A DNA stretch of 64,000 bases from Candidatus Melainabacteria bacterium (GTDB taxonomy: Bacteria > Cyanobacteriota > Vampirovibrionia > LMEP-6097): assembly GCA_005110385.1 (NCBI GenBank), contig DUDT01000021.1:45420-109419 (forward strand), read 5' to 3'. The notes beneath the pieces were generated by a model. That model had not been told where the DNA came from, searched no databases, and was given only the letters and a program-made list of their open reading frames with translations. This document shows, piece after piece, positions 1 through 64,000 of the stretch. The translations under genes and the position numbers were made by a program. Each line of letters starts with the position of its first letter. Positions within the stretch are counted from its first letter, which is position 1.

Positions 1-16
1 CGGACTAGGTTGTTCT

Positions 17-661
17 GTGGAGTACACTAGAGCTTTAGCTGAGCTTATAGAAGAATTTAATAAATTTCCAGGTGTTGGCCCTAAATCTGCTCAGAGAATG
101 GCTTTCTCCTTATTAAAAAAATCGACTGAACAAGTACAGCATTTTCTTGAAGTGGTACGCACGGCTAAAAATGATATTAAATATTGTAAATATTGCTTTA
201 ATTTAACTTCTAATGAGGTCTGTGAGATCTGTTTAAATAATCAACGCGATGAGAACCTTTTATGTGTAGTCGCGGAGGTAAAGGATCTTATCGCTATAGA
301 AAAAACCCGAGAGTTTAGAGGAAAATATCATGTCTTAGGTGGTTTAATTTCACCTCTAGATGGTATTTCTAGTGTTGATTTAAATATTAATCCTTTAGTA
401 GAACGCCTTAAGCTTATGGAAGGAGAGATAGAGTTAATTTTTGCTATCAGCCCAAGTACTGAAGGTGAGGCGACTATGCTCTTTTTAAAAAGGGCTTTAT
501 CGCAGTTAAATATAGGTACTGTTGTAGGGGATGCTGATGCGAGGCTGAATAGATCTATTTTAGTCACTCGCCTTGCTTATGGTTTACCATTGGGCTCGGA
601 TTTAGATTATGCTGATGAGCTTACTATAGTGAAGGCTTTAGAAGCTCGGGTGAGTATATAG
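17..661 (+). CDS. recR: Recombination mediator RecR
   Basis: GVGPKSAQRMAF HhH, CxxC-CxxC zinc finger, Toprim segment YHVLGGLISPLDG, and C-terminal VTRLAYGLPLG..DYAD. Confidence 0.97.
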   Translation: MEYTRALAELIEEFNKFPGVGPKSAQRMAFSLLKKSTEQVQHFLEVVRTAKNDIKYCKYCFNLTSNEVCEICLNNQRDENLLCVVAEVKDLIAIEKTREFRGKYHVLGGLISPLDGISSVDLNINPLVERLKLMEGEIELIFAISPSTEGEATMLFLKRALSQLNIGTVVGDADARLNRSILVTRLAYGLPLGSDLDYADELTIVKALEARVSI

Positions 662-664
662 GCA

Positions 665-785
665 GAGACCGCTGCACAACTCCATTTTCTGCGTTTTCGT
701 CGTCCTCATGATCCTCATGTACGTTAAGTACACTGCGGTCATTCGTCCTCCTCAGCCTTGAAACTGCACGTTGTGCAGCGGTCTC
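665..785. repeat. Full 121-bp palindromic element, copy A
   Basis: Perfect 16-bp TIR gagaccgctgcacaac (665-680) / gttgtgcagcggtctc (770-785). The 89-bp interior matches 62052-62140 in reverse orientation with 7 mismatches. Confidence 0.95.
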
Positions 786-798
786 GCTATGCTAAAAT
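771..798 (+). promoter_or_regulatory. Putative sigma70-type promoter for gatC-pyrG, with the -35 inside the repeat TIR
   Basis: TTGTGC (771-776), 16-bp spacer, TG-c-TAAAAT (790-798), 8 bp before the gatC ATG. Confidence 0.4.
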
Positions 799-806
799 CG
801 TAAGAC

Positions 807-1118
807 ATGAGCATTGAGAAAGAGCAAGTGCGGAAGATAGCTAACTTAGCGAAACTTTCATTAACCGAGGAAGAGCTTGATGAGCAGTCTGGAAACCTTT
901 CTAGGATTCTTGATTATGTAGCGACTCTAAGTGAAATGAATACTAAGAATATTCAACCTTTGACAGGTCCTCTCGATTTAGCACATGTCGTCAGAGAAGA
1001 TGAACCATTAGCTAGTTCTAAAGAATTACTAGAATCCATGATAGCTAATTTACCCGATAAAGAAGAAATTCAAGAAGGCATCGGTATTAAAGTACCTAAA
1101 ATGGTGAGTTCTAATTAA
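807..1118 (+). CDS. gatC: Asp-tRNA(Asn)/Glu-tRNA(Gln) amidotransferase subunit C
   Basis: [21 protein letters not shown]...ILDYV, VREDEP and VPK motifs. Confidence 0.93.
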
Positions 1119-1135
1119 GTTTAGGTTCTAAAAAG

Positions 1136-2812
1136 ATGACGAAGTATATTTTTGTTACCGGTGGTGTAGTAAGTAGTTTAGGGAAAGGTATAGTTTCTGC
1201 TAGCTTAGGTAGGTTACTAAAATCTAGAGGCTATAAGGTTTCTATACAGAAATTAGACCCCTATCTAAATGTAGATCCTGGTACTATGTCGCCATATCAG
1301 CATGGTGAAGTTTTTGTGACCGATGATGGAGCGGAGACAGATTTAGATCTTGGTCATTATGAGCGTTTTATTGACGAGAATTTACAGAAAAATAATAGTG
1401 TTACTGCTGGGAAAATCTATTCAGATGTAATCTCTAAAGAGCGTCGTGGCGAGTATCTTGGTGGAACAGTACAGATGGTGCCCCACGTTACTAATGAGAT
1501 TAAAGACCGTATTAGAAAGGCAGCTGAAAAGTCTTCAGCGGATGTTCTTATCGTAGAAGTAGGTGGTACTGTAGGTGATATAGAAAGTTCTATATTTTTA
1601 GAAGCTATAAGGCAGTTTAAGAAAGATGCCGGTAAAAATAACTCACTTTATATTCATGTCACCCTAGTTCCTAATATTAAAGTTACTAATGAGCTGAAAA
1701 CTAAACCCACACAGCATAGCGTAGAATTATTGCGCTCTAAAGGTATTCATCCTAATATACTCATACTCCGTTCTGAGCAGGATGTCCCAGAGAGCTTAAG
1801 AGAGAAGCTGAGCCTGTTTACTGATGTACCTTTTTCTAATATTATTGAAAGCTCAGATTGCACTAGTATCTATGAGGTGCCGCTAATGCTTGAGAATAAA
1901 GGTTTAGCGAATAGAGTTTTAGATGAATTAGGCTTAGAGAATAGTGAGCCTAATTTAACTAGCTGGAAGGAAACGGTTAGTAAAATTAAAAGTAAGCCAG
2001 ACCGTAAGCTGAGAATCGCTTTAGTCGGAAAATATATTAAACTGTCAGATGCTTATATATCTGTAATAGAGTCATTGAGGCATGCTTCTGCGGAGTTTGG
2101 CCAGCAGTTTGAGTTGGTTATGGTGCTTTCTGATGATATTAATTCGTTAGAAGATGCGAATAAGGCTTTAGCAGATATAGATGCCATCTGTATTCCAGGT
2201 GGTTTCGGAGATAGAGGTATAGAAGGGAAACTTGTCGCAATACAGTATGCTCGGCTCAATAAGATCCCTTTACTTGGCCTCTGTTTAGGTCTTCAGTGTT
2301 TAGTTATAGAATATGCTCGTAATGTCTTGGGCTTAGAGAACGCTAACAGTATAGAATTTAATACTCGTACGCCAGACCCAGTGATTCATTTGATGCATGA
2401 TCAGAAGAATGTCCAAGATAAAGGCGGAACTATGCGTTTAGGCTCATACCCTTGTCATTTGGTGACCAATACTAAAGCCTATGAAGCCTATCAGCGTGTT
2501 GGACAGCTATCAAGTAGTTCTGCTGGTGAACCTTTGATTAATGAAAGGCATCGCCATCGCTATGAATTTAATAATAAATATAAGAATATGCTTGAAGCGG
2601 AGGGTCTTAAAGTCTCAGGATTATCTCCAGATGCTTCTTTAGTGGAGATAGTAGAGATAGTGGATCATCCATTTATGCTGGCTTGTCAGTTTCATCCTGA
2701 ATTCAAATCAAGACCAGACAGACCTCATCCATTATTCTTAGCCTTAGTAGAAGCTGCGACTAAGATTAAGTCTGAGACTGCTATTGAATTTAAGAAAGAT
2801 CTTATTTCTTAG
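1136..2812 (+). CDS. pyrG: CTP synthase
   Basis: [37 protein letters not shown] and QFHPEF motifs. Confidence 0.99.
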
Positions 2813-2839
2813 ATTTTGGAGTTCGGCTACACGTCCATT

Positions 2840-5800
2840 TTATTCGACAGCTGCCTCCATTTCATATCTAGAAGTATCATTAATATATTTTTCCCAATCC
2901 CAGTTACTAGCTTCAAACATTTGCATAATGTAAAGTAGAATAGCTATTTCTTGAATGCTTTTTCCTTCTACCCCTATGCTACGTATGTTAGTTGTTTGAT
3001 CTGCTTTACTACTAAGTGCAAAATTAGCAAGAGTAGCACTAGGAATGGGGGTGGCTCCAGTGTATTTTGCGGGATTTATTGCGTCACCTATGCTACGACG
3101 CTCAGCCAGGATTTCTAATCTTAGGTTGGTATTAGGGTAGTTATTAGTACCGTAAGTAATCCCCATTCCAGCGTCTACTAAACTTGGGTGATTAGGGATA
3201 AGAGTAGCTGGATTCTCCGCTACTGCCTTGGCAATTAGTAGAGCATCAGGTATTCCACCAGTTTCACCCAGCAGATTTTTAATCATTATTCTATAGAGAC
3301 CCCCTTCTTTAGGACGCGGTGGTGCTGCTGCTTCTGCTGCTGCGAGTGCTGTGAGTAGAGTGTCAATGTTATTAACAATTTTTTCATAAGGATTAGCTAA
3401 GACTGGAACACCAGCTATAATCGTTCCGAAGTTTTTAAATGAGTTACTGCCGACACGGCTAGGTAGATTAGGAGGAACTGGCAAAGGAACTGGTTCGTCA
3501 TATGTAATTTCTGTTGCGGTATCGGTTCCAAAGATATTAACTCCAAAAACCGGTAAGTTACTGTTATCTAAAGGCCTACCAAAACGGTCTTGATTAGGAG
3601 GGATGGGAACAAGAACTCTAGTATCATTTGTGATAGCTGTAAATGCAAGACCAGTAGGATAAAAAATATTCTGGTGAAAATAATTCTTTAATTCTGATGC
3701 AGATAAATTCTCATCGATTCTTTGCCCTAAGCCTTTACCCGATGTTCTGAGATCATCAAGAGTTTCAAGTTTGCTTTTATTGACTACTACTGCTGCCCTT
3801 GAGGCTTTAAGAAAGGCGTTTATTGTCGAGGGGTCTGTACCACCACCTTCTTGAATATGGTCTAAGATATTTATATCTGCTTCAAGACTATCTTTTCCTC
3901 CTAAAGCACCATCGGCAATAACTGAGAAAGAGTTATTTTTTAACCATAGGTCAAAAACTTTAAGCTGTTGTTTAATGACGGGGCTTTTAGAGGCTTGCAT
4001 ATCTTTATAAACTTCATTTAAAGCAACAAGGAAATCACGAGCTTTTGTTAATCCAGATGTAGTACCTACCGTAGTAAACGGTGGAAAATCTCCAGGCGCT
4101 ATTTTAGTTGCTAATAATGCTTGTATATTCCAGCCTTGATTACCAGTTGTGGCTGGTGCTATATTAGGACCACTGATGGAAAGAGGGTTTGCTGGGTCTA
4201 AATATTGCAGATTAGCCTCATAGCCGCTGTATTGATATAATCCATCTTTAGGTGCACTAACTGGTCTATGCATTAAATCTATAATTTGAGTATCAGTTTT
4301 AATTTGTCTTCTATTAAATATCTTTAGTAATCCTGCTTCAAAATCATCACTTGTTGTTGTTTGATTTTCGATTTGAGTCAATAGATGAAGAGTCGAGTAG
4401 ACTTCTGATTCTGGTCCAGTTTTAGGTTTTTTAATTTCACTTGCTAAAGACACCTCTAAGGCATTTATATTTTCAGTTATTGGTGCTAATTCTTTTACGG
4501 TTGTGACTATGGCTTGAAACTCTGGAGAGTTGATAATGCCAGTTGGACTAGTGTCGCTAGCTAGAGATTCTATGTATTGCGTGAGAGTCTGAGCGGGAGG
4601 GGGAGGGGTACCAGGGAATACTAAAGCTGGAGTTACAAAAGCAGCGAGTGAAGGATTTTCCGGAGTACCACCAGAAAGTGTATTAAAAAGTACATTAAAA
4701 TGCTGCATTTTGCGAACATAGAGTTTTTTATTTTCGATGGTAAATTTACTATCTGCAGGAGGGCCAACAAATCTCATTTGAAATTCTAAGTCGCTTAAGG
4801 AATTAGGGAAGCCGAGATTAGTATCAGGATTAGTAGTAACATTACCAAGTGCGTCAAGATAGTCGCCTGCAGCATTGCGAAAAGCAACATCACCACCTGT
4901 AAAATCTTTATCACATCCCATTATTTCTCTCAGCGTGAAGGAGTCAGCTTTAGAGTTATCTACTGTACTGTTGAGGGCTAAGGGATTTGTTGATGCTGTA
5001 AGATCGTCAAGGCGAGTGATGGCTGGATTATTAATATCAGCGTCAGTGTCTGGAGGGTAAGCGTAAGTCGTTACAGGGCTGATCAGGTTTTTATATCTAA
5101 TGTGGTTTTTTATACCCGATGCACCCGTGAGAGTATAGCTATCTGGATAGGGCGGACCAGCTGCATCGGTTATTGGTTGTCCTTCTAGGAAAAACTCTAA
5201 AAGCTCTTTTCTTGCTGCTTTAATATCTGCTTGATTTGCAGGAGGGAGACTAGTAAGTGGTAATAAACCCACATCGGAATCAATAAGCCTCTGTTTTATA
5301 GTAGTTCTTTCTACTGCATCTAATTCTAATGGGTTAATGCCTGTCCAAACGGTGCTGAGGGGATTTTTAAGTTCAGTAAAATTAAGTTGAGCACGTGAAT
5401 TTAGTGAGAGTATTGGATCATTTGCTAGGGTGATATCTCTAGGAGGTGTTTCATTTTTGGCATTATTTAAATTGGTTTGAAAGTCACTAATAAAAGTCTC
5501 AATATTTCCAATATGTGTTTGGAATGTATCTATAGTGGTAATGCTCGTTAAATTAGATGGTAAAGCAGGAATCAGATTAGCTGGATCTAACGCACTGTAA
5601 GTGGTAGGAACAAGTAAATTACGATAAGGATTTAAAAGATTCGTTCTATCTAGATTGCTGATTAATACTTCACCAATCTTTTTTTGAGGGACGAGAATAT
5701 CTGAGATCAGTAAGCCATCCAGTAACTCTTCTCTCGCTTTTATAACAGCTTCGGCTTTCGCTCTATCAGCGGCGTTACCTCCGTCATCATCAGTTCTTAA

Positions 5801-8800
5801 AAGAAAAGCCATAGGCACTGTAGAAGCAGGTGGACCAGCTTCATATACATTTGCATCTAAAATTGCGTTATAGGCTACAGTAGTACCAGCAGAATCAGTA
5901 GTAAGATCGGTGAAGTTAAGTTTTGCCTTATTAATTTCAGAGAGTATGGGATCTGTTCCTATATTGACGATTCTTGGTGGTGTCTCGGTTGTGCTTGCGT
6001 TGAGCATAGCAGTTATATTCGCAGCTAAGGTACCTAAAGTATTTAAAAGATTATCTGGTACATCTACTGGAACGACATTGGTGGTTGGTAGAGAATATGT
6101 TACACCCTCAATGGTATAGTTAGATCCGTTAATAGAGAATCTTCCATCTCTGATGTCATTTATTAGGTTTTGTTGGTTAGGTGATAGTGAAGTGAAATTG
6201 AGATAACCAGGGGCATTACCTGCAGGGGGATAAGCCAGCGCACTTAGCGCATTAAGATCCACACCATTGAGTAGATTCTTTAAGGTGAGCAGCGAGCCAG
6301 TTGGGCTGAAGCTATTTAGTTTACCTTGAAGGTTTGTTAATTCAGTAAGGGTTCTATCATCTATAAAGACCATGCGCCTAGGTCTACTTCCATCTGCATC
6401 CGTTTCCTTGATAAGGGTTTGCATCGCTGTTTCTATCTGACCTGAGATCAATGAACCTACTGCAGAGACGTCTACGCTAAGGCTTCCTGTTGATATTTTA
6501 GAGATTTGTTTCAGAATATTGGTTAAATATGTCTGCGATTCTGCTGATCCAGATAGGTTCGTAGCGGTCATATCTATATTTCCTACGTTTGTGCCACCTC
6601 TGCTAACATTGTTAATACCAACAACGTCATTCTCTGCGACAAGGTCATTAACCTTATTTACTAATACTTGACCAAGTTTAGTAACTAAGATTGAGCTGCT
6701 CAAAGCTGCCATTAAAGGCTTTGGTACGCCTTTATCTTCTGGCATTGAGCCATCTGGACCTGGTTCTGATTTTTTTGCATTGAGAGAAGTATAATTTTGT
6801 TTATCTGCTTCGAAAACTTCACCAGCATAGATCTTTTCGAAAGCACTGTTTTGAGAGAATTTAGAATAATCATCAAAAGTATTTATTAAATAACTAATCT
6901 GTTGAAGACTATTTTCAGGACTCGCAGCGTTGGTTTTAGTATCTTCATGCATCTCAAGAAAACTCTTTACTAATGCAGGGCTTGGCTTATCTCCATAACC
7001 AGCAATGGAAGTCTGTAGAGTTAGTGTAACATCTAGCCCTGTATTAGGGTCGATTACGTTCGAGCTTGTTGGTCTTGGAATCTTAGGTACATCCTGTTCA
7101 ACTGATGAAACACGATCTTTCATATTATCGATGATTTTATCTAATGATTTATAGAGTTGAATTGCTCTGGAGAAATTCGTCTGATCACTCAGATCCCCGA
7201 ATATAGCAGATTCGCTTCCAGCGGTAAAGCCTGCTGTTGTCCAGCTTGGATAAGTTCCAAGAATAGTAGGGTCAGTAAGAAAACTACCCATCTCATTATA
7301 TAGAGTAGATAAATTATTTGTGATTACGAACGGAATCTCATCGCTTAAATAAGTCCTTATGTGCTTAGTTAATGCTAATTTAGTGGCTTTAAAGAACTGA
7401 TCAAAATCCCGGACATCCATGATTGGAAAACCTGCTGGTAAACCATTTTTGGCATCAGTACCATTAAGGGTATTATTGGCTTCATCACTACCACTGATGG
7501 GAGGATTGTTTGCAGGATCATAATAGTACATAGCAGGCAAGAATTTATCTTTAGTGTTCGCCCAAGCATTAGGTAAGAAATGTTTGCTAGGATCTGCTGG
7601 ATTAGGTGAAAGACCATAATCTTCCTTTCTAACAGCAGTTTGATTAAATAGATCTAAGGTAAATTGGCTTTCTGCAGATTCAGGAATACCTCTTATAAGA
7701 GTGTTTTTGATTTGAGAAGTTATATCATCTACTGATGAATTTATATTTTGGAATAATGATTTTTGAACCTCGGCATTTTCTCCGGTGGTTTTTAGTAATT
7801 TTCCTGAAAATAAATCGACTAGGGTCCTTTTATCTTCTACATAGCGACTTGCGGTAATGTCGAAATTTTCAAGAAATAAATCCATTAATTGCGTCATTTG
7901 CGTATTCACAGGATCTACAGAGCTTCGTAAATATCCTGATGGAGCGACATCATCTAGAAGTTTCTTAAATTCAACTACAATTTTTTTCCCCTTAGTTGCT
8001 GGATCATCAACTTCTTGAATGTAAGGGTTTTGCGATGGTTCTAAGTTATTCAGAGCTTCATGAATTAAGAAGTTCTTCGTAGATATTGCAGCATCCTTTT
8101 TCCCAAACGTGGAAGTTATGGAGGCATTAATATAAGATTGAGTGTAATATTGGGTAATCCTCTCAACATAATTAGGATTAGCTGTAGTATTCCAGTTTGT
8201 TAATGTAGCATTGACGTCGGCGGGAATAAGACCAGTCGCATTAGAAATTAAACTCGTTAAAGTTCCTGGCTCAGTAGGTTTAAAGACACCGTAAGAACCA
8301 TCATAATTACTATAGTCTATTGTGCCGTTAGTGGATTTACTGAGGAAAAAAGACGGCGGTGTAGGTAAACTTGCAGTACTTAAATTGCGAGATGGTGCTG
8401 GGACACTGTCATACCAAGCTTTACTCTCTGTGAAATAATTACCAGCGATACTTTTGAGGCTATTGCGAGCTGCTTGAGCAGTTATATTATTAAGATTTCT
8501 AATACTATTAGAATCTGCAAAGGTAACAGACCCTACCAGTTTTTGCTGAGTAATTGCTATTGCGACCATGTCATAGAAAACTTCTTCAGGATCTCTTAGT
8601 CCGGCTGGGTCATTCCAGTAAGGACTATTCGGATCAATCCGCTTATTTTGATAATTATAAAGATCTTGTTTGTATGCTGCGTCAGTTGTTCCACCAGGGT
8701 AGTCATCAGGATCAGGAACATTTTCTACAGCCCCAAAGACAGGCAATTTTTTATTACCTATAAGATAAAATTCAGGCTGTTTGTAAGAATCATGGACAGC

Positions 8801-9481
8801 TTCATCATCTAGTGTATTGGGATCATCGACTGCACTGTTGTCATTGTAAAAATTATCACCGTCATCAAGTAGTTCTGCTACACCTTCTATATTAATGTTA
8901 ATGTTAAGAGCAGAATTATTGTCTATAGTCTTAGTGGAATCAATTTCATCGGATGCCGCATCGACCATTTTAAAAGCAGCTGTGCCGACTGTATTGAAAA
9001 AAACATCTTTATCAAGAATGTTAATAGGTGAGCCCGAAGCACCGTTATACCACTGTTCATATTTCCAAGTGCCGCCGAATTGATCTTTAGGGGCTGTAGG
9101 GGCTTTTGATATATCGGTTATACTATCATTTAGAGTACTTGAAAAAAGATTAGTAAGACCGGCTTTTAAACTCGCTGAGACATCTGTCTGTTGTAATCTT
9201 CCCTGTAACTCTAAATTAATCTCTCTTAGCCTGTCTGCGACAGGTTGGAAATAATAAGTAGTACCTTTATCCCAGAAGGCCCCCTGACTATTTGCTACTT
9301 GAAAGGGTTTTAAAGTTTCTACAGTACCATCATCAAGAATTAACTGTTTATCCTTAATGGTTTCAGATGAAAAAAGTCCGTCTAAATAGGAAACTATATC
9401 TTGACTTTGCTTATCAAGATTATTAAGCGACGTTGAAACTACGTCCTTAGTTTCATATGGATTAATAAACGGTGTTGACAT
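2840..9481 (-). CDS. Giant hypothetical protein (2213 aa) with degenerate ~178-aa internal repeats
   Basis: Uninterrupted 6.6-kb ORF rich in P/D/N/T/S. No domain or signal peptide recognised. Confidence 0.85.
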   Translation of the reverse strand: MSTPFINPYETKDVVSTSLNNLDKQSQDIVSYLDGLFSSETIKDKQLILDDGTVETLKPFQVANSQGAFWDKGTTYYFQPVADRLREINLELQGRLQQTDVSASLKAGLTNLFSSTLNDSITDISKAPTAPKDQFGGTWKYEQWYNGASGSPINILDKDVFFNTVGTAAFKMVDAASDEIDSTKTIDNNSALNININIEGVAELLDDGDNFYNDNSAVDDPNTLDDEAVHDSYKQPEFYLIGNKKLPVFGAVENVPDPDDYPGGTTDAAYKQDLYNYQNKRIDPNSPYWNDPAGLRDPEEVFYDMVAIAITQQKLVGSVTFADSNSIRNLNNITAQAARNSLKSIAGNYFTESKAWYDSVPAPSRNLSTASLPTPPSFFLSKSTNGTIDYSNYDGSYGVFKPTEPGTLTSLISNATGLIPADVNATLTNWNTTANPNYVERITQYYTQSYINASITSTFGKKDAAISTKNFLIHEALNNLEPSQNPYIQEVDDPATKGKKIVVEFKKLLDDVAPSGYLRSSVDPVNTQMTQLMDLFLENFDITASRYVEDKRTLVDLFSGKLLKTTGENAEVQKSLFQNINSSVDDITSQIKNTLIRGIPESAESQFTLDLFNQTAVRKEDYGLSPNPADPSKHFLPNAWANTKDKFLPAMYYYDPANNPPISGSDEANNTLNGTDAKNGLPAGFPIMDVRDFDQFFKATKLALTKHIRTYLSDEIPFVITNNLSTLYNEMGSFLTDPTILGTYPSWTTAGFTAGSESAIFGDLSDQTNFSRAIQLYKSLDKIIDNMKDRVSSVEQDVPKIPRPTSSNVIDPNTGLDVTLTLQTSIAGYGDKPSPALVKSFLEMHEDTKTNAASPENSLQQISYLINTFDDYSKFSQNSAFEKIYAGEVFEADKQNYTSLNAKKSEPGPDGSMPEDKGVPKPLMAALSSSILVTKLGQVLVNKVNDLVAENDVVGINNVSRGGTNVGNIDMTATNLSGSAESQTYLTNILKQISKISTGSLSVDVSAVGSLISGQIETAMQTLIKETDADGSRPRRMVFIDDRTLTELTNLQGKLNSFSPTGSLLTLKNLLNGVDLNALSALAYPPAGNAPGYLNFTSLSPNQQNLINDIRDGRFSINGSNYTIEGVTYSLPTTNVVPVDVPDNLLNTLGTLAANITAMLNASTTETPPRIVNIGTDPILSEINKAKLNFTDLTTDSAGTTVAYNAILDANVYEAGPPASTVPMAFLLRTDDDGGNAADRAKAEAVIKAREELLDGLLISDILVPQKKIGEVLISNLDRTNLLNPYRNLLVPTTYSALDPANLIPALPSNLTSITTIDTFQTHIGNIETFISDFQTNLNNAKNETPPRDITLANDPILSLNSRAQLNFTELKNPLSTVWTGINPLELDAVERTTIKQRLIDSDVGLLPLTSLPPANQADIKAARKELLEFFLEGQPITDAAGPPYPDSYTLTGASGIKNHIRYKNLISPVTTYAYPPDTDADINNPAITRLDDLTASTNPLALNSTVDNSKADSFTLREIMGCDKDFTGGDVAFRNAAGDYLDALGNVTTNPDTNLGFPNSLSDLEFQMRFVGPPADSKFTIENKKLYVRKMQHFNVLFNTLSGGTPENPSLAAFVTPALVFPGTPPPPAQTLTQYIESLASDTSPTGIINSPEFQAIVTTVKELAPITENINALEVSLASEIKKPKTGPESEVYSTLHLLTQIENQTTTSDDFEAGLLKIFNRRQIKTDTQIIDLMHRPVSAPKDGLYQYSGYEANLQYLDPANPLSISGPNIAPATTGNQGWNIQALLATKIAPGDFPPFTTVGTTSGLTKARDFLVALNEVYKDMQASKSPVIKQQLKVFDLWLKNNSFSVIADGALGGKDSLEADINILDHIQEGGGTDPSTINAFLKASRAAVVVNKSKLETLDDLRTSGKGLGQRIDENLSASELKNYFHQNIFYPTGLAFTAITNDTRVLVPIPPNQDRFGRPLDNSNLPVFGVNIFGTDTATEITYDEPVPLPVPPNLPSRVGSNSFKNFGTIIAGVPVLANPYEKIVNNIDTLLTALAAAEAAAPPRPKEGGLYRIMIKNLLGETGGIPDALLIAKAVAENPATLIPNHPSLVDAGMGITYGTNNYPNTNLRLEILAERRSIGDAINPAKYTGATPIPSATLANFALSSKADQTTNIRSIGVEGKSIQEIAILLYIMQMFEASNWDWEKYINDTSRYEMEAAVE

Positions 9482-9515
9482 ACCCTATGACCATAAATCC
9501 AAAATTAGGTTAAAT

Positions 9516-10310
9516 TCAGGTTAAAATCCCTTGTTGTCTAAAATTCAAAAGTAAAGTTTGGATTTTCTGGTTAGTATCCAGTCTTTCTTTCTCTTTAATA
9601 TTAAATTTATCCGTGAATTTTTCATATAAATCTCCGAGTCCTATGCCATATCGTAAATTATCAACTAAAAAATAGCTCCCAGGGGACAGCAGGAAATACC
9701 TTACCTTATCCTGTTTATCTCTGAAAATCAGTAAAGTTTCTTTCTGCTTTTTAAAGAAAGTGATATTATAAATTTTTCGTTTGCTATTTAAATGCTCGAC
9801 GATTTTACTTATTGGATAATCAAATTTAAAAATCTTGTGAGCCTTTATTAACTTAACGTAGTCTCCTTCACTTAAATCTTTTTTTCTTTGGGTAATTGTA
9901 AGATCCTGTGGATGAAAGTTAAAAAGATCTAATTCAGCCCATTCATATTCTGCTAATTCGTTTAACCACTTTGGAAAGTTTGCATTTCTAAATTTCATTT
10001 TAAATTTTAAACTTTTCAAATATTCGGAAAAATTTTTGGTTATTTGAAGATAAATGGCTGATTTACTTGGGAAGTTATGATAAAAATCGACGATGATTTC
10101 CCCCCAATAATCTTTAAGAATCTTGAAACAGAGTGGGAAACTTTGTTTCATTGTGATATTTATTTTTTCTAAAGCTAGGCTCTTATAAATACTAAGCTCC
10201 TTCTGTGTTTGCAGGGAAAGGATTTTAGGGTCAGCAGTTTTACCCATAAAGTATTTTTTTATTTCTTGCTGAATTTGATAAAGCTTTGCCATTAAAAGAT
10301 ATTTTCCCAA
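9516..10310 (-). CDS. DUF2063/HvfC-type MNIO partner protein (RRE-like). True start may be the ATG at 10292.
   Basis: LSIYKSL..MKQSFPLCFKIL, F..Y..P.W..ELAEYEWAELD, F.FDYPI and LLIFRD motifs, directly downstream of DUF692. Confidence 0.85.
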   Translation of the reverse strand: MGKYLLMAKLYQIQQEIKKYFMGKTADPKILSLQTQKELSIYKSLALEKINITMKQSFPLCFKILKDYWGEIIVDFYHNFPSKSAIYLQITKNFSEYLKSLKFKMKFRNANFPKWLNELAEYEWAELDLFNFHPQDLTITQRKKDLSEGDYVKLIKAHKIFKFDYPISKIVEHLNSKRKIYNITFFKKQKETLLIFRDKQDKVRYFLLSPGSYFLVDNLRYGIGLGDLYEKFTDKFNIKEKERLDTNQKIQTLLLNFRQQGILT

Positions 10311-10321
10311 TTTACTTCGGT

Positions 10322-11491
10322 TTATCCTAAATCAGAGAGTTCTTCATTTAAGAAATCTAAGTCATTCGCTAGTTGGTTTTTAATTAGATCATTATCTGCC
10401 ATAATGGCGGGAATCGAGCTAGTAGATGGAATAGCCGCAGGATTGATATTTACATTTGCTGCTTTATTGTCAATTAGGGATGAAGCCGTTCTATTGTTTG
10501 CTTCTGTCTCTAGTGCCACGGGCTCAGTACTAATAATGTTTTCTGTTGGATTAGTTGCAAGCTTAGTCTTTTCAGTTTCGCTTTCTTCTTCTGAATCATA
10601 TTTACTATCCATAATTCCGCGAATTTGTTTTAATTCATAAAGTAACCCAAGGAAACCTTCTTCGGAAAAATTTGCGTCACGTTCTAGTAATACTGCTTTT
10701 ACTTTGGTTTTTTTGATAACGTAAGAAAAAAGATCTAATGCTACGTCAGAAACAGGCTCACTATGTGAATCTAAAACTTTAATACTATGTCCAGTTAATT
10801 TTGATGTATAACCACGTTTAAGTCCACCAAGATGCACCTGTACTACTTTTCTAAGATCTAAATCATCTAGGAATGGCTTCGGCAGATATTTATGATTAAT
10901 AGAATTAACCAGAACATTATTAATGTCCAGTAAAAAACCACAGCGAGCCTTTTCTAGTACGAGGTTTATAAAAGTTTGTTCACGAAGTTCACGCAGACCA
11001 TAAGTAGTGTAATAACTAGGATTTTCGAAGAGAAAAGGAATCTGGAAGTAATCTTCGAGATATTTAATATTATTAGCTACTACTTCCGCAGCTTCTTTTG
11101 TAAAAGGTACGGGGATTAGCTCTTGAAAATAATGAGAACCGATTCTGGAATTAACTAAGTGATCGGAAAACCAAGGAGCCTTAATTTCCTGAAAAAGCTC
11201 TTTAAGTCCTTTAAGTAAATAAAAATCAAACTCTAGGCGTTTTTTGTTCTGGGGAGCAGAGCCAATACTTAAATTTACCCCATGAGGAATAAGGGGGATT
11301 CCCTTAGCTAACACCTCTTGGAAGTGCTTGCGAGGTAATCCCCCATTATTAATGTAGTTTTCTGGAATTATTTCCAGCCATTGAATCAGTGTTTGTGTGG
11401 AAGAGGCCTCTAAGTAATTGAGAATATCTTTTTGTATCTCATCTCGGAGTCCAATCCCTAAGCCATAAAATTTAAGCTTATTAGTGAGCAC
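10322..11491 (-). CDS. DUF692 family multinuclear non-heme iron-dependent oxidative enzyme (MNIO) with a ~96-aa C-terminal tail
   Basis: GIGLR, WLEIIPENY, HGVNLSIGS, WFSDHL, FENPSYY, LLDINN, VHLGG, DSH and LLERD motifs. Confidence 0.93.
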   Translation of the reverse strand: MLTNKLKFYGLGIGLRDEIQKDILNYLEASSTQTLIQWLEIIPENYINNGGLPRKHFQEVLAKGIPLIPHGVNLSIGSAPQNKKRLEFDFYLLKGLKELFQEIKAPWFSDHLVNSRIGSHYFQELIPVPFTKEAAEVVANNIKYLEDYFQIPFLFENPSYYTTYGLRELREQTFINLVLEKARCGFLLDINNVLVNSINHKYLPKPFLDDLDLRKVVQVHLGGLKRGYTSKLTGHSIKVLDSHSEPVSDVALDLFSYVIKKTKVKAVLLERDANFSEEGFLGLLYELKQIRGIMDSKYDSEEESETEKTKLATNPTENIISTEPVALETEANNRTASSLIDNKAANVNINPAAIPSTSSIPAIMADNDLIKNQLANDLDFLNEELSDLG

Positions 11492-11708
11492 TCTTCGCTG
11501 GAGCTGTTGTAGCTGGAGCAGCTGGTACAGCAGCAGCCTCTTCAGTTGCTGGCGCTGTTTCAGCAGTAGCTTCTACTTCTTCTACATCAACCGCTTCTAC
11601 TTGATCTTCTACAGTCTCTGGTGCTTTGCTAACGTTACAAGCATTTAGTACGCTTGTGAAACCACAAACAAGAACTAGTGATGTAAAGATTTTTAATAGT
11701 TTATTCAT
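11481..11708 (-). CDS. Small exported lipoprotein-like acidic Ala/Pro-rich peptide, candidate MNIO substrate
   Basis: Strong AAGGAG SD before the ATG, signal-peptide-like N-terminus ending LNAC, 3' end overlaps the MNIO GTG start by 11 nt. Confidence 0.75.
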   Translation of the reverse strand: MNKLLKIFTSLVLVCGFTSVLNACNVSKAPETVEDQVEAVDVEEVEATAETAPATEEAAAVPAAPATTAPAKSAH

Positions 11709-11889
11709 AGATATCTCCTTATCTTTTCTCTAGATATTCTATCCTATCAAGGCTATTCAGCGATTTAAATTTTTTAGAAAAATATGTATTTTGTGTAAAA
11801 TGCTTAGCCACACTGGATTATGATATATTAATATAAGATTAAGTTGTGAAAAACTAGGATTTTCACTTGACCTAGAGGCTTATTTTTTT

Positions 11890-12216
11890 ATGAGTAAACA
11901 AAATAATCATGAAAGTTATTTTGTTCTAGCCTGCCCAAGAGACGATGGCAGGCTCGCTGTTTTATGCAGGAATACTGGCCTGAATCAAGGGCCAGCACTG
12001 TGTGAAAGCAAAAAAGATGCGGTGCGTTTAAAAACCAAATTAGCTAACGATCCTCGCGGACTATCTAATGAAAATGCTGTCGCCATTATTAGAAGTCTTT
12101 ATGTTTACGAGTTGAAGCACGATGTAAAACCAGTCTGGCAGGAGGATTCACTATGGGCCTACCTACCAATAGAATTGGCCAAATGTGTAGAATCACAGGC
12201 TTTTTTTTCAAGATAA
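11890..12216 (+). CDS. Hypothetical protein (108 aa)
   Basis: ATG-start ORF with globular composition, divergent from the MNIO operon. No family recognised. Confidence 0.65.
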   Translation: MSKQNNHESYFVLACPRDDGRLAVLCRNTGLNQGPALCESKKDAVRLKTKLANDPRGLSNENAVAIIRSLYVYELKHDVKPVWQEDSLWAYLPIELAKCVESQAFFSR

Positions 12217-13703
12217 TTTTTAGTAGATTTAAAAATTGCGGCCGCCTCTTTTATATTACTGACCTCGATAATTTTTATTTTTAACTGTACTAAATTCGCT
12301 TTCAATTCTGGAGTTAAGGCTGGGATTATCGCTGTAGTGAAACCCAGCTTCTGAGCTTCTTTTAACCGCAGTTCTATATTACTAACTTGGCGAATTTCTC
12401 CACCTAGGCCTAGTTCACCCAGCGCAATAAAATCATTACAAGACTGCTCGCAAACTCCAATTTCTGCGTTTTCGTCAGGCTGCGCACAAACTCCAATTTC
12501 TGCGTTATCAATAGACGAATCAGGTTTTTCGAGTATTGAAAGTGCGATAGCCAAATCAGAACTTGGTTCTCTAATACTCAGCCCACCTGCAACATTTACA
12601 TAAACATCTTGCTTGCCCAAAGGTATTTTTAAATATTTTTCCATGATGGCTAATATCTGATGCAATCGGGTGAAATCTATACCGTTCGCCATGCGCCTAG
12701 GATTATGCTGCTCAGAATATATAACCAGTGACTGTACTTCCACTAATAAGGCCCTGCGTCCTTCTTTAATAACCGTGACTATGCCACCTGCACGTTGATT
12801 TAAAAAAATCTGTGAAGGATCGCTGACATCACTTAATCCATTTTCTCGCATTTCAAATACAGCTAATTCATCAGTGCTCCCAAAACGATTTTTAATCGAA
12901 CGTAGAATTCGCAAGGACTCATCTTTAATCATTTCGAACTGCAAGACAGTATCCACCATATGTTCTAAAATTTTCGGGCCAGCGATATCACCGTCTTTAT
13001 TTATATGACCGACTATAAAAATCGGCACATTGAAAGTCTTAGCGACTCTAGTAAGATTCGAGCAGCATTCTTTAATCTGCGACACATTACCTGGAACTGA
13101 ATCTAAATTAGGGTTATAAAGAGCTTGTATGCTATCAACTATGATTAAATTAGCTTCTGAGTTTTTAATCGCTTCAAGGATTTTTTCGAGGTTACTCTCT
13201 GTATAAACTAAAATATTCTCCTCATGTTGGGACTGCTCGCAAACTCCAATTTCTGGGTTTTCGTCGTCCTTATGATTTTTATTTAACCGCTTCGCTCGCA
13301 TCTTAAGCTGAGTAGAAGATTCTTCTGCGCTAACATAAAGCACTTTTAATTTTTTTAGACTGAAATAAAAAGCTAGCTGTAATAATAGTGTCGATTTACC
13401 GATACCCGGCTGACCGCCTATAAGATTTACGCTAGCGGGGACTATGCCACCACCAAGAACACGGTTAAATTCTTCTGAGCCTGTATTTAAACGAAGAACA
13501 GAGTCTTCTTTTATTTCACTTAAAAAGAGTAATTCTTCTTCTGAATTTACAAACAGACTATGTTTCACGCCTGTAGCTTTAGTTTTCGTTTTTACTAAAG
13601 CCTCTTTATCTAAACTACCCCAAGCTCCACAACTACTACACTGACCAAAGTAACCATTCGTCTCGTGGCCACAATTACGACAAACCCAGATGAATTTACT
13701 CAT
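12159..13703 (-). CDS. radA: DNA repair protein RadA/Sms carrying three in-frame repeat-derived inserts
   Basis: CxxC-CxxC, GGQPGIGKSTLLLQ Walker A, VDSIQ, KNRFG and Lon-like C-terminal domain. Confidence 0.97.
   Translation of the reverse strand: MSKFIWVCRNCGHETNGYFGQCSSCGAWGSLDKEALVKTKTKATGVKHSLFVNSEEELLFLSEIKEDSVLRLNTGSEEFNRVLGGGIVPASVNLIGGQPGIGKSTLLLQLAFYFSLKKLKVLYVSAEESSTQLKMRAKRLNKNHKDDENPEIGVCEQSQHEENILVYTESNLEKILEAIKNSEANLIIVDSIQALYNPNLDSVPGNVSQIKECCSNLTRVAKTFNVPIFIVGHINKDGDIAGPKILEHMVDTVLQFEMIKDESLRILRSIKNRFGSTDELAVFEMRENGLSDVSDPSQIFLNQRAGGIVTVIKEGRRALLVEVQSLVIYSEQHNPRRMANGIDFTRLHQILAIMEKYLKIPLGKQDVYVNVAGGLSIREPSSDLAIALSILEKPDSSIDNAEIGVCAQPDENAEIGVCEQSCNDFIALGELGLGGEIRQVSNIELRLKEAQKLGFTTAIIPALTPELKANLVQLKIKIIEVSNIKEAAAIFKSTKNYLEKKACDSTHLANSIGR
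12440..12506. repeat. Two tandem partial palindromic elements in frame in radA (NAEIGVCAQP-DENAEIGVCEQS)
   Basis: gactgctcgcaaactccaatttctgcgttttcgtc followed by ggctgcgcacaaactccaatttctgcgtt, both matching the left arm of copy A. Confidence 0.9.
13229..13276. repeat. Partial palindromic element in frame in radA (HKDDENPEIGVCEQS)
   Basis: gggactgctcgcaaactccaatttctgggttttcgtcgtccttatgat aligns ungapped with 665-712. Confidence 0.9.
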
Positions 13704-13718
13704 ATTTATGTAAGAGTA

Positions 13719-14939
13719 TCATGAAGTTCTTAATACCGACAATCTAAAATATTCAGAATATTCTGCCCCAAAGACTTTACCTGGTAGTATAAAGATCCCC
13801 TGCTCTATGAGTTCTTGAAAAAAATCTTCCACTCGGGACTGCTCGTAATCTTTATTTTCTGCGTTTTCATTAGCTAAAGAAGATAGTTTAGCGTTGGTTA
13901 AAGATTTTAAATTGTTTTTATTAGAGTTAAGTTTAGCAAGCATGCACAGCCCCCCAAAACTATCTCTAAGTAAATCTATAGAAGCCTCGCCCAAAAAGCT
14001 TTCCGAGGACTGGTCGCAAACTCGAGTATTCAAGCCCGCTTTAGTTAATTTTATTGCATAAGGATTTTCATAAATTTTATTTAACCCTCTTCTGATAAGT
14101 ATTTTCGAGTTTTCTAAAAGTACTTCTCTTTTATTTAAAGCTAAAACTGCGACTTTCTCACTTAAAATAGACGTTCTAAGAGAAAAATAACTTTTTTGTG
14201 CAAGGCAATCCTCAATTATTTTTTCGTCTTGCGTAGCTATCCAACCAACTCTCAATCCCTGTAAGCCATAGGACTTACTCACATCAGAAATACTTATCCC
14301 TTTTTCATAAATGCTTGCTACCGGAGGAGGCAAATTCAAGCAGATATCCCTGAAAACCTCGTCAGCAATTAAGTATCTGCCGTTAAGAATGTTTATTAGT
14401 TCTTTAAGTTCAAATTCGTTAAAACAGTAACCGCAGGGATTATTAGGATTATTAATCACCAAGGCTTTTACCTCAGGATTTTCACTAATTATTTTTTTTA
14501 AAGACTCTAAGTTAAGTTTAAAATCTTCCGCCCATTTAAAATCCCAATCAATCACTTTGCATCCCAGCCCTTCAGGTATCTTATAAAGAGAGGGATATAT
14601 GGGTTTCTGCACTATTAGGCTATCACCTAATGTAAATAAGCTTGAAAAGAGAAGGATAATAGCCTCAGCAGCTCCGCTGCTAGACAAGAACTTTAACTTG
14701 GGGTACTGCTTATAAATATTTTCAAGAGCTGAATAGAATTCTTCTAAACCATATTTCGAAGAATAATCTAGTTCTAGATTAACAAGGTCTTTTAATAAAA
14801 ATTCTTGGTCTTTTTCGTCATATAGGCTAAGCAGCTGATTAATAGTTAAGGGATTTAAGCAAGCAGTACTAAATGAAAAAAAGTAGTCCTTTTCGTAGGA
14901 GTTATATAAATCTTCTAGTTCAAAATTATTAAAAAGCAA
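13719..14939 (-). CDS. PLP-dependent aminotransferase class I/II with two repeat-derived inserts
   Basis: INNPNNPCG, IADEVF, SDVSKSYGLQGLRVGW (PLP Lys) and PGKVFG...FRLS motifs. Confidence 0.9.
   Translation of the reverse strand: MLFNNFELEDLYNSYEKDYFFSFSTACLNPLTINQLLSLYDEKDQEFLLKDLVNLELDYSSKYGLEEFYSALENIYKQYPKLKFLSSSGAAEAIILLFSSLFTLGDSLIVQKPIYPSLYKIPEGLGCKVIDWDFKWAEDFKLNLESLKKIISENPEVKALVINNPNNPCGYCFNEFELKELINILNGRYLIADEVFRDICLNLPPPVASIYEKGISISDVSKSYGLQGLRVGWIATQDEKIIEDCLAQKSYFSLRTSILSEKVAVLALNKREVLLENSKILIRRGLNKIYENPYAIKLTKAGLNTRVCDQSSESFLGEASIDLLRDSFGGLCMLAKLNSNKNNLKSLTNAKLSSLANENAENKDYEQSRVEDFFQELIEQGIFILPGKVFGAEYSEYFRLSVLRTS
13835..13871. repeat. Partial palindromic element in frame (NENAENKDYEQS)
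   Basis: 30/37 identity by manual alignment to the radA-type arm gacgaaaacgcagaaattggagtttgcgagcagtccc. Confidence 0.8.
14006..14037. repeat. Partial palindromic element, opposite arm, in frame (GLNTRVCDQS)
   Basis: aggactggtcgcaaactcgagtattcaagcc resembles gggacgattgccaaacgtacaagttcaaggc. Confidence 0.6.
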
Positions 14940-14961
14940 GCAACACGCTAAATAAGAAAAA

Positions 14962-15144
14962 CTATTTAATTTCTACGTGTTCAGTTACCTTACGTAGATA
15001 TTTATTATACTTCTTAGCTTTCAGCTTATCTGGATGCTTTTTCTTATTCTTAGTAGTAGCATAGCGAGACGGCGGAACCCCAGCAGCTCTAGCTTCTGTA
15101 CATTCAAGTATAATTTTTACTTTATCTTGTTTCTTCTTCGCCAT
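14962..15144 (-). CDS. rpmG: 50S ribosomal protein L33
   Basis: KIILECTE, RYATTKNKKKHPDKL..KKYNKYLRKVTEHVEIK. Confidence 0.95.
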   Translation of the reverse strand: MAKKKQDKVKIILECTEARAAGVPPSRYATTKNKKKHPDKLKAKKYNKYLRKVTEHVEIK

Positions 15145-15260
15145 ATTCGATATCCAGAACGAGAATTATATCAAAGAATCATACTTTAAGCCGCCTCTTT
15201 GTAAAAAATTAATCTTTTCAACTGAATAGGAGTCTTACCTTAAATGCCTATGTAGAGATC

Positions 15261-16166
15261 ATGAATAATCTTGTTAAGGATCATGCTTTATTTTTAACTA
15301 AATCTGCAGAGATAGAAACTAAGATTTCGAAGCTTTTGAATAACACTTCTGTTCTGCCAACTAATCAGAAGCAACTTTTAGAACTTTTGGATCTCGCTGA
15401 TGATGTTGATACTTTAAATTCACAACTCATACAGAGCCTTAAATCTCTAGAAAATTTTTCTAAAAGATTAGTTCTAAGAACTAAAATTAGAGCTAAACTT
15501 CAGGATTTAAAACCCGTTACAGATGCTGATTTACAGAGACTAGTACAAATGCTAGGCTACAGCATTATTAGAGATGAAGCAGAGGCAAGTATTTTGCTTG
15601 ACTATCTACATTTGGCAAAAAAAGTGAAGAATCGTCACCAGAGAACCTTACTTAAAAACGCTGTTTGGAACGCTAAAATAGCAAGAGGCTTAGCTGAAAT
15701 GATGCAAGTATCTAATTCAAGAGAAGCTTTTTTCGCAGGTCTAAACTTTCACGTCGGAAAACTCCTTTTAGCGCTAAATGATGAGAGATCCTATGAAGAA
15801 ATAGAAAAGATGAAGTTAATGGGCATGGACTCAGCGAGTGCTGAATCTGCAATACTCGGTTTTAGTGTAAGCGAGCTTGCTAAGAGATTTTTACTTAACC
15901 AGAAACTACCAGACGCCGTTATAGATGTAGTCGTAAATGGTCATGAAAGAAAAAACAAGACAGAAAATGATGTTTTATTAAGTATAGTGAGCTTTGCTGA
16001 TGTAATCGTGAAAGCTATTAATGAAGAGCGCCGCAGTTTAGTTGAAGTTTGGCATGAATCTAAAAACTTTTTACAGGAGCTCAAATTAGATATTTCTTTC
16101 GATGAGTGGAATAGACAGATTAAACTAATATTTTTTCGCTTAGTTAAATTCGAAAATGAAGTCTAA
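15261..16166 (+). CDS. HDOD domain-containing protein
   Basis: AKIARGLAE...EAFFAGLNFHVGKLLL and E..ILGF...ELAKRFLLNQKLP match the HDOD pattern. Confidence 0.7.
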   Translation: MNNLVKDHALFLTKSAEIETKISKLLNNTSVLPTNQKQLLELLDLADDVDTLNSQLIQSLKSLENFSKRLVLRTKIRAKLQDLKPVTDADLQRLVQMLGYSIIRDEAEASILLDYLHLAKKVKNRHQRTLLKNAVWNAKIARGLAEMMQVSNSREAFFAGLNFHVGKLLLALNDERSYEEIEKMKLMGMDSASAESAILGFSVSELAKRFLLNQKLPDAVIDVVVNGHERKNKTENDVLLSIVSFADVIVKAINEERRSLVEVWHESKNFLQELKLDISFDEWNRQIKLIFFRLVKFENEV

Positions 16167-16222
16167 TTTCTGCTGTTTAGTGAAAATTCCTGACTAGAGT
16201 TATCCTCTATTAGCTAAAATAT

Positions 16223-17296
16223 GTGCTTATGGATAACACAAAACTTGAAAAAGCTAGAGAAATAATATCTAAGTATCTTGCTCCTGATAATTTTAAAGAC
16301 CTTTCTGTCATAGGTGACAAAAAAGTCGTCTTTAATCTATTGATGGAGAAACCTGATGATAAAAAGAAATCAGAGATTATATCCCAATTAGAATCTCAGC
16401 TTAAGAAAGCAGGTTTTGAAGAATTAGATGTTTACACAACACAGAAATTAGATAGCTCTGCTGCTGGTCATAGACCACTAGGTGGTACTGCTAACAGGGG
16501 AGCTTTAGCTCCTAAGTCACCAGTCGAGGGTGTTAAGCATATTATTGCTATTAACAGTGGTAAAGGTGGTGTAGGTAAAAGCACTTGCTCGGTAAATTTA
16601 GCGATAGCTCTTTCACAGCTTGGAAAGAAAATAGGCTTAATGGATGCTGATATTACTGGTCCTAATGCACATCTTATGCTTGGTGTAACAGAGAAGCCTT
16701 ACATTACTGAATCTAAAAAAGTTATGTCTTTAGAAGCTCACGGTATTAAATTAATTTCCATGGGAACTCTTGTAGACGAGGATAAACCTACTATTTGGCG
16801 TGGACCTATGCTAGATGGCGTTATTAAACAGTTTTTAAGAGAAGTAGAATGGGGCGAATTAGATTTCTTGATTATAGATCTGCCTCCTGGGACTAGTGAT
16901 GCCCAGCTTACTCTCTGTCAGAATGTTCCTTTAGATGGAACTGTGATTATTACTACTCCTCAGGATGTCGCTCTTCTAGATGCGAAGAAGGGGCTAATGA
17001 TGTTCCAAAAAATGGGTGTGCCGATTTTAGGTCTTATAGAAAATATGAGTTTCTTTGAGTGTCCTGAATGTCATCATAGATCTGAAATATTTTCTCATGG
17101 TGGTGGTAAGGCTGCTGCTGAGAATTTAGGCTTAGATTTTCTTGGTGCCATCCCTATTGAGCTTAAAGTGCGCACGGGTGGCGATAGTGGTCAGCCGATT
17201 ACTGCAGTAGATCCGGATCATTCTGTTTCGCAGGCTTTTAAGGCTATAGCTGAGAAGCTGGTGCAGAAGATTCCTAAGCAGAAGCTTGTGGCTTAA
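16223..17296 (+). CDS. apbC: Mrp/NBP35 (ApbC) Fe-S cluster carrier ATPase
   Basis: SGKGGVGKST, DADITGPN, WRGPM, DLPPGTSD, ENMS.FECPEC. Confidence 0.95.
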   Translation: MLMDNTKLEKAREIISKYLAPDNFKDLSVIGDKKVVFNLLMEKPDDKKKSEIISQLESQLKKAGFEELDVYTTQKLDSSAAGHRPLGGTANRGALAPKSPVEGVKHIIAINSGKGGVGKSTCSVNLAIALSQLGKKIGLMDADITGPNAHLMLGVTEKPYITESKKVMSLEAHGIKLISMGTLVDEDKPTIWRGPMLDGVIKQFLREVEWGELDFLIIDLPPGTSDAQLTLCQNVPLDGTVIITTPQDVALLDAKKGLMMFQKMGVPILGLIENMSFFECPECHHRSEIFSHGGGKAAAENLGLDFLGAIPIELKVRTGGDSGQPITAVDPDHSVSQAFKAIAEKLVQKIPKQKLVA

Positions 17297-17340
17297 TGAT
17301 TTAGCAAGTATTGAAATTAATTTGGTTTAAGATATAAGCT

Positions 17341-18144
17341 ATGCCTAATTCAGATATAGTTTCTAAAATCAGCTTCGGTAAAGGTTTAGATACTGATTTA
17401 CTTACTCCGCCTATTTTTTCTGATAAAGAGAAGGAGAGGCTTTATCGTAAACAGCGCTTAGCAGCAGCTTTTAGGCTTTTTGGGCATTATGGTTTTGATG
17501 AAGGTGTCGCTGGTCATATCAGTGTGAGAGACCCGATACTTACTGACTGTTTTTGGGTAAACCCGATGTCAGTGCATTTTTCTTTAATTAAGGTCTCTGA
17601 TTTAGTTTTAGTTAATCATGATGGAGAGATTAAAGAGGGGAAAAGAGCGATTAATAAAGCAGCTTTTGCGATTCACTCTAGAATACATCTTCATAAGCCA
17701 GAGATTAATGCTGTAGCTCATGCTCATTCTGTTTATGGCAGAACATGGTCTACTTTAGGGCGTTTTCTTGACCCTATTACCCAAGATGCTTGTACTTTTT
17801 ATGAGAATCAAGTTATTTATGATGTTTACAAAGGTGTAGTCGCAGACTGCAATGAAGGAGATGATATCGCAGGTTTATTAGCTGATAAAGCTACTGTGAT
17901 ATTACAAAATCATGGACTGTTAAGTGCTGGGAAGTCAGTGGAGTCAGCAGCTTGGCTATTTATACTTATGGATAAGTGCTGTAAATCACAGATTCTAGCT
18001 GAAGCCGTGGGCAAGCCTAAAATCATTCCTCATGATGTCGCAGTTAAGGCTAGGACTTATATTGCAAATGAAGTAACTATGTTTGCTAATTTTCAGCCAC
18101 TTTATAACATGATTTTAAGTAAGCAAGCGGATTTCTTGGAATAA
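17341..18144 (+). CDS. Class II aldolase/adducin family protein
   Basis: EGVAGHISVRDP, AFAIHSRIH, HAHS and LQNHGLL motifs. Confidence 0.92.
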   Translation: MPNSDIVSKISFGKGLDTDLLTPPIFSDKEKERLYRKQRLAAAFRLFGHYGFDEGVAGHISVRDPILTDCFWVNPMSVHFSLIKVSDLVLVNHDGEIKEGKRAINKAAFAIHSRIHLHKPEINAVAHAHSVYGRTWSTLGRFLDPITQDACTFYENQVIYDVYKGVVADCNEGDDIAGLLADKATVILQNHGLLSAGKSVESAAWLFILMDKCCKSQILAEAVGKPKIIPHDVAVKARTYIANEVTMFANFQPLYNMILSKQADFLE

Positions 18145-18160
18145 AGAAATGATGAAGGAT

Positions 18161-18176
18161 TCATGTAGCGGTCTCT
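18161..18176. repeat. Short TIR remnant of the palindromic element
   Basis: tgtagcggtctct matches the end of copy A (gtgcagcggtctc), upstream of gloA. Confidence 0.4.
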
Positions 18177-18198
18177 GTGATTAAGCTAAAATACTAGT

Positions 18199-18585
18199 AT
18201 GCGCATACTTCACACCATGCTTAGAGTAAAAGATTTAGAAGCTTCTAAGAAATTTTATACAGAGGTGCTTCAGATGAGGGTTTTACGTGAGAAAGAATAT
18301 CCTGATGGTAAATTTACGCTCTGTTTTTTAGGTTATGCTGATGAAGCTGAAAATACAGTTATAGAGCTTACTTATAACTGGGGACGTTCAGAATATGATC
18401 TAGGAGATGCTTTTGGTCATATAGCTTTAGAAGTCGATGATGTATATAAGGCTTGCGAGGAGATAAAAGCTAAAGGCGGCTTGGTTACTAGAGAAGCTGG
18501 TCCGATGAAGCATGGCACTACAGTTATAGCCTTCGTTAAAGATCCTAATGGCTATTCTATTGAGCTGATAGGGGCTAAAGTTTAA
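18199..18585 (+). CDS. gloA: Lactoylglutathione lyase (glyoxalase I)
   Basis: [37 protein letters not shown]. Confidence 0.97.
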
Positions 18586-18642
18586 TAAATGACACAGCTG
18601 GAAAATATAGAGTCGATAGAAAAACGTTTATAGAAATATCAC

Positions 18643-20139
18643 ATGCAAATCCTCTGGTTCAAACGTGACTTAAGAATCCATGACCATGCTGCTCTAAGTA
18701 TAGCAACTAAATCTACTTACGTTTTGCCTCTGTATATTCTTGAACCTGATCTATGGAAAGAATCTGATATGAGCTATAGGCATTATGAATTTTTATGTGA
18801 GGCTCTCATAGATTTAGATACAGCGCTGAGTAGTTTAGGTCAGTCTTTAGTGATTAAAGTCGGTGATGCAGTTTCAGTTTTAGATGAGCTTTATGAAAAA
18901 TATTCAGTGACTGCTTTATATTCGCATCAGGAGACGTGGAACGCTTGGACTTACTCTAGGGACAAGCGGGTAAAAGCTTGGGCTAAAGCACGAAATTTAA
19001 TTTGGCATGAGCCAGTGCAAAATGGCGCAATTCGCTGCCTGAAAACTCGTGATAACTGGGCCGCACGCTGGCAAGCTTTGATGAGAAAGCCACTAATAAA
19101 AGCCCCCTTCGCTTTAGAGCCAATTTTAGAGCTGCAAGAAAATGAAACTTTACCGCAGGGATTAGCAGCCAAAAAAGCCACTGAGCTTTTATCTTTAGCT
19201 GCTGATCTGGGTCTTGAAAATGATGGCTGTATACTAAGACAGAAAGCTAGTCGCAGTGAAGCATTAAAGCTTTTAGATACTTTCCTGCATGAGCGAGGCT
19301 TGAATTATACTAAAGCGATGTCTTCACCGCTAACTGCTTACGAAGCATGTTCTCGGCTATCACCTTATCTAGCTTTTGGTTTAATATCTATGCGGGAAGT
19401 GTTTCATAGAGTTACTGCTGAAGAGAAGCTTAGTAAATCTACTAGTACTATACGTTCTTTTTCCGCACGTTTGCGCTGGCATTGTCATTTTATACAGAAG
19501 CTCGAAGACGAACCAAGTATCGAATTTAAGAATTTACACTCTGCCTATGATGGTCTTAGAGAGCCTGAGTTTAACTATGATTATTTCAATGCATGGAAAG
19601 AAGCTCGAACTGGTTATCCTATGATAGATGCCTGTATGCGAGCTTTAAAGGCTACCGGCTGGATTAATTTTCGTATGCGTGCCATGCTGATGAGTTTTGC
19701 AGCTAATCATCTGTGGCTACATTGGCGTGAACCTGCTCTGCACTTAGCTCGCTTATTTACTGATTATGAGCCAGGTATACATTATCCTCAGGTCCAGATG
19801 CAGTCTGGCACTACTGGCATAAACACTATCCGTATTTATAATCCGATTAAGCAGTCTTTAGATCAAGATCCAGAAGGTATATTTATACGTAAATGGCTAC
19901 CAGAATTAACGAATATGCCTGCTAAATATATACATACTCCTTGGGAATTGCCTTTAATGATGAATAATTATCCCCAGCCAATAGTCGATGAAAAGATCGC
20001 TCGTAAAGCTGCTGCTGATAAGCTTTATGGACTCAGGAAAAACTTAGATTATAAGCTGGAAGCGAAAGGGATAGTGATTAAACATGCTAGTCGCAAAAAT
20101 CGCGTGTCCGCAGGCTCAAAAATCTCTTATAGTAAATAA
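18643..20139 (+). CDS. Cryptochrome/photolyase family FAD-binding protein
   Basis: [51 protein letters not shown]. Confidence 0.93.
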
Positions 20140-20662
20140 AATAATAAGCAGCAAATAAAAATAAAGTTATATGCGAAAGCATACAGAATTTACAGACCAG
20201 TTCTAATTTAAAGAACATAATATACATATAAGAAAGTGCTATTAAGACTAAGAGTATTAAAAAAGTCTCAAAGACTCTCTGTATTTTTTCCACTTCACTT
20301 TCAAGCTGCTCAGTATCAGCATCTTGAGATGATTCAGGGCTATCTGCGTTTTCATTATCAATTTTAATTTTCAGGTCTGGGTGCTGAGTACCGAAGTGTA
20401 TTCTTGAAAACATGTAGCAGAGTAGACTAAAACTCGCTAAACCAAAAATAGGCGTAGGAATACCGAAGAGTAGAGCATATTTAGAAAGCATCACAGCATC
20501 ACAGTCTGTAGTACAGGCAAGTGAGTGAATGTCTGCAAGTATATCCTTGAAGTAATAAAAATTTATATATTTATAGGCGAGTACCGCACTGTTAATAATA
20601 AGCACCCCTAATAACATAAAAGGGATTATAGGGAATTCGTGTTTTTTCTGTTGTTCAGACAT
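20087..20662 (-). CDS. Vitamin K epoxide reductase (VKOR) family membrane protein
   Basis: Loop Cys pair [13 protein letters not shown], active-site CKFC, four TM segments. Confidence 0.85.
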
Positions 20663-20683
20663 AATATTGTAAAATCATAGCTA

Positions 20684-21328
20684 ATGAGGTTCGCTTTAGC
20701 ATTTCTATTATTAATAATCTCGCAGTCTTGCTCGTTAATCAATAGCGATATTGCGGCAAGTCAAGGCAAACCTAACCTTAAAAGTACAACAAAACAGGTT
20801 GCTGATACTGTTCCAGGAGAAGAGCAGTCTAAGTATAAAGAGGGAGATAATTTATCTAAATTTCTTAGAACGACTAAAGTGAGAGACCGTTCTTTAAAGG
20901 TTAAAAATTTAGTAGATTTTGTAGATCAACGTACTAAAACAGTTTTTATTGCGGTGAAGCCAGACTGTGTTTTCTGCGAGACTTTACTTGCAACTATGCA
21001 GGATTATAGTTCTAAAACTAAGTTTAAACAGAAAATAGTATTTTTTACTGATGCGAAACATGCTTCCATAGATGCTTTTCTAAAAAAATCTAATGAATAT
21101 TCCCAGATACCAGCGACATGGATTTATGATGATCAGAATAAACTAGCTGAAACCTTTGTCCTGTCTGCTTTTCCTAGGTTTTTAATTATAGATGCTAAGC
21201 ATAAATTAGTTAAAGACCAGAGAGGTTTAGTTCCTCCAGCCGATAGAGAGAGTTTAAAAGGTTTAGAAATTCCTGTAATATTACAGAAGATATCTGAGTC
21301 GACCATAGACTGGTTAAAAGTTCAATAA
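20684..21328 (+). CDS. Thioredoxin-fold (TlpA/redoxin-like) lipoprotein
   Basis: Signal peptide with Cys, PDCVFC CxxC motif, cis-Pro-like AFPRFLIID. Confidence 0.75.
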   Translation: MRFALAFLLLIISQSCSLINSDIAASQGKPNLKSTTKQVADTVPGEEQSKYKEGDNLSKFLRTTKVRDRSLKVKNLVDFVDQRTKTVFIAVKPDCVFCETLLATMQDYSSKTKFKQKIVFFTDAKHASIDAFLKKSNEYSQIPATWIYDDQNKLAETFVLSAFPRFLIIDAKHKLVKDQRGLVPPADRESLKGLEIPVILQKISESTIDWLKVQ

Positions 21329-21332
21329 TTTT

Positions 21333-22664
21333 ATGATAAAAACGATAAAAGACCTAGCCGTAAATCAAATTAAATCTAAAAAGATTTTAATGAGAGTTGA
21401 TTTTAATGTCCCTCAGGATAAGGATCTGAATATTACAGATGACTCAAGAATCCAAGCAGCACTGCCTTCTATTAAATATCTTATAGAAAGAGGAGCTAGA
21501 CTGATTCTTGTAACGCATCTAGGCAGACCTAAAAATGGTCCAGATGATAGATTTAAATTAGATCCAGTAGCTAAGCGTCTTAGTGAGCTTCTTGGCTTTG
21601 AAGTAAAAAAATTACATGATTCTATTGGGAAGGAAGTAGAGGATGAGGTTAATCAACTTACTGATGGTCAGGTTTGTTTACTTGAAAATATCAGATTCTA
21701 CAAAGAGGAAGAGGAGAATGATCAGAATTTCTGTAAAAAATTAGCAGCTTTAGCTGATGTTTACGTTAATGATGCTTTCGGAACTGCTCACAGAGCGCAT
21801 GCCAGCACTGCTGGTGTGGCTAGTTACCTTAATCCTGCGGTAGCTGGGCTGCTTATGGAAAAGGAAGTCGCTATGCTGGGTAGTAAGCTTGATAACCCAG
21901 AGAGACCTTTCACTGCGATTATTGGTGGTTCTAAGATTAGCAGTAAGATAGCAGTCTTAAATACTTTAGTGAAGAAAGTAGATACTTTAATTATCGGTGG
22001 TGGAATGGCTTACACTTTTCTTAAAGCGAGAGGAGCTAGTATCGGTAAGAGTATCTGTGAAGATTCTCAGTTAGAAGTCGCTCGTCATATCTGTGCTTTG
22101 GCTGATGAGAATAATACTGCGATATTACTCCCAGAGGATGTTATTGGAACGCCTGCTGTTGATGCAGAAGGTAACGAGATAAACATTTTCGATAAATATG
22201 GCAGGGAAGATAAATTCGAGACAAAGATTTTAGAAGCGGATAGAATTCCTTCTAACTGGCAGGGTATGGATATAGGCCCTGAGACTAGAATCAAATTTAG
22301 TAATTTAATAAGCCAGTCTAAGACTGTGTTATGGAATGGACCAGTGGGCGTATTTGAATACGCTATGTTTGATGAAGGCACTAAAGACATAGCGATAGCA
22401 CTCATGAATCTTACTGCTAAAGGCGGGGCTACTATAATCGGTGGGGGTGATTCAGTTGCGGCTATAGAAAAATATGGTTTCGCTAAAGAAAAATTCACTC
22501 ATGTAAGTACTGGTGGTGGAGCGTCTTTAGAGTTTTTAGAAGGGCAGGTGCTTCCTGGAATAGACTGCTTAAATAAGAAGGATGCTAGCTCTGAGTCTAA
22601 TGATGCCGTGAAACCTGCTCATAAGAGCTTTGCTGAAGAGCTTAAAAGCTTAGAAAATGTATAA
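21333..22664 (+). CDS. pgk: Phosphoglycerate kinase
   Basis: MRVDFNVP, THLGRP, LLENIRF, DAFGTAHRAH, GGSKISSK, WNGPVG, STGGGASLE. Confidence 0.99.
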   Translation: MIKTIKDLAVNQIKSKKILMRVDFNVPQDKDLNITDDSRIQAALPSIKYLIERGARLILVTHLGRPKNGPDDRFKLDPVAKRLSELLGFEVKKLHDSIGKEVEDEVNQLTDGQVCLLENIRFYKEEEENDQNFCKKLAALADVYVNDAFGTAHRAHASTAGVASYLNPAVAGLLMEKEVAMLGSKLDNPERPFTAIIGGSKISSKIAVLNTLVKKVDTLIIGGGMAYTFLKARGASIGKSICEDSQLEVARHICALADENNTAILLPEDVIGTPAVDAEGNEINIFDKYGREDKFETKILEADRIPSNWQGMDIGPETRIKFSNLISQSKTVLWNGPVGVFEYAMFDEGTKDIAIALMNLTAKGGATIIGGGDSVAAIEKYGFAKEKFTHVSTGGGASLEFLEGQVLPGIDCLNKKDASSESNDAVKPAHKSFAEELKSLENV

Positions 22665-22667
22665 AAA

Positions 22668-24002
22668 ATGCTCAAGGTAATTGGGCTTGTCGCTAGCCTT
22701 ACTTTTATTAGTAAGATTCTAGGTCTCATTCGAGATCTGGTTATCGCTCATTATTTTGGCACTTCAGTTTATTCTGATGCCTTTAATTTAGCTTATTTAT
22801 TTACTGGAAACATTTTTATTATTTTCGGCTGTATCGGTGGCCCTATCTATAATTCGGTGGTGGCAATACTGCCTAAAGTTAAAAGATCTACACAGAAACC
22901 TTTCCTGAAGAAGATTTTGTGGCAGTCTATGTATATCTTTACAGCAGTAGCTTTAATTATTTACTTTGCTAAGCCTTATATTCTAAATGCTTTTATTGAT
23001 AAGGCTAAGCATCTTGAATATTTTAATCTTACTTTGACGAATATAGATCTACTTTTGATTCTGATTCTGATCACTGGACCAAATGCGATTATAGGAGCTC
23101 TTCTGAATATTTATAAAAAATATTTTATGTCGAGTATATCCCCAGCGATTACTAATATAACCCTGATCATCGCAGTAATGTTAAGTAATGTAAGTCTTTT
23201 TGGTATGTCTCTTGCTCTAGGAACTACTGTGGGTGGGCTTATCGCCTTATTTATTCAGTGGCCTGCTTTTAAAAAGATTATGGATAAAGGAAATAAAAGC
23301 ATTAAAATCGATAAGCGAGAAATTCATGATTTTAATCTAATTCTTTATCCTGCACTTCTAAGCACAGGTTTCGCTCAGATAATGACTTTTGTGGATGGTT
23401 TTTTCTGTAGAGGTTTAGAGGAGGGCTCTTGGACTGCGGTTACCCTCTCTAGTCGTCTCATACAGATGCCTATGGGTATTTTAATTACGGCTGTCATAGT
23501 ACCTTTCTTTCCAAAGATATCTGTTCTAGTAAAACAGCAGAAGTTTAATGAAATCAAACGCAGACTTTTAAAGCTGAATTTCAATCTGGTACTGGTTTGT
23601 ATACCAGCAGTAGTTATAGGCTGCATATGGCATCAGGAGATTATCCGTATAATTTTTGAGCGTGGTGCTTTTAATGCAAGGTCTACAGAAATGGTTTCCT
23701 CGCTATTTTATTATTTCAGCTTAGGAGCTATTCCTTACGTGCTGAAAGAATTTTTAGTAAGAACTTTTTATAGTTTTGGTGATAGCAGAACGCCGCTCTA
23801 TGTAATGGTTGTAACTATTTTGCTTAAGGCTGGGCTAAATTATACCTTAATTCCAGTAATGGGTTTAAAGGCTTTAGCTTTCTCTATGATGGTTTTAAAT
23901 ATTATTAGTTTTCTTGCTCTTTTGGTGTTTTTTATAATTAGATTCCAGAAGGTTCGGGGAGCAGGGAATATTTCTAAGATTGCGGAGAAGTATAGGGGGT
24001 AG
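22668..24002 (+). CDS. murJ: Lipid II flippase MurJ/MviN (short, 444 aa)
   Basis: SKILGLIRDLVIAHYFG, SDAFNLA, RLIQMPMGI, IFERGAF, FYSFGDSRTP. Confidence 0.9.
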   Translation: MLKVIGLVASLTFISKILGLIRDLVIAHYFGTSVYSDAFNLAYLFTGNIFIIFGCIGGPIYNSVVAILPKVKRSTQKPFLKKILWQSMYIFTAVALIIYFAKPYILNAFIDKAKHLEYFNLTLTNIDLLLILILITGPNAIIGALLNIYKKYFMSSISPAITNITLIIAVMLSNVSLFGMSLALGTTVGGLIALFIQWPAFKKIMDKGNKSIKIDKREIHDFNLILYPALLSTGFAQIMTFVDGFFCRGLEEGSWTAVTLSSRLIQMPMGILITAVIVPFFPKISVLVKQQKFNEIKRRLLKLNFNLVLVCIPAVVIGCIWHQEIIRIIFERGAFNARSTEMVSSLFYYFSLGAIPYVLKEFLVRTFYSFGDSRTPLYVMVVTILLKAGLNYTLIPVMGLKALAFSMMVLNIISFLALLVFFIIRFQKVRGAGNISKIAEKYRG

Positions 24003-24124
24003 GATTCTTTATTTATCAGATTATAGAATCTCTTTAATCCCTCTTCATAAGTAGCTTTCAAGCCAAATTCATCGTAGTATTTTTTAATTGAGTTCATGCT
24101 CTGAAGGATGTATTTTGGGGAATT

Positions 24125-24415
24125 TTGACCCCTTATTTTTTTCTCTTTGATTTTGCCAAACTATTTACTATTATGGATATACCAGAATCCTATAAGTATT
24201 GTGTTGATATTCTTAAGTTCACAGGTTTTGCCTTAATGAGCCCTCTTGCAACTACTTTATTCTTTTTGTTGACGAACTATCATTATCTGACAAATTCTTT
24301 TCACTATGTGTCTTTTGCTATATCTTTACTCTCTTCTGCTTTAGGACTAAAATGTATTTTAAGAGGATATCAACTTCTAGATAATTACTACTCAAACGAG
24401 AAATCAATATTATGA
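24125..24415 (+). CDS. Small hypothetical membrane protein
   Basis: Two hydrophobic segments. TTG start is uncertain. Stop overlaps the next ATG (ATGA). Confidence 0.5.
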   Translation: MTPYFFLFDFAKLFTIMDIPESYKYCVDILKFTGFALMSPLATTLFFLLTNYHYLTNSFHYVSFAISLLSSALGLKCILRGYQLLDNYYSNEKSIL

Positions 24416-24585
24416 TGGTCATGACTACTCAACAAATCCTCACTATTTTTCTTATTGAAACTATAGTTCCGTGCCTTTTTCTTTTTGGTTTTCTGTATCC
24501 TTTTTATAAACGCAAAAAAGCTGCTGGGAAGCTAGATCCAAATAAATCTTTTTTAGAAAACTTGTGGGATAGCATCCTACCTTAG
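24412..24585 (+). CDS. Small hypothetical membrane protein (57 aa, not in the ORF track)
   Basis: MMVMTTQQILTIFLIETIVPCLFLFGFLYPFYKRKKAAGKLDPNKSFLENLWDSILP. One TM followed by a basic patch, ATGA overlap with the upstream stop. Confidence 0.55.
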   Translation: MMVMTTQQILTIFLIETIVPCLFLFGFLYPFYKRKKAAGKLDPNKSFLENLWDSILP

Positions 24586-24667
24586 CTCAAGCTAATATTT
24601 TGGATTAAATTATCTATTAAATATATCCATACTTGGTTGTATTATCTATCAATTTTAACCAAAATCT

Positions 24668-25417
24668 CTATCCTAGAACTGAATTTAAAAAATCAGGAAG
24701 GCTAGATAATCTTGATATAAAGTTTTCATCAATAGGTTTACCAATAAAAGATTTGTCAAAAAACTGCAACATTCCCCTATGCTGAGGTTGTTTTATTTCA
24801 TCGTAAAAATTGATCGTGGCAAAACAAACTTTAGGAACTATGCTTTGCTGATAATTCAAATTATATTTTTCTCTCACCAGATTCTCACTGCTAGCAATCT
24901 CCATTAAGAGTTTCCACCTATAGGTCTGACCTGCTCGCTCTCTTAGAGATGTTTTTAAAGAAACAATGACAAAGTTATTTACATTGTTTGAGTTATCTAA
25001 AGTATAGAAAAATAAATCAGCATCAGGTTTTTGTATATCGCCAGCTACATTAATAGTCATTAGACCTTCTAAGTTTTTTGCAGATTTTGACTTTCTTTTG
25101 GAAGTTATTAAAACTTTAGAGTAAATAATACCCTGCTCTTTTAGCTTATAAAAACAATACGTTATTGAATATTCAAATATTTTCCCGACAATAGATTTAC
25201 TAGCTTGACTTATATCTTTAATCAAACCCTCTTCTTTCCTTGCTTTTAATAACTTTTGAACATCTACGTTTGAAGAAGTTATAATTTCGTGTAAATTATC
25301 TAAAGCTTTTTTATAATCACTAAAAGCTTCAATCCTACTAAGAACTGGAACCATGTAATAGGACTCTAGAATTTTTTCTACATCGCTTAATTCTTCTTCT
25401 GATAATTTATAAGACAC
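24668..25417 (-). CDS. Type II restriction endonuclease, CCGG-family (BsaWI/Ecl18kI-like)
   Basis: KPDADL plus SLKTSLRERAGQT.RWK permuted PD-(D/E)xK motif, 9 bp downstream of a C5 MTase. Confidence 0.82.
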   Translation of the reverse strand: MSYKLSEEELSDVEKILESYYMVPVLSRIEAFSDYKKALDNLHEIITSSNVDVQKLLKARKEEGLIKDISQASKSIVGKIFEYSITYCFYKLKEQGIIYSKVLITSKRKSKSAKNLEGLMTINVAGDIQKPDADLFFYTLDNSNNVNNFVIVSLKTSLRERAGQTYRWKLLMEIASSENLVREKYNLNYQQSIVPKVCFATINFYDEIKQPQHRGMLQFFDKSFIGKPIDENFISRLSSLPDFLNSVLG

Positions 25418-25426
25418 TCAGAAATA

Positions 25427-26419
25427 TTAAGCAGCTAAGGGGATTAAGTCAAGCTGTTTATATTTAGGTATTTCAATATCTGCTTTGAGGCTATCGAGTA
25501 AACATTTTGCGACATACCTTACAACTGGGACTACGACAGAGTTACCAAACTGCTTGTACGCTCTTGTATTACTGCATACTATTTTATAATCATCGGGAAA
25601 ACCCATTATTCTTGCACACTCTCTCGGAGTCAATCTTCTAGGATTTTTACCTTCTTGAGGTATTAATATTTCGGAACCATCTTTGTGATATCTCGCAGAC
25701 AGGGTTCTTGATACACCATTTAAATCTACTAATCCAAATCCAAATCCATGCCCTTTAAGTCGATGTTTTTCTGCATGATTTTGCAAGTATTGCCATAAAT
25801 GATCTGTGAGTGTATATTTTTCTTCTACTTGCTTTTCAAGAATAGAAGCAATGCTCGGAGTTTTAGAATAATCCAAGTCTTGAAATTTAAAATAAGTTGG
25901 CTTTTTAAATCCAACTATAAAGATCCTTTGTCTTTTTTGAGGAACAAAACACGATGAATCAATTACTTTATGATAGACAGTGTAATTTAAATCATTCACC
26001 AAAATATCAGTAATAGTTTTAAAAGTATTACCCTTATCGTGACTGACTAGATTTTTCACATTTTCTAAAATAAAAGCCTTCGGCTGCTTATCATTAATAA
26101 TTCTAGCTACCTCAAAGAATAGGTTTCCCTGCGTTTTATGTGCAAAGCCATGAGCATAGCCTAAGGAATTCATTTTACTAACACCAGCTAAACTAAAAGG
26201 TTGGCAAGGGAAACCTGCACATAGAATATCGTGGTCTGGTATATTTTCACTTTTTATTTGGGTAATATCACCATTCGGTAAATCACCAAAGTTCGCTTGG
26301 TAAGTCTGTTGTGCAAAATTGTCCCACTCTGAGCTAAATACACATTCTCCACCTAAACTCTCAAGGGCAAGCCTAAAGCCACCAATGCCAGCAAATAAAT
26401 CGATAAATTTTAATACCAT
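25427..26419 (-). CDS. DNA (cytosine-5)-methyltransferase, Dcm/M.EcoRII/M.SsoII-like
   Basis: DLFAGIGG, GFPCQPFS, ENVKNL, QKRQRIFIVG, TLSARYHKDGSEILI, YKQFGNSV. Confidence 0.96.
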   Translation of the reverse strand: MVLKFIDLFAGIGGFRLALESLGGECVFSSEWDNFAQQTYQANFGDLPNGDITQIKSENIPDHDILCAGFPCQPFSLAGVSKMNSLGYAHGFAHKTQGNLFFEVARIINDKQPKAFILENVKNLVSHDKGNTFKTITDILVNDLNYTVYHKVIDSSCFVPQKRQRIFIVGFKKPTYFKFQDLDYSKTPSIASILEKQVEEKYTLTDHLWQYLQNHAEKHRLKGHGFGFGLVDLNGVSRTLSARYHKDGSEILIPQEGKNPRRLTPRECARIMGFPDDYKIVCSNTRAYKQFGNSVVVPVVRYVAKCLLDSLKADIEIPKYKQLDLIPLAA

Positions 26420-26448
26420 AACTTCCCTTACGCAACTTTATTTAATAA

Positions 26449-26468
26449 CACGTTGCAATTAGTCTCTG
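26449..26468. repeat. TIR remnant of the palindromic element at the edge of the R-M locus
   Basis: cacgttgcaattagtctct resembles cacgttgtgcagcggtctc. Confidence 0.4.
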
Positions 26469-26475
26469 TCGCTTT

Positions 26476-27852
26476 ATGGTAATTGTACCTAAAAGCAAAC
26501 TCAAAAAATACTATAATTTCAGAATGCAAGAAACAGAAATCAAACCAGAAAATAACCCTGAAGAAAAAAATAAATATTTAGCACTCAGCTTCGCTATCGC
26601 CTTCGGTTACTTTACCTTCGGAGCGATTACTAATGTCGCTGGAGCGATTATCCCTAAAATCCGCGAAACATATAATGTCTCACCTTCGCTTTCAGTCGTA
26701 CTTGCAGCCGTTTTTTTTATCGCTTATGGTTTTACATCACTGCCTTGGGGCTTAGTGATTACGGCGGCGGGTAAGAAAAAAACTTTAATCTATAGCACCA
26801 TAGTAACCATACTTGGTGTCTTACTCTTCGCTAATATTTCTGGCTTTATTATTAATATGATCTCTATGTTTATCTGTGGCATAGGGGTTACTGGCATTCA
26901 AGTAGTGTTAAACCCTCTCGTAAACGATATTTCATCACCTGAAAAATACTCAAGAAACCTTACTATATTTATGGTGCTTATGGGAGCAGGTAGCTACTGT
27001 GCGCCCCAGTTGGTGACTTTAATTAAAAATTTAAATTTACCGTGGACTTTTAGTTACTGGGTATTTTCAGTATTAGCTGTAATCATGTTAATTTTAATTA
27101 GCTTACAGAAATTTCCAGCAGCCGCTAAAGAAGAACATTCCCCAGATGAAGTTAATCTTATTAATGAAGCTACAGCGACTGTAACTCATCACGAAAATCT
27201 TTCAGCAGCCAAATCAAACCCCGTCTTAGAGCTACTTACACAGCAGCCTTTAATCTATTTATATGCTCTCGGTATTTTCCTTTATGTAGGTGTAGAAGTA
27301 GGTTTAGCAAACACACTGAGTTTTTATCTAGAAGATAAATATAAAATTACTGAAACTCTAGGAGTCACAGCAGAAGCACTAAAAAATACCACTATTAGTA
27401 ATTACTGGGGAGCCCTGCTTCTAGGCAGACTTTTAAGCTCACTATATTTAGATAAAATTTCTAGCCGCTTAGCGATTCAGATTCACGCTGTTTTAGCCTG
27501 CATAGCCTTGTTTTTCGCTATTAGTAGTAATGATATAAATGTCGCCCTATGGGCATTACCAGCGGTGGCTTTTTCTATTTCGATTATGTTTCCTAGCATT
27601 TATGGTCTTACGACTAAGAGCTTTGCTCCTAAATACGCAGATGCTATATCTAGTATTCTCTGCACAGCGATTATCGGTGGAGCATTTATAGGTCCTCTAA
27701 TCGCGAAGGTAGCTGAATTAGCTCAAGGTTCGCTTGAAGTACCTAATTGGAATGTAGGTTTTATCGTGGCTTTTGCTTGTTATGCTTATCTGTTTATAGT
27801 TTCGTTGTTGCCAAAACAAACAATCAAATCCATGTTAGACTTACGAATGTAA
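26476..27852 (+). CDS. MFS sugar transporter (FucP/GluP-like). True start may be the ATG near 26524.
   Basis: About 12 TM segments with FFIAYGF, NPLV, FLYVGVE and SIMFPSIYGL motifs. Confidence 0.88.
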   Translation: MVIVPKSKLKKYYNFRMQETEIKPENNPEEKNKYLALSFAIAFGYFTFGAITNVAGAIIPKIRETYNVSPSLSVVLAAVFFIAYGFTSLPWGLVITAAGKKKTLIYSTIVTILGVLLFANISGFIINMISMFICGIGVTGIQVVLNPLVNDISSPEKYSRNLTIFMVLMGAGSYCAPQLVTLIKNLNLPWTFSYWVFSVLAVIMLILISLQKFPAAAKEEHSPDEVNLINEATATVTHHENLSAAKSNPVLELLTQQPLIYLYALGIFLYVGVEVGLANTLSFYLEDKYKITETLGVTAEALKNTTISNYWGALLLGRLLSSLYLDKISSRLAIQIHAVLACIALFFAISSNDINVALWALPAVAFSISIMFPSIYGLTTKSFAPKYADAISSILCTAIIGGAFIGPLIAKVAELAQGSLEVPNWNVGFIVAFACYAYLFIVSLLPKQTIKSMLDLRM

Positions 27853-27855
27853 GTA

Positions 27856-28935
27856 ATGGTTATCTTATCCTCTTATAGCCAAGATGAAAATTCCTCTGAG
27901 CCTGAACTTAGAGTTCCCCAAACGTGCTTAGACCCTAATTTAAATCAAGGCGATATCGCCTCAGAAGCCAGCCCTAGCCTAGAACAAGGAACTGCACGGG
28001 AATCCTTAAGACCAGATAACTTCGATGAATATATCGGTCAAGAAAAATTAAAATCAGCCCTGAAAATCTCTATGGATGCAGCTCGCAAGAGGCAGGATAT
28101 CGCGAGTATGGGACACGTGATGCTTTACGGTCCTCCTGGTCTAGGAAAAACTAGCTGTGCATATCTAATAGCTAAAGAATTAGGCACTTCAATTAAAACC
28201 TTCTCTGCACCAGCTTTAGATAGACCTAAAGATATTATCGGTATACTCATGTCTTTAAATACTGGAGATGTACTTTTTATAGATGAAATTCACCGCTTAA
28301 ATAAAGTTACGGAGGAGTTACTTTACCCTGCCTTAGAGGATTTCGAGGTGGATTTAAACTCAGGTAAAGATAGTTCTTCTCGCATTATGCGTCTTAAAAT
28401 TAATAAATTTATTTTAGTCGGAGCGACTACTAAGCTAGGTTATATCAGCGCTCCACTTAGAGATAGATTTTTACATGTTCACCGTATGCAGTATTACACT
28501 CATGAAGAGCTCGCTGAGATTATTTCTAAAAACGCTAAAAAGCTTTTAGTGAATATAAATTCTCTTGGTCTTATGGAGATAGCCAGTAGAAGCAGAGGCA
28601 CGCCAAGAATCGCGAACAGGCTATTAAGATTGGTCAGAGATTATGCTGATCATCTAGAAGCTGATTTAATTAATGAACAGATAGCACATAAAGCACTTGA
28701 CCTCTATCAGATAGATAAATATGGTCTTGATAAAATGGATAAAAAAATTCTAGAAGTTTTAATACAACATTATAAAGGTGGACCTGCGGGCTTAGAAACC
28801 ATAGCTGGCTTGATTGGTGAGGATAAAAATACCGTCGAAGATTATTATGAACCCTTTTTAATTCAGTCTGGTTTACTTTTAAGAACACAAAGGGGCAGAG
28901 TTGTAACCGAAAAAGGTTTAGAATATTGTAGGTGA
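27856..28935 (+). CDS. ruvB: Holliday junction branch migration helicase RuvB
   Basis: LRPDNFDEYIGQ, GPPGLGKT, FIDEIHR, PLRDRF, SRGTPRIANRLL, YEPFLIQ. Confidence 0.98.
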   Translation: MVILSSYSQDENSSEPELRVPQTCLDPNLNQGDIASEASPSLEQGTARESLRPDNFDEYIGQEKLKSALKISMDAARKRQDIASMGHVMLYGPPGLGKTSCAYLIAKELGTSIKTFSAPALDRPKDIIGILMSLNTGDVLFIDEIHRLNKVTEELLYPALEDFEVDLNSGKDSSSRIMRLKINKFILVGATTKLGYISAPLRDRFLHVHRMQYYTHEELAEIISKNAKKLLVNINSLGLMEIASRSRGTPRIANRLLRLVRDYADHLEADLINEQIAHKALDLYQIDKYGLDKMDKKILEVLIQHYKGGPAGLETIAGLIGEDKNTVEDYYEPFLIQSGLLLRTQRGRVVTEKGLEYCR

Positions 28936-30155
28936 CCCGCAGATCCTATTTAACTGGCTTAATGGTAGGTATACTATCTTTCGTCAGTTTTACCTTAGTA
29001 GATCAGAACATTTTCGCAAGCCTTGAGCAAAGGCTTATATTAGGCCGTGTCGCTTTTAAGAAAATGCTATTACAGGATACCCTGTATAACTCAGATCTAG
29101 TCATTAACTTAGATATTCACACCATTACTTTTTTACTTTTTCTGATCGGCATATCTATTTTCTTACTTTTTTTAAAACCTTGGGCTAGATCTTTCGTTCT
29201 CTGCTTTATATTTTTAGGATTAATAGTCTTTAGCCAAGTAATATTTTTTATGTTTGATATAAACATTTACGTTATCAAACTGATACTTTCTTCGATATTA
29301 GTTTTCTTTTTTACCACTCTTCTCGACGTAGATTTAGATTATGTAAACTGGTTTCAAGCCTTTAATAAACTTCCTAAAAAAAATATAGGTATAGATCTTT
29401 ATGATCACAAGAAACACGAACTTAGCGTAAATATGAATATCCCGGTAGATAATTCGCAGAAAGCACTTATAGAAAGAGAGCTTAAGGCTAAGTACTATTT
29501 AAAGATGGAAGATAAAATGGAAGGTTTATTGGTAGAATTTCAGGATAAAATCTTACAGAAATTAAGCGATATTCAAGGAAAACTAAACACGAATCTCGAT
29601 GACTTAACTTTACACTCCGCTTCTAATCTGCTTTTCATGTGCCGTTCTGATTTTAATAGCACCTTAGATATTTTAGATAACTGGTTATTTCAGTTAGCGC
29701 CACTAAATTTCGAGAAAGAGAAAGGCTTTTTAGATAGTCTAGATTTATTAGTAGACAAACATAACTATCTCTCATCGGGTCGCATAAAGCTTAAGGTAGA
29801 AACTAAGATTAAATCACTAGACATGGAGTTCCTGTATAAAATTCAGATTTTTCGTTCATTAAATGAGCTTATACAGCTCATAGATGAAATTAATCACGAT
29901 GTTGTAGAAAGACCTTTAAAAATTTTAATCCTTATCGAACAGAAGGAAAATCACTCACTAAGCATTTCTTTAAATTATCCTTTCCGTATGATAGACGTAG
30001 AGTCACATAGTTTTAAACTTAAAGAAGTTAAAAACCGTTTAGATACTATATCTGCAAGATTAGGTTTTGGTGAAAATGAGAAATTATCGAAGAATAAAAA
30101 AATAAATCAAGTAGAAATCCTTCTAGATAAAGAGAAATTTACCCTGAGCTATTAA
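28932..30155 (+). CDS. Membrane protein with a degenerate HisKA_3/HATPase-like C-terminus (putative pseudokinase)
   Basis: N-terminal TMs, H-box-like EFQDKILQKL lacking His, IQIFRSLNE resembling the N-box region. GTGA overlap with ruvB. Confidence 0.55.
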   Translation: MTRRSYLTGLMVGILSFVSFTLVDQNIFASLEQRLILGRVAFKKMLLQDTLYNSDLVINLDIHTITFLLFLIGISIFLLFLKPWARSFVLCFIFLGLIVFSQVIFFMFDINIYVIKLILSSILVFFFTTLLDVDLDYVNWFQAFNKLPKKNIGIDLYDHKKHELSVNMNIPVDNSQKALIERELKAKYYLKMEDKMEGLLVEFQDKILQKLSDIQGKLNTNLDDLTLHSASNLLFMCRSDFNSTLDILDNWLFQLAPLNFEKEKGFLDSLDLLVDKHNYLSSGRIKLKVETKIKSLDMEFLYKIQIFRSLNELIQLIDEINHDVVERPLKILILIEQKENHSLSISLNYPFRMIDVESHSFKLKEVKNRLDTISARLGFGENEKLSKNKKINQVEILLDKEKFTLSY

Positions 30156-30193
30156 AGCCGTATCTAATTCCTTTTTCTACGTTACTAGTCTTA

Positions 30194-31531
30194 TTAAAAG
30201 ACTGCTGCTAAGCCAAGTTTCAGTTTAATTTTAGGCTGCTTTCTCAATTCTTTATTTAATTTAGTTATCACAGTATAGTCTTTAAGAAACTTCTCTGCAT
30301 ACAGCACTAATGGCTGATCAATCTTTGGCTCCAAAAGAGTCAGCTCGACAATATGCCCTGAATTAGGGTCTAAGACTATATCATAATTTAGTTTCTGTTC
30401 AGTCACAGCAGGATTACCGCGAGCTTTTAACTTAACAGCCCAATCAGCATATAATTTACGGTAAATCTGGCTTAGTATAATCTTAGATTTCGGTTTTAAC
30501 TTCTCTTGAAATAATGCAACATCGTATGGATAAGGCTTTAAAACCAACTGAGAAGCTTCCTTATCTATAGCATAATCAAATAATCCAAGAAAATCTCTGC
30601 CTAGTTTATTTTCACCAGTATGCAGATGAAAAATCTGATTATAAATATTAATGTCCACTGAATCTATATCCTTTAAAGATATGTGATGGAAATCTACATA
30701 CGGCAATATAGTAAAAGTCCAAAGTTGCTTCCCTAGCTGAAAGTATCTAGATATCTTGGTCTGAGGTATACCTAACTTATCTAAGGTCTGTTGATTAATA
30801 TAATTATTTTGACTATTCGCATCAATCTGAAAATCTAAATACTCCGCATTATCTTTTAGGCTTATCAAAGCATAAACTTGCCCATTAGATACTGGTATTC
30901 GAAGCTCTTCTTTAACAAGCTCTGGCTCTGACTCAGAAGCTGGTTTATAAAAAGCCACTGAGTCATAACCAGTAATATTAGTTTCATATAGATAATTACT
31001 TAAAAGTGGTACAGGTGAGCAAATCAGAATAGTAAAAATAGCTAAGCTCACTAATGATCCTATTAACAGCGAAATAAAACGAAAGATTTTAATTAAAAAA
31101 AACTGACGATTATAATTAGGATTCTCTACCACTAAAGTATTTGCACAGAGATCTTGCAGTGTAAGTCTTTCTGAATTAAATATCATCGCGATAGAACCTA
31201 AACCAAGAATCAAAACAGAAACATAGGAAAGAAAGGCTCTAACAAGTATCTGATACCAGTTCACAGCTTTATCATCATGTAAATTTCTAATCTCGAGACC
31301 TAGAACCCACTTACCGAAATCATTCCGTGTTTTTAAAAGTAATAGAGTATTCATGACTAAAACAAGAATTGCTGAGACAATAACACAGCTTGTTATTGAG
31401 ACTATACCAATAAGCTGCTTAGCTAGATAAGCTAAGCCATTAGATAAAAGAAAAACCAAAACTCCAAAAACTAGGAAATTAAAATAAAAAGCGGTTAGGC
31501 GATCTTTAGCACTAGCGATGTTAGTGTACAT
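30194..31531 (-). CDS. RDD-domain protein fused to a retropepsin-like and a TonB-C-like region
   Basis: AKDRLTAF, FGKWVLGLEI, RLTLQDLCANTLVV (RDD), FQIDANSQ and LGRDFL (retropepsin-like), periplasmic C-terminal domain. Confidence 0.7.
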   Translation of the reverse strand: MYTNIASAKDRLTAFYFNFLVFGVLVFLLSNGLAYLAKQLIGIVSITSCVIVSAILVLVMNTLLLLKTRNDFGKWVLGLEIRNLHDDKAVNWYQILVRAFLSYVSVLILGLGSIAMIFNSERLTLQDLCANTLVVENPNYNRQFFLIKIFRFISLLIGSLVSLAIFTILICSPVPLLSNYLYETNITGYDSVAFYKPASESEPELVKEELRIPVSNGQVYALISLKDNAEYLDFQIDANSQNNYINQQTLDKLGIPQTKISRYFQLGKQLWTFTILPYVDFHHISLKDIDSVDINIYNQIFHLHTGENKLGRDFLGLFDYAIDKEASQLVLKPYPYDVALFQEKLKPKSKIILSQIYRKLYADWAVKLKARGNPAVTEQKLNYDIVLDPNSGHIVELTLLEPKIDQPLVLYAEKFLKDYTVITKLNKELRKQPKIKLKLGLAAVF

Positions 31532-31553
31532 TATAAGACCATTCTATACCAAA

Positions 31554-31587
31554 TCAGCTTTGAAATTACTCGTTTGCAAGCAGCCCA
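31554..31587. repeat. Partial palindromic element supplying the rsmA C-terminus and stop codon
   Basis: Minus-strand tgggctgcttgcaaacgagtaatttcaaagctga is 26/34 identical to gggactgctcgcaaacgtacaagttcaaggctga (composite arm). Confidence 0.7.
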
Positions 31588-32450
31588 ATCTTGGGATTGT
31601 TTGTTAAATCTAATTTCTGCGTTAAAGTATTAATTTCCGCTAAAGATAAAGTTTCGCCTCTCAGCTTAGGATCTAGATTTAAAGATTTAATTTCGGCTTC
31701 TGTATATCCGGCAGCTTTTAAAGCATTAGAAAGCACTTTACGGCGATTTGCAAAAATAGCCTTGATAAACCTTCTTAACTGCTTAGGATTCTCTGTTTCG
31801 ACTAAAGGTTTGTCCCTAAGCTTAATCTTGATAAAAGCAGAAGTAACTTTAGGAGCTGGCTGAAAACACTTCGGCTCAACTGTAAATAGATACTCAGTTT
31901 CAGCCCAATAACTCACAAAATGAGTTAAAGCAGAATACTGTTTAGTACCAAGATTCGCTATAAGCCTTTCAGCATACTCTTTCTGCACTAAAATATAAAT
32001 TTCATCAAGCTGAGCCTGATTTTCGCTAGGAAAACCGATTTCACCGAGTAGATGCAGAATTATCTTAGTAGTAATCTGGTAAGGAATATTAGCGACTATC
32101 TTAATTTTCTTAGCATGAGGAATAAGCTCTGGGAGCTTAAACTGTAAAAAATCTTGATTGAAAAATTTAAAATTTTTATTTAATTTTGATAATAGATCCA
32201 AGTGAAAACAGGCTGAAGTGTCTAATTCAACAGCATAAACCTCTTTGGCTAATGGTATTAACCTTTCAGTCAAGAACCCAATACCGGCACCTATTTCTAA
32301 AATAACATCACTATCCTTATCTAAATTAGCAGCTTGAATGATTCGCTCATGAATAGATTCATCTATTAAAAAGCACTGTCCTAAAGACTTCTGTTTTCTA
32401 TACCTACTAGCTCTCTCAGCTAAGCTTGAATAATCGCACGACTCTGCCAT
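31566..32450 (-). CDS. rsmA: 16S rRNA adenine dimethyltransferase KsgA
   Basis: KSLGQCFL, EIGAGIG, VANIPYQIT, VQKEYAERL, FQPAPKVTSA, RRKVLSNAL. Confidence 0.96.
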   Translation of the reverse strand: MAESCDYSSLAERASRYRKQKSLGQCFLIDESIHERIIQAANLDKDSDVILEIGAGIGFLTERLIPLAKEVYAVELDTSACFHLDLLSKLNKNFKFFNQDFLQFKLPELIPHAKKIKIVANIPYQITTKIILHLLGEIGFPSENQAQLDEIYILVQKEYAERLIANLGTKQYSALTHFVSYWAETEYLFTVEPKCFQPAPKVTSAFIKIKLRDKPLVETENPKQLRRFIKAIFANRRKVLSNALKAAGYTEAEIKSLNLDPKLRGETLSLAEINTLTQKLDLTNNPKIGLLANE

Positions 32451-32719
32451 TATGCAAGTATTTTCTGTAATTCACCACTGGCTTCAAGTGCATGTAAATC
32501 ATCACAACCACCAATCGATATACCACCGATAAAAATTTGTGGTACAGACTTGCGGTTTCCTTTAGTCCTTTGGGAAAGCTCTTCTCTAGCTACTTCATCA
32601 CCATCTATGCGAATCTGTTTAAACTCTAATTCTTTCGCTCTCAGTAAAGCTAAAGCTTTCTGACAATAAGGGCAGTGATCCCATGTATAAATTACTATCT
32701 CTTTACTCTGTACTACCAT
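32450..32719 (-). CDS. grxC: Glutaredoxin 3
   Basis: CPYC, SVPQIFIG, GGCDDL. Confidence 0.95.
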   Translation of the reverse strand: MVVQSKEIVIYTWDHCPYCQKALALLRAKELEFKQIRIDGDEVAREELSQRTKGNRKSVPQIFIGGISIGGCDDLHALEASGELQKILA

Positions 32720-32763
32720 AGGATTTAATCATAAAACATATAGAAGTCTTGTATTATTAAATC

Positions 32764-33654
32764 ATGAGTATTGACCCTAAGTTTATCGGTAAAATCTATC
32801 CAGAGACTCATTATGAAATCGGTAGGGAAAAGGTTAAAGAATTTATCAGAGCGACTAAAGGTGAACAATTCCAGTACACGGAAGTACTGCCTCTTACGTT
32901 TCCAGTAGTTTATGCCTCTGCTTTACTTGAGGCGGTACTGTATGATCCAGATTTAAATCTAAACCTAAAAAAATTAGTACACGGTGATCAAGAATTTACA
33001 TATCATCAAACAGCTAGAATTGGTGACGCTCTTACTAGTCGTGGTTTTATCGAAAATATTTTCACAAAAAAAATACATGATTTTCTAGTTTTCAAAGTAG
33101 AGTCTTATAATGAGCACCAAGAACTCGTTTGCACTCAAAAAATGACCTTCGTGGTTCGTGGCGGCAATGACAAAGATTTTTCGACCAGTGAAAAATTAGC
33201 TTTAAAACTCGCTGGTATAGCAGCTAGGCTTAACCCTATAGAAAAAATAATTCCAGCAGAAGAATCACAGCCAGTGTATTTCCAGACATCTGAAACAGAA
33301 TACCAAATGAATGTCTTAATTGATAAATACATGCCACAAAGATATGCTGGAGCAAGTGGAGACTTTAATGCTATTCACCTAGACGATACGCTTGGAAAAA
33401 AATCTGGCTTAGGTGGTTATATTTTGCACGGCATGGCAACTATGGCTCTAGCAGCTAATCTTGGTGTACATTTCTTTGGACCAGCTGCTATTAAAAGCTT
33501 TAAAGCACGTTTTTCAAAACCAGTTAGTCCTGGAGATGGGCTAAGCTATTTTGCAAAATTAATACAAAATGACACAGAAAAAAAACTAGAAATAACATCT
33601 AAAGATGCTCTTGGTAACAATGTTTTAGAATTTAGTTATTTAGATTTCTGCTGA
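32764..33654 (+). CDS. Fused MaoC-N/MaoC double hot-dog (R)-specific dehydratase (HadA-HadB-like)
   Basis: EIGREKVKEF..HGDQEFTY (HadA/FAS1-like) plus YAGASGDFNAIH and ILHGM (hydratase 2 motif). Confidence 0.85.
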   Translation: MSIDPKFIGKIYPETHYEIGREKVKEFIRATKGEQFQYTEVLPLTFPVVYASALLEAVLYDPDLNLNLKKLVHGDQEFTYHQTARIGDALTSRGFIENIFTKKIHDFLVFKVESYNEHQELVCTQKMTFVVRGGNDKDFSTSEKLALKLAGIAARLNPIEKIIPAEESQPVYFQTSETEYQMNVLIDKYMPQRYAGASGDFNAIHLDDTLGKKSGLGGYILHGMATMALAANLGVHFFGPAAIKSFKARFSKPVSPGDGLSYFAKLIQNDTEKKLEITSKDALGNNVLEFSYLDFC

Positions 33655-35558
33655 GTAGAAGCTTTTTTCTTAGCCTCATTGATTAAGAATTCATATTTTT
33701 CTTCTAAGTTAAAAACTTGCTCTAAGCTTTCATATTCTGCAAATAATATCAACATAAGTTTAACTACTCTACCAGCTAGATAGTAACCCTCAATTATAGA
33801 TTTATCCTTAGCGATTTTAAGCATCTGAGCTACAATACCTTCGCCATCACGAATACGTTTTTTATTCATTAAATTAACAATAGATTCTAGAACCTTGAGC
33901 ATGTCATACTGACCTGGATAGCTAAAATCTACAATATTTTTAAAAATATTATCAGCTTGAATATCTATAAAAACCGAACCCGACTCTTGCATCAAGGCAG
34001 TATCTTCAGAGGCTGCAACTAAAAAATAATCTTTATTTTGAGAAAAAACCTTTAATACCTGCTTTACTTTTTTAATATTCTTTCTATATTCATCATCATT
34101 TATGTCTTTTCCATATATATACTCAACACCTGTTAAATAAAGGAGAGTGCCCTCTGGCTCATATTTTAAACGATTCTCTAAAGCGGTCCCCATATCATTT
34201 TGATTATTCATAGCAATATCTTCAAAATTTACATGTTTAAAATCCATATTCCGTAGAATACAGAAAAGACGCAAAGCGTAGATCTTATCAAATCTATTTA
34301 AACCTCTTAGTAAGGCACTTTCATAGACATTTTGATTAATAGACGTCTCTTTTTTCTCAAATGGCGCTCTCCCTATTTTTTTTAGCAGACTATCAAAATA
34401 ATCTTTTTGAAATATTGGTATTGGCAAATCATCTAAAAATAATCCCTCAGCCTTCATTAAATCTTTAGGGTCCAAATATTTAGGTGTTTTTTCTTCAACA
34501 TATGATGACTCAGATTCAGTTAAAGTGTTTCTTTTACACAAAATTTTGATTAATTCTTGATCGCGCTCATCATCCATCTTATAAATAGCAAATAAATGTT
34601 CAAGATTAAAAATACTATTTAAGCCCATTAACAAATTACCAAAAGTGGCTACTATAATTTGCTTTAAATTATTTTTCTGCATTGCATTTTTATAAATGGC
34701 AAATATCTCAGGTCTGTTAATTAAAGATACTAAATCTTTAGTTAAACCTTTAAAAATTTGACACATAGTATCATCTAAGGTTTCACTATGGTCAATAATT
34801 GAAGGTAAAATTTTAAGTGCAGCCTGATTTATCTCTAAAGGTTCAAATTCACTTAAAACCTCAAAAGCTTCCCAACGAACCATTGAATCTTCCTTATGAT
34901 CACAAATAATCTCTAATAAAATATCAATAATCATTTGGTTATAAATTTTCCCCTCATTAAAAAAATTATTAATCCTTTTTAACTGATCAATTAGAAATTT
35001 CTTCTTATCTAATGAACCAAGCTCATCAGAGTCTTTTAATTCCTCAACTTCCTTTTCTAAATACTCTAAAGCTAAACTAGGATATAAAGTTACGAAAGGC
35101 ATGAAAGTAGATTTGTAAAACAAAAAACGATTTACTAAAGTACTATGTGTTGAGTCTTTAATTTTCTGAAGTAGATTGGGGAAGATAAATGATAAATTTT
35201 TTATGCCCTTGAAAATCGTTAAGTTAGTGATTATATCTGGAGTTAAAGACTCATCCCACTCTACGACATCACTATTTAAATGCTGTATTAATTTATTTAA
35301 AGCTAAACTTTGTATATCTGTTTCCTGTATCCTTAACCAAGCTAACCAAGCATCAAAAGATCTGTGACGAAATTGGTAACAGATTTTTTTTAAAAGTCTA
35401 AGTGTTTCTGGACTATATTTTTTTTTGATAACAACAGATTTTTCATATTTACTTGTTGAAAAATTTCGAAAAAAACCTGTAAATAACATTAAATAAATAA
35501 ATATAAAAGCAATGACCACTACGATGGTTATTATTATATTTAGCGTATTATTATCCAT
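33636..35558 (-). CDS. Membrane-anchored helical protein with a degenerate AAA+-like domain, paralog of 35559-37283
   Basis: N-terminal TM, shared W..W...Q...Q.....KLI.HL motif, ALLRGLNRFDKIYAL at the Walker A position. Confidence 0.7.
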   Translation of the reverse strand: MDNNTLNIIITIVVVIAFIFIYLMLFTGFFRNFSTSKYEKSVVIKKKYSPETLRLLKKICYQFRHRSFDAWLAWLRIQETDIQSLALNKLIQHLNSDVVEWDESLTPDIITNLTIFKGIKNLSFIFPNLLQKIKDSTHSTLVNRFLFYKSTFMPFVTLYPSLALEYLEKEVEELKDSDELGSLDKKKFLIDQLKRINNFFNEGKIYNQMIIDILLEIICDHKEDSMVRWEAFEVLSEFEPLEINQAALKILPSIIDHSETLDDTMCQIFKGLTKDLVSLINRPEIFAIYKNAMQKNNLKQIIVATFGNLLMGLNSIFNLEHLFAIYKMDDERDQELIKILCKRNTLTESESSYVEEKTPKYLDPKDLMKAEGLFLDDLPIPIFQKDYFDSLLKKIGRAPFEKKETSINQNVYESALLRGLNRFDKIYALRLFCILRNMDFKHVNFEDIAMNNQNDMGTALENRLKYEPEGTLLYLTGVEYIYGKDINDDEYRKNIKKVKQVLKVFSQNKDYFLVAASEDTALMQESGSVFIDIQADNIFKNIVDFSYPGQYDMLKVLESIVNLMNKKRIRDGEGIVAQMLKIAKDKSIIEGYYLAGRVVKLMLILFAEYESLEQVFNLEEKYEFLINEAKKKASTQQKSK

Positions 35559-37283
35559 CTAGAATACACCTATTTTCTGCATATCCTCTAAACTAACAAG
35601 TTTGCCGTAAATTAATAAGCAAATATGTAAGTAGGTTCTAATATAAACATCAAATTCTATAGAATAAATATCATATGAACTAATGAGCACTTCTGAATCT
35701 GAGACTGTTTCTTTCGCTCGATTCTCACCAAGGCCAAATAATAACTTTTCCCAGATTTTACCTTGCTTCTCAAGTGTGCAATAAGGAACATTCCTGATTG
35801 CTGGGAATAAATCTCTTGGCAAGTACGTTTTTAAATCCTCTTTAATAGCAGAATCATTAATCGACACCTCTTTAGGAATAGATCCTAAATAGTAAATATT
35901 TACTTCTGTGGCATAACTTCTTAGTTTCTCAAAAAGTATTTGATTTTTATCGTCCTTTGAAATATGAATATTTTCTAAAAAAATTAAGTTATGAGGGCTG
36001 CTTAAAAGCTCTGTTTGTAGCTCATTAAAAAATTCATTATCTTTTTCTTCAAGAAAATACTGATAATCTATAAAAATAAACTTCCATTTTTTTTCAGCAG
36101 CAATAGATCTACCAATATAAAGCTTCTCCCAGAAAGCATCTCCAGTAAGTAATATGCCTCCACCATGTACATCATCACCATTTTCATTCTGGATAATCTG
36201 TGGTGCTAAAGAATCGGCCACGATAGAACGAAACTCATCAAGGTCCCCTGGTAAACGGACTTTCTCGGTAATATTCTCAGCAAACAGGGGTTTTCTTGTA
36301 AATGGAAACGTTTCTCTTAAGTCGTAAGCACGTGTAACCATTAATTCTTGATAAGTAAGTGCATTTCTCTGAGCAAGAGCTTTCTGTACCAGCTTTTTTT
36401 CTTCAGCAGAATTCGCATAAGCATAAAACTTGTAAGTATTTTCTATATCTAGATTAATGAGATTCTCACCTAAAGTATTCCCAATAATTTCAAATGCAGT
36501 GAGTTTTAAATTGTTACTAGTACAAAGTTGTTCTATGGTAAAAAATTTTGCATCATTAAATAATTTAACGATTTTAGTTAAAACAAAAGCAAAAACCTTT
36601 AAGCAGTCTTTATTGAAACTCTCTACTTTTTTGTCTAACTCAATAAATTTATCCACACTTCTTAAGAATATTTCCTCTAATTGATCTGCTGATTTACGTC
36701 CTAAACTAGCAATAATAGCTTCTCTCTCTTTAAAACTTAATTCAGGATAAGCGATTACATGAACGACAATATTGGTAATATCTACATCAAATGTAAATAA
36801 ACCAATAGCAGTACTAATGAGATGCATAACCTCTTTTTTATTACGGTCTACATTAATCTGCTGATCAATAATATCCCTAGCAACACTCTCATCATTTAAA
36901 ATCAATCCTTTTATAGCAGGTATATAAGCTTCTGATAAAATCGGATAACTATCACACATTCGATGAGCTGTAATAATAAAATTCTTTAATAACGGTATAG
37001 ATTCTGGGTATCTAAAGTATGAAATAGCTATTAAAACATCAATAGTCACTTTGCTCCAAGTACGTGGATGTTCTTTAAGGTGTTCTATTAACTTGGCAAA
37101 ACCCCTGCTCTGAACTTCATTATTCTGCTTTTTAATCCATTCAACCCACTCACGAACATGATTATGATGATAATTAATGAATACTTTTGCTCGCTGTGAA
37201 TCAGCATTATAAATTTTCTTTAAGAAATCTATCTTGATTTTTAGAGAATTTCTTAAGAAAGTATCTAAACTACGTAGAACCAT
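35559..37283 (-). CDS. Helical protein with a degenerate AAA+-like domain
   Basis: GILLTGDAFWEKLYIGRSIAAE (Walker A position) and LIFLEN (Walker B position). Abuts motB. Confidence 0.7.
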   Translation of the reverse strand: MVLRSLDTFLRNSLKIKIDFLKKIYNADSQRAKVFINYHHNHVREWVEWIKKQNNEVQSRGFAKLIEHLKEHPRTWSKVTIDVLIAISYFRYPESIPLLKNFIITAHRMCDSYPILSEAYIPAIKGLILNDESVARDIIDQQINVDRNKKEVMHLISTAIGLFTFDVDITNIVVHVIAYPELSFKEREAIIASLGRKSADQLEEIFLRSVDKFIELDKKVESFNKDCLKVFAFVLTKIVKLFNDAKFFTIEQLCTSNNLKLTAFEIIGNTLGENLINLDIENTYKFYAYANSAEEKKLVQKALAQRNALTYQELMVTRAYDLRETFPFTRKPLFAENITEKVRLPGDLDEFRSIVADSLAPQIIQNENGDDVHGGGILLTGDAFWEKLYIGRSIAAEKKWKFIFIDYQYFLEEKDNEFFNELQTELLSSPHNLIFLENIHISKDDKNQILFEKLRSYATEVNIYYLGSIPKEVSINDSAIKEDLKTYLPRDLFPAIRNVPYCTLEKQGKIWEKLLFGLGENRAKETVSDSEVLISSYDIYSIEFDVYIRTYLHICLLIYGKLVSLEDMQKIGVF

Positions 37284-38387
37284 TTAATGACCCCCTCCAT
37301 GACTTTCAGCAGGCTTCGCAGCTGGAGCTGCTTCTTTAGCTTCACCCCCACCGTGGGAAGAAGATTTCTCTACTGAATATTTTTCATAATATTCCTGCCT
37401 ACGTTTCTTTTGAGCTAGATCATCTAAATCTAAAGGCTTCTCAGATTTACCCCCACTTTTTTCTAAATATTTCTTAAAATCTTCTGGTTTAGTACCACTA
37501 CGTTTAAGCTCAGCCTCTTTCTTTTTCTCAGCTTTAACTAAAGGGGTCACCGTCTCTAAATCTTTCTGCTGTTTTCTCATTTCAATTAAGACTTCTTCCT
37601 GTAATAGTGTTAGCGTTATTCTTCTATTCATTGAAGCACTAGGATCATCAGGGAATTTCGGCTGAGTATCAGCATAGCCTTCTACTCTAATAAATCGCTG
37701 TGGGCTAATCCCATCAAACTCTAATCGTTTTCGTACTATTTGAGCCCTGTCAGTAGAAAGATTCCAGTTATCATATGATCCTACTCCATAATTATTAGAA
37801 TCTGTATGGCCAGCCACTAACATTGAACTAGCGTTATTTCTTAAAATAGCAGCTAAAGTATCCACAATTTTTTTTACGTAATCTGTTGGTGTGGCTGAGC
37901 CACTAGAAAATAGGGCATGGTTCTTAGTCTCCTGAATCTCTATTAATATTCCATTATCTACAGTATGAAAATTAACGTTCTCAAGCATTTCCTCGCCTAA
38001 GCTCATTTCCAGACTTTCTTTGAATTCGGATTGAATAATCTGCTTTACCCTTTCTTTATTCTCACCAGTTAATTTAAGTTTTTCAAATTGTAAGAAACTA
38101 GCACCGCCCACTAACTGACCTTCTTCACCTGGATTTTTAGCACCACCTAAAACAAATACATTTCCTTGCATTGGCCCTGTTTGAGTAGGTTGCTTGAAAG
38201 CTTCTGCTACAGCCGCTTTTGTACTTGGGTCTGAATTTACGAGCCATAATAAAAGAAACATACACATCATCGCCGTAACAAAATCTGCATAAGCTACTTT
38301 CCAAGCACCACCGTGGTGACCAGCATGTCCGCCTTTCTTGATAATCTTCTTTACTATTATTGGTTGTTCGTCTGATCCTGGTGGCAT
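37284..38387 (-). CDS. motB: Flagellar stator protein MotB
   Basis: HHGGAWKVAYADFVTAM, plus OmpA-like domain GHTDS, NWNLSTDRA and NRRI. Confidence 0.93.
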   Translation of the reverse strand: MPPGSDEQPIIVKKIIKKGGHAGHHGGAWKVAYADFVTAMMCMFLLLWLVNSDPSTKAAVAEAFKQPTQTGPMQGNVFVLGGAKNPGEEGQLVGGASFLQFEKLKLTGENKERVKQIIQSEFKESLEMSLGEEMLENVNFHTVDNGILIEIQETKNHALFSSGSATPTDYVKKIVDTLAAILRNNASSMLVAGHTDSNNYGVGSYDNWNLSTDRAQIVRKRLEFDGISPQRFIRVEGYADTQPKFPDDPSASMNRRITLTLLQEEVLIEMRKQQKDLETVTPLVKAEKKKEAELKRSGTKPEDFKKYLEKSGGKSEKPLDLDDLAQKKRRQEYYEKYSVEKSSSHGGGEAKEAAPAAKPAESHGGGH

Positions 38388-38605
38388 AAGGAAAGAATGT
38401 AGTTAAGAACTATCTTCTATTCTTATTCCTCATAACTAATAGATTTTCAATTAAATCTCGGCTAATCTTCCTGACCTAGTCTCAGTGTACAGGTAATTAA
38501 AATATCCTCTAAAGAGACCAAAAATAGATAAATCTCAAAAAAAACTCTAGGAATTAACAAAGTTACCGATAGAAATGAATGTAACAATCTTTAGGAGAAA
38601 GCAGG

Positions 38606-39070
38606 ATGCAAATGTTAAATAAAAAACCAGTACAGACTAATAACCCAACTAATTTAACACCACAGCAAAAAAAATTTGTAAAGAATATGGTGGATAGTGC
38701 TTCCCCTGAACAGTTAATAGTGATCCTGTATAATGGCTGCCTACAATGGCTAGCAATGGCAAAAAAAGAATTGGAAAAAAACAAGGAAGAAAGAGTACCC
38801 AACTGGACTAACTTTAGTCATCAAATGAAAATGTCAGTTAGTATTATTGAGCATCTTCAAGATTCTTTAAATCATGATATTAATCAGCAATTCGCAGATC
38901 AATTATTTAATCTATACGAATTTTTAAAGTCTAATTTAATGAGATCTAATATAGAAAAAAACCAAGAAAAAATGGATTTCTGCATTAAAATCATTAGCGA
39001 CCTAAAAAACGGATGGCAAGAAGGTATCAATAAGCTTAATGAAAAAGCTACCCAAGAATCTCAGGGTTGA
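38606..39070 (+). CDS. fliS: Flagellar export chaperone FliS
   Basis: SASPEQLIVILYNG, IIEHLQDSLNH, ADQLFNLYEF, LKNGWQE. Confidence 0.9.
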   Translation: MQMLNKKPVQTNNPTNLTPQQKKFVKNMVDSASPEQLIVILYNGCLQWLAMAKKELEKNKEERVPNWTNFSHQMKMSVSIIEHLQDSLNHDINQQFADQLFNLYEFLKSNLMRSNIEKNQEKMDFCIKIISDLKNGWQEGINKLNEKATQESQG

Positions 39071-39483
39071 ACTGTTAAATAATTTTCGATCTGAGAAAAC
39101 TTCTTAGCACCGACCCCTTTAATAGCTCTTATTTCGTTGATGCTTTCAAAACTGCCATGAATAAATCTGTATTCAATAATTTTCTTCGCTAATTTTGGAC
39201 CGACACTAGGAAGATTATCGAGTTCTTGTTCATTTGCAGAATTAATATTGACTTTAAGTGAAAAGACTTTATTTGAGCTGATTTTCTTGACGAGGTATTT
39301 ATTTACTTCGACTTTTCTACTAAGATAAATCGTTAGGCTTAATATAAAGACTGAAATAAAAATAGTCTTAGCGATTTTACTAGTATTAAAGCCATATTCA
39401 AAAAGTTGCCCATTAAAGAGATATTGGATAAATTTACTATTCGATAATTCCTTAATGAATAAAGTTCTGACACGTTTCCACAT
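39061..39483 (-). CDS. comEA: ComEA-like helix-hairpin-helix DNA-binding protein
   Basis: VNINSANEQELDNLPSVGPKLAKKIIEYR..G.F and IKGVG. Confidence 0.8.
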   Translation of the reverse strand: MWKRVRTLFIKELSNSKFIQYLFNGQLFEYGFNTSKIAKTIFISVFILSLTIYLSRKVEVNKYLVKKISSNKVFSLKVNINSANEQELDNLPSVGPKLAKKIIEYRFIHGSFESINEIRAIKGVGAKKFSQIENYLTVQP

Positions 39484-40384
39484 ATTTAACTACCTGATAG
39501 CCATTGACGCTATCACTAGTAGGTTTCCTTTTATGTTCTATGCAATCAAGGAAATGTCTACATTCAAGCCTTAAAGGCTCATCATTAGAATAAACAGGCT
39601 TTTCTACAGTAAGGCTACCATCTTCTTGTCGGCTGTATATCTCTAATTTATTTTCTTTAAAAGTATCATTTAATACAGCCGTTTTCCTACTACCGTTAAC
39701 AGTTAGCAAAGCTTGTTTTTGAGGATCTAACCAGCTGTTATGTATATGTCCACCAATATTATTAGGAAATAAAATATCTATATGAGCCACATCTATTGAG
39801 TCTCCTGAACTTGCCCACGTTCTTACATTTACTATCTTCTCTGGTTCAGTATTTAAAATGTAACACATCATTGAAAAATCATGGGGGGCTAAATCCCACA
39901 TAACATTACTATGTTTTCTATGATTAGCTGTAAAGTTTCTACGATCAGAATTTACATATTGCACAGTGCCTAAATCCCCCGAGGCAATGATTTGCTTAAG
40001 TTTATTTACAGCCGGATGATACAAAAGAAGATGCCCCACCATTAATGTGAGATTTTTATTTTCAGCAATAGCATGTAATTCCTTAGCCTCAGTAACGTTC
40101 TGAGCGAGAGGCTTTTCTACATAAACATTATGACCAGCCTCTAGAGACTGTTTGGCAATCTCATAATGAGTATGGGCTGGAGTCGCAATAACGATACCAT
40201 CAATCTCTTTATCATCAATTACATCTTTTAAAGATGAGGTGGTAAGTAAATTTGGGTATCTTTCCTTGGCTTTAGTTAAATTATCCTCTTCTAGGTCACA
40301 GACTATCTTTAAGACACCTAGTTCGTAAAAATTGCGAACTAAATTTTTCCCCCAACTGCCAGTACCTATTACCGCTATTTTCAT
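39452..40384 (-). CDS. Gfo/Idh/MocA family oxidoreductase
   Basis: IAVIGTGSWG, IATPAHTH, VEKP, MVGH, WDLAPHD. Confidence 0.93.
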   Translation of the reverse strand: MKIAVIGTGSWGKNLVRNFYELGVLKIVCDLEEDNLTKAKERYPNLLTTSSLKDVIDDKEIDGIVIATPAHTHYEIAKQSLEAGHNVYVEKPLAQNVTEAKELHAIAENKNLTLMVGHLLLYHPAVNKLKQIIASGDLGTVQYVNSDRRNFTANHRKHSNVMWDLAPHDFSMMCYILNTEPEKIVNVRTWASSGDSIDVAHIDILFPNNIGGHIHNSWLDPQKQALLTVNGSRKTAVLNDTFKENKLEIYSRQEDGSLTVEKPVYSNDEPLRLECRHFLDCIEHKRKPTSDSVNGYQVVKYVETCQNFIH

Positions 40385-41467
40385 CTATTGAATAGTCACC
40401 TTTATACTGTTACTAGAAAATTCTTCATCGCGAACTATATAAACATTGTAATCACCCTTAACCATGGCCGCATCTGTCCCTATAGTTAATTTATTTTTCT
40501 TTTTACCTTTCTCGGGTTTATCAAGACTATTAATCACTAATTCTACTTTATTTTTACCGTCAATACTCTCGGCATAAGCTTGCATAATAGTTTTATCAAA
40601 ACCGCTTTGTTCTGCTTCTAGACTGATAGTTTCACCAGCTTTAACAGAAAGCTCGCCACTTGCACTAATAATTGGTGATTTATTTTGATAAGTCTGTATA
40701 TGATAATTTAGCATCTCCTCTGCCTTAGTGGGTTTTATACTTAAAGTACCGTAGAGTTCTAAGCCAGTATCTTTCTGTTCTAAAATTCCCGTAAAATTAA
40801 AATTCTCATCGAGATTAGCATAAATATTATTATCCTTACTAAAGGAGATATTCCAGATCGTATTTCCATCAGAATTTTTATTTATAGAATCACTCTCCCA
40901 ATTAAATTTATAACTCCTAGTATTTATTCTTAAAATACCGACTCCCTGTTTGTATGCAACATCCATAGGAAACAAATTAATTAATATATCTATCTTAGGA
41001 CCCTTGTAAACTGATCTAACTCGCTTGGGTTTAATCGGTTCAGGCGTTACAGCTACTGTTGGAGCCTCTCCTTCGGGTGTACCTGAAACAACTGGGGCTG
41101 TAGTCGTCGCTAGGGTGCTAGGACTTGTGGTGGTGCTTGCTGAGGGGGGGGCTGCCGTCGGTGTAGATTTATTATCCGCAGGCTTATTAGGCTGCTCTGA
41201 AGCTTTATTCACAGCAGTAGCAGCTGGTGATGAAGCGATAGGTGACTGAAAGGCATCCTGAATAGGTTCCTCTGGAGTAACCTCTGTATTCTTAACTTCA
41301 GCACCTTCTTCTATTGGTATACCAATACCAATAAAAGCCCCTATAGGAATGGATTCCCTAAAATCTTTCTCTTTGGCATCGAATAAACTACAAGAAATAG
41401 ACAAAGAGCTAACGATAAGCAGCAAAAGACTTAATAATAAACGCTGATAAATAGGACTTTCCTTCAC
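40385..41467 (-). CDS. Hypothetical lipoprotein with a Pro/Thr/Ala linker
   Basis: Signal ending LSISC, low-complexity linker, beta-rich C-terminus. Confidence 0.75.
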   Translation of the reverse strand: MKESPIYQRLLLSLLLLIVSSLSISCSLFDAKEKDFRESIPIGAFIGIGIPIEEGAEVKNTEVTPEEPIQDAFQSPIASSPAATAVNKASEQPNKPADNKSTPTAAPPSASTTTSPSTLATTTAPVVSGTPEGEAPTVAVTPEPIKPKRVRSVYKGPKIDILINLFPMDVAYKQGVGILRINTRSYKFNWESDSINKNSDGNTIWNISFSKDNNIYANLDENFNFTGILEQKDTGLELYGTLSIKPTKAEEMLNYHIQTYQNKSPIISASGELSVKAGETISLEAEQSGFDKTIMQAYAESIDGKNKVELVINSLDKPEKGKKKNKLTIGTDAAMVKGDYNVYIVRDEEFSSNSIKVTIQ

Positions 41468-41485
41468 TAAGGTTTAATTATATAC

Positions 41486-42427
41486 TTGCTCTTAGTGGAT
41501 ATCCATACCAAAAATAAATCCATTTATGTTTCGGCACTGATTTTGTTTTGTGTCTTTTTAGCTCTTTTTATATTTTATAACAATGCATACGGCTTTCATC
41601 AGCCTTATCCTTCACTTTTTAATTCCAAGAAGGCTCAAAATAATCTTAAAAATTCCGAAAAAGTCATTGCAGGAAAAGATAAAAGTACGACTAATATCTT
41701 GCTGCTTGGTGTAGATGAAAATAAATCAGAAAATTCTTCGGTTTGGCAAGGACGAACGGATTTTATGATGATACTTTCCATTAATCCTGCATCAGAAAAA
41801 CTAATAGCCTTAAGCATTCCAAGGGATACACAACTAGATAAAGAGATCTTTGGCTTCTCTAGAATCAACTCTGCTAATAGTTTTGGTGGTGTTAATGTAG
41901 CAAAAGATACTGTGGAGAAGCTTTTAGGATTAAAAATTGATAATTACCTCTTGGTTAACATAGAGGGTTTTAAAAAAATTATGAATCTTTTTGGCGACAT
42001 GAAAGTTTATGTTCCTAAAAATATGAAATATGAGGATCATAAAGCTGGTCTTAGTATAGATTTCAAGCCGGGCTTAGAAAATATGAATTCTGAAAAGCTT
42101 ATGGAGTTCTTGCGTTATCGTGATAGTGAAGATGGTGATATAGGTAGAATTAAAAGACAATTAATATTCTTTAGGGCTTTTATTCATAATCTTAAATTTA
42201 ACGAAATACTAGTAAGATTGCCTTATCTATTAGACCAATCTAACAATTTCTTCCTAACTGATTTAAAAGAAGAGGAAACTGTTCAACTCACTAAATCTTT
42301 TATTAAAATTGCAGATAAGGGCTTTGAGAGTTTTATATTACCAGGGGATTTTGCAAAAGATGGATATTGGAGAATTGATTACCCCGATATGAACAGACTG
42401 TTAGAATATATCAAACAAACCAGTTAA
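41486..42427 (+). CDS. LytR-CpsA-Psr (LCP) family phosphotransferase
   Basis: NILLLGVD, GRTDFMM, SIPRDT, RYRD..DGDIGRIKRQ. Confidence 0.93.
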   Translation: MLLVDIHTKNKSIYVSALILFCVFLALFIFYNNAYGFHQPYPSLFNSKKAQNNLKNSEKVIAGKDKSTTNILLLGVDENKSENSSVWQGRTDFMMILSINPASEKLIALSIPRDTQLDKEIFGFSRINSANSFGGVNVAKDTVEKLLGLKIDNYLLVNIEGFKKIMNLFGDMKVYVPKNMKYEDHKAGLSIDFKPGLENMNSEKLMEFLRYRDSEDGDIGRIKRQLIFFRAFIHNLKFNEILVRLPYLLDQSNNFFLTDLKEEETVQLTKSFIKIADKGFESFILPGDFAKDGYWRIDYPDMNRLLEYIKQTS

Positions 42428-42431
42428 ATTC

Positions 42432-43784
42432 ATGGCATTTAGACAACTAAAAATTTTCACTTGGTGGAAGGGTAATAACAGAGAAAGGTTCCTACTTTTT
42501 GGAATTATTGCTGTTATATGGTTACTAATTACCGCCTTAGAGGAATTCGTCCCACAAAAGTTTCTAGATTTGCTTCCTTGTAATGTTTCACTCGCATTGC
42601 TCGCATTATTACTGCTATGCATGCTCTTTCACTCTGTTTTTCTTTTTATAGCGCAATATCATAGGCGTAAAAAGCCGAGAGAGCTAGATACCCAGTACTT
42701 TCCATCAATAGATATTTTCATTTCAGCTCATAATGAGAAGAACGTTATTAAAGAGACTTTAGAGTTTATGATGGATTTAAATTATAACGATTACAAGGTC
42801 TATGCCATTAATGATCGTAGTAACGACTCCACTCTTGACTTAATGAATTCAGTTGCAGTAAAGTATCCTGAAAAATTAATTATCTTAGATAGACCTGCTG
42901 ATGCAGTACCTGGAAAGGCAGCGGCTTTAAATGATGCATTAAAAATATCTAAGTCTGCGGTGATCTGTGTTTTTGATGCTGACGCTAGAGTCGAAAAAGA
43001 TTTCTTGCGAAACATAGTTCCTTACTTAAATGATCCATTAGTTGGTGCAGTACAATCCCAAAAAGTTATATCGAACCCAGAGAAGAATTTCCTCGTAGAA
43101 TGCCAATTCCATGAATATGCTATGGATACTTACTTACAGATGGGACGCGATAGCATCCGTGGTTCAGTAGAATTAAGAGGAAATGGTCAACTTATTAAAA
43201 GAGAAACTTTAGAACACGTAGGTGGCTGGAATGAAGATACTTTAACCGATGATTTAGACCTTTCTACTTGTTTGCATGTCAATGGCTGGGATATACGCTT
43301 TAGTCCTGAGAATAAAGTCTATGAAGAGGGTGTACCCACTATGACTGGTCTTATAAAACAAAGACGTAGATGGGCAGAGGGTAGTATGCGAAGATATCTA
43401 AACTATTTCTTGCAGTTACTAAAACCTGGTAATCTTACTCTAAATCAAATATTTGACACCTTCGTTTTCCTCTGCCAGTTTAGTATTCCTCTGTGGGTGA
43501 GTTTAGATATCATTTACGAATTTATTAGATACTTCTCTCATCGAGAGACTTATATCAGTTTCCTAATGCTGCTGAGCATATCTTTAAGTCTAATTATGTT
43601 TATGAATCAATTTCATGGATTAAGAATTTATAAACAATATTCGATAATTAAATCCATAGTTTACTCTCTAATTACAAATTTTTATTTCTTTGGCGTCTGG
43701 GTCACTATTATTATTATCACTTATAGAAAGATTCTATTTAGCCGTACAGTCGGCACTTGGGTAAGAACTGAGCATGGTGCTTGA
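42432..43784 (+). CDS. GT2 processive glycosyltransferase, similar to cyanobacterial monoglucosyldiacylglycerol synthase MgdA
   Basis: SAHNE, GKAAALN, FDAD, ELRGNGQ, TDDLDL and QRRRWAEG motifs with N- and C-terminal TMs. Confidence 0.8.
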   Translation: MAFRQLKIFTWWKGNNRERFLLFGIIAVIWLLITALEEFVPQKFLDLLPCNVSLALLALLLLCMLFHSVFLFIAQYHRRKKPRELDTQYFPSIDIFISAHNEKNVIKETLEFMMDLNYNDYKVYAINDRSNDSTLDLMNSVAVKYPEKLIILDRPADAVPGKAAALNDALKISKSAVICVFDADARVEKDFLRNIVPYLNDPLVGAVQSQKVISNPEKNFLVECQFHEYAMDTYLQMGRDSIRGSVELRGNGQLIKRETLEHVGGWNEDTLTDDLDLSTCLHVNGWDIRFSPENKVYEEGVPTMTGLIKQRRRWAEGSMRRYLNYFLQLLKPGNLTLNQIFDTFVFLCQFSIPLWVSLDIIYEFIRYFSHRETYISFLMLLSISLSLIMFMNQFHGLRIYKQYSIIKSIVYSLITNFYFFGVWVTIIIITYRKILFSRTVGTWVRTEHGA

Positions 43785-43785
43785 A

Positions 43786-43821
43786 GGCACTGTTGCCAAA
43801 CTCCAATTTCTGCGTTTTCGT
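43786..43821. repeat. Partial palindromic element, intergenic between convergent genes
   Basis: ggcactgttgccaaactccaatttctgcgttttcgt. Confidence 0.85.
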
Positions 43822-43825
43822 TTCT

Positions 43826-44908
43826 CTACAGTTCGCTATAAATCAGTGTTTTAAAAACACTTCCCTCTTCATGTAAGGCTAATGCTTTCGGCAGATCAGT
43901 TAAATCAAACTGCTCGCTGATAAGGTTTTTCATGCTTATCTTATCACTAGATATCAACTCCAGAGCAGCTTTAATATATTCAGGGCTATGATGAAAAACT
44001 CCTATAAGCTTTATTTCATCATAATGTAAGCGAAAAGTGTCTACCTGAATCGATGTACCTTTAGTACAGCCACCGAAATAATTTACTAGACCACCTTTTC
44101 TCACTAAGCTTAAACAGAGCTGCCAAGCTTCAGGCTTGCCCACTGCTTCTATCACGACATCTGCACCATATGGAAGAAGATTGTTTATTTTCACTTTAAT
44201 CTCCTCGTCAGATAAATTATTTATATCTACAAGAAAATCAGCTCCGTTATCCTTAGCTAAATCTAATTTATGTTGAGACCTTGCCACAGCGTAGATATCA
44301 GCTTTAGTAAAGAATTTAATTAATTTAATAAAAGTCTGCCCAATGGGACCTAAGCCATAGACTATAACCTTGTCATCATCTTTAATGTAAGACCTTTTAA
44401 ATCCATGCAGGGCAACGGCAAGGGTCTGCGTTAGGCATAATTCCTCAAGCTTATCTAGTCTAGAAACCTTGTATAGATTATGTTTAACAATGTTTTTCGG
44501 AATTTTAATATATTCGGCGAAGGCACCATTTAAAAATTCTAAATTCTCACAAAGGGAATATTCTGCTTTCTTGCAAAAAAAACATTCATAGCAAGGCGCA
44601 GTGTTAGCAGCTACTACATAATCACCTTGCTGAAAACCCGTTACAGAAGAATCTACTGACTCAATAACACCTACAAACTCATAACCAAAAGAGGATGGGA
44701 TATTTTTAATAATTTTAGGATGACCTCGCTGAAAGGTTTTTAAATCGGTACCACCTGTCCCAGCATATATAACTTTTACTAAAACTTCACCATCGAGTAA
44801 ATCGGGAATAATCACATCCTCTAACCTAATATCTCGCGGACCATAGTAAAGATAACTTCTCATTGTGCAACTTTCCTTAAAATTATTCGTCTTTATAAAC
44901 CTAGTCAA
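43826..44908 (-). CDS. MDR-family (Zn-dependent ADH-like) dehydrogenase with altered catalytic Zn ligands
   Basis: GGTD and GYE in place of CGTD and GHE. Structural CYECFFC...C and GLGPIG retained. Confidence 0.88.
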   Translation of the reverse strand: MTRFIKTNNFKESCTMRSYLYYGPRDIRLEDVIIPDLLDGEVLVKVIYAGTGGTDLKTFQRGHPKIIKNIPSSFGYEFVGVIESVDSSVTGFQQGDYVVAANTAPCYECFFCKKAEYSLCENLEFLNGAFAEYIKIPKNIVKHNLYKVSRLDKLEELCLTQTLAVALHGFKRSYIKDDDKVIVYGLGPIGQTFIKLIKFFTKADIYAVARSQHKLDLAKDNGADFLVDINNLSDEEIKVKINNLLPYGADVVIEAVGKPEAWQLCLSLVRKGGLVNYFGGCTKGTSIQVDTFRLHYDEIKLIGVFHHSPEYIKAALELISSDKISMKNLISEQFDLTDLPKALALHEEGSVFKTLIYSEL

Positions 44909-44937
44909 GAGATATAATTAATCTCAAGAAAGTTTAA

Positions 44938-47031
44938 ATGCAGTTTCTAATAATAGCCTTTATTATGTTTTTTGGACTCTCTAGCCATGCGGTCACGAGA
45001 GAAGAAAGATTTGATTTATATTACAGCCAAGCTGTAAAAGCTGAAAAGAGCGGTGATTTTGATACCGCGATTCGTAAATTTGCTCAAGCCTATGAATTTG
45101 ATAAAACAGATAGTTCTCTACTAAGTAAATTAGGTTTAATCTATTTAAATAAACCGACTAAATCTCAGGCAGAGGAGCAGGATAATGGCAGAAGAGCTGT
45201 TTCATATTTCAATAAAGCCTTAGAGTTCTCTCCTAGTGATGCGATGATAAATCTTCTGCTCGCTCAAGCTTACACCAAGCTTAATGAAACTGAGAAAGCT
45301 TACACTTATTTTAAGAGAGCATCGACTATAGAACCTGATAACGTTCTCCTAACCTTTGATTTAGCTCTTTATCATTTTGAACAGAAAAATTTCAAAGAGG
45401 CAATAGAACTATTTAATCGTATTATCATGGCTTACCCCGATCATTTAAGAGCTAGAAGCTACTTAGCAGCTTCACTTCAGTCGACCGATAATTATTTAGC
45501 AGCCATTGAGCAGTATAACTATGTTCTTAAATATGAACAGAATGATTATGCTGTTCACAAGAACGTTGCAGACTCTTGGCTTGCTTTAAGCCAGTACGAG
45601 AATGCCCGTGAGAGTTATAAGAAAGCAGCCCAGATAGATGGAAATGTACCTAATATATATGCTGATCTAGCTTTTATAGAATCTAAATTCGGTAACTATA
45701 ATGAAGCTGTTAAAAATTACCAAAACGCCATAAAGCTTAAGAATGAAGACGTTTGGCATAAAGCTTTAGCTAAAGTATTTTATTTAAATAATGAAAAGCA
45801 AAAAGCCATAGATGCTTATTTGTATGTCGAAGATTATAATATGGCAGCCTATATACAACAACAAGAAGGTAAATATGATGAGGCTATTATTAACTACAAT
45901 AAAGCTCTAGAAAAGAATCCTGATGATTCTAAAACTTTATATAACATTGCAAGACTGTACTATGAAAAGAAAAACTACCCACTTGTGACCACTCATTTAC
46001 AGAAATTATTACAAATAAAACCTGACGATGTCGAGTCACTGTTTTTGCTTGCTAGCTCAGAACAACAATTAGAAAAATATGATGCTGCAATATCGCACTA
46101 CAAGGAAATACTAGGCATTCCACAAAAACTAGACCCGCAATTAAAAAATGATATTCACTATAATCTTGCAATTGCACAAAAACAGAAAGGCGACTTAAAA
46201 TCATCAGAAGCCAATCTGGAAATAGTTCTTGCAGATAAAGAAAATTTAGCTAAATTTAAAAAAATAGATGATCTTTACAAAAATCTGCTCACAGTAAAAC
46301 TAGATCAAGATAAAGTTAAAGAGGCTCAAGGGATAGTCGAAATCGCTCTAAAAGAAAAGCCAGCAGATTTAAATCTCAGACAGACTTATGCTGACTTATT
46401 AATCTCGCAGGGTAAAACACAAGATGCGATAGAACAGCTTAGATTAGCGATAGCATTCGATAATACTCAGAAATCTAGGCTAAAATTAGCTAAATTACTG
46501 AAAGATACCCAAAACCATTTCGATGCTTTAACTGAATACCAGACAGCTGTTACTAAAGAGCCTCGTAATTTAGAGGCGATACTCGGTACGGCTAATACTT
46601 TTAAAGCTCTGTCTTTAGATAAAGAAGCTGAAAACTACTACGCTAGAGCCTTAGAGTATTACCCGACAGATTATTTAGCGAATTATAATTTTGGTCTTCT
46701 TTTACAATCACAGAAAAAACATAAGGAAGCCCTGACTTATTATGAAAAAGTTTTAGAACTTAATCCTAAATTTCTTGAAAATTACTATGTATTAGGTCTC
46801 TGCTATTGGAATCTCCAGAAAAAGGATAAAGCCATGCAGCTCTGGAATGAGTTTTTAGCTCAATCTGAGGACGAAGAGACTAAAGAAAATATACAGAAGT
46901 TAATACAGTCGCAGGCTGGCTTGCCTTCTAAGACTATAGATTCTAAATTTGGTTTAGAACGAGATGAGAAGTATAAAATTCAGATTATAGATCCTAACAG
47001 TGAAGTTCCTTATTATGATTTACTATCTTGA
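44938..47031 (+). CDS. Exported tetratricopeptide-repeat protein
   Basis: Signal peptide (MQFLIIAFIMFFGLSSHA) and many TPR units (A...Y.KAL...P). Confidence 0.9.
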   Translation: MQFLIIAFIMFFGLSSHAVTREERFDLYYSQAVKAEKSGDFDTAIRKFAQAYEFDKTDSSLLSKLGLIYLNKPTKSQAEEQDNGRRAVSYFNKALEFSPSDAMINLLLAQAYTKLNETEKAYTYFKRASTIEPDNVLLTFDLALYHFEQKNFKEAIELFNRIIMAYPDHLRARSYLAASLQSTDNYLAAIEQYNYVLKYEQNDYAVHKNVADSWLALSQYENARESYKKAAQIDGNVPNIYADLAFIESKFGNYNEAVKNYQNAIKLKNEDVWHKALAKVFYLNNEKQKAIDAYLYVEDYNMAAYIQQQEGKYDEAIINYNKALEKNPDDSKTLYNIARLYYEKKNYPLVTTHLQKLLQIKPDDVESLFLLASSEQQLEKYDAAISHYKEILGIPQKLDPQLKNDIHYNLAIAQKQKGDLKSSEANLEIVLADKENLAKFKKIDDLYKNLLTVKLDQDKVKEAQGIVEIALKEKPADLNLRQTYADLLISQGKTQDAIEQLRLAIAFDNTQKSRLKLAKLLKDTQNHFDALTEYQTAVTKEPRNLEAILGTANTFKALSLDKEAENYYARALEYYPTDYLANYNFGLLLQSQKKHKEALTYYEKVLELNPKFLENYYVLGLCYWNLQKKDKAMQLWNEFLAQSEDEETKENIQKLIQSQAGLPSKTIDSKFGLERDEKYKIQIIDPNSEVPYYDLLS

Positions 47032-47069
47032 TCAAGTTAGTAGTAGCTTGATTAAATAATTTTCATCGC

Positions 47070-47085
47070 TTTTGCGCGCAGTCCT
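47070..47085. repeat. TIR remnant of the palindromic element
   Basis: ttttgcgcgcagtcct is 13/16 identical to gtttgcgagcagtccc. Confidence 0.45.
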
Positions 47086-47105
47086 GTGCTATTATCTTAA
47101 CCCTT

Positions 47106-50100
47106 GTGGGAACTCAAAGCACTCTTCAAAAAATGCGGTCTCTTAATGAGGCTCAAAACGTTCTTAAAACACTAAAATCTCTTCAGAAGCTAAGAGTTGA
47201 GAAGGATGCCACTGTTATAGAGCAGTACTCTGATACTGAACAAGAATTTGATCGGAATTTAAAAGAAGAGCTTCATTCGCAGGAAATGAAGACTTGGATC
47301 CGAATACCCCCCCAAAGGCTACATCATCAGGGTGAGAGTGTTAATCAAATTATTAAACTACATGATGATTTATTAACAAATATCGTACAACTAAAACATG
47401 ATGCAGGAAGCAAACCACAAGGCAAACCACAAGGCAAGCTACTAAAACAATATCTAAATCACTTCGAGAGCGTGAAACAGCTTGGATCCTGGTTTCTTTA
47501 TTTTGACAGTTTAATTACAGCCGGAATTAGTAAAGAAGATCTAAAAATTGAACTCAAGAAAAGAGTTCCTCATGAAGGTTATCAATCTGAAGGTGTGTTA
47601 CTAAACGATAGAGACCCTCAACTCTGGAAGAAAATCTTAAACGGTCTTACAAGCACAGAAATAATTGATTTATTTCAAGATAAGCCGACAAATGCATTAC
47701 TTGTTCCGATACAGGAGCGCTACTTTGGAATCATCCCCCAGCTATTGGGCAGACTAGGTGATCTCTACAATCCTAAAACCCATGCCAAATGCATTATTGA
47801 TTTAATGACAAAGATACATGAGGGCACCAATAGACAGGTTTTTAAACCATTACTAGAAGATTATGTAAGAACTGCAATAGATGTGAACTTAAGAACTTCT
47901 CTGGAAAACAACTCGCTTGCAGATTTGATCAGCGAGCCTCAAAAATTCATCAATCAAAAAGAAACCTTTAAGAAGCTTTATGCTTTCGAGCAACTGATAC
48001 AGAGTGATCTGCCAGATCTTAGGGACTATGATTTTGTAAATGATTTTGATGATAAATTCAATAGAAAATTAGCTTCTCTTAGAACTAGATTACTTGAATC
48101 CGAAGCTAAAACAGATACAGATCATCTCAAAACCCTTAAAAAATTCTACCAAAACTATGAACTTTCTCCAGACATAATAAGTTTGATGCAAGAACCTTTG
48201 AAAACTTTTGAGAGAATGGACTTATTAAATAATTTAAAAAACAGGCTAGATTCGCAGGACTCGTCTCTAAAGGAAGCCTCTCTTAGCTTCGCCCAAGAGC
48301 TTCTCAAATATAAACCTACTTCCTTCTCTGTAGTTGGCAACAAAAGACCACTTGAAGACTTCATTTACAACGCAGAACCAGAAATTCTTGGAACCAGCCT
48401 TAAAACTGGTCAAATTAAAAGTCTCTTCACTATGGATGACCACTCTTATAGAGTGAAAAAAAACCTTGCAAACGAATATCATCGACTAATTGAAATTTTA
48501 GAATATAAAGGAGATCTTGATAAATTAGAAACGACTACAACCTATAATTTCCTCGATGAAAGTAGAATTCAAAAACAAAAAGAAAAGATTCTAGAATTGC
48601 TTCGAAGCCGCGAAAATCCAGAAGACAGCACCACGCTAAAAGTCTTCAGACAAATCATGAAAGCTAAGATTCTCACTCCTGAAGAGATAATTGAAAAATA
48701 CTTGAAGTATCCTAGGCTTAAAGAAGTCATTAAAGTTTTAGATCAATTTCTAAAAGATTTAAAAGGTTTTGATACAAACTCCAGTGAATCTCAGGAATTA
48801 ATATCTGAATTTATTCAGAGAGTTAAAACTTATGGAGCTAAACCTGATGGCCAGCAGATTATGACAGGTAACCAAAAAAACGCTGCGTCGAGGTTTTTGC
48901 AGAGTAATTCACGAGTTGCATTCGAAAATCTCATCGACCAGTTAAACACAGGTTCACCACCTTATTCTAATCTTTTTCAGAAAACTCAGTATGTTTTAAG
49001 TATGTTAAACATTGCGAAAAAGACATTAGAAAAGACTTCTAATATTGGTTTAGATTTTGATCCCAAAGGCAAGACACAAACAAGAATAGATACGATAGTA
49101 ACTCAGATCAGTAAAGATACTTCTTCTTTCTCACAAGAAAGAGACCCTAGGAAGATACCAGAGGAATTTACGCAATATTTAGAGTCAATTAAATCAGAAA
49201 TGCTCACAATATTGGAAGAATATAATGAGAGTATAAATCGATATAATGCTAATCCTCAAAACAGGCAACAAGACCTTATGGTCTTCCCTGAGGAGCGAGA
49301 GAGCCTCTCTGAAGCAGCAAGAAATGCTGCCATCGAAGTTGCAGACAATGCACTTAATGATTCTGCTGCTTTTTGGAATCTTGCTCAAGCTGCCAGAACT
49401 TACCGAGCAAATCCTGTAACTGCTGCTAATACAGATCCTAATACTCCAACCGACTTCCGCTCAAGACTAGAATCAATAATCCAACAGCAGGAAGAAAGCC
49501 TACTTCTTGAAATGTTTAAATGGTGCGCTCGTGATATACAAATCTTTAATACCTCTAGCCCGAATCAATACCCTGGACCAGGCTTTGTCGTTAAAGGTAT
49601 TAATATACCTAGAGCTCTAGGTATTGAAAATGAAAATCCTAAGGAATATATTAGATCTTTAGAACGCGATATTCTCCCTGATTCCACTAACGACCGAACC
49701 GTCGGTAAATATTCTGGGGTCTTCTCCAATATGGAAAAATCTGAACTCTACTTCACTAGAGGCTTTATAGCCATCGTCCCACCTGGATATGAACCTAACA
49801 AGGATACGGTATCAACATTTCATATACCTACAGATGAATACCCTCAACCTGGGACAGGAACATCTCGCTCCACGCGAAGCAACAGACCCAGCTCCGACTC
49901 ACTTACTCAAGAACAAATTGATGAAAAGATTATAAATAGACACCGAGAACACTACTCCTACATAGTCTTTAATGATCATTTTGGTAGAAAAGATGGTGAA
50001 AATAAAATCAAGGAAAGAGCCTATCTAGTTCCCACTACTGTACTTAAAGAATTGACTGACCCTTATCTCAGAAAAGATGATTCTAATCCTGATAGCATTA

Positions 50101-50924
50101 ATGACGCTAGCGTTGATAGCAAGTCAGCAGATTTTTCTACAGCTAAAATTACTCTCAGCGACTTTAGAAGCCTGGCTGAAAAAAAAGGTTTTAATATTTT
50201 AAATCTTACAGCCCCTACTAACTACGGCAGCTTAGCTAACGCATTCCCTGTTAGAAAACCACCCTATCACAGTTGGGAAAAATATAGACAGGATGAAACT
50301 AAAGATGAAGACGCTGGTCATGTTCACAATACTCATATACTTGGTGGCTATGTCAGAAATCCTTTCTATTTAATGGAGCATTTCTGGTCTTTACAAGAAG
50401 CTGAACAAATCGTAGATAACGTAGCAACAGGGACTCAAGCAATTTTCGATGTTTTTAAAATAATGAGATCTTACTATACAAGAGGCATATCTAAACATGA
50501 CCCTTGCATCATGCTCAATGAAGCCCAAAAAATTCATAATAGTCTAAAAGTAAATGGAGTGACTGATCAAAACCAATACCCTCTACTCTGTGTCTCTGAC
50601 CTGCATTCTCGCTTCGACCTATCTCAGCTGCCAGAACTTAATCTCTATTTAGATACCTTTGACATGACTATATATGACAAACGTAAATTAGACGTGAATG
50701 ATAATAAAGAATCAGCATATTCACTCACACCAAAATTAAGTACTAGAGACCAGGAAATCTTTAAAGACCTTTTTATTGAACCTAATAACTATCCACACCA
50801 ACATCTACTTTTCTATCCTAGACCACTCTTTGAGAAATATAATAGTGCAGCGCTACCAAAATTTGACGATGGTAGTTACTTAAGGCTTCTTGATAAATAC
50901 AAAGAACTAGGATTGATTGATTAA
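47106..50924 (+). CDS. Large hypothetical protein (1272 aa)
   Basis: Long ORF, helical and charged composition, 12-bp tandem duplication (KPQGKPQG) near 47410-47437. No domain recognised. Confidence 0.8.
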   Translation: MGTQSTLQKMRSLNEAQNVLKTLKSLQKLRVEKDATVIEQYSDTEQEFDRNLKEELHSQEMKTWIRIPPQRLHHQGESVNQIIKLHDDLLTNIVQLKHDAGSKPQGKPQGKLLKQYLNHFESVKQLGSWFLYFDSLITAGISKEDLKIELKKRVPHEGYQSEGVLLNDRDPQLWKKILNGLTSTEIIDLFQDKPTNALLVPIQERYFGIIPQLLGRLGDLYNPKTHAKCIIDLMTKIHEGTNRQVFKPLLEDYVRTAIDVNLRTSLENNSLADLISEPQKFINQKETFKKLYAFEQLIQSDLPDLRDYDFVNDFDDKFNRKLASLRTRLLESEAKTDTDHLKTLKKFYQNYELSPDIISLMQEPLKTFERMDLLNNLKNRLDSQDSSLKEASLSFAQELLKYKPTSFSVVGNKRPLEDFIYNAEPEILGTSLKTGQIKSLFTMDDHSYRVKKNLANEYHRLIEILEYKGDLDKLETTTTYNFLDESRIQKQKEKILELLRSRENPEDSTTLKVFRQIMKAKILTPEEIIEKYLKYPRLKEVIKVLDQFLKDLKGFDTNSSESQELISEFIQRVKTYGAKPDGQQIMTGNQKNAASRFLQSNSRVAFENLIDQLNTGSPPYSNLFQKTQYVLSMLNIAKKTLEKTSNIGLDFDPKGKTQTRIDTIVTQISKDTSSFSQERDPRKIPEEFTQYLESIKSEMLTILEEYNESINRYNANPQNRQQDLMVFPEERESLSEAARNAAIEVADNALNDSAAFWNLAQAARTYRANPVTAANTDPNTPTDFRSRLESIIQQQEESLLLEMFKWCARDIQIFNTSSPNQYPGPGFVVKGINIPRALGIENENPKEYIRSLERDILPDSTNDRTVGKYSGVFSNMEKSELYFTRGFIAIVPPGYEPNKDTVSTFHIPTDEYPQPGTGTSRSTRSNRPSSDSLTQEQIDEKIINRHREHYSYIVFNDHFGRKDGENKIKERAYLVPTTVLKELTDPYLRKDDSNPDSINDASVDSKSADFSTAKITLSDFRSLAEKKGFNILNLTAPTNYGSLANAFPVRKPPYHSWEKYRQDETKDEDAGHVHNTHILGGYVRNPFYLMEHFWSLQEAEQIVDNVATGTQAIFDVFKIMRSYYTRGISKHDPCIMLNEAQKIHNSLKVNGVTDQNQYPLLCVSDLHSRFDLSQLPELNLYLDTFDMTIYDKRKLDVNDNKESAYSLTPKLSTRDQEIFKDLFIEPNNYPHQHLLFYPRPLFEKYNSAALPKFDDGSYLRLLDKYKELGLID

Positions 50925-50970
50925 ACGATTCTAATTTTTCATGGTTATTAAATAAGCTAAGATAATATTC

Positions 50971-51234
50971 ATGCTTGTAAATGCCTCATCATTAACCCAT
51001 GTTGGAACTACACTTTTTCGGGAAACAACTCAGGGCTTTCCTATACGTTTATCTCCAGCAGGTCGCTCACTAGCTAGCTCTTTAGCAGCAGCACCTACCG
51101 AGGCTCCGACTAGAGAACCCGTTACTACCCCTGCTCCAGACCCTACAGCGGTACCCACCCCACTACCACAAAGAATGCCAGCACCTAGACCTAGACCCAG
51201 CCCCTCAGTACCTGATCATTGCGCACCAGATTAA
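50971..51234 (+). CDS. Small proline-rich peptide (87 aa)
   Basis: ATG-start ORF filling the gap before tyrS, P/T/A-rich, ends PDHCAPD. Confidence 0.55.
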   Translation: MLVNASSLTHVGTTLFRETTQGFPIRLSPAGRSLASSLAAAPTEAPTREPVTTPAPDPTAVPTPLPQRMPAPRPRPSPSVPDHCAPD

Positions 51235-51291
51235 AAAAATAATTTTAAACACTCCCTTAAAGAATCCGAAGCTTTATAATTAGTCTTCGCA

Positions 51292-52596
51292 ATGCAAGCT
51301 AACTTAAGTACAGATGAAAAAATCCAAAAAACCTTAAACGGCATAGTAGATTTTAAGCCTGGCGGAACTAAAGAATTAGAAAAATTACTGAAAGATGCTG
51401 CTAAAGAGGGAAAGCAGCTTAGAGTTAAGCTTGGTATAGATCCTACTAGTACAGATTTACATTTAGGTCATATGGTCTGTATGCAGAAGCTTAAACAGTT
51501 TCAGGAACTCGGTCACCAAGCGGTTTTAATTATAGGTGGCTTTACCGCTCAGGTAGGCGACCCATCTGGTAGAAACTCAGCTAGACCACCTCTCACGGCT
51601 GAAGATGTAGCTAAAAACGCGCAGACTTATCTAGATCAGGTTTCTAAAGTTTTAGATTTAAATAAAGTAGAAATCGTAAATAATACTGACTGGTTTAATA
51701 AGTTTTCTTTAAACGATATGCTGAAGCTTGCAGGGAAAGTTACTATTAATCAGATGCTCGCTAAAGAAGCTTTCGGTAAGAGGCTCGATGAAGGAAATCC
51801 GCTATTCGCTCATGAGATTTTTTATCCACTTTTGCAGGGCTTCGACAGCGTCGAAGTAAGGGCAGATATAGAACTAGGTGGTACTGACCAAACCTTTAAT
51901 TTAATGGTCGGTAGAGACTTACAGAAAGCTTATGATCAGCCTCAGCAGCATATTTTAACTATGCCGCTATTAATCGGACTAGACGGGCAGAAAAAAATGT
52001 CTAAGACTAGTCTTAACTACATCGCCTTAAATGATAGTCCAGAAGACATGTTCGGTAAGACTATGAGTATCAGCGATGAAATGATTTTAGATTACTACAC
52101 TCTCTGCGTATCAGCGTCAGCAGAGCTTTTAAAAGAAGTGGCAGATAAACTTAGTCAGCGAGAAGAATTTAACCCTAGAGATATTAAAGTAGAGTTAGCG
52201 ATGAGAATAGTAGAAACTTATTATTCTAAAGACGAGGCAGCGAGAGCTAAAGAACATTTCGAGAATTTGTTTAAAAAGAAATTAGTTCCAGACGATATTC
52301 CAGAGTGTAATTTATTTGAGCTTAAAGACTATGATCTAGATACAGGCATTCCATTAGTCGATTTAATGGTTCTTAAAGAACTCGCTGAGACTAAGGGTGA
52401 AGCGAAGCGTCTTATACAGGGTGGTGGCGTTAAACTTAATGGCGAGAAGATTTCAGATGTTTTTTTGAAACTGACTTTAGAATATCTGAAATCCATCAGT
52501 GATTCGACTGAAAATCAGGATAATACAGCAGCTATTTTACAAGTCGGCAAGAAAAAATTCTGTAAACTAGTAACTCACACCACAATAAAAGCATAG
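51292..52596 (+). CDS. tyrS: Tyrosine--tRNA ligase
   Basis: GIDPTSTDLHLGH, GGTDQTFN, KKMSKT and S4-like EAKRLIQGGGVKLNG. Confidence 0.98.
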   Translation: MQANLSTDEKIQKTLNGIVDFKPGGTKELEKLLKDAAKEGKQLRVKLGIDPTSTDLHLGHMVCMQKLKQFQELGHQAVLIIGGFTAQVGDPSGRNSARPPLTAEDVAKNAQTYLDQVSKVLDLNKVEIVNNTDWFNKFSLNDMLKLAGKVTINQMLAKEAFGKRLDEGNPLFAHEIFYPLLQGFDSVEVRADIELGGTDQTFNLMVGRDLQKAYDQPQQHILTMPLLIGLDGQKKMSKTSLNYIALNDSPEDMFGKTMSISDEMILDYYTLCVSASAELLKEVADKLSQREEFNPRDIKVELAMRIVETYYSKDEAARAKEHFENLFKKKLVPDDIPECNLFELKDYDLDTGIPLVDLMVLKELAETKGEAKRLIQGGGVKLNGEKISDVFLKLTLEYLKSISDSTENQDNTAAILQVGKKKFCKLVTHTTIKA

Positions 52597-52609
52597 TAAA
52601 AGATTCATA

Positions 52610-54007
52610 GTGGCTAACCTTATAAATTTTCTTGATAATAACCTACCCTTTATCTCAGAGATTCTACTTGCTGATATTAGATTATTTATTAAGAATATTC
52701 ACGCAGAAGAATTAGAGATATTCGTTCATAATTACTATCACTCTAAACAAGATTCCTTTTATCTCGACTCCTCTGCAAAAACCATGGATAAAGGCAGGCA
52801 CTTTCAGATTTACAAAGATGCCTTTATACAGAAAGCTTTTCAGCTTGGTAAGCCTTTAGTTGGGCAGTATGGACTAGTAGTCGAAAATAGAAGAATACAG
52901 GAGTTCGCCTATCCTATCCTAGATTCAGATTGTGGTGGAAGCACTGACGAAACCATCGCAGTGATAGCAATCCAGAGAGATATATATTTAACTCGCTTAA
53001 TACTCGGTAGGCACTGGGATTTTATCGCAGATATTTTAATTAAATCACTTAAAAGTAAATTACTTACTGACACTAATTTTCCAGCTATTAGCCTAGGGGA
53101 AGGGGTAATTATTTTAAAAGAAGATAGAAAAATATTTTTCCCTAACCCTATCTCAGTAAGCTTACTTTCAGAGATAGCAGAACATACTAATCAACTGCTT
53201 GGCCGTTCCTTAGATGATCTACTCCATAATTACTCCAAAAAATATAAAGGTAAACAGACCGCTAACTCCATAGAAGCCATAGAGGAGATAAGCCTTAGGC
53301 GTAGGTCTCTAAGATTACGCTATGTGCCGCTTACGGAGGGCTTTTCAGCCGTCATCCTAAAAGATATTTCCGAATTGAAAATTAAGGAGACTTTACTAAA
53401 AGAAATACATCACCGCGTGAAAAATAATTTACAGACAGTCGCTTCCCTTCTTAGAATGCAGCAACGCAGAAATCCTGAGCTTAAAGACTGCTTTAATGAA
53501 GCGATTAACCGTACTAATAGCATTAGCATAGTACATGAATCCCTCTCTCACAGTGATGATATAGAGAACATTGATTTCGGTTATCTTTCACAGCAGATCA
53601 TTAAAAATCTTTTAGCTTCCTTCGGTTTAGAAAACTTATCAATAAACTTTTACTGTCCGCAAAAAATCCTCATACAGAGTGACGAAGCGACGAAACTTGC
53701 TTTAATTTTAAATGAATTATTATCTAACTCTTTGGAGCACGCTGGGGAAAAGCTAAGTCAGATAGACATTAGCTTAAATTACTTGGAATATGATGCAGAT
53801 ACACTCCTACTCTCTATTGCTGATAATGGAGTAGGCTTTCCAGAAGATTTTAATTTTAATAAGACGACTGGACTTGGCTGGGAAATCATTAAAAATCTTG
53901 CAGAGGAGTGTCTTGAAGCGAAAATTAATATAGATAAATCTCATTCTGGGGCGAAAGTGGAGATGCTAATTCCCCTGAAAAAACTTCTAAACCTTAATGT
54001 CGAGTGA
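52610..54007 (+). CDS. Soluble sensor histidine kinase, PdtaS/EutW (HisKA_2) type
   Basis: KEIHHRVKNNLQ, NELLSNSLEHA, DNGVGFP and GLGWEII motifs. No TM. Confidence 0.9.
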   Translation: MANLINFLDNNLPFISEILLADIRLFIKNIHAEELEIFVHNYYHSKQDSFYLDSSAKTMDKGRHFQIYKDAFIQKAFQLGKPLVGQYGLVVENRRIQEFAYPILDSDCGGSTDETIAVIAIQRDIYLTRLILGRHWDFIADILIKSLKSKLLTDTNFPAISLGEGVIILKEDRKIFFPNPISVSLLSEIAEHTNQLLGRSLDDLLHNYSKKYKGKQTANSIEAIEEISLRRRSLRLRYVPLTEGFSAVILKDISELKIKETLLKEIHHRVKNNLQTVASLLRMQQRRNPELKDCFNEAINRTNSISIVHESLSHSDDIENIDFGYLSQQIIKNLLASFGLENLSINFYCPQKILIQSDEATKLALILNELLSNSLEHAGEKLSQIDISLNYLEYDADTLLLSIADNGVGFPEDFNFNKTTGLGWEIIKNLAEECLEAKINIDKSHSGAKVEMLIPLKKLLNLNVE

Positions 54008-54056
54008 AAATATCTCGATATAGCCTTATAATATTAAGTACGGTTGTTTTTAAAAT

Positions 54057-54659
54057 ATGAGTAACTCAGATGAACATTTGATTAAAGTTTTTATTGTTGA
54101 TGATGAACCATTGATCAGAATGGACTTACGAGAGATGCTACATGAATCCTTAGTCTATAAAGTCGTAGGTGAGGCCAAAGACGGTAGCGAGGCTTTAGAA
54201 CTTATTAAGCAAGCAGAGCCAGACATAATTTTCATGGATGTTCGTATGCCTAAACAGGACGGTATTACCACAGCTAAGCAGATTCAAGAAAATTTTGTGA
54301 GTATTATTCCTGTAATTATGCTCACAGCTTACAGCCAACAAGACCTAATTGAGCAAGCTAGTGCCGCAGGTGTCTTTGCTTATCTAACGAAGCCTCTCAG
54401 AAAACCCGATTTAATACCAGCTATCGAAATATCTTTAGCAAGGGCTGTAGAGATGCGAGAGCTGCGTCAAGAAGTAGATACTCTTAAAGATAAAATCGAA
54501 ACTAGAAAATTAGTAGAGAAAGCTAAAGGTATCTTGATGACTAGATTTGATATCCCAGAACAAGTAGCTTACAGAAAACTTCAGAAAGAGGCTATGGATA
54601 AACGCATGAGTCTTAAAGAAATGGCTCAGATTTTACTTGAAACTTTAGCGACTAGTTAG
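54057..54659 (+). CDS. ANTAR-domain response regulator (PdtaR/EutV type)
   Basis: REC domain (VDDE, FMDVRMP, LTAY, KP) plus RKLVEKAKGILM...AYRKLQKEAMDKR. Confidence 0.93.
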   Translation: MSNSDEHLIKVFIVDDEPLIRMDLREMLHESLVYKVVGEAKDGSEALELIKQAEPDIIFMDVRMPKQDGITTAKQIQENFVSIIPVIMLTAYSQQDLIEQASAAGVFAYLTKPLRKPDLIPAIEISLARAVEMRELRQEVDTLKDKIETRKLVEKAKGILMTRFDIPEQVAYRKLQKEAMDKRMSLKEMAQILLETLATS

Positions 54660-54680
54660 ATTAAAAATCACTCCGAAGTG

Positions 54681-54717
54681 CCATATAATTTTGGAGTTAG
54701 ATTCCGAAATTATATGG
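54681..54717. repeat. Long hairpin between the ANTAR regulator and the ATPase gene
   Basis: ccatataattttggag-ttaga-ttccgaaattatatgg, a 16-bp stem with 2 G:T pairs. Confidence 0.7.
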
Positions 54718-54729
54718 TAAATTAACTTT

Positions 54730-55986
54730 ATGGATTATAGAAAAAGATTTATTGAATCTGAGATAGATGATCTTTTCGAGATATTCCCAATCGTTTCATT
54801 AACTGGTCCTCGCCAATCTGGTAAGTCGACTCTTATTAAGCATTACATCAGTAAAAAAAAAGTACCATGGGCTTATATTTCCTTAGATGATAGAGAAATA
54901 CTTTTAAGAATAAAGGAAGATCCCACCCTTTTCGCTCACTCAATAAATTCAAATATCGCTATAGACGAAGCACAAAAAGCGCCAGAGTTATTTCATGCTT
55001 TAAAGCAGGTGGTGGACGCAGGATTAAAACATAAAATTATTCTTTCTGGTTCGGCTAATTTTTTATTACTAAAATCCATTACTGAATCTCTTGCTGGCAG
55101 GGTTGGTCTTTTAGAGCTTCAAGCTTTTTCAATCGCTGAAGCTTATGAATATAAATCAAATTCATTAATACATAAAATCATTAAGCACGACTCAGTAAAA
55201 GATCTCTATGAAACACTTATGAATAGGGCATTAGAGAAAATTTCTGATAAAAAATTAATGAATTTCATTCTCTATGGCGGTTTTCCTAAACTTATTGAAT
55301 TAAAGCCTGCACAGAAACTAAAGTGGTTTGATCGCTATATTAGTACTTACATCGAAAGAGATTTACGTGATCTATCACAGATTGGGAATTTAGATAATTT
55401 TCAGAAAGTTTATAAATTATTTGCCTATCAAACAGCTCAAATTCTTAACCTCAGCAATATTGCAAGTGACACTGGAATAGATTCTAAAACAGTAAAGCAC
55501 TATCTATCAATATTAGAATCATCATATCAGTGTAAAACTCTGCCAGCCTATTTTTCAAAGCAACGTAAACAATTAATTAAAAGTCCTAAAATCTTTTACA
55601 CTGATACGGGATTAGTAAACTTTCACCAAAGAAACGTTGATCTGGATTCAATGTTAAATAGAGGTGGCTGGGGCCATATACTTGAAACCTTTGTCTATAG
55701 TGAATTACATAAAGAGGCTAAAGATATGAGTCCTAAAGTGGATTTATATTTCTGGCGAACGAACAATGGTGCTGAAGTAGATTTTGTTTTAAGTTATGGT
55801 GAAAAACTTTATCCTATAGAAGTAAAAGGAGCTGCAATAGTAAACAGGTATGAGCTCAAAGGTTTAGAAAGCTTTATGGATGCTGAAGGAACTAAAGTAC
55901 CCTTTGGAATAGTTTTCTATCGTGGTGATAGAATTAGCTTTTTTAAAGAAAATATTTTAGGTATTCCTTTAGGGTATTTAAACTAA
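54730..55986 (+). CDS. AAA_14 ATP-binding protein with DUF4143
   Basis: TGPRQSGKST, IDEAQKAP, LSGS, ESLAGRV, KSPKIFYTDTG, YFWRT..GAEVD and IEVK. Confidence 0.92.
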   Translation: MDYRKRFIESEIDDLFEIFPIVSLTGPRQSGKSTLIKHYISKKKVPWAYISLDDREILLRIKEDPTLFAHSINSNIAIDEAQKAPELFHALKQVVDAGLKHKIILSGSANFLLLKSITESLAGRVGLLELQAFSIAEAYEYKSNSLIHKIIKHDSVKDLYETLMNRALEKISDKKLMNFILYGGFPKLIELKPAQKLKWFDRYISTYIERDLRDLSQIGNLDNFQKVYKLFAYQTAQILNLSNIASDTGIDSKTVKHYLSILESSYQCKTLPAYFSKQRKQLIKSPKIFYTDTGLVNFHQRNVDLDSMLNRGGWGHILETFVYSELHKEAKDMSPKVDLYFWRTNNGAEVDFVLSYGEKLYPIEVKGAAIVNRYELKGLESFMDAEGTKVPFGIVFYRGDRISFFKENILGIPLGYLN

Positions 55987-56017
55987 AAAGCCTTAACCTC
56001 TTTACCTGACAGTCCGT

Positions 56018-56040
56018 GATGAAAAACGAGGTTTTTCATC
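56018..56040. terminator. Putative bidirectional terminator hairpin
   Basis: Perfect 10-bp stem gatgaaaaac-gag-gtttttcatc between convergent genes. Confidence 0.6.
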
Positions 56041-56042
56041 AC

Positions 56043-56975
56043 TTAAATTTCCAGCTCAATAAAATAACGAGGTCTATCCTTAACTTCCTGATAAAGCTTG
56101 CCGATATATTCACCGAGTATGCCGAAACACAGTAGCTGAACACCACCTATAAAATAAATAGAAATTATAATAGAAGCCCAGCCTGGGACCACCTCACCGA
56201 AAAGCTTAGAGTATAAGGCCCAGAGACCGATTCCCACTGAGGCAAGAATAGAAAGAAAGCCTAAACCACTTATAAGGCGTAAAGGCATTACAGAAAAAGA
56301 AGTTATACCATTCCAAGCAAAGGAAAGCATTTTATTTAATGGATATTTCGATTCACCAGCAAAGCGTTTCGATCTATCATAATGGACTATCGAATGCTTA
56401 AAACCGATCAAAGGAATTACTCCTCTTAAAAACATATTTATCTCACGAAATTCTTTTAAAGCCTGAATCGCTCTTCTACTCATCAGTCTATAATCTGCAT
56501 GATTATAGATGGTTTTAGTTCCCAGAAAGTTCATTAAACCATAAAATAACTGTGCTGTAGTTCTTTTAAAGAATGAGTCTGAGTCTCTCTGTTTTCGTGC
56601 CGCATAAACGATCTGGTCGCCCTGCAAATAGTTATCTAACATTTCACGAATAACATTAATATCATCTTGTAAATCAGCATCGATGCTGATTACGGCATCA
56701 GCATCGACACTAAATAAACCAGCTAGTAAAGCGTTCTGGTGACCGCAGTTATTTGAAAGCTTAATACCTTTAATATGCTGCGTTTCTTTACTTAAATCTT
56801 GAATCTGAGACCAAGTTTTATCGGCACTGCCATCATCAACAAAACAAATAAAACTAGAATCTGATATTTTAGCTGCTGTAATTAATTCTTTTAATAAATC
56901 TAAAAGACGAGAAGCTGTCTCTGTCAGAACTTCTTCTTCGTTATAACAAGGTACTACTATCGCTATTTTGGTCAC
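56043..56975 (-). CDS. GT2 polyprenol-phosphate glycosyltransferase (GtrB/YkcC-like)
   Basis: VVPCYNEE, VDDGS, GHQNAL, IDADLQD, two C-terminal TMs, GEYIGKLYQEVKDRP. Confidence 0.92.
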   Translation of the reverse strand: MTKIAIVVPCYNEEEVLTETASRLLDLLKELITAAKISDSSFICFVDDGSADKTWSQIQDLSKETQHIKGIKLSNNCGHQNALLAGLFSVDADAVISIDADLQDDINVIREMLDNYLQGDQIVYAARKQRDSDSFFKRTTAQLFYGLMNFLGTKTIYNHADYRLMSRRAIQALKEFREINMFLRGVIPLIGFKHSIVHYDRSKRFAGESKYPLNKMLSFAWNGITSFSVMPLRLISGLGFLSILASVGIGLWALYSKLFGEVVPGWASIIISIYFIGGVQLLCFGILGEYIGKLYQEVKDRPRYFIELEI

Positions 56976-57004
56976 AATGATAACTCATAAAAAACCTCTG
57001 TATA

Positions 57005-57020
57005 TTATGCAGCGGTCTCT
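57005..57020. repeat. TIR remnant of the palindromic element
   Basis: ttatgcagcggtctct vs ttgtgcagcggtctc. Confidence 0.55.
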
Positions 57021-57171
57021 ATGAGTATAATAGACTATCGAGACAGGGAGACAAAAAATTCTCAGATTATTATTTATCTTTCAAACTTTAATTGCTGCCA
57101 TTTCATGGCTAGCTTGGTTTATAGCAGCTCAAGATAGTAAACTCGGCTATTTCGTCCAAAAAAGTTTTTTC

Positions 57172-58773
57172 TTGCCCGTTCCGCTAGAGCAAGTTACCAA
57201 CCAAGTAGTTAATAGTTTTAGCCTCGCAGAATTTCCCTCTTGGTTAATCTGCTTGAATGACCTGCACGTACCTTCTGGCTATCAAGTCTTGAACCATTTA
57301 TCCATGCTGGTTTTCGTAATAATTTATGGCTTTATTTTCTTTAAGACTGTATTTCCTGATTTTAATTTTCTTCGAATCACATCCTTTACAGAAAAACAAA
57401 CCCCGTCTCAGAATGATCTTTTTTGGTTAATCGGCATAGCTTTTATTTCTACGCTTATGTTACCAGCTAATTCTTCTGATATATTTGGCTATATCTCTTT
57501 TGGTGAGCAGATAGTTCACTATGATCAGAACCCCTATAGTGAAATTTTAGCGAATATAGAAAACTGTCGTTTAGATCCACTATTGGGAAATATGCGCTGG
57601 GAGTATAATCCATCACCATATGGCCCTATTTTTACTTTAATTTGTAAATTTTTTGTTAACCTATCTTGGAATAATCTATGGCTTAGCTTTTTTATTTTTA
57701 AGATATTTAATTTTATCTGTTATTTATTACTTATTTATATTTTTCATCATACCTTGAAATACTTTCCCACAGTACACTGCGGTCATTCGTCCTCCTCAGT
57801 CTTGAACTTGCACATTCAGCAACAGTGCCCAGCGGGAACCTCTGATTCTGCTCAAAAAATAATGATCTGGAACACAGATAGAGTGTGGTATCTCGTAGCT
57901 TTAAATCCACTATTAATAATTCAAGGTCTCTGGAATGGTCATAATGACCTGCTTTTAGCCATATTAGCCTTCGCCCCAGTATTTTTCACGGTAAAAGCTT
58001 TATCATCAGAGGAAAACGCAGAAACTGTAGATGGCAAGCAGCCCCATGTTCTATTTAAATTTCTTAAACCTAAATACCTTAGTTTTAATTTAGCTATCTG
58101 CCTGCTAATCCTTTCTGTTTTAATAAAATATATAACGATTATTTTAATACCCTTACTGTTACTGTGGATTTGGAAAAGAGAACGCTACATACCTTATTAC
58201 GGCTTAATTACAGGGATTTTCTGCTTCTATTTTTCTTCTCAGTATTTTAATTTATTTAACATCGATTATACAGAAATCTCTAATAATGCAACTCTCTTTC
58301 ATAAATCACTTTTTGATGTGATTAACACAGTATTTAAATTAATCACTAAGGCAGATCTACCTAAGTCTGCTGTTTTAATCTCACTTGCAGCCTATGCCTT
58401 ATTTTATGCTTATATATTTTTTAAACTCTTTTTCTCTAAGACAGGTAAGAAGCAGGATCATGAGGACGATGAAAACGCAAAAATAGGAGTTTCCGAGCAG
58501 TCCCTTGATATAAGCTTTCTTAAAAGCCTAAGCTTAGTTTATGCTGTTTTACTTTTAATAATTAGTCCTAAGTTTCATTCTTGGTATTTAATTTCCCTTT
58601 TACCTTTCGCAGCGATATCTCATCCTCGCTGGTGCTTTGCTTTAAGCCTCGGGCATTTACTGTCCATAACTTTTATAGATCAGGCTCATATTTTAAATTA
58701 TCTACTGATGACGGTGCTGCCGGTGGCGCAGACATATTTTTACGATTCTTACCTACGCAGAAACTATTTCTAA
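57172..58773 (+). CDS. GT-C-type membrane glycosyltransferase (MptB/DUF2029-like) with three repeat inserts. The frame is open upstream to 57034.
   Basis: SSDIFGY, NPY, PSPYGP, LNPLL...NGHNDL, IKY and WY motifs in a multi-TM protein. Divergent from the GtrB-like gene. Confidence 0.8.
   Translation: MPVPLEQVTNQVVNSFSLAEFPSWLICLNDLHVPSGYQVLNHLSMLVFVIIYGFIFFKTVFPDFNFLRITSFTEKQTPSQNDLFWLIGIAFISTLMLPANSSDIFGYISFGEQIVHYDQNPYSEILANIENCRLDPLLGNMRWEYNPSPYGPIFTLICKFFVNLSWNNLWLSFFIFKIFNFICYLLLIYIFHHTLKYFPTVHCGHSSSSVLNLHIQQQCPAGTSDSAQKIMIWNTDRVWYLVALNPLLIIQGLWNGHNDLLLAILAFAPVFFTVKALSSEENAETVDGKQPHVLFKFLKPKYLSFNLAICLLILSVLIKYITIILIPLLLLWIWKRERYIPYYGLITGIFCFYFSSQYFNLFNIDYTEISNNATLFHKSLFDVINTVFKLITKADLPKSAVLISLAAYALFYAYIFFKLFFSKTGKKQDHEDDENAKIGVSEQSLDISFLKSLSLVYAVLLLIISPKFHSWYLISLLPFAAISHPRWCFALSLGHLLSITFIDQAHILNYLLMTVLPVAQTYFYDSYLRRNYF
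57771..57829. repeat. Half palindromic element in frame (VHCGHSSSSVLNLHIQQQC)
   Basis: agtacactgcggtcattcgtcctcctcagtcttgaacttgcac matches the right half of copy A. Confidence 0.92.
58009..58045. repeat. Degenerate partial element in frame (EENAETVDGKQP)
   Basis: 30/37 identity to the radA-type arm by manual alignment. Confidence 0.7.
58454..58504. repeat. Half palindromic element in frame (DHEDDENAKIGVSEQS)
   Basis: aggatcatgaggacgatgaaaacgcaaaaataggagtttccgagcagtccc matches 62106-62156. Confidence 0.9.
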
Positions 58774-59604
58774 ATCAGGAATATTTTTAATTTTTTCAGC
58801 TAAGAGCTTAGCCATTTTATTAGCTTGCTTAGCGTTCTCTAGGTAAAGATTATTAGATAAGAGTTCTAGAAACTGGGCTGAAATGAAACGCATTTTAGAA
58901 GCGAGCTGCATTCCTTGCTTTCTTCTGTATTTAAAACCCTTTGCTAGACTAGCATCCTTAAAGATAATCGCTTCACCTAGTAACATGCCATTTTTAGTAC
59001 CACCAAAAGATAGTAAATCTACGCCCAGATCGAAACTTATTTCTTTCAAGCTAAGACCCAAGCTAGCAGCCACATTTGATAATCTTGCACCATCTAGATG
59101 TAACAGCATGGCATGTTCATGAGCTAAATCGGCTAAAGCCTTGATCTCATCAGGTTTATAAACAGTTCCTAATTCTGTAGAATTAGCGATAGAAATAACT
59201 TTAGGCTGGGAATTATGCTGATTATCGAAGCCTATTAAATGTGGCTTAATAAGTGCTGCTGTGAGCTTACCATCTGTGGTTTTAATAGTAGTAAGTTTAG
59301 CTCCAGTAAAGAACTCTGGTGCGCCACACTCATCTACATAAAGATGAGAAGTATCTGCACAGATTATAGAATGATAAGACTCTGTAACTGAGGCGAGTCC
59401 AAGAACATTAGCAGCAGTACCATTAAACACGAAGAAAATTTCTCTATCAGAGCCGAAATGCTCTTTAAATTTAGTTATAGCTGTTTTAGTAAGCTCATCA
59501 GCACCATAAGCTGAAGCATGAGCTAAATTAGCTTTTACGATAGCATCTAAAATTTTTGGGTGAATCCCTGAATAATTATCGCTAGCGAAGGATTTTAGAT
59601 TCAT
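58753..59604 (-). CDS. ltaE: Low-specificity L-threonine aldolase, apparently C-terminally truncated (283 aa)
   Basis: FASDNY, VFNGTAAN, HLDGAR, SFGGTKNG (PLP Lys), RKQGMQL. The last ~60 aa typical of the family are missing. Confidence 0.8.
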   Translation of the reverse strand: MNLKSFASDNYSGIHPKILDAIVKANLAHASAYGADELTKTAITKFKEHFGSDREIFFVFNGTAANVLGLASVTESYHSIICADTSHLYVDECGAPEFFTGAKLTTIKTTDGKLTAALIKPHLIGFDNQHNSQPKVISIANSTELGTVYKPDEIKALADLAHEHAMLLHLDGARLSNVAASLGLSLKEISFDLGVDLLSFGGTKNGMLLGEAIIFKDASLAKGFKYRRKQGMQLASKMRFISAQFLELLSNNLYLENAKQANKMAKLLAEKIKNIPDLEIVSA

Positions 59605-59713
59605 TGATTTAGCCTTTACCTAAGACTATTGTAAACTAGGAAGTCTTAGTGGGCTTACTTGAGAATTTCTTTAGATGATAGAAGAGTTAAAAAATTTAAG
59701 CGGTGAAATTCTT

Positions 59714-59808
59714 CAAACTTCAATATTTCTGTAACGGGTAATATTATTCCCGTTGCGGAAATATTATTACCAGAGAACACTGTATAACTGCGTTTTCGTT
59801 GTCCTCAT
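59714..59808. repeat. Split element arm (59714-59724 and 59788-59808) interrupted by a different hairpin (59722-59765)
   Basis: caaacttcaat ... ctgcgttttcgttgtcctcat flank aatatttctgtaacggg / cccgttgcggaaatatt. Confidence 0.6.
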
Positions 59809-59850
59809 TTATGTTTGGTACATTTTTAGTAATTAAGTTTTAAAAATTAG

Positions 59851-60408
59851 TTACTCTTGAGCTTCATGAAATGAATTAATAATAGCTCCCGTCGTAATTG
59901 GTCCTTGCCTATCAGCCAAACTAAAAGCATATGTTAAAAGCGCTTTAACCTGTGCATCTGCTCCATCTAACGGCATTACAGCCTGTTTTCCTAGTTCTAT
60001 TTCACGCTGAGAAACTTTCCCTGAACTAGGTTCAGCTCCTCGACTAGCACGCTCCATTAATTCTACAAACTGCGCCTGAGCTTCTGTACCATCTAAGAGA
60101 AGAGCTGTGACGTGAGCCTGTATAGTATCTTCACCCCCAACTCGCCCTTTTTTTTCTACACTTCCTCTAGAAAAACCATTAGTGGAAACGATATTATTTT
60201 CAGCCATCATTCCAAGCAAAGCTTGACCAGCTGCTGCTTCAGGTTTTCCACTACCATTTACAGTGGCACCGTTTCCTAGAATTTTAGAACCCTTTCCTTG
60301 CGCTACTGGAGCTGAATTTTCTGAAACTTTGTCAGGCGCTTTAGCTTTATCAGCTCCTCCTATCTGCATTGATAGATTTTTTATATTATCTGGTCCTTGC
60401 ATGAACAT
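59851..60408 (-). CDS. Hypothetical protein (185 aa)
   Basis: ATG-start ORF with a Gly/Ala/Ser-rich N-terminal half. No family recognised. Confidence 0.7.
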   Translation of the reverse strand: MFMQGPDNIKNLSMQIGGADKAKAPDKVSENSAPVAQGKGSKILGNGATVNGSGKPEAAAGQALLGMMAENNIVSTNGFSRGSVEKKGRVGGEDTIQAHVTALLLDGTEAQAQFVELMERASRGAEPSSGKVSQREIELGKQAVMPLDGADAQVKALLTYAFSLADRQGPITTGAIINSFHEAQE

Positions 60409-60725
60409 CTTAATTACTTCCCTCTCTGCCTATATAAAGTATGTTTTTCTTACATTTGACAAAAGTTTTTAACCTCTTCTTAACTTTTCCCCAAATTTTG
60501 AACTAATTCTTCATTGAATCATTCATCTAGTTTGGTTCTTTTGTTGGATTTTCTATAATAACACAGGATTATTAAGAAATGATTAAGAACTTAAAAATAA
60601 TATTCCCAGAAATAATATGTCTATAACATTTGCATTTATACCCTGAATCCATCATGATAGAAAATGAAAAGAAGTAAAATAATCCTATTTAAAGCCTCTG
60701 GTTTTAAAATACGAACATTACAATC

Positions 60726-61976
60726 ATGTCCCGCACCTATAGAGACCCTATTCATCAAGAAATCACTTTAAATTCCGCAGATAGGGTAGAAGATCTGCTT
60801 ATTAGACTTATAGATACTAGAGAAATGCAGAGGCTTCGCTGGATAAGACAGCTTGGCACGGGTTGGCTCACTTATCATGGTGCAGAAGGCTCACGTTTTC
60901 AGCATAGCCTCGGAACTATGCATGTGGCTAGAAAAATGTTCGAGCAGCTTTCTGATTCACTTCTAGACTTAAGTCCAGAAACCCTAGAAAGATATAAAGC
61001 TTTAGTTTTAGTCTCTGCTTTATTACATGATGTCGGGCATGGTCCTTTTAGCCATAGCTGTGAAGAGGTCTTGGAAATTAGGCATGAAGACTTTACGCAG
61101 AGAATTATTTTAGATAATAGTACTGCCATTAATAAAACCTTGAGGAGCTTTGATAGCAGTCTGCCTGACGAGGTTTCATCAGTATTAAATAAAACTCACC
61201 CCGTGAAATTTTTATCTAACATAGTAAGCAGTCAGATAGATGCTGATCGCTTTGACTATCTTTTAAGAGACAGCCACTTCACTGGAACTAATTATGGAAA
61301 CTTTGATTTAGCGAGAGTTATCAGCAGCATTACCTTAAATAAAGAGCATGACTGTTTAGCTGTCTTTAATGGTAAAGGGCGTCTCGCTGTCGAGGACTAC
61401 CTTTACGCTAGATATTCTATGTATCTTCAGGTTTACCTGCATAAAAAGTGCTTAGCGAGTGATGTTATGTTTAAGAAGCTCTTTGAGCGTGTGAAACTGC
61501 TGCTTGTCAGTAAGAAAATAGCTTTTCTAGAACAGAATCTATTTAACTGGCTTAGTAAAGGAATGAATATAGATATTCAGGATTTTATCGAAATAGACGA
61601 TACTACCATCTGGCATCATATTAAACATTGGGTGCATGAAAAAGATAATATTCTCAAAGATCTAGCTAGAAGATTTTTAGAAAGAGATCTTTTTAAAGCC
61701 TATCAATTTAATAATGAAGAAGAGTTTCAAAGCCTTAAGCAGAATGCTCTTGCAAAGCTAAAGCTCAGAGATATGAATCCTGAATATTACATAGATAAAA
61801 TTAGCATTGCAGCTAAGCCCTACAGCTTTTATAATCCAGATAAAACTAATTTCTCGAAAGCTATTTTCGTTCAGGATCAGGATTCTAACGAACTTAGAGA
61901 AATATCAGAAGTCTCACCGATAGTAGATAGTATGGTCAAGAATAATTTTCAAAATCAATATCTGATTAGTATTTAA
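60726..61976 (+). CDS. HD-domain phosphohydrolase (dNTPase/YdhJ-like)
   Basis: RDPIH, QRLRWIRQLG, HGAEGSRFQHSLG, LLHDVGHGPFSH, IDADRFDYLLRD. Confidence 0.93.
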   Translation: MSRTYRDPIHQEITLNSADRVEDLLIRLIDTREMQRLRWIRQLGTGWLTYHGAEGSRFQHSLGTMHVARKMFEQLSDSLLDLSPETLERYKALVLVSALLHDVGHGPFSHSCEEVLEIRHEDFTQRIILDNSTAINKTLRSFDSSLPDEVSSVLNKTHPVKFLSNIVSSQIDADRFDYLLRDSHFTGTNYGNFDLARVISSITLNKEHDCLAVFNGKGRLAVEDYLYARYSMYLQVYLHKKCLASDVMFKKLFERVKLLLVSKKIAFLEQNLFNWLSKGMNIDIQDFIEIDDTTIWHHIKHWVHEKDNILKDLARRFLERDLFKAYQFNNEEEFQSLKQNALAKLKLRDMNPEYYIDKISIAAKPYSFYNPDKTNFSKAIFVQDQDSNELREISEVSPIVDSMVKNNFQNQYLISI

Positions 61977-61978
61977 AT

Positions 61979-62024
61979 AAAAACGCAGAAATTGACGAAA
62001 ACGCAGAAATTGAAGTTTGGCAAC
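61979..62024. repeat. Two tandem partial element arms just before copy B
   Basis: aaaacgcagaaatt followed by gacgaaaacgcagaaattgaagtttggcaac. Confidence 0.85.
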
Positions 62025-62035
62025 TATCTCACGAA

Positions 62036-62156
62036 GGGACGATTGCCAAACGTACAAGTTCAAGGCTGAGGAGGACGAATGACCGCAGTGTACTCAAGGT
62101 ACATGAGGATCATGAGGACGACGAAAACGCAGAAATTGAAGTTTGGCAATCGTCCC
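62036..62156. repeat. Full 121-bp palindromic element, copy B
   Basis: Perfect 16-bp TIR gggacgattgccaaac / gtttggcaatcgtccc. Interior is 82/89 identical to copy A. Confidence 0.95.
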
Positions 62157-62197
62157 ATCATGGACTTTAATTAAGCTGATTTGCTAGAATAGCATGA

Positions 62198-63999
<1,802 letters not shown>

Positions 64000-64000
64000 G

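Follow-up and report, generated by a model that had tools for sequence, protein, structure and literature searches.

A 121-bp palindromic element in the window

The window, the whole 64-kb stretch of DNA that we analysed, comes from a 1.9-Mb genome (G000) of the Caenarcaniphilales (Vampirovibrionia), an uncultured, non-photosynthetic relative of cyanobacteria. It carries two full copies of a 121-bp palindromic element. Copy A, with A-type arms (GAGACCGCTGCACAAC and GTTGTGCAGCGGTCTC), occupies positions 665..785 on the minus strand (150 bits with model R1) in the intergenic region between recR (2-661) and gatC (807-1118); its central hairpin, GTGTAC-TTAAC-GTACAT (717..733, minus strand), is the cross-phylum invariant core. 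Copy B (62036..62156, plus strand; 150.7 bits with model R1), with arms GGGACGATTGCCAAAC and GTTTGGCAATCGTCCC, is also intergenic, lies between an HD-domain gene (60726-61976) and ilvC (62198-63217), and has the hairpin GTGTAC-TCAAG-GTACAT at 62088..62104 (plus strand). The two copies are 90% complementary over 105 nt. The core CCGCAGTGTAC-N5-GTACATGAGGAT was found twice in the window versus 0.00 expected from shuffles. No recognizable 5-bp duplication flanks copy A or copy B. The site of copy A is occupied in all sister genomes and rearranged in each, with 50-nt mini forms, chimeric ends and an inverted interior. The site of copy B holds the right end alone in G001 and G004 and is empty in G003 and G006.

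A profile search of the window (E ≤ 0.034) revealed 11 partial copies. Seven of them lie within long ORFs, with radA and ORF 57172-58773 containing three each and an aminotransferase gene the remaining one. Just upstream of copy B (61979..62030, plus strand) there are two stacked right-end fragments, AAAAACGCAGAAATTG and then ACGAAAACGCAGAAATTGAAGTTTGGCAACTATCTC; the letters ACGAA separate them from copy B. Within radA (12159-13703), two adjacent right-end fragments (12442..12509, minus strand; reading ...DNAEIGVCAQPDENAEIGVCEQS...) and a right-half fragment (13231..13285, minus strand; reading NHKDDENPEIGVCEQS) are all in frame; when aligned to the solved RadA 5LKM, the former correspond to extra residues and the latter to a 17-residue insertion. 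A degenerate right-end fragment is carried in frame by the class I/II aminotransferase gene (13719-14939) at 13837..13870 (minus strand, E 0.003), and another right-end fragment (43789..43821, minus strand) lies between a glycosyltransferase gene (42432-43784) and an alcohol dehydrogenase gene (43826-44908) that converge on it. ORF 57172-58773 (plus strand) contains a weak right-end fragment (58009..58042, plus strand, E 0.0012) and a right-half fragment (58454..58502, plus strand), both in frame, together with a reversed left half of the element (57766..57826, minus strand), which is among the rare in-ORF pieces off the usual strand. A very short possible remnant, ATGAGGACAACGAAAACGCAG, is intergenic and borderline (59788..59808, minus strand, E 0.026).

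The preliminary description of this DNA had placed both full copies exactly, and the peptide that it quoted for the open strand of copy A is the translation of that copy. Its counts of at least 15 partial copies, nine of them inside coding sequences, were higher than the 11 and seven found here. It had also correctly stated that the window contains no transposase; a matching IS5/IS1182-type element does lie outside the window, in another part of the genome as well as in sister genomes. Vampirovibrionia/Caenarcaniphilales MAGs are the closest genomes, in line with the Melainabacteria source that had been thought probable.

Abundance and anatomy of the element

Searching the whole of G000 for the element gave 193 matches, 59 of them near-full, which is far above chance. 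The element is present in 6/6 congeneric genomes, and no copy was seen in the 14 genomes examined from other genera; for an exact 23-mer of the element, all hits among the matches listed were in five congeneric MAGs. Over half of the full copies lie between genes. Right-end remnants are in excess among the fragments, and tandem in-frame arrays with a 126-bp period also occur.

The 121-bp unit has neither a gene nor transposase coding capacity. It consists of two 16-nt inverted-repeat arms enclosing an 89-nt near-invariant interior, at the centre of which lies a 6-bp hairpin with a variable 5-nt loop. The minor-allele fraction is 0.040 in the interior, 0.285 in the arms and 0.485 in the loop. 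The left arms comprise 35 distinct sequences in 54 copies, and complementarity is kept despite this variation: the two arms pair with 0-2 mismatches in 42 of the 54 copies, 95.9% of cells are paired, and double changes were found at 14 of the 16 pairs. The arms are stable between orthologous sites and different among paralogues, which indicates that the pairing constraint acts during spread. At orthologous copies the interior has diverged by 1.2%, as compared with 7% in the mostly coding flanks.

In-frame insertion into genes

Only one of the six consensus frames is free of stops, and it reads GTARKRASSRLRRTNDRSVLKVHEDHEDDENAEIGVCEQS. Pieces of the element are carried by about 80 ORFs in the 1.9-Mb G000 genome, including gltX, valS, glyS, lexA, trmD, murQ, pepA, photolyase and radA. 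The open strand and phase were used by 19/19 full and 61/63 partial in-ORF copies in G000, and by 41/41 full and 34/34 right-end in-ORF copies in five sister MAGs. Since 121 bp plus a 5-bp duplication make 126 bp, each insertion adds exactly 42 codons, a simple rule for the survival of gene insertions. Insertions into genes would be tolerated only in the one stop-free strand and phase, and all others would be purged by selection.

Orthologue comparison showed that GltX of more distant relatives lacks the element segment. This, like the extra residues in RadA, bears out the earlier proposal of a selfish element that adds peptide segments to proteins. The element peptide matched no Pfam or NCBIfam family, and nucleotide conservation in the element extends over all three codon positions. 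The inserted peptides are presumably made by the cell, and the in-gene insertions probably sit in surface loops.

Target duplication and a candidate IS partner

The flanks of the element are alike in one register alone, namely 5 bp around the 121-nt unit, with a mean of 2.93 matches of 5 versus 1.3-1.65 at other offsets. Exact 5-mer duplications were detected in 8 of 46 copies versus 0.48 in permutations; a recognizable duplication is kept in only about 17-37% of copies. Empty sites, whose search in relatives had been suggested, were found in three genomes: G002 and G001 have one AGGAA where C17:13552-13672 is flanked by two, and the TAGAA and AAGGT duplications are single in G000.

The candidate partner is an IS5/IS1182-type IS encoding a DDE transposase with DUF772 and DDE_Tnp_1 domains. 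It is represented in G000 by a decayed, frameshifted copy of 1154 bp and is multicopy in sister species, with at least 10 left ends in G001, at least 12 in G003 and at least 22 in G006, mostly at contig breaks. No intact contiguous copy was recovered, as the G000 copy is frameshifted and the sister copies are cut by contig ends. Only one type of IS end was seen, with the left repeat GGGACTGTTGCCAAT identical at 10 junctions and the right repeat GGCACTGTTGC identical at 11. Comparison of filled G006 junctions with the empty G000 site gave a 5-bp target duplication, CTATT. The matching arms of the element are GGGACTGTTGCCAAAC and GGCACTGTTGCCGAAC, and the close match to the IS holds for D-type arms only. 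Identity covers the terminal 11-15 nt, and beyond about 14 terminal bases the two have nothing in common. The 11-mer GG[GC]ACTGTTGC occurs 25 times in G000, nearly all at ends of the element and once at the IS end. One element copy was found inserted inside the IS in G003.

The element thus has terminal inverted repeats, a 5-bp duplication verified against empty sites, small size, no coding content, many copies, and a partner with the same ends and duplication length, as a MITE does. Classical MITEs with a known partner, such as RUP with IS630-Spn1 (PMC2229807), likewise have ends shared with an IS and the same duplication length, and are also non-autonomous and numerous, with some inserted into copies of an IS. 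The family differs from the usual MITE in that its arms vary and covary while the interior is conserved, which is the reverse pattern, and in that its length and duplication add up to a multiple of three and one frame is open.

We consider it likely that a 121-bp non-autonomous MITE of the RPE1-type superfamily, mobilized in trans by the IS5/IS1182-type DDE transposase, gave rise to the repeats, which would be its copies and remnants. This transposase is the most likely mover because the IS ends coincide with one of the MITE's arm types and both elements duplicate 5 bp of target; that it actually moves the element is what we infer from these common features. After insertion, several processes may have reshaped the copies: duplication between the 5-bp repeats, which would produce the tandem arrays of 126-bp period, in-frame deletions inside the element, flips of the interior and new insertions directly next to old right ends. 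Such reshaping would leave many right-end fragments. Counting against this explanation, the arms vary far more than would be expected under a sequence-specific transposase, and yet stay complementary, with only one type of IS end seen. The lack of shared sequence beyond the terminal bases, the lack of an intact IS copy and the small share of copies with a recognizable duplication also count against it.

Relationship to RPE1

The RPEs of Rickettsia are a textbook oddity, selfish DNA that writes itself into proteins. RPE1 was described by Ogata et al. 2000 (as summarized in PMC2229807 and PMC10969869) and is represented in NCBIfam by TIGR01045; RPEs have been treated as a peculiarity of Rickettsia and Wolbachia with no known mover (PMC2229807, PMC3767692, PMC10969869). 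The RPE1 core that the preliminary description had given is present in many Rickettsia genomes, and one such copy scored 72.7 bits on TIGR01045. The central hairpin is common to both elements, ACCGCAG[C/T]GTAC-loop-GTAC[G/A]TGAGGAT, and lies at the centre of each; the specified bases agree at 21 of 23 positions, and the two that differ make up a single compensatory pair. Like RPE1, the window family is palindromic, dispersed and non-coding by itself, falls in the class of about 105-146 bp with covarying arms, and is frequently inserted in frame, through one stop-free frame, into conserved housekeeping genes. The right halves have GCAGAA.T.G.GTT in common, in the same frame (AE[VI]x[FV]), and the arm starts are alike (AGACC.CT.GCA.AAC).

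The two also differ. The window element is 121 bp long and RPE1 about 146 bp, and they belong to different phyla. The former ends in GGG/GAG...CCC/CTC and has a 5-bp duplication, whereas RPE1 is TA-ended and the target duplication of RPEs has been entered as unknown (PMC2229807). The window family has a candidate IS partner whose ends match its own, and none is known for RPEs (PMC2229807, PMC3767692, PMC10969869). The left half of RPE1 is read in another frame than that of the window element, and the window peptide therefore has no match to TIGR01045.

It is possible, although we think it the less probable case, that an independent Caenarcaniphilales MITE merely has the same 23-nt hairpin, by convergence or by capture of a short module. 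The sequence-only tests outside the core agree with this: nhmmer half-models without the core gave no match at E<0.01, the right-half matches being weak (E 0.1-0.7) and in constant register, and an RPE1 DNA profile had 0 matches in G000. TIGR01045 matched neither any consensus frame nor the six-frame translation of G000, and RPE1 is longer, TA-ended and read in another frame in its left half. A covariance model built from G000 alone argues in the opposite direction. It found full-length matches in RPE1 copies (26-55 bits) and none in controls, and also in similar 120-123-nt elements of many phyla; in several lineages it gained 18-30 bits over the core-only score (about 24-26 bits), with a span of 120-123 nt. 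The single compensatory pair separating the central cores, the common right-half motif in the same frame and the similar arm starts likewise speak against convergence. The RPE link that had been proposed thus holds at the level of DNA and architecture, through the core and the covariance model, and fails at the level of the peptide and of the sequence-only half-models. The likeness to RPE1 would reflect common descent, and membership in a single RPE1-type superfamily is the best reading of the element.

More tentatively, RPE1, sX9 (a Xanthomonas sRNA) and the Caenarcaniphilales element may form one ancient cross-phylum superfamily of hairpin transposons of about 121 nt, moved by DUF772-DDE (IS5/IS1182-type) transposases, with ends defined less by their sequence than by their complementarity to each other and with the invariant hairpin ACCGCAGYGTAC-N5-GTACRTGAGGAT as a functional binding or processing module. 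If true, this would provide the first mobilizer and a testable mechanism for the RPE-type 'protein-coding palindromes'. The window family behaves as RPEs do, at a density that equals or exceeds theirs (about 80 ORFs in 1.9 Mb), in a free-living lineage of another phylum. Unlike RPEs, it comes with an IS whose ends match and with a clear 5-bp duplication, which makes the question of how RPEs move and stay readable experimentally approachable in E. coli. It also bears on genome annotation and on the origin of new protein loops.

Other readings and other known elements

A structure-specific activity, rather than the IS transposase, might recognize a folded single-strand hairpin or cruciform, requiring paired ends of any sequence together with the invariant interior and hairpin; in that case, one arm type would resemble the IS ends through secondary capture or coincidence. 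The strong covariation of the arms around a fixed interior, their stability at orthologous sites and difference among paralogues, and the recurrence in many phyla of the same stem-plus-core architecture with unrelated arm sequences all fit such an activity. We nevertheless regard it as rather unlikely, given the 5-bp staggered duplication, which is typical of DDE transposition and equal to that of the IS, and the 11-15 terminal nucleotides identical to the IS ends.

Alternatively, the 121-nt unit could be mainly a functional RNA or DNA module of the cell (an sRNA, a 3'-end stabilizer or a protein-binding hairpin) whose core is under host-level selection, with mobility and gene insertions as side effects. 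Consistent with this are the invariance of the core across phyla, the low interior divergence at orthologous copies relative to the flanks, and the link to sX9. The Rfam model of sX9 (RF02228) covers, on the opposite strand, the central hairpin plus one half of an element of this kind, and its Xanthomonas consensus has the same T-A hairpin variant as the window element. A Pseudomonas copy with the core scored 44.2 bits on sX9 versus a gathering threshold of 44. Window copies reached no Rfam threshold, and a window copy gave no sX9 match even at E≤10. sX9 is transcribed in Xanthomonas and very widespread (PMC9029176), and has been reported as non-disruptable in a Tn-seq preprint (10.1101/2023.08.03.551896). 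It has been described only as a transcribed sRNA. A primarily cellular role nevertheless seems unlikely for the window element. Its copies number in the hundreds per genome, are polymorphic for presence or absence, decay quickly by deletion and enter coding sequences in a single frame, a pattern typical of selfish spread; the conserved interior with its fast-changing loop could be explained just as well by gene conversion between copies. The cross-phylum covariance-model matches suggest that many annotated sX9 'sRNAs' and unannotated hairpins are one mobile family.

The tandem 126-bp in-frame arrays and the recurrence of the peptide in many proteins might suggest a protein repeat or domain of 42 residues that recombination has carried from gene to gene, rather than a DNA element. 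This reading is refuted by the target duplications and by the intergenic position of over half of the full copies. The terminal inverted repeats, the empty sites, the lack of any Pfam or NCBIfam match and the conservation of all three codon positions also speak against it.

No sequence relation was seen between the window element and ERIC, the Correia 107-bp element or YPAL. Intragenic copies of these three are also known (PMC2229807), but they are mainly intergenic elements, with far fewer insertions into housekeeping genes than the window family.

A 121-bp element family in the window, the genome and its relatives

Two full copies of the 121-bp element, a hairpin-shaped non-autonomous transposon (MITE), were found exactly where the preliminary description had placed them: copy A at 665–785 of the window, with the element on the minus strand, between recR and gatC, and copy B at 62036–62156 on the plus strand, between an HD-domain gene and ilvC. 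The copies are 90% alike over 105 nt, and the core CCGCAGTGTAC-N5-GTACATGAGGAT occurs twice in the window versus 0.00 times expected from shuffles. The claim of at least 15 further partial copies, nine of them in coding sequences, held for the presence of many fragments, with somewhat lower numbers: a profile built from the genome copies (E ≤ 0.034) detected 11 more, seven of which fall in long ORFs. Of these seven, radA and ORF 57172–58773 carry three each and an aminotransferase gene carries one. ORF 57172–58773 (plus strand, 533 aa) has no match in Pfam, and one of its three element pieces is a reverse-oriented left half (57766–57826); element remnants may make up much of this ORF or have remodelled it heavily.

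The dispersed family extends over the whole genome carrying the window (G000; 1.91 Mb in 25 contigs, ~36% G+C, the window being C21:45420-109419). An iterated nhmmer search of G000 returned 193 matches, including 59 near-full copies, 110 right ends only and 23 left ends only. Alignment of the full G000 copies showed a nearly invariant interior, a central hairpin TGTAC-N5-GTACA with a variable loop, and 16-nt arms that vary yet remain complementary within each copy; the minor-allele fractions were 0.040 for the interior, 0.285 for the arms and 0.485 for the loop. Among 54 ungapped copies there were 35 distinct left arms, and 42 of the 54 had at most two arm mismatches. Pairing was seen in 95.9% of arm cells, compared with 77.6% in shuffled and 25–53% in slid controls, with both-sided changes at 14/16 arm pairs. 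Each strand of the element folds into a long, imperfect hairpin (z about −6.5 to −8). A reading in which the arms derive from the target and the core alone is mobile was ruled out, as one arm type occurs at many loci with linked interior variants. A hammerhead-like reading of CUGAGGA...GAAA was dismissed by eye, the would-be stem II segments both being purine-rich. Rfam gave no credible match to a window copy.

The nearest public genomes are Vampirovibrionia/Caenarcaniphilales MAGs (Deming_bin.154, REEB446, WB4_1_1465, RE-15aug16-7 and samp_4445_VAMB_679), and the genomes compared were MAGs throughout. The element is abundant in all six congeneric genomes, whereas 14 genomes from elsewhere in the class, representing other genera, families and orders, showed no copy. 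In a search of GTDB with one genome per species, the exact interior 23-mer was confined, among the matches listed, to five congeneric MAGs.

Insertion into genes in the open frame

Of the six frames of the consensus, a single one lacks stop codons; it reads GTARKRASSRLRRTNDRSVLKVHEDHEDDENAEIGVCEQS. Within long ORFs of G000, 19/19 full and 61/63 partial copies lie in the ORF strand and in this open phase; the same holds for 41/41 full, 34/34 right-end and 8/9 left-end copies in 580 kb from five sister MAGs. About 80 G000 ORFs carry pieces, for example gltX, valS, glyS, lexA, trmD, murQ, pepA, rbgA and genes for a photolyase and an AcrB-type pump. The earlier proposal that the element adds new peptide segments to proteins was supported by orthologues: predicted GltX has 35–42 extra residues that are missing in more distant Caenarcaniphilales and other relatives. 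At the same spot of gltX, close relatives carry the whole element, a stump of 28 nt or just a right arm of 16 nt, always in frame, and the radA fragments appear as extra residues in an alignment to the solved RadA of S. pneumoniae. By these alignments, the element pieces in ORFs are insertions. An explanation of the 121-bp repeats as protein repeats was rejected on the evidence of the intergenic copies and the target duplications.

Target duplication and a candidate mover

An imperfect 5-bp direct repeat flanks the 121-bp unit, and in G000 the signal is present only in the register directly outside the unit (z about 6 against permuted pairs). In the sister genomes, the flanks matched at a mean of 2.93 of 5 positions in that register versus 1.3–1.65 in all neighbouring registers; exact 5-bp repeats were found at 8/46 copies (0.48 by permutation), and at least four of five matches at 17/46 (3.4 by permutation). 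Empty sites confirm the duplication: AGGAA flanks the copy at C17:13552-13672 in G000 and in the sister genomes G004, G005 and G006 and is single in the sister genomes G002 and G001, where this site lacks the element; TAGAA and AAGGT flank sister-genome copies and are each single in G000. The duplication brings the unit to 121 + 5 = 126 bp, that is 42 codons, and the tandem arrays at C12:2132xx, C14:1055xx and C18:1111xx repeat every 126 bp as well. No 5-bp duplication was visible around the Chlorobium, Rikenellaceae, Peribacteria and Rickettsia copies of similar elements considered below.

The preliminary description had noted no transposase in the window. Elsewhere in G000, a decayed insertion sequence (IS) of 1154 bp at C12:103263-104416 encodes a frameshifted DUF772 + DDE_Tnp_1 transposase, whose best NCBIfam models, IS1182 and IS5, both scored under cut-off because the ORF is fragmented. 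Its ends are GAGACTGTTGCCAAT and GGCACTGTTGCTTAAT. The same IS is multicopy in the sister genomes, mostly at contig breaks, with at least 10 left ends in G001, at least 12 in G003 and at least 22 in G006. There, the left end GGGACTGTTGCCAATCC was invariant over 10 junctions and the right end read GGCACTGTTGC[TC][CT]AAT over 11. No contiguous intact IS was found in the sister genomes: G003:C15 holds only a 211-bp left-end remnant, and the others end at contig ends.

The IS ends match the arms of one MITE type (GGCACTGTTGCCGAAC / GGGACTGTTGCCAAAC). G000 has 25 occurrences of the 11-mer GG[GC]ACTGTTGC; almost all fall at the ends of MITEs, and one falls at the end of the IS. Further in than about 14 nt, MITE and IS showed no likeness. 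Comparison of one filled site in G006 (...CATCTATT|IS|CTATTAAAA...) with the empty site in G000 (...CAT[CTATT]AAAA...) revealed a 5-bp duplication for the IS as well. A MITE is usually assigned to an IS when the two have their ends in common, duplicate targets of the same length and co-occur, as for RUP and IS630-Spn1 (PMC2229807), and from these three features we infer that the IS mobilises the 121-bp element. In G003:C13 (L070), a 121-bp element sits ~206 nt into the left end of this putative parent IS, after ...TTTTGAGTCAT.

Remodelling and divergence after insertion

Orthologous element sites are very plastic. Every congener has an occupied copy A site, but no two are in the same state: 50-nt mini forms in G003 and G001, the latter with an extra partial copy; a chimera with one D-type and one A-type arm in G004; and an interior in opposite orientation with a deletion in G006. 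At the copy B site, G001 and G004 carry the right end only, and G003 and G006 carry none of the element; a deletion between stacked right-end repeats would turn the G000 state into that of G001. At C14:276477, a C-type copy has inserted so as to abut the right end of an older A-type copy, which survives complete in a sister genome and as just a right end in G000. Such deletions and abutting insertions explain part of the right-end excess but not its size of 110:23, and the excess holds in intergenic DNA as well (43:11). The idea that right-end fragments are mini-elements with a hidden left arm was discarded, a complementary arm lying upstream in only about 6/110.

A second small element of ~70 nt (ATTTC[CT]AGCGATGCCGAG...AAGCT) with a TA duplication was found only inside the GTAC arms of the central hairpin of the 121-bp element. 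This is where 5/5 of its G000 copies lie (C12:86416-86600, C14:263378-263562, C11:52581-52765, C6:56157-56306 and C24:12121-12300), and the G005 orthologue of C17:13552-13672 carries an independent insertion of it. Yet another insert, of ~100 nt, occupies the same hairpin in G006. Separately, the copy at C14:210192-210312 of G000 lies among clustered direct repeats of ~100 nt that are nearly identical (...TAATTTAATTTAAAAAAATGGCGGAGACGAAG...), with an apparent tRNA gene adjoining on the other strand; these may be tRNA-linked repeats. Three tandem ~110-nt units at L052 230–700 (G006:C198), resembling decayed tRNA-like copies beside an intact-looking tRNA, stand just upstream of an IS insertion.

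Rates were compared in six orthologous full–full pairs between G000 and sister genomes and in one gene, gltX. Divergence in the six pairs was 1.2% (5/432) in the interior, 2.6% in the arms, 8.3% in the central stem, 33% in the loop and 7% in the flanks, which are mostly coding; in gltX, the interior differed by 7.4% versus 10–17% at third codon positions of the gene. The interior thus changes less than its surroundings, through either selection or gene conversion among copies; the latter would also account for a loop that seems hyper-variable. Since the arms are stable in place, arm diversity with kept complementarity arises among paralogues, during or between rounds of spread. Arm pairing might be enforced by a folded intermediate, by template switching in the quasi-palindrome or by a requirement of the transposition complex.

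Relation to RPE1 and sX9

The preliminary description had likened the element to Rickettsia palindromic element 1 (RPE1) on the strength of a very similar core. The RPE1 core that it gave is real: CCGCAGCGTAC-N(1-9)-GTACGTGAGGAT was found at ≥120 loci, with hosts among the matches listed including Rickettsia, Tisiphia, Holosporales, Rikenellaceae, Chlorobium, Nitrospirota, Peribacteria, Desulfovibrio, Alkaliphilus, Entotheonella, Serratia and Pseudomonas. The translation of a core-bearing Rickettsia copy matches the RPE1 peptide model TIGR01045 at 72.7 bits. The proposed link was supported for the core and the architecture and not for the peptide, and sequence-only likeness outside the core was not significant: the peptide of the 121-bp element matched neither TIGR01045 nor any other NCBIfam or Pfam model in any relevant frame, core-free half-profiles found nothing at E < 0.01, and an RPE1 DNA profile had no match in G000.

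The two cores differ by one compensatory pair: where RPE1 has C and G in the two arms, the window element has T and A. Alignment with RPE1 copies showed similar arm starts (AGACC.CT.GCA.AAC), a TT.AAGG word on the left and GCAGAA.T.G.GTT on the right. To the right of the loop, the elements share a frame, VRED...AEVEF in RPE1 and VHED...AEIGV here; the loop has 5 nt here and 6 nt in RPE1, which shifts the left half and accounts for the failure of TIGR01045.

A covariance model was built from G000 copies alone, and its matches were full-length (model positions 1–121, 120–123 nt). Chlorobium reached 55.7 bits, a Rickettsia endosymbiont 54.9, Rikenellaceae 47–54, Peribacteria and Holosporales 44 each, and Alkaliphilus, Nitrospirota, Desulfovibrio and Entotheonella 31–36; RPE1 copies scored 26–45 bits, where a core-only match is worth about 24–26. 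No match was obtained in 151 kb of unrelated loci. Over 31 matches, in an alignment that was fitted to the model and so leans towards the structure, the 16-bp terminal stem was 92% paired (slid controls, 25–49%), with both-sided changes at 16/16 pairs. We conclude that elements of RPE1-type architecture form a group spanning several phyla, of which the window family is a member. Common descent with the RPE1-type elements is likely rather than proven.

A Pseudomonas copy, at L262 4239–4314 (Pseudomonas delhiensis), is the Rfam family sX9 read on the other strand and reaches the gathering score of that family, which suggests that sX9 'sRNA' loci are halves of RPE1-type palindromic elements. By prevalence, sX9 is in the top 20 of Rfam sRNAs, where it is listed without a function (PMC9029176). 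The genomic contexts of the Serratia core (between dnaN and recF) and the Pseudomonas core (after a solute-binding protein gene) have no common neighbour. RPE1-type central hairpins occur as single copies in many proteobacteria, for example in this Pseudomonas and at the dnaN–recF locus of Serratia silvae (L257 988–1015).

In-frame fusions by small palindromic repeats have been described for RPE, ERIC, the 107-bp Correia form and YPAL, and RPE goes furthest, the first report on R. conorii having counted 19 intragenic insertions; the literature gives the target duplication of RPE as unknown and assigns it no transposase (PMC2229807, PMC10969869). RPEs have been described from Rickettsia and Wolbachia (PMC3767692). 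Our literature search found no account of such elements in Melainabacteria, nor the core as a sequence string in this sense in any paper. The present family adds to the known RPE-like kind an IS partner with a 5-bp duplication, a 42-codon rule and a cross-phylum link.

In a Tisiphia genome with RPE1 copies, a DUF772 IS whose transposase has 440 aa is present 35 times (L323 1216–2851). The ends of this IS, TAGTCTCCCCGTCAAAAGT, resemble the RPE1 arms TAGACTTCCTGCAAAAGT of the same genome, and the IS is a possible mobiliser of RPE1.

Follow-up and report, generated by a model that had tools for sequence, protein, structure and literature searches.

In the window (the whole stretch of 64,000 nt that was analysed), three translationally coupled genes lie on the minus strand. 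The first (11708..11481) encodes a 75-aa precursor-like lipopeptide and carries an AGGAG 7 nt ahead of its ATG. The second (11491..10322) encodes an MNIO of 389 aa from a GTG start that overlaps the last peptide codons by 11 nt, and the third (10310..9516) encodes an HvfC-like PME1 partner with a DUF2063 N-terminal half and a putative RRE-like C-terminal half. All cassette features of the original prediction were recovered at these positions, with one adjustment: the partner had been placed 11 bp after the MNIO stop, and while the gene itself stands, its orthologues start at an ATG (10292; 258 aa, 29 nt past the MNIO stop) and not at the TTG (10310; 11 nt), making the ATG the likely true start. 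We found no terminators within the operon on the minus strand.

Profile searches placed both proteins. PF05114 (MbnB_TglH_ChrH) matched residues 11–293 of the MNIO with 233.8 bits (cut-off 25), and PF09836 (DUF2063) matched the partner with 29.5 bits (cut-off 27.2). The HvfC profile covered the partner over positions 22–234 of 237 with a total score of 98 against a cut-off of 142, and NGO1945_C scored 19 against 27. The peptide–MNIO–partner order was seen in every orthologous locus examined, so the arrangement is not due to chance. The RiPP-type assignment made earlier is supported.

In relatives, the order of genes is radA, orf108, lipopeptide, MNIO with a C-terminal extension, HvfC and a giant ORF. 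The giant ORF (2213 aa) and the divergent orf108 were considered as parts or substrates of the system and rejected. orf108 was found in 28 of the family's 30 genomes, and in genera without the lipoprotein cassette it sits 1–3 kb from a homologue of the giant ORF, so the ancestral cassette looks like an insertion between two older neighbours, orf108/radA on one side and the giant orphan gene on the other. As originally noted, no DoxX, sigma factor or transporter gene adjoins the cassette, and no DoxX was found across the whole assembly (88.5% complete). The host is a non-photosynthetic cyanobacterial relative (Vampirovibrionia). MNIOs turned out to be common in this class (158 of 301 genomes), contrary to the earlier impression of a lineage without known systems of this kind.

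Peptide architecture and descent

The peptide comprises a signal (residues 1–23), a putative lipobox (L21-N22-A23-C24), an acidic leader (about residues 25–50, including AVDVEEVEA), an Ala/Pro/Thr/Glu spacer that differs in length and sequence among orthologues, and an invariant C-terminal K72-S73-A74-H75. It contains two Cys, C15 in the h-region of the signal and C24 in the lipobox, and its mature part is acidic, rich in Ala, Pro and Thr, and ends in AKSAH. Ahead of the L-N-A-C, which all orthologues keep, come an n-region rich in K and a hydrophobic h-region. Asn at lipobox position −2 lies outside the classical consensus (PROSITE PS51257); another candidate lipoprotein of the genome carries L-N-S-C, and both Lgt and LspA are encoded. 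We infer that the peptide is lipidated at Cys24. The Cys15-Gly16 pair is confined to this genus, other genera having I/L-G or L-S there.

Like oxazolin precursors, the peptide begins with an export signal, and its gene immediately precedes those of the MNIO and partner. Profile searches found no EGKCG, HvfA or bufferin signature in it, in agreement with the earlier remark that a canonical Cys motif is missing; likewise, the peptide has no repeated E-G-K-C-G motifs, and the other reading frames of its gene hold no KCG remnants. A search with the peptide against a set of 5.8 billion proteins returned only three clusters, and a metagenome scan only 12 loci. Conservation of the peptide at homologous loci, originally suggested as a check, was evident beside orthologous MNIOs: the N-terminus (MxKLxKIF...LNACNV) and the acidic leader are shared among orthologues, and it is the core that differs.

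The syntenic peptide of the sister genus (g4) has the same signal, LNAC lipobox and an acidic leader, then ends in EHKCGEDHKCGEGKCGQE; orthologous peptides of g4 carry (E/D)HKCG/EGKCG repeats. Homology to the g4 peptides covers the N-terminal 45 residues. The ends differ: ...AP(A/E)KSAH in the genus of the window (g1), ...EEHHDHH in genus g5 and ...HEDHHH in L006. When the alignment was anchored on the MNIO start, the four terminal codons of the window peptide (AAG AGT GCT CAC, 11484..11495, minus strand) matched K-C-G-Q of g4 codon for codon, with TGT→AGT, GGA→GCT, CAA→CAC and GAG→TAA. K-S-A-H is, very probably, the vestige of the last EGKCG motif, in which Cys became Ser by one base; positions 2 and 3 of the Ser73 codon double as the GT that opens the GTG start of the MNIO (11491–11489). 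Earlier motif copies appear to have been replaced in g1 by the Ala/Pro/Thr/Glu spacer, the last copy being left as K-S-A-H. An origin of the Pro/Ala/Thr tail by recombination, with the Sec-type paralogue's tail as donor, was considered and rejected, the DNA similarity being of low complexity only and uninformative.

In L006, an out-of-frame KCG remnant remains behind a new stop. The lipoprotein-type MNIOs are monophyletic (99/99) with L006 nested within the Cys-bearing g4, a topology that implies at least three independent losses of the Cys core in the lipoprotein clade. The non-canonical candidate precursor first proposed does not constitute a new class; it is orthologous to a lipoprotein-type EGKCG (oxazolin-like) precursor and has lost the Cys core. 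Very probably, the cassette (Vampirovibrionia, Caenarcaniphilales-like) derives from an oxazolin/captophorin system of the EGKCG type with a lipoprotein anchor and has since become Cys-less. As no Cys core is left in the predicted mature peptide, the canonical Cys-to-5-thiooxazole reaction is ruled out there.

Lipidation itself does not set the system apart. The original prediction had allowed for a modified lipoprotein; lipidated oxazolins (DAG-RiPPs), such as NedA of Neisseria dentiae, have already been described (PMC13056109). The window peptide resembles NedA in its predicted SPase II-type signal with a putative lipobox Cys, beside an MNIO and partner. The g4 peptides, having both lipobox and EGKCG repeats, fit the DAG-RiPP class directly, whereas the window peptide—its lipidation being predicted from sequence—keeps the lipobox and has no modifiable Cys in its mature part.

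The MNIO and the constraint on the cassette

The closest structure to the window MNIO was the HvfB homologue 3BWW (E = 2.6e-40), through which we mapped the site-3 ligands to HvfB N175/D242/H244. All nine metal-ligand positions are kept (H70, H111, E156, D189, N192, H220, D241, H243 and E270), as is the catalytic Asp D272, the equivalent of the catalytic base D249 of FonB, and the ligand and D272 columns were invariant in 81 relatives and 74 Pseudomonadota MNIOs. D242 and H244 are essential in HvfB (bioRxiv 10.64898/2026.07.17.739211). The g5 MNIO carries H243R.

The catalytic core (residues 1–294; 10610..11491, minus strand) deviates at D17, G222, L224, S242, S244 and A251. Five of these residues, around the ligands, reflect substitutions at otherwise near-invariant positions (A222G, H224L, T242S, G244S and V251A), which include HLGGL and DSHS at the H-x-A-G-H and D-T-H-G positions; these are 97–100% conserved in the 81 relatives and kept in 67–74 of the 74 Pseudomonadota MNIOs. 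H224L as a lost metal ligand was rejected, since this site is F in MbnB and G in TglH, which marks it as a clade-specific, non-ligand residue. The remaining deviation concerns the equivalent of FonB R16, a contact for Glu1 of the substrate motif (PMC13097082): this position is R/K in 70 of 81 relatives, R in 70 of 74 Pseudomonadota MNIOs and R in g4, but D (D17) in g1. Across the 49 columns at least 97% conserved in the 81 relatives, g4 had no deviations, the window 5 and other members of g1 4–9. These comparisons show that residues predicted to face the substrate, D17 and the five others alike, were remodelled on the genus stem.

The MNIO remained below the NCBIfam cut-offs for BufB (203.3 against 310) and HvfB (191.1 against 360), mostly an effect of lineage distance, given that a canonical paralogue in the same genome (on contig C14; see below) likewise fell short with 227.9 and 214.4. 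Scores with the ApyH (69.5 against 400) and ChrH (44 against 600) profiles were lower, and the HvfB/BufB-like clade is where the enzyme falls, in a nested position. A C-terminal extension (residues 295–389; 10322..10609, minus strand) begins with an acidic linker of low complexity that evolves fast and closes with a conserved motif, LANDLDFLNEELSDLG; it is found in g1 and g4 and not in g5.

HvfABC of Haemophilus influenzae (PMC11252979), an oxazolin system whose modifications were reassigned as 5-thiooxazoles (bioRxiv 10.64898/2026.07.17.739211), has the same order of precursor, MNIO and DUF2063/RRE-type partner, a precursor with a signal peptide and all ligand positions found in the window MNIO. 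The window system differs from it in a peptide without EGKCG (its last copy reading K-S-A-H) and with a lipoprotein-type rather than an SPase I signal, in an MNIO with HLGGL, DSHS and Arg-Asp for H-x-A-G-H, D-T-H-G and Arg-Arg and with an extension of about 95 aa, in lacking DoxX, and in scores under the NCBIfam HvfB, BufB and HvfC cut-offs. With bufferins and captophorins (BufABC, PMC11626156; FonABC, PMC13097082) it shares a PME1-dependent MNIO clade and predicted export by Sec.

Relative to the window sequence, ω was 0.06–0.12 for the MNIO core, 0.06–0.10 for HvfC and 0–0.16 for the peptide, as compared with 0.05–0.11 for radA; purifying selection acts on the peptide, the MNIO core and HvfC with the same strength as on this housekeeping neighbour. 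The extension evolves faster (ω 0.3–0.55), and the RRE-like half is the most constrained part of HvfC (C-terminal half 0.04–0.08, N-terminal half 0.05–0.11). Two features limit what can be read from the peptide: dS across its whole gene is 3–5 times below that of neighbouring genes, so conservation of single residues says little about a modification site, and the invariance of K-S-A-H is confounded as a sign of such a site because its codons share nucleotides with the start codon of the MNIO and with the purine-rich stretch upstream of it.

Ahead of the peptide gene, the promoter/5′ leader region (11709..11850, minus strand; Shine-Dalgarno AGGAG at 11715–11719) has a mean column identity of 91% across the genus, its last ~140 nt being near-invariant. 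This holds even in L009 and L098, where the dS of flanking genes is saturated; in g4 and g5 the region is not conserved. A search for a riboswitch or structured leader upstream of the peptide gave no Rfam match and no sign of folding (z = 0.76).

Constraint is not uniform. In a sublineage whose MNIO has lost ligands (D189N, D241N and H243P), ω of this gene is ~0.5, and in one member the peptide gene is frameshifted at the Cys of the lipobox. Decay accompanies ligand loss, and these sequences—the H243R of g5 included—show that loss of the Cys core can be followed by erosion of the enzyme.

Candidate functions of the Cys-less cassette

We lean towards a combined explanation in which this Cys-less oxazolin descendant retains an MNIO–HvfC pair that may now act on a non-Cys residue of its own peptide. 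The peptide would be made abundantly and bound by HvfC at its conserved acidic leader; the pair would still be catalytically active, with altered specificity, and the product, exported by Sec and lipidated at Cys24, would appear on display as an acidic lipopeptide with a terminal His. The likeliest single mechanism, though a tentative one, is a non-Cys modification of the vestigial K-S-A-H terminus or its vicinity; action in trans on a second precursor and a non-catalytic escort role, both discussed below, rank only slightly lower. That an HvfB-like (captophorin-clade) MNIO and its substrate, a lipid-anchored peptide, co-switched from Cys to the Ser of K-S-A-H or to the C-terminal His is conceivable and doubtful.

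We know of no MNIO that acts on Ser or His and met none in the literature searched, and a search there for MNIO pseudoenzymes or Ser substrates found nothing. Non-Cys chemistry, often C-terminal, has precedents in ApyH (C-terminal Asp), MovX/PflD (Asn) and PbsC (Phe) (PMC12452194, PMC13056109), but these come from remote MNIO subfamilies whose partners are of other types, unlike the window enzyme with its HvfB/BufB-like placement. Against a non-Cys reading also counts that FonBC does not process Cys-less substrate variants, replacement of the motif Cys abolishing processing (PMC13097082), and that the stretch separating the leader from K-S-A-H is variable. FonB has Arg where the window MNIO has Asp. 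The new MNIO chemistry of the original prediction may be real, yet the remodelled pocket and the ligand-lost sister sublineage fit decay or repurposing as well.

The original prediction had named a canonical Cys precursor elsewhere in the genome as counter-evidence, and one was found: contig C14 holds a second, canonical Sec-type cassette with its own MNIO and partner, which in part counts against the claim. In this genus, both cassettes occur in each genome of reasonable completeness. The window MNIO–HvfC, or HvfC alone, might then serve the C14 precursor, the lipopeptide being no longer a substrate. Such cross-talk would account for the short C14 partner, which at 179 aa matches the HvfC profile over positions 25–121 of 237 and lacks the RRE half, a form conserved in a second species (ω = 0.10) and, in a third, disrupted where an element has inserted, while Sec-type partners in genera with a single cassette are full length (241–267 aa); it would also fit the very strong constraint on the RRE half of the window HvfC. 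We nonetheless consider it unlikely. The C14 MNIO has every canonical residue and is equally constrained, and loss of the Glu-contacting Arg and of the H-x-A-G-H histidine argues against canonical EGKCG processing by the window MNIO. Moreover, no gene of the cassette is more conserved than that of the lipopeptide, whose translation is coupled to that of the MNIO, and the g5 genome keeps a Cys-less cassette with no KCGxxKCG peptide anywhere in it.

A non-catalytic role, with MNIO–HvfC as a holdase that escorts the lipopeptide before Sec export and a metal site kept for folding, would suit a mature peptide without a target Cys and the conservation of both the leader and the HvfC RRE half. In known systems, the signal peptide is reported to belong to the recognition sequence of BufBC (PMC12452194), and HvfA is bound by HvfC without HvfB (PMC11252979). 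Such an escort is improbable, too, in view of the nine ligand positions and the catalytic base retained over deep divergence in the genus. In the single lineage with ligand losses, MNIO constraint is relaxed and the peptide gene of one member is frameshifted, which suggests that catalysis is the selected function.

A slowly decaying relic, redundant beside the canonical cassette and with no present function, is less probable still. Repeated loss of the Cys core, the recent truncation in L006, the ω of ~0.5 and frameshift in the ligand-lost sublineage, H243R in g5 and the unmet NCBIfam equivalog cut-offs all point that way, but an ω of 0.05–0.12 for all three genes at dS-saturated divergences, intact ORFs in at least 10 lineages with small genomes (1.8–2.3 Mb) and the ultra-conserved promoter/leader region are hard to reconcile with it. 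Finally, one of the remaining Cys as the MNIO target is highly improbable: although the Cys15-Gly16 dyad is genus-specific, captophorin MNIOs prefer a Cys-Gly dyad (PMC13097082) and recognition of bufferins extends over the signal peptide, modification of Cys24 would block lipidation by Lgt, Cys15 sits in a cleaved, degraded segment within a context (LVLVCGF) unlike the charged EGKCG one, and the substrate-contact residues of the MNIO have moved off the canonical set.

Implications for MNIO systems

For genome mining, the locus counsels caution: a conserved small ORF before an MNIO need not encode the substrate of that enzyme, and the genome should be checked for a second cassette. If the MNIO is inactive on the peptide, the cassette would be a clean case of erosion or repurposing of a RiPP system, with the core lost first and the enzyme later. 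The Cys-bearing g4, L006 with its fresh precursor truncation and unchanged enzyme, g1 with its remodelled pocket and the decaying ligand-lost sublineage form a natural series for mapping MNIO specificity residues. Should the enzyme instead act on its Cys-less peptide, the bufferin/oxazolin MNIO clade would have its first case of non-Cys chemistry, and a true switch from Cys to a non-Cys residue would place new chemistry within ~45% sequence divergence of canonical thiooxazole-forming enzymes.

Architecture and surroundings of the Cys-less cassette

All features foreseen for the peptide, the MNIO and the partner protein were found on the minus strand of the window. The 75-aa peptide ORF (11708..11481; reads MNKLLKIFTSLVLVCGFTSVLNACNVSKAPETVEDQVEAVDVEEVEATAETAPATEEAAAVPAAPATTAPAKSAH) has an AGGAG 7 nt upstream and shares 11 nt at its 3′ end with the gene for the 389-aa MNIO (11491..10322; GTG start codon; PF05114, 233.8 bits, cut-off 25). 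The DUF2063/HvfC-like partner follows at 10310..9516, with the ATG at 10292 being the start in its orthologues. Among NCBIfam models, the MNIO came closest to BufB (203/310) and HvfB (191/360), each under cut-off, and the partner to HvfC (98/142), covering the profile full-length; the peptide matched no family in profile searches, NCBIfam included. The MNIO also carries a C-terminal extension (window 10322-10609), a variable acidic linker followed by the conserved terminal motif L(A/E)ND(L/I)DxLxEE(L/F)(S/M)DL, which is common to the window's genus (g1) and a Cys-bearing sister genus (g4) and is not found in g5, another genus with a Cys-less cassette.

The cassette is flanked by radA and a divergent 108-aa ORF (orf108; window 11890-12216) on one side and by a 2213-aa orphan ORF (the giant ORF; window 2840-9481) on the other, both ORFs being ancestral neighbours, and the order radA, orf108, lipopeptide, MNIO, HvfC, giant ORF is repeated in relatives. 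As stated in the original prediction, no ECF sigma, DoxX or transporter gene lies near the cassette, and DoxX is absent from the whole 1.9-Mb, 88.5%-complete assembly. Of 30 genomes in the family, 28 have orf108, which convergently overlaps the 3′ end of radA by 58 nt. Where a genus lacks the lipoprotein cassette, 1–3 kb separate orf108 from a homologue of the giant ORF, and the MNIO cassette appears to have been inserted between the two. Ahead of the peptide gene, a stretch of ~140 nt (window 11709-11850, minus strand) shows ~100% identity within the genus, including lineages in which dS of neighbouring genes is saturated. It gave neither an Rfam match nor an RNA-fold signal and is probably a promoter/operator region.

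Conservation of the peptide and loss of the Cys core

Whether the peptide is conserved beside homologous MNIOs had been left as a question; its N-terminus (M-x-K-L-x-K-I-F ... L-N-A-C-N-V) and acidic leader are common to all orthologues, and the cores differ. More than ten g1 variants (MNIO 68–91% identical to that of the window) have the core ...AP(A/E)KSAH, g4 (57–63%) has ...AAEHKCGEDHKCGEGKCGQE, a lipidated oxazolin-type precursor, and L006, a Cys-less lineage nested in g4 (69%), has ...AVHEDHHH. The core in g5 (55%; DoxX upstream) is ...MEDGMDEMGDNIEHEVEEHHDHH. Other genera of the family encode Sec-type peptides with 2–8 (D/E)HKCG/EGKCG repeats, adjoining hisB.

In an ML tree, lipoprotein-type MNIOs formed one clade (99/99) in which g5 branches first, followed by g4, with L006 nested, as sister to g1. 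Since Cys is present in every outgroup, the most parsimonious account is that the Cys core was lost three times independently, with a different tail each time. The L006 loss is fresh; in its peptide gene, an AAG TGT GGA (K-C-G) remnant survives intact behind a new stop, and the MNIO there has remained canonical throughout. When peptide ends of g1 and g4 were aligned on the common MNIO GTG start, (A/E)-K-S-A-H-stop matched G-K-C-G-Q-E-stop codon for codon (g4 to g1: TGT to AGT, GGA to GCT, CAA to CAC, GAG to TAA), so that KSAH is what is left of the final EGKCG copy, with Ser for Cys. Invariance of this Ser is confounded, since the last two bases of its codon belong to the MNIO start codon.

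The g5 locus (L007:5339-5997, genome G022) places its Cys-less lipopeptide, with a Met/His/Asp/Glu-rich tail, beside DoxX, an MNIO (H243R) and HvfC. This genome has a single MNIO, and a search limited to K-C-G-x-x-K-C-G spacing found the KCGxxKCG pattern nowhere in it; the tail looks like an unmodified metal-binding tail in place of thiooxazole motifs.

Enzyme state and selection

Mapped on the MbnB ligand numbering, the window MNIO retains every ligand position (H70, H111, E156, D189, N192, H220, D241, H243, and E270). It also keeps D272, the counterpart of FonB-D249, a proposed catalytic base (PMC13097082). Across 49 columns whose conservation reaches 97% or more in a set of 81 remoter relatives (mean 0.11 deviations), the g4 and L006 enzymes deviate at none, g5 at three, H243R among them, the window MNIO at five (A222G, H224L, T242S, G244S, and V251A) and other g1 members at 4–9. 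The five window deviations all fall within 30 residues around ligands H220, D241, and H243, at positions where Pseudomonadota MNIOs have A (74/74), H (72/74), T (73/74), G (70/74), and V (67/74). Likewise, the counterpart of FonB-R16, reported to contact the motif's Glu1 (PMC13097082), is R/K in 70/81 and R in 70/74 relatives, R in g4 and Asp in g1.

Pairwise Nei-Gojobori approximations against the window sequence gave ω of 0.06–0.12 for the MNIO core, 0.06–0.10 for HvfC (0.04–0.08 for its C-terminal RRE-like half), 0–0.16 for the peptide, whose dS is 3–5 times below its neighbours', and 0.05–0.11 for radA, with 0.3–0.55 for the MNIO extension and 0.2–0.33 for the giant ORF. One g1 sublineage (proteins P0019-21) has further lost ligands (D189N, D241N, and H243P); HvfB D242A/S and H244A/S variants are inactive (bioRxiv 10.64898/2026.07.17.739211). 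Its MNIO core has 7–8 non-synonymous and 4 synonymous changes (ω about 0.5), and in one of its peptide genes (locus L143) the reading frame is shifted by 1 nt at the lipobox Cys, possibly through an assembly error; here, the cassette is apparently decaying. The sublineage loci (L012, L142, and L143) also carry N274S. As ligand loss coincides with decay of the whole cassette, these comparisons argue for catalysis as the selected function in cassettes that have lost no ligand, the window's included.

Candidate roles beside a second, canonical cassette

On sequence grounds, the canonical reaction (Cys to 5-thiooxazole) is impossible on the window's mature peptide. Lipoprotein maturation is plausible: every orthologue keeps the lipobox-like LNAC, and the genome encodes Lgt and LspA and holds another LN(S)C candidate. 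We tentatively favour an active MNIO of altered specificity that would act on its own peptide, given the retained ligands and base, strong constraint, translational coupling and tightly conserved peptide, as well as a pocket remodelled on the genus stem, where the change from Cys to Ser was fixed too.

The case for new chemistry had been staked on no canonical Cys precursor occurring elsewhere in the genome; however, contig G000:C14 carries one at ~302.5–304.4 kb (L003:7515-9364), with its own MNIO and partner. The 81-aa Sec-signal EHKCGAGKCGSGKCG precursor (end ...EEHKCGAGKCGSGKCGKDAKKPTTPAPTTPAPKH) matches HvfA weakly and lies upstream of an MNIO that is 51% identical to that of the window and has all canonical residues. 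Its 179-aa partner matches the HvfC profile at positions 25–121 of 237, in the N-terminal half alone, and lacks the RRE half; single Sec-type cassettes of other genera have partners of 241–267 aa. The short partner is kept in a second species of the genus (ω = 0.10) and interrupted by an inserted element in a third. The interruption of a congener's C14-type partner gene (L123:2416-2929, genome G113) is due to a short element encoding ...DENAEI(G/E)(V/D)CEQS..., and the window's radA (12440-13276) carries several in-frame copies of this element family. That the Sec-type precursor's own partner is without an RRE half speaks for the window cassette acting on this precursor in trans, which we nonetheless consider rather improbable, and we give no greater credence to a non-catalytic escort role. 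That the cassette is a relic is unlikely, and modification of Cys15 or Cys24 is very doubtful.

MNIOs are common in the class, with 158/301 genomes having one; such systems are therefore by no means missing from the lineage. The window's cassette descends from a lipidated oxazolin/captophorin system and has become Cys-less; oxazolin HvfABC (PMC11252979), bufferins and captophorins (PMC11626156, PMC13097082) serve as comparison. The ancestral state in g4 is already covered by lipidated oxazolins/DAG-RiPPs (PMC13056109). In a survey of the MNIO landscape (PMC12452194), where precursors were chosen by Cys content, we came across no Cys-less derivatives; nor did a literature search yield a case of an HvfB-like MNIO that selection maintains beside a cognate peptide lacking Cys.

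Follow-up and report, generated by a model that had tools for sequence, protein, structure and literature searches.

The RadA protein encoded within a 64,000-nucleotide stretch of DNA from Candidatus Melainabacteria bacterium (hereafter the window, meaning that whole stretch) contains three segments derived from a 121-nt element that is dispersed in many copies through the genome. The account of these segments that we consider likely is that the element, which has TIRs, inserted into two surface loops of RadA, that the surviving copies were filtered by orientation and reading frame, and that they persist as harmless passenger loops. A non-autonomous element of 121 nt with 16-nt TIRs would have entered the two loops, and one of its strands, read in the frame termed O2, would be open from end to end and encode a hydrophilic, charged peptide. 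Gene insertions in the O2 orientation and frame would, in a tolerant loop, generate a disordered excursion, and the copy would survive; insertions in other orientations or frames would be lost through purifying selection. The resulting in-frame arrays would grow and shrink through direct-repeat recombination and internal deletions, with only whole-codon changes persisting. The three RadA pieces would represent the collapsed state of such arrays, translated as passenger loops without a function of their own.

Element-derived inserts in RadA

The host is an uncultured, non-photosynthetic relative of the cyanobacteria (Vampirovibrionia / Candidatus Melainabacteria). A search of its genome yielded one match for radA, the gene for the RadA/Sms branch-migration helicase, which is, therefore, present as a single copy and specifies a protein of 514 aa according to the ORF call. 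Matches in Pfam were to AAA_25, a KaiC-type (RecA/KaiC/DnaB-type) ATPase, a Zn ribbon and a ChlI/Lon-type C-terminal domain. The closest solved structures were 5LKM and 8RXC, both of S. pneumoniae RadA (E ~1e-100, aligned end to end), and these also led the Foldseek matches of the predicted model. All of the features of a RadA/Sms protein were detected, namely, a C4 zinc finger (C8, C11, C22 and C25), Walker A (GQPGIGKST, 97-105), Walker B (LIIVDS, 186-191), KNRFG (271-275) and a C-terminal Lon-like domain, in which GELGLGGEIR occupies residues 429-438. The named relatives of this RadA were encoded in MAGs that carry the labels Cyanobacteria bacterium REEB446, Candidatus Caenarcanales and Vampirovibrionia. 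Comparison of 455 ungapped host codons between members of the genus gave a dN/dS of 0.04-0.07 at a dS of 0.2-0.9, a range indicative of strong purifying selection on the host part of the gene.

Insert 1 was located between Walker A and Walker B, and inserts 2a and 2b were located in tandem in the Lon-like domain, with the pseudo-active-site helix on one side and GELGLGGEIR on the other (Table 1). Residues 143-158 and 398-421 had no counterpart in the solved S. pneumoniae structure when the two proteins were aligned. Each piece consists of the left-end TIR and the 12-16 codons before the TIR, and all three align to the left end of the full 121-nt intergenic copies of the window. An exact 16-mer, CAAACTCCAATTTCTG, is common to the three pieces; nine matches to this sequence with three or fewer mismatches were present in the window against 0.81 expected, and none of 100 shuffles reached nine. 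A first-pass annotation of this DNA had described three inserts, one between the Walker motifs and a tandem in the Lon-like domain, sharing one element frame in a protein with intact catalytic motifs. Both parts of this description held: all three pieces were in O2, and the C4 zinc finger, Walker A, DSIQ (Walker B), KNRFG and GELGL were invariant across an alignment of 27 sequences. The predicted peptides spanning the junctions are ...RLNKNHKDDENPEIGVCEQSQHEEN... and ...PDSSIDNAEIGVCAQPDENAEIGVCEQSCNDF.... The internal 25-nt direct repeats in radA constitute a recombination hazard.

Table 1. Positions in the window of radA, its element-derived inserts and other copies of the element
Feature	Position	Strand	Frame or model positions	Remarks
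radA (RadA/Sms branch-migration helicase)	12159-13703	minus		ORF, Pfam and PDB matches
Insert 1, left-end piece NHKDDENPEIGVCEQS	13230-13277	minus	nhmmer model 1-58, O2	RadA residues 143-158
Insert 2a, left-end piece IDNAEIGVCAQP	12477-12512	minus	nhmmer model 3-32, O2	RadA residues 398-409
Insert 2b, left-end piece DENAEIGVCEQS	12441-12476	minus	nhmmer model 1-36, O2	RadA residues 410-421; tandem with 2a
Degenerate left-end piece ANENAENKDYEQS	13836-13874	minus		Neighbouring aminotransferase; common to three sister species
Second aminotransferase piece	14007-14030			TIR on 3' side
Right-end piece, 533-aa membrane protein	57769-57837	plus	S3	Sole same-strand intragenic piece in the window
Membrane-protein piece	58009-58044			TIR on 3' side
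Left-end piece DHEDDENAKIGVSEQS, 533-aa membrane protein	58456-58503	plus	O2	
Full reference copy, TIR GAGACCGCTGCACAAC / GTTGTGCAGCGGTCTC	665-785	plus		Intergenic; by alignment
Second full copy	62036-62156	minus		Intergenic; by alignment
Left-end piece	61993-62025			Next to second full copy in element-forward direction

The AlphaFold2 model of RadA, generated with the 27-sequence alignment, had a mean pLDDT of 80.3. Values of <50 were restricted to residues 37-54 (linker), 145-157, 395-420 and 507-514 (C-terminus), all of which were coil, and the insert sites bordered blocks with a pLDDT of >90. Both sites fell within two of the five length-variable segments of RadA. By HMMER alignment, insert 1 maps between I140 and D141 of S. 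pneumoniae RadA (SpRadA), in the loop joining the helix that follows strand 2 to the strand that precedes Walker B; judging from the known topology of the RecA-type fold, this loop would lie across the sheet from the nucleotide site. Insert 2 maps to the SpRadA loop S377-E387 and falls between A365 and R408, which replace the Ser and Lys of Lon (PMC5512693). The working loops of SpRadA are RL1 (213-223), the KNRFG helix and the Lon pore loops (313-319) (PMC11612176), and the inserts did not overlap any of these when mapped by alignment to SpRadA as a monomer. In genera that lack the element, the site 1 loop has 5-10 residues and the site 2 segment has 18-22 residues, and another genus has an unrelated insertion of ~30 aa at site 1. 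The earlier suggestion that the inserts occupy surface loops was consistent with each of these features of the predicted monomer, that is, low-confidence coil, length-variable segments and clearance from RL1, KNRFG and the pore loops, and the model supports a reading of the inserts as floppy surface loops away from the active sites.

The same two loops contained from 0 to 97 element-derived residues in sister species, always in frame. Across four species, the site 1 loop had 23, 63, 73 or 96 residues, and site 2 had 0, 24 or 94 extra residues, in every case in frame. Longer in-frame arrays were present at site 1 in four members of the genus: a partial unit plus a full unit in G001, a longer partial unit plus a full unit in G006, and, in G003 and G004, arrays with another small element, of a different kind, nested at the center. 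Site 1 had at most a TIR-like trace in G002, a more distant member of the genus, and a decayed piece, NDENAENIAQQQ, in G018, which belongs to another genus. Site 2 was filled in the genome under study (two short pieces) and in G006 (one short piece and two full units, 94 extra residues) and was empty in G001, G002, G003 and G004 (...SDS/SANDF...). A model of G006 RadA had an unchanged core secondary structure, with a pLDDT of <50 for residues 145-207 and 445-541, and the sister-species arrays of 63 aa and 97 aa were likewise predicted to be disordered. Overall, RadA arrays ranging from 45 to 351 nt were open and in frame in five independently assembled MAGs.

The relationship between these arrays was examined at each site. 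The site 1 piece of this genome is one 120-nt period shorter than the G001 array and ends in the TIR of the G001 full unit (GTTTGCGAGCAGTCCC, VCEQS) and not in that of the partial unit (AVHH). Because of this match to the full unit, the piece was interpreted as the product of a deletion or of unequal recombination. The opposite polarity, in which this piece was ancestral and the sister species gained an adjoining full copy, was ruled out by the same TIR. At site 2, the 5' junction of insert 2a, TCT/ATT(G/A)ATAAC, is common to this genome and G006, and insert 2b is one nucleotide off the last unit of the G006 array. As the genome is a MAG, assembly collapse of tandem units at this site may have occurred.

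The element and its copies in the genome

Full copies of the element are 121 nt in length and have perfect 16-nt TIRs. As single-stranded DNA, the element folds into a terminal 16-17-bp stem with a small hairpin at the center (z = -4.8). The 1.91-Mb assembly, a MAG that is 88.5% complete, contained 243 matches by iterated nhmmer search, comprising 58 near-full-length copies, 154 left-end-only pieces, 19 right-end-only pieces and 12 others. There was no match to Rfam anywhere in the window, indicating that the element is not a described RNA family. The element shares several attributes with MITEs: it has TIRs, it is small and dispersed in many copies, and it carries no transposase gene, for which 121 nt is too short. 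The TIR sequence varies from copy to copy, and these copy-specific TIRs are conserved across four species. Mobility was evident from the presence/absence polymorphism at RadA site 2 (two filled and four empty in the genus) and from full copies of this genome that face empty or remnant sites in G001 (sites 20, 40, 49 and 70).

The flanks of the 58 full copies and the RadA junctions showed no consistent target-site duplication or target motif. Too few clean empty/filled pairs were available, and these were too diverged, for a duplication to be sought in them. A search for an autonomous partner, in the form of a left-end and right-end pair 0.3-4 kb apart, was negative for this assembly, which is weak evidence in a MAG of 88.5% completeness. 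Insertion sequences are often missing from MAGs.

Two frames of the full element are open, O2 and S3. The O2 peptide (...TSSRLRRTNDRSVLKVHEDHEDDENAEIGVxQQS) is hydrophilic and of mixed charge, with a GRAVY of -1.35, and the S3 peptide has a GRAVY of -0.41 and is basic, with Cys and aromatic residues. Pieces of the element were present in 92 host ORFs, representing ~6% of ORFs, and RadA is one of seven of these with at least three pieces; the RadA inserts are ordinary within this genome. Strong Pfam matches were obtained for six of six randomly sampled host ORFs (CinA, PyrK-type, FolE2, Ppx/GppA, UDP-GlcNAc 2-epimerase and an ABC transporter), which indicates that the hosts are genuine, familiar genes.

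Orientation, frame and divergence of the copies

Orientation was scored against a crude set of gene calls, comprising 1562 ORFs with a minimum length of 100 aa and a coding fraction of 89.5%. A total of 122 copies were located wholly inside genes, of which 120 were on the opposite strand and 2 were on the same strand. All 111 of the scorable genic copies (21 full, 88 left-end and 2 other) were in frame O2, and repetition of the count with 510 kb of G001 gave 22 of 22 in O2. Copies between co-directional genes were distributed as 21 opposite versus 14 co-directional (p = 0.31), which differed from the genic ratio of 120:2 with a Fisher p of 6e-9. As the bias was near-absolute in genes but absent between co-directional genes, selection after insertion was indicated as the main cause, and these counts suggest that the bias in orientation and frame is mainly a survival filter rather than an insertion preference. 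The first-pass annotation had reported the TIR on the 3' side for eight of nine intragenic pieces in the window and had described the bias as either selected or mechanistic. The window figure fits the present count (three RadA pieces, two aminotransferase pieces, two membrane-protein pieces and weaker ones, with 57769-57837 as the sole exception), the genome-wide bias was stronger than first stated and, of the two causes offered, selection appears to be the main one.

Two simpler explanations for the frame bias were considered. Stop codons in the other frames were ruled out as the cause of the bias among short pieces; short left pieces are open in ~4 of 6 frames, and only 24.7 of the 88 would be expected in O2 by chance. 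Exclusion of S3 because of hydrophobicity was only partly true, as the S3 peptide is not strongly hydrophobic. It is plausible that the filter was strict enough to place 21 of 21 full genic copies in O2 despite an open S3 frame.

The latter observation would also be expected if the bias were built into insertion, either by strand-specific integration coupled to transcription or replication or by a target motif tied to codon phase, with selection having a minor role. An excess of opposite over same-strand copies was present at gene 3' ends (21:7, and 17:1 for left pieces abutting the stop codon), and pooled copies outside translated sequence gave ~42:21. Genes had 0.071 copies per kb and intergenic DNA had 0.405. 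The genic:intergenic ratio of copies, 122:81, is near that for random insertion with full survival of every O2 insertion, which is more tolerance than expected if loops alone accept inserts. We regard an insertion bias as an unlikely explanation, however, as the near-even ratio was obtained between co-directional genes that are likely to be co-transcribed, no common target motif was apparent at the RadA junctions or in the flanks of the 58 full copies, and a frame preference would require the integration machinery to sense codon phase. We know of no integration mechanism that does so. Part of the excess of stop-abutting pieces can be explained by TGA stops that the element carries in the remaining opposite-strand frames. 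A survival filter acting within genes leaves room for a small mechanistic component of orientation outside translated sequence (~2-3:1 at gene 3' ends).

Left-end pieces outnumbered right-end pieces by 86:6 in genes and by 44:7 between genes. The occurrence of this excess between genes indicated that selection on the peptide was not the whole story. For 20 of the 58 full copies, a left-end piece was located 6-21 nt further on in the element-forward direction, and the reverse order was never observed. The adjoining piece usually bore the same rare TIR variant as its full neighbor, TIR identity being 0.78 for these pairs versus 0.58 for random pairs (p < 0.0002), and the RadA arrays of G001 and G006 share a layout of paired pieces and full copies. 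This layout fits either local partial duplication or copying with a fixed left end and a variable start. A more radical proposal, that the element is not a cut-and-paste MITE but is copied such that the left end is constant and the start varies, with the retained end under nucleotide-level constraint, seems to us improbable; candidate mechanisms would be DNA copying of the rolling-circle or one-ended type, or target-primed copying from a multimeric template. If true, such copying would yield solo left ends, unit-length copies and over-length arrangements of partial next to full copies, and the RadA pieces and sister-species arrays would be direct products of copying as well as of later deletion.

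Divergence between orthologous genic pieces was 15.3, 11.8 and 10.9% at codon positions 1, 2 and 3, respectively, versus 5.7, 3.1 and 19.1% for the host flanks. The evenness of divergence across codon positions indicated that there was no amino-acid-level constraint on the element codons. The third position had changed in only 1 of 45 element codons of RadA versus 34% of host codons (P = 1.7e-7), and some orthologous intergenic full copies were ~1% diverged. Retention of the left-end pieces for a DNA- or RNA-level function, such as a protein-binding site or an RNA motif, or co-option of the peptides by RadA, would be in keeping with these values, with the lower genome-wide third-position divergence of element codons than of host flanks, with the conservation of copy-specific TIRs across four species and with the left-end excess between genes. 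Such a function nonetheless appears quite doubtful. The rate of change at positions 1 and 2 matches that at position 3, array lengths vary freely, and many orthologous pieces have been lost or have degenerated in one of the species, as seen at site 2 (four of the six genus members) and at aminotransferase site B (G001). Intergenic copies offer a weak contrast, as alignable intergenic DNA was only 7.5% diverged, the element matched no Rfam family, and gene conversion among ~240 copies could yield the same pattern. The slow third-position change could be caused by gene conversion, DNA-level constraint or re-insertion, and the conservation of copy-specific TIRs across species argues against conversion of the whole element.

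Passenger loops would be part of the mature protein. Among 42 orthologous sites compared for length between this genome and G001, differences divisible by three were recorded at 17 of 18 genic sites versus ~3 of 10 intergenic sites. Such in-frame length polymorphism at genic sites argues that the inserts are translated, as is probably the case for those in RadA. Solo pieces have no partner TIR and, hence, cannot form the hairpin. That the inserts are absent from the mature protein, through removal from the mRNA, decay of radA as a pseudogene or an assembly artifact, is highly improbable, for although the genome is an incomplete MAG, the arrays are open and in frame in all five independent assemblies, length changes at genic sites preserve the frame, the host codons of radA have a low dN/dS and its motifs are intact, and there is no hairpin to mark solo pieces for excision. 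To our knowledge, bacteria do not excise such short segments from mRNA and rejoin it.

Comparison with known systems

RadA of the window and S. pneumoniae RadA are ~40% identical over a full-length match and have the same domain order, in which a C4 zinc finger is followed by a RecA/DnaB-type ATPase (Walker A/B, KNRFG) and then by a Lon-like domain that lacks the Ser-Lys dyad (PMC5512693, PMC11612176). The window protein differs in having 16 more residues at I140/D141 and 24 more in the S377-E387 loop of SpRadA, and the RadA proteins of sister species have up to 63 and 97 more residues at these two loops. A ring helicase tolerates 16 to 97 extra residues at two loops, with sister species differing in the number, and the copies serve as a map of where insertions are permitted in RadA and in about 90 further conserved proteins.

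By literature search, we found no published account of an element of this type in Melainabacteria or Vampirovibrionia. Comparable in-frame fusions have been described for Correia (107 bp), ERIC and YPAL elements (PMC2229807), and protein-coding palindromic repeats of Wolbachia (Ogata, Suhre and Claverie 2005) are cited in the same article. The Wolbachia repeats and the Correia, ERIC and YPAL elements differ from the present element in being mostly intergenic, with few fusions, and, as described in PMC2229807, none has near-absolute use of a single frame over ~100 intragenic copies.

In its behavior, the element is, by description, like the Rickettsia palindromic elements (RPEs) but in a new lineage, the Vampirovibrionia, and the resemblance would be one of likeness and not of descent. 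RPE-1 and its relatives (Ogata 2000 Science 290:347; Ogata 2002 Genome Res 12:808) are summarized in PMC10969869 and PMC2229807, according to which translation and retained activity have been demonstrated by experiment for the RPE host gmk. Both types of element are short (105-150 nt) and non-autonomous, have TIRs and a stem-loop fold, have an open frame fused in frame within many conserved housekeeping genes, and specify a conserved, hydrophilic peptide considered compatible with the fold of the host. The RPE-like behaviors found here were in-frame insertion into conserved genes, use of one shared hydrophilic frame and, from the predicted structure of RadA, the one host examined in this respect, surface placement away from active sites. 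The differences are also marked. RPEs occur in Alphaproteobacteria and the present element in Vampirovibrionia, and a sequence relationship is not expected; 19 ORFs were first reported in R. conorii, as given in these summaries, versus 92 host ORFs here; and the copies here are mostly solo left-end pieces of 30-60 nt as opposed to full elements, with arrays that expand and contract at the same loop between species and TIRs that differ from copy to copy. The genic versus intergenic contrast makes it possible to tell selection from insertion bias, an issue left undecided in the case of RPEs, and the left-end excess and low synonymous divergence point to something in the copying or maintenance of the element. 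After Rickettsia, this genome provides a second and larger natural experiment on the amount of random, disordered sequence that essential enzymes can accommodate.

A second small element nested in the 121-nt element

A second small element of approximately 78 nt, with the ends GTAATTTCCAGCGATGCCGAG...AAGCTTGATTTATCAAGCTTAC, was found nested in the 121-nt element at its central GTAC palindrome. This arrangement was present at insert site 1 of RadA in two sister species of the same genus (loci L006 of G003 and L008 of G004) and, in a comparison of the source genome with a third (G001), at orthologous sites 137, 179, 121 and 175. As presence or absence of the smaller element differs between species at orthologous copies of the 121-nt element, the ~78-nt element appears to be mobile and the 121-nt element appears to be its target.

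Arrangement of left-end pieces and genic copies

Genome-wide, 20 of the 58 full copies have a left-end piece on the same strand 6 to 21 nt beyond their end, as read in the element-forward direction; the reverse order, with the left-end piece before the full copy, was never found among these 58. A rare variant of the terminal inverted repeat (TIR) in a full copy was usually common to the adjoining left-end piece. Left-end pieces abutting the stop codon of a gene were in the opposite strand to that gene in 17 cases genome-wide and in the same strand in 1, and in several cases the element's own CATGAGG stretch seems to be the source of the stop codon. One of the three pieces in a membrane protein gene is the sole copy in the window to share the strand of its gene, and it is read in the other open frame of the element. 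At the second aminotransferase site, three sister species have an internally deleted copy retaining both TIRs.

Element pieces and repeats located in the window
Feature	Position	Strand	Detail
Aminotransferase gene, radA neighbour	13719-14939	minus	two decayed pieces: 13836-13874, 14007-14030
Membrane protein gene, 533 aa	57172-58773	plus	three element pieces
Same-strand copy in membrane protein gene	57769-57837
Left-end piece	43789-43822		exactly between two convergent stop codons
Full copy and left-end piece pair	61993-62156
Direct repeat within radA	12442-12466, 13231-13255		exact, 25 nt

RadA repeats, loop and Lon-site residues

The copies of the direct repeat are spaced by 789 nt (263 codons), and recombination between them would remove, in frame, the greater part of the ATPase domain and the Lon-like domain. 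In another genus (locus L009 of G022), the same site-1 loop carries an insertion of ~30 unrelated residues; a genome search reported one in-frame TAG in this radA. At residues 380-381 (REPSSDLA), own-genus RadA has a serine at the position equivalent to the Lon catalytic serine. In S. pneumoniae RadA, alanine occupies this serine position. Since the Lon lysine position is still arginine, the protease dyad is not restored.

Follow-up and report, generated by a model that had tools for sequence, protein, structure and literature searches.

How can the two ends of a short repeated element match each other perfectly within each copy, yet differ between copies? This question is raised by two full copies of a 121-bp element, copies A and B, in a 64,000-nucleotide stretch of DNA from a Caenarcaniphilales genome, which we analysed as a whole and refer to as the window. 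As described in the first-pass annotation of this DNA, both copies carry perfect 16-bp terminal inverted repeats (arms). When the copies are oriented alike, they differ at 6 of 16 arm positions but at only 7 of 89 interior positions. The copy A arm sequence GAGACCGCTGCACAAC matches the window only at 665-680 (+) and 770-785 (-), and the copy B arm sequence GGGACGATTGCCAAAC only at 62036-62051 (+) and 62141-62156 (-), where chance expectation was none for either. Both copies sit directly after stop codons, with copy A lying 3 bp past the recR stop codon and ahead of gatC. The copies, their parts and the fragments found in the window are the following.

665..785, minus strand: copy A, full 121-bp element in the gap between recR and gatC, in the opposite orientation to copy B
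770..785, minus strand: left arm of copy A (element positions 1-16), exact arm match
665..680, minus strand: right arm of copy A (element positions 106-121), exact arm match
12451..12476, minus strand: 3'-end fragment of the element with the conserved GACGAAAACGCAGAAATTGGAGTTTG segment
13240..13265, minus strand: 3'-end fragment of the element
43797..43822, minus strand: 3'-end fragment of the element
61980..62030, plus strand: remains of older copies in the form of two nested 3'-end fragments, 61980-61994 and 61995-62030, of which the latter ends in a variant right arm, GTTTGGCAACTATCTC
62031..62035, plus strand: 5-bp spacer ACGAA from the old right arm to the left arm of copy B, a 5-bp spacing shared with tandem arrays of 126-bp period
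62036..62156, plus strand: copy B, full 121-bp element, preceded by an HD-domain protein gene that stops at 61976 and followed by ilvC, which starts at 62198
62036..62051, plus strand: left arm of copy B, GGGACGATTGCCAAAC, part of an arm pair found only once among 136 sampled loci
62141..62156, plus strand: right arm of copy B, GTTTGGCAATCGTCCC, the perfect complement of the left arm
62059..62135, plus strand: purine-rich core of copy B (element positions 24-100), with about 0-5% variation per column family-wide and the apical hairpin inside
62089..62103, plus strand: apical hairpin of copy B, TGTAC-TCAAG-GTACA, with four loop bases, 62095-62098, that are hypervariable among family members

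Copies A and B belong to a large family. A profile built from full copies identified 58 full elements in the host genome of the window (1.91 Mb in 25 contigs, 35.8% G+C), together with 117 3'-only and 25 5'-only fragments; fragments of all kinds numbered 144. All seven genomes of the genus carried the element, as did a second genus of the family, and it is found in the Caenarcaniphilales (Vampirovibrionia), which are relatives of cyanobacteria that do not photosynthesise. No exact match to the element core was found in viral contigs. Our family sample, drawn from six Caenarcaniphilales genomes that are 54-93% complete, comprised 170 full copies, which represent 136 independent loci and include 28 ortholog groups. 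The literature searched contained no account of this element family, nor of a MITE with co-varying ends.

The arms are the true ends of the element and move with it, as is evident from its target sites. The first-pass annotation had reported that no target-site duplication (TSD) was visible, which applies to copies A and B alone. A perfect 5-bp direct repeat flanked the element at 32 of 136 loci, compared with 1.1 expected and a maximum of 4 in 1000 shuffles, and at least four of the five bases matched at 68 of the loci (9 expected). No perfect 6-bp repeat was present in a set of 102 loci. The duplicated 5-mers were varied in sequence. Their first and last bases were complementary at 48 of 97 loci, as in AAGAT, CTCAG and AAGGT, compared with 31 expected. 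This points to a symmetric target preference, as expected of a symmetric cut. Furthermore, at least ten loci that are filled in a sister genome were cleanly empty in the host genome. At these empty sites, the flanks were joined with a single 5-mer and no arm sequence, and the difference was exactly the element plus 5 bp. Because 121 + 5 bp makes 126 bp, or 42 codons, insertions inside genes can survive in frame, and dozens of housekeeping genes have been colonised unbroken for the same reason. In total, 57 of the 136 loci lay inside reading frames that extended for 50 or more codons to either side, always on one strand and in one phase.

We then determined arm-to-arm covariation over all full copies, a check that the first-pass annotation had recommended and that came out clearly positive. 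Across the 136 loci, 89.7% of the arm positions formed Watson-Crick pairs, compared with 61.6% (maximum 66.2%) when right arms were shuffled among copies in 1000 trials. Sliding the pairing register reduced arm pairing to 22-29%. There were 112 distinct arm pairs at the 136 loci. The perfect pairing seen in copies A and B did not extend to the family, where 26 loci had no mismatch, 52 had one, 31 had two and 27 had more; in the host genome, 11 of 56 full copies had perfect arms. Four arm-type groups were recognisable, A (GAGACC..CAAC), B (GGGACTGCTCGC), C (GGCACTGTTGCC) and D (GGGCGTGTAGCC), and these were correlated with the sequence of the adjacent helix. The copy A arm pair, GAGACCGCTGCACAAC/GTTGTGCAGCGGTCTC, was common to three independent loci, and the right arm of copy B was also found in sister genome G004, beside the same flank and within a 3' fragment. 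In a second genus, eight copies in genome G018 each had their own arm sequence, about 84% complementary, and a related core. The orthologs of second-genus copies (G018, G043 and G044) were highly diverged.

A minimum spanning tree of the arm types in a set of 97 loci contained 53 double steps leading from one Watson-Crick pair to another, and 133 single steps. The double changes were split almost evenly between transversion (27) and transition (26) types. This is contrary to stepwise compensation via G·T intermediates, and a copying process fits it better.

One strand of the element is predicted to fold as a long hairpin, and copy B folded far better than shuffled sequence on both strands (z-scores of -7.3 and -6.4). 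From base to tip, this hairpin consists of a 16-bp base stem formed by the terminal inverted repeats, a 3x2 internal loop, a 7-bp helix, the core and a short apical stem. The 7-bp helix pairs positions 20-26 with 97-103 and carries a conserved G·A mismatch, which is shifted by one pair through coordinated changes in the subfamily of copy A. Per-column variability was 20-55% at arm positions 2-13 and 42-59% at the four apical loop bases, compared with 0-5% in the core (positions 24-59 and 64-100). This nearly invariant, purine-rich core of 73 nucleotides contains the direct repeats GAGGAGGACGAATGACCGCAG and GAGGACGACGAAAACGCAG, which lie on opposite sides of the hairpin. Two parts of the arms are conserved, a G close to the outer end and AAC/GTT at the inner stem end. 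The two ends of the element are alike over about 25 bp only, and there the sequence is variable. In four copies, the apex is enlarged by a structured segment of about 82 bp, which has its own hairpin and a near-perfect palindrome containing two AAGCTT sites. These 203-bp variants were found in genome G000 at C14:263376-263578, C12:86414-86616, C24:12116-12314 and C11:52565-52768.

Taken together, the conserved unpaired segments, the helices that co-vary, the free loop and the apex that can expand make up the conservation pattern of a functional folded nucleic acid. Across the whole window, no Rfam 15 family gave a hit at the gathering score, and the element itself yielded chance-level hits only (E of 1.6 or higher). 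A hammerhead-like CUGAGGA..GAA motif, spotted by eye, was dismissed as it had no Rfam support. The sole open frame of the element spans 40 codons and is without enzyme-like content. Among the private arm mismatches, G·T was in modest excess over A·C (42 and 22, respectively). In one large subfamily, A·C occurs on the same strand, and the folding strand is therefore not settled.

Two readings of the matched ends had been offered at the outset, namely that mobilisation involves the copying of one arm from the other, or that the stem is constrained rather than its sequence. Mismatches that recur at independent loci are informative about the former. C·C at arm position 12 was found at 34 loci in six genomes, A·C at position 11 at 13 loci, and G·T and A·A at position 15 at 14 and 8 loci, respectively. 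The flanks of loci sharing a mismatch were unrelated, and these are hence insertions and not segmental duplications. Therefore, both arms are inherited as a pair from a donor, mismatches included. If each mobilisation instead synthesised one arm from the other, or took it from the target, copies would be born with perfect private arms. The two window copies, perfect and mutually different, would agree with this, as would the many arm types that were seen once. However, the same mismatches (C·C, A·C, A·A) have been passed to many independent insertions, 110 of 136 loci carry at least one mismatch, and identical arm pairs such as that of copy A occur at unrelated loci. Copies with a perfect TSD averaged about one private mismatch, with 3 of 19 being perfect, and insertion-polymorphic copies carried 0-3 mismatches and were paired no better than the rest. 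TSD integrity predicted neither arm mismatches nor core divergence. We thus consider the re-synthesis of arms at each mobilisation highly improbable. An origin of the arms in the target or in a pre-existing palindrome was ruled out, since the empty sites in sister genomes hold one copy of the 5-bp target without arm sequence and the same arm pairs recur at unrelated loci. The second reading, constraint on the stem, fits the 112 arm pairs, their complementarity of about 90% and the near-invariant core.

The 28 ortholog groups show how copies change after insertion. Divergence between orthologs was 6.4% in the flanks, 5.6% in the arms, 3.5% in the adjacent helix, 1.6% in the core and 29% in the apical loop. 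Once inserted, a copy accumulates arm changes at about the rate of its flanking DNA and mostly on one side. Divergence in the core is about a quarter of that in the adjacent DNA, which is mostly coding. Between orthologs, 30 arm changes were one-sided and six were two-sided and compensated, compared with about 0.16 two-sided changes expected from independent substitutions. Three of the six occurred in a single locus that had switched between two common arm types, and the remaining three involved arm states found at no other sampled locus. Possible sources of the two-sided changes are whole-element conversion by unsampled donors and templated correction of arm against arm in place. The data are compatible with such correction taking place during replication and not mobilisation, although they do not prove it.

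Several loci indicate that sequence is exchanged between copies. In one ortholog, the apical-hairpin variant AATGTATCAAGCATAC, identical to that of other loci, was found with unchanged arms and flanks. Because this variant spans multiple bases and leaves the arms and flanks untouched, copies must exchange patches by gene conversion, which also accounts for part of the core homogeneity. Loop differences between orthologs were bimodal, affecting either none or three to four of the four bases, and loop variants recurred within genomes, for example TACAG in G003 and G004. This suggests that the divergence of the loop (element positions 60-63) reflects either sequence exchange among copies or a hot spot for mutation at the tip of the hairpin. 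In copy G003_L078, the right arm had been overwritten by that of a neighbouring partial copy. The recR-gatC spacer (window 640-800; orthologous loci L015-L020) contained a different element remnant in each of five sister genomes. In the remnant of G006 the interior lies in the opposite orientation between the same arms, and the remnant of G004 is a chimera of two arm types. This site is either a hot spot, or the element interior is able to invert between its arms.

We next looked at what might mobilise the element. It resembles a MITE in being 121 bp long, multicopy, without a transposase gene, bounded by terminal inverted repeats, flanked by a fixed 5-bp TSD and polymorphic for insertion. A parent insertion sequence with the same ends is missing from this list, in genomes that are incomplete. 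In the host genome, a long-repeat search revealed no multi-copy insertion sequence or parent with the ends of the element. Split half-elements 0.4-6 kb apart enclosing a gene, and inverted arm pairs 0.4-4.5 kb apart around a transposase, were not found in this genome either. The search for a parent turned up only the nested 203-bp variants, two independent fragments flanking dapF-ftsQ, and the gene of a large repetitive protein at contig ends.

The Y1 (RAYT) transposase PF01797 was absent from seven of seven genomes of the genus, and was detected in control genomes. The Tn3-type transposase PF01526 was absent from 30 genomes of the family. Genes for rve-type transposases were sporadic and their presence did not track the element, and these enzymes were therefore ruled out as its movers. 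Elements of the IS200/IS605 group are moved as single strands by a Y1 transposase (peel-and-paste), which inserts them 3' of a fixed tetra- or pentanucleotide without a TSD. A palindrome-associated element derived from this group was ruled out by the lack of a Y1 gene and by the TSD with its varied 5-mers. A REPIN/RAYT system was excluded for having no PF01797 in the seven genomes, by the 5-bp TSD and because no part of the element varies more than its ends. TIMEs, which are Tn3-derived, have 38-bp GGGG... inverted repeats, a 5-bp TSD and a Tn3-family transposase in the lineage. Our element shares the 5-bp TSD, yet PF01526 is missing from the 30 genomes and its ends are not 38-bp GGGG... repeats. 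An integron attC site is incompatible with AAC/GTT at the inner end of the stem, with copies dispersed in and between housekeeping genes, and with the TSD. Target-primed reverse transcription produces 5'-truncated copies, each with its own target duplication. This origin was rejected as well, with 3' fragments that outnumber 5' fragments 117 to 25 and are without a TSD of their own.

Ordinary sequence-specific transposition could produce matched ends if there were several related transposases, one per arm type, and both ends of a copy were bound by the same protein. The arm groups A-D and their correlation with the adjacent helix are in line with this, and DDE enzymes typically leave a 5-bp TSD at a target that is partly palindromic. 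However, 112 arm pairs at 136 loci are far too many for such a set of enzymes, and one near-identical core is found in all subfamilies. The host genome is also without a parent insertion sequence or a multi-copy transposase bearing these ends, no Tn3-type or Y1 enzyme was found in the family and genus genomes, respectively, and the rve-type genes do not follow the element. We therefore regard cognate transposases as improbable. Much the same holds for the idea that the hairpin has a function for the host, as an RNA stabiliser, terminator, processing signal or protein-binding site, and that host selection holds the stem and core. Low core divergence could reflect such a function instead of conversion or a constraint on mobility. 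The position of both window copies directly after stop codons is in its favour, and the share of perfect arms was somewhat higher without read-through (19 of 78 loci) than with it (7 of 58). The mean number of mismatches was nevertheless the same in read-through copies (1.69) and others (1.63), and the many insertions inside reading frames do not suit a host signal. Nor do the differences in presence between sister species at many sites, the missing Rfam match, and the free decay of the family, in which fragments exceed the 58 full copies and internal deletions are many.

A further explanation is that templated correction of arm against arm, during replication or repair, is the main cause of the complementarity, so that no structural selection is required. 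The nascent strand would fold back on itself and use one arm as the template for the other, and arm sequences would drift at a nearly neutral rate without losing their pairing. Quasi-palindrome template-switch mutagenesis is a replication error in which one arm of an imperfect repeat is copied from the other, giving compensated changes in one step (PMC8794818; PMC5453318). It is a mutational mechanism rather than an element family, well documented in bacteria and suggested as a means by which hairpins are maintained (PMC8794818). This process would explain the six two-sided ortholog changes, including the three with states at no other sampled locus, and the arms that diverge nearly like their flanks and are still about 90% paired. 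It would likewise explain that arm mismatches do not rise with TSD decay and that transversion doubles are as common as transition doubles. In ortholog trios, three of nine apparently ancestral mismatches became paired, compared with 0.31 expected, a result that we discount because its polarity is ambiguous without an outgroup and pairing that was lost on the common branch of two taxa mimics a gain in the third. Against templated correction as the main cause, given mismatches persist unchanged at 8-34 loci in six genomes, so that any correction must be slow, and most loci are mismatched. Moreover, the seemingly unique arm states may have donors in the unassembled parts of the genomes, and the conservation of the core is left unexplained. 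Loop inversion, the most specific footprint of template switching, was not seen, with loop position 59 being T in 94% of copies. Complementarity just beyond the arms, at -1/+1 (48 compared with 31), was ruled out as another such footprint, since the excess at -5/+5 is equal and a partly palindromic target preference explains it. Overall, we find it rather doubtful that templated correction is the main cause.

We consider it on balance probable that copies A and B are a non-autonomous, MITE-like element resembling the Rickettsia palindromic elements (RPEs), with a base stem that is constrained by pairing and not by sequence, and with arms that are also shaped by gene conversion and perhaps by templated repair. 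The mobilising machinery would read the conserved core and the paired stem, at the base of a single-stranded hairpin, in place of the terminal sequence, and would cut at the base of the stem. Only well-paired copies would then found new lineages, within which arm sequences could drift while complementarity stays. Gene conversion of whole elements would spread arm pairs between loci, and occasional correction of arm against arm through quasi-palindrome template switching may help to keep them complementary. Weighing against a stem-constrained MITE, copies with an intact TSD and insertion-polymorphic copies are no better paired than others, and there is thus no direct sign that pairing is needed for mobilisation. 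More tentatively, the family may represent an undescribed transposition system in which the ends are set by the base of a folded single-stranded hairpin together with the internal core, the cut is staggered by 5 bp and DDE-like, and the arm sequence drifts while remaining paired. We know of no description of a structure-reading transposase that makes a 5-bp staggered cut.

The ends of a transposon are normally its most conserved part because the transposase reads them. Here, the ends are the least conserved part of the element, yet they are matched within each copy. The view of the first-pass annotation that they are unlike the sites of a sequence-specific transposase is supported by the diversity of complementary arm pairs around one core, which suggests that the ends are recognised by shape and not by sequence. 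If they are read as structure, the family would be the transposon counterpart of integron attC recognition, combined with classical staggered integration, and would implicate a class of enzyme with which miniature elements have so far not been associated. The family also offers a natural test bed for the pairing of long hairpins, with hundreds of dated copies per genome and orthologs in sister species. With these, the effects of selection on mobility can be told apart from those of gene conversion among copies and of arm-against-arm template switching.

RPEs are multicopy palindromes of about 100-150 bp, often found in frame in housekeeping genes, for which no transposase is known (PMC10969869). 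Like RPEs, our element is short, palindromic and multicopy, is read through at 57 of 136 loci and has no known transposase. Its host lineage is unrelated to theirs, and we treat the likeness as functional only. The fixed 5-bp TSD, the tandem arrays of 126-bp period and the co-varying termini around an invariant core are absent from the RPE description (PMC10969869). REPINs have invariant 16-mer ends and a co-varying spacer, are associated with a RAYT (Y1) gene and lack a target duplication (Bertels & Rainey 2011, PMC3116915). Our element shares with REPINs that it is hairpin-forming miniature mobile DNA with compensatory stem changes, defunct half remnants (REPIN singlets) and tandem clusters. 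The REPIN layout is inverted in it, however, with ends that co-vary, an invariant interior and a 5-bp TSD, in genomes (seven) without PF01797.

Integron attC sites are read by the integrase as folded single strands, and have variable sequence, conserved complementarity and few conserved bases. Their R''/R' boxes (RYYYAAC / GTTRRRY) are located at the outer ends, and the sites form the 3' ends of cassettes in an array by intI, without a TSD. Like attC, the element has a stem that is variable yet complementary, few conserved bases, and conserved non-paired features inside the helix. Unlike attC, it is dispersed and has a conserved 89-bp interior and a 5-bp TSD, and the likeness is limited to the mode of recognition, although attC provides the best precedent for ends that are read as structure. 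In Correia elements, each end belongs to one of a few fixed sequence types, any of which can be combined with any other, and the TSD is TA. These elements, also called NEMIS, are abundant MITEs of about 100-200 bp in Neisseria, whose terminal inverted repeats fold as RNA hairpins and which can invert in place (PMC10969869). Our element is similarly an abundant hairpin MITE with terminal inverted repeats, and its recR-gatC interior is inverted in one sister genome, but it differs from Correia elements in its 112 matched arm pairs and its 5-bp TSD.

We finally looked at the fragments and arrays into which the family decays. The 5-mer that follows the right arm recurred at the 5' edge of 5 of 114 3' fragments, compared with 6.7 expected. 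Lacking a target duplication of their own, 3'-only fragments are therefore probably deletion products. In comparisons with sister genomes, 3' fragments derived from full copies via deletion or unequal exchange of exactly one 126-bp period. As a separate observation, the bias towards 3' over 5' fragments may reflect tolerance of an acidic peptide (..HEDDENAEIE..) encoded by the 3' half of the element.

Tandem arrays with a period of 126 bp (element plus 5 bp) were found outside the window, in G000 at C12:213144-213390, C18:111039-111285 and C14:105378-105624. At their internal junctions, the last four bases of the right arm were replaced (..CAG-CTTA-AAGAT-GG..), and this junction was found in arrays of two different arm subfamilies. 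Full copies lying a few bp downstream of an older right end numbered about 20 by eye; a strict profile criterion returned 13, located 3-7 bp past the older end with a mode of 5 bp. Several apparent empty sites were actually losses of one 126-bp period, including that at the ilvC site of copy B.

Two minor observations concern the assemblies and lineages. The contig ends G000 C21:1-1341, C4:1-827, C5:1-683 and C14:1-680 share a stretch that is 98-100% identical. It lies in a long open frame (>730 aa) for a repetitive protein and not in an insertion sequence, and may represent a multi-copy large surface protein that breaks the assembly. At G000 C16:58076 and its ortholog, G003 locus L079, the flanks were identical over 480 bp, and other loci of this genome pair differed by about 8-11%. 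This suggests that sequence has recently been exchanged between the two lineages.
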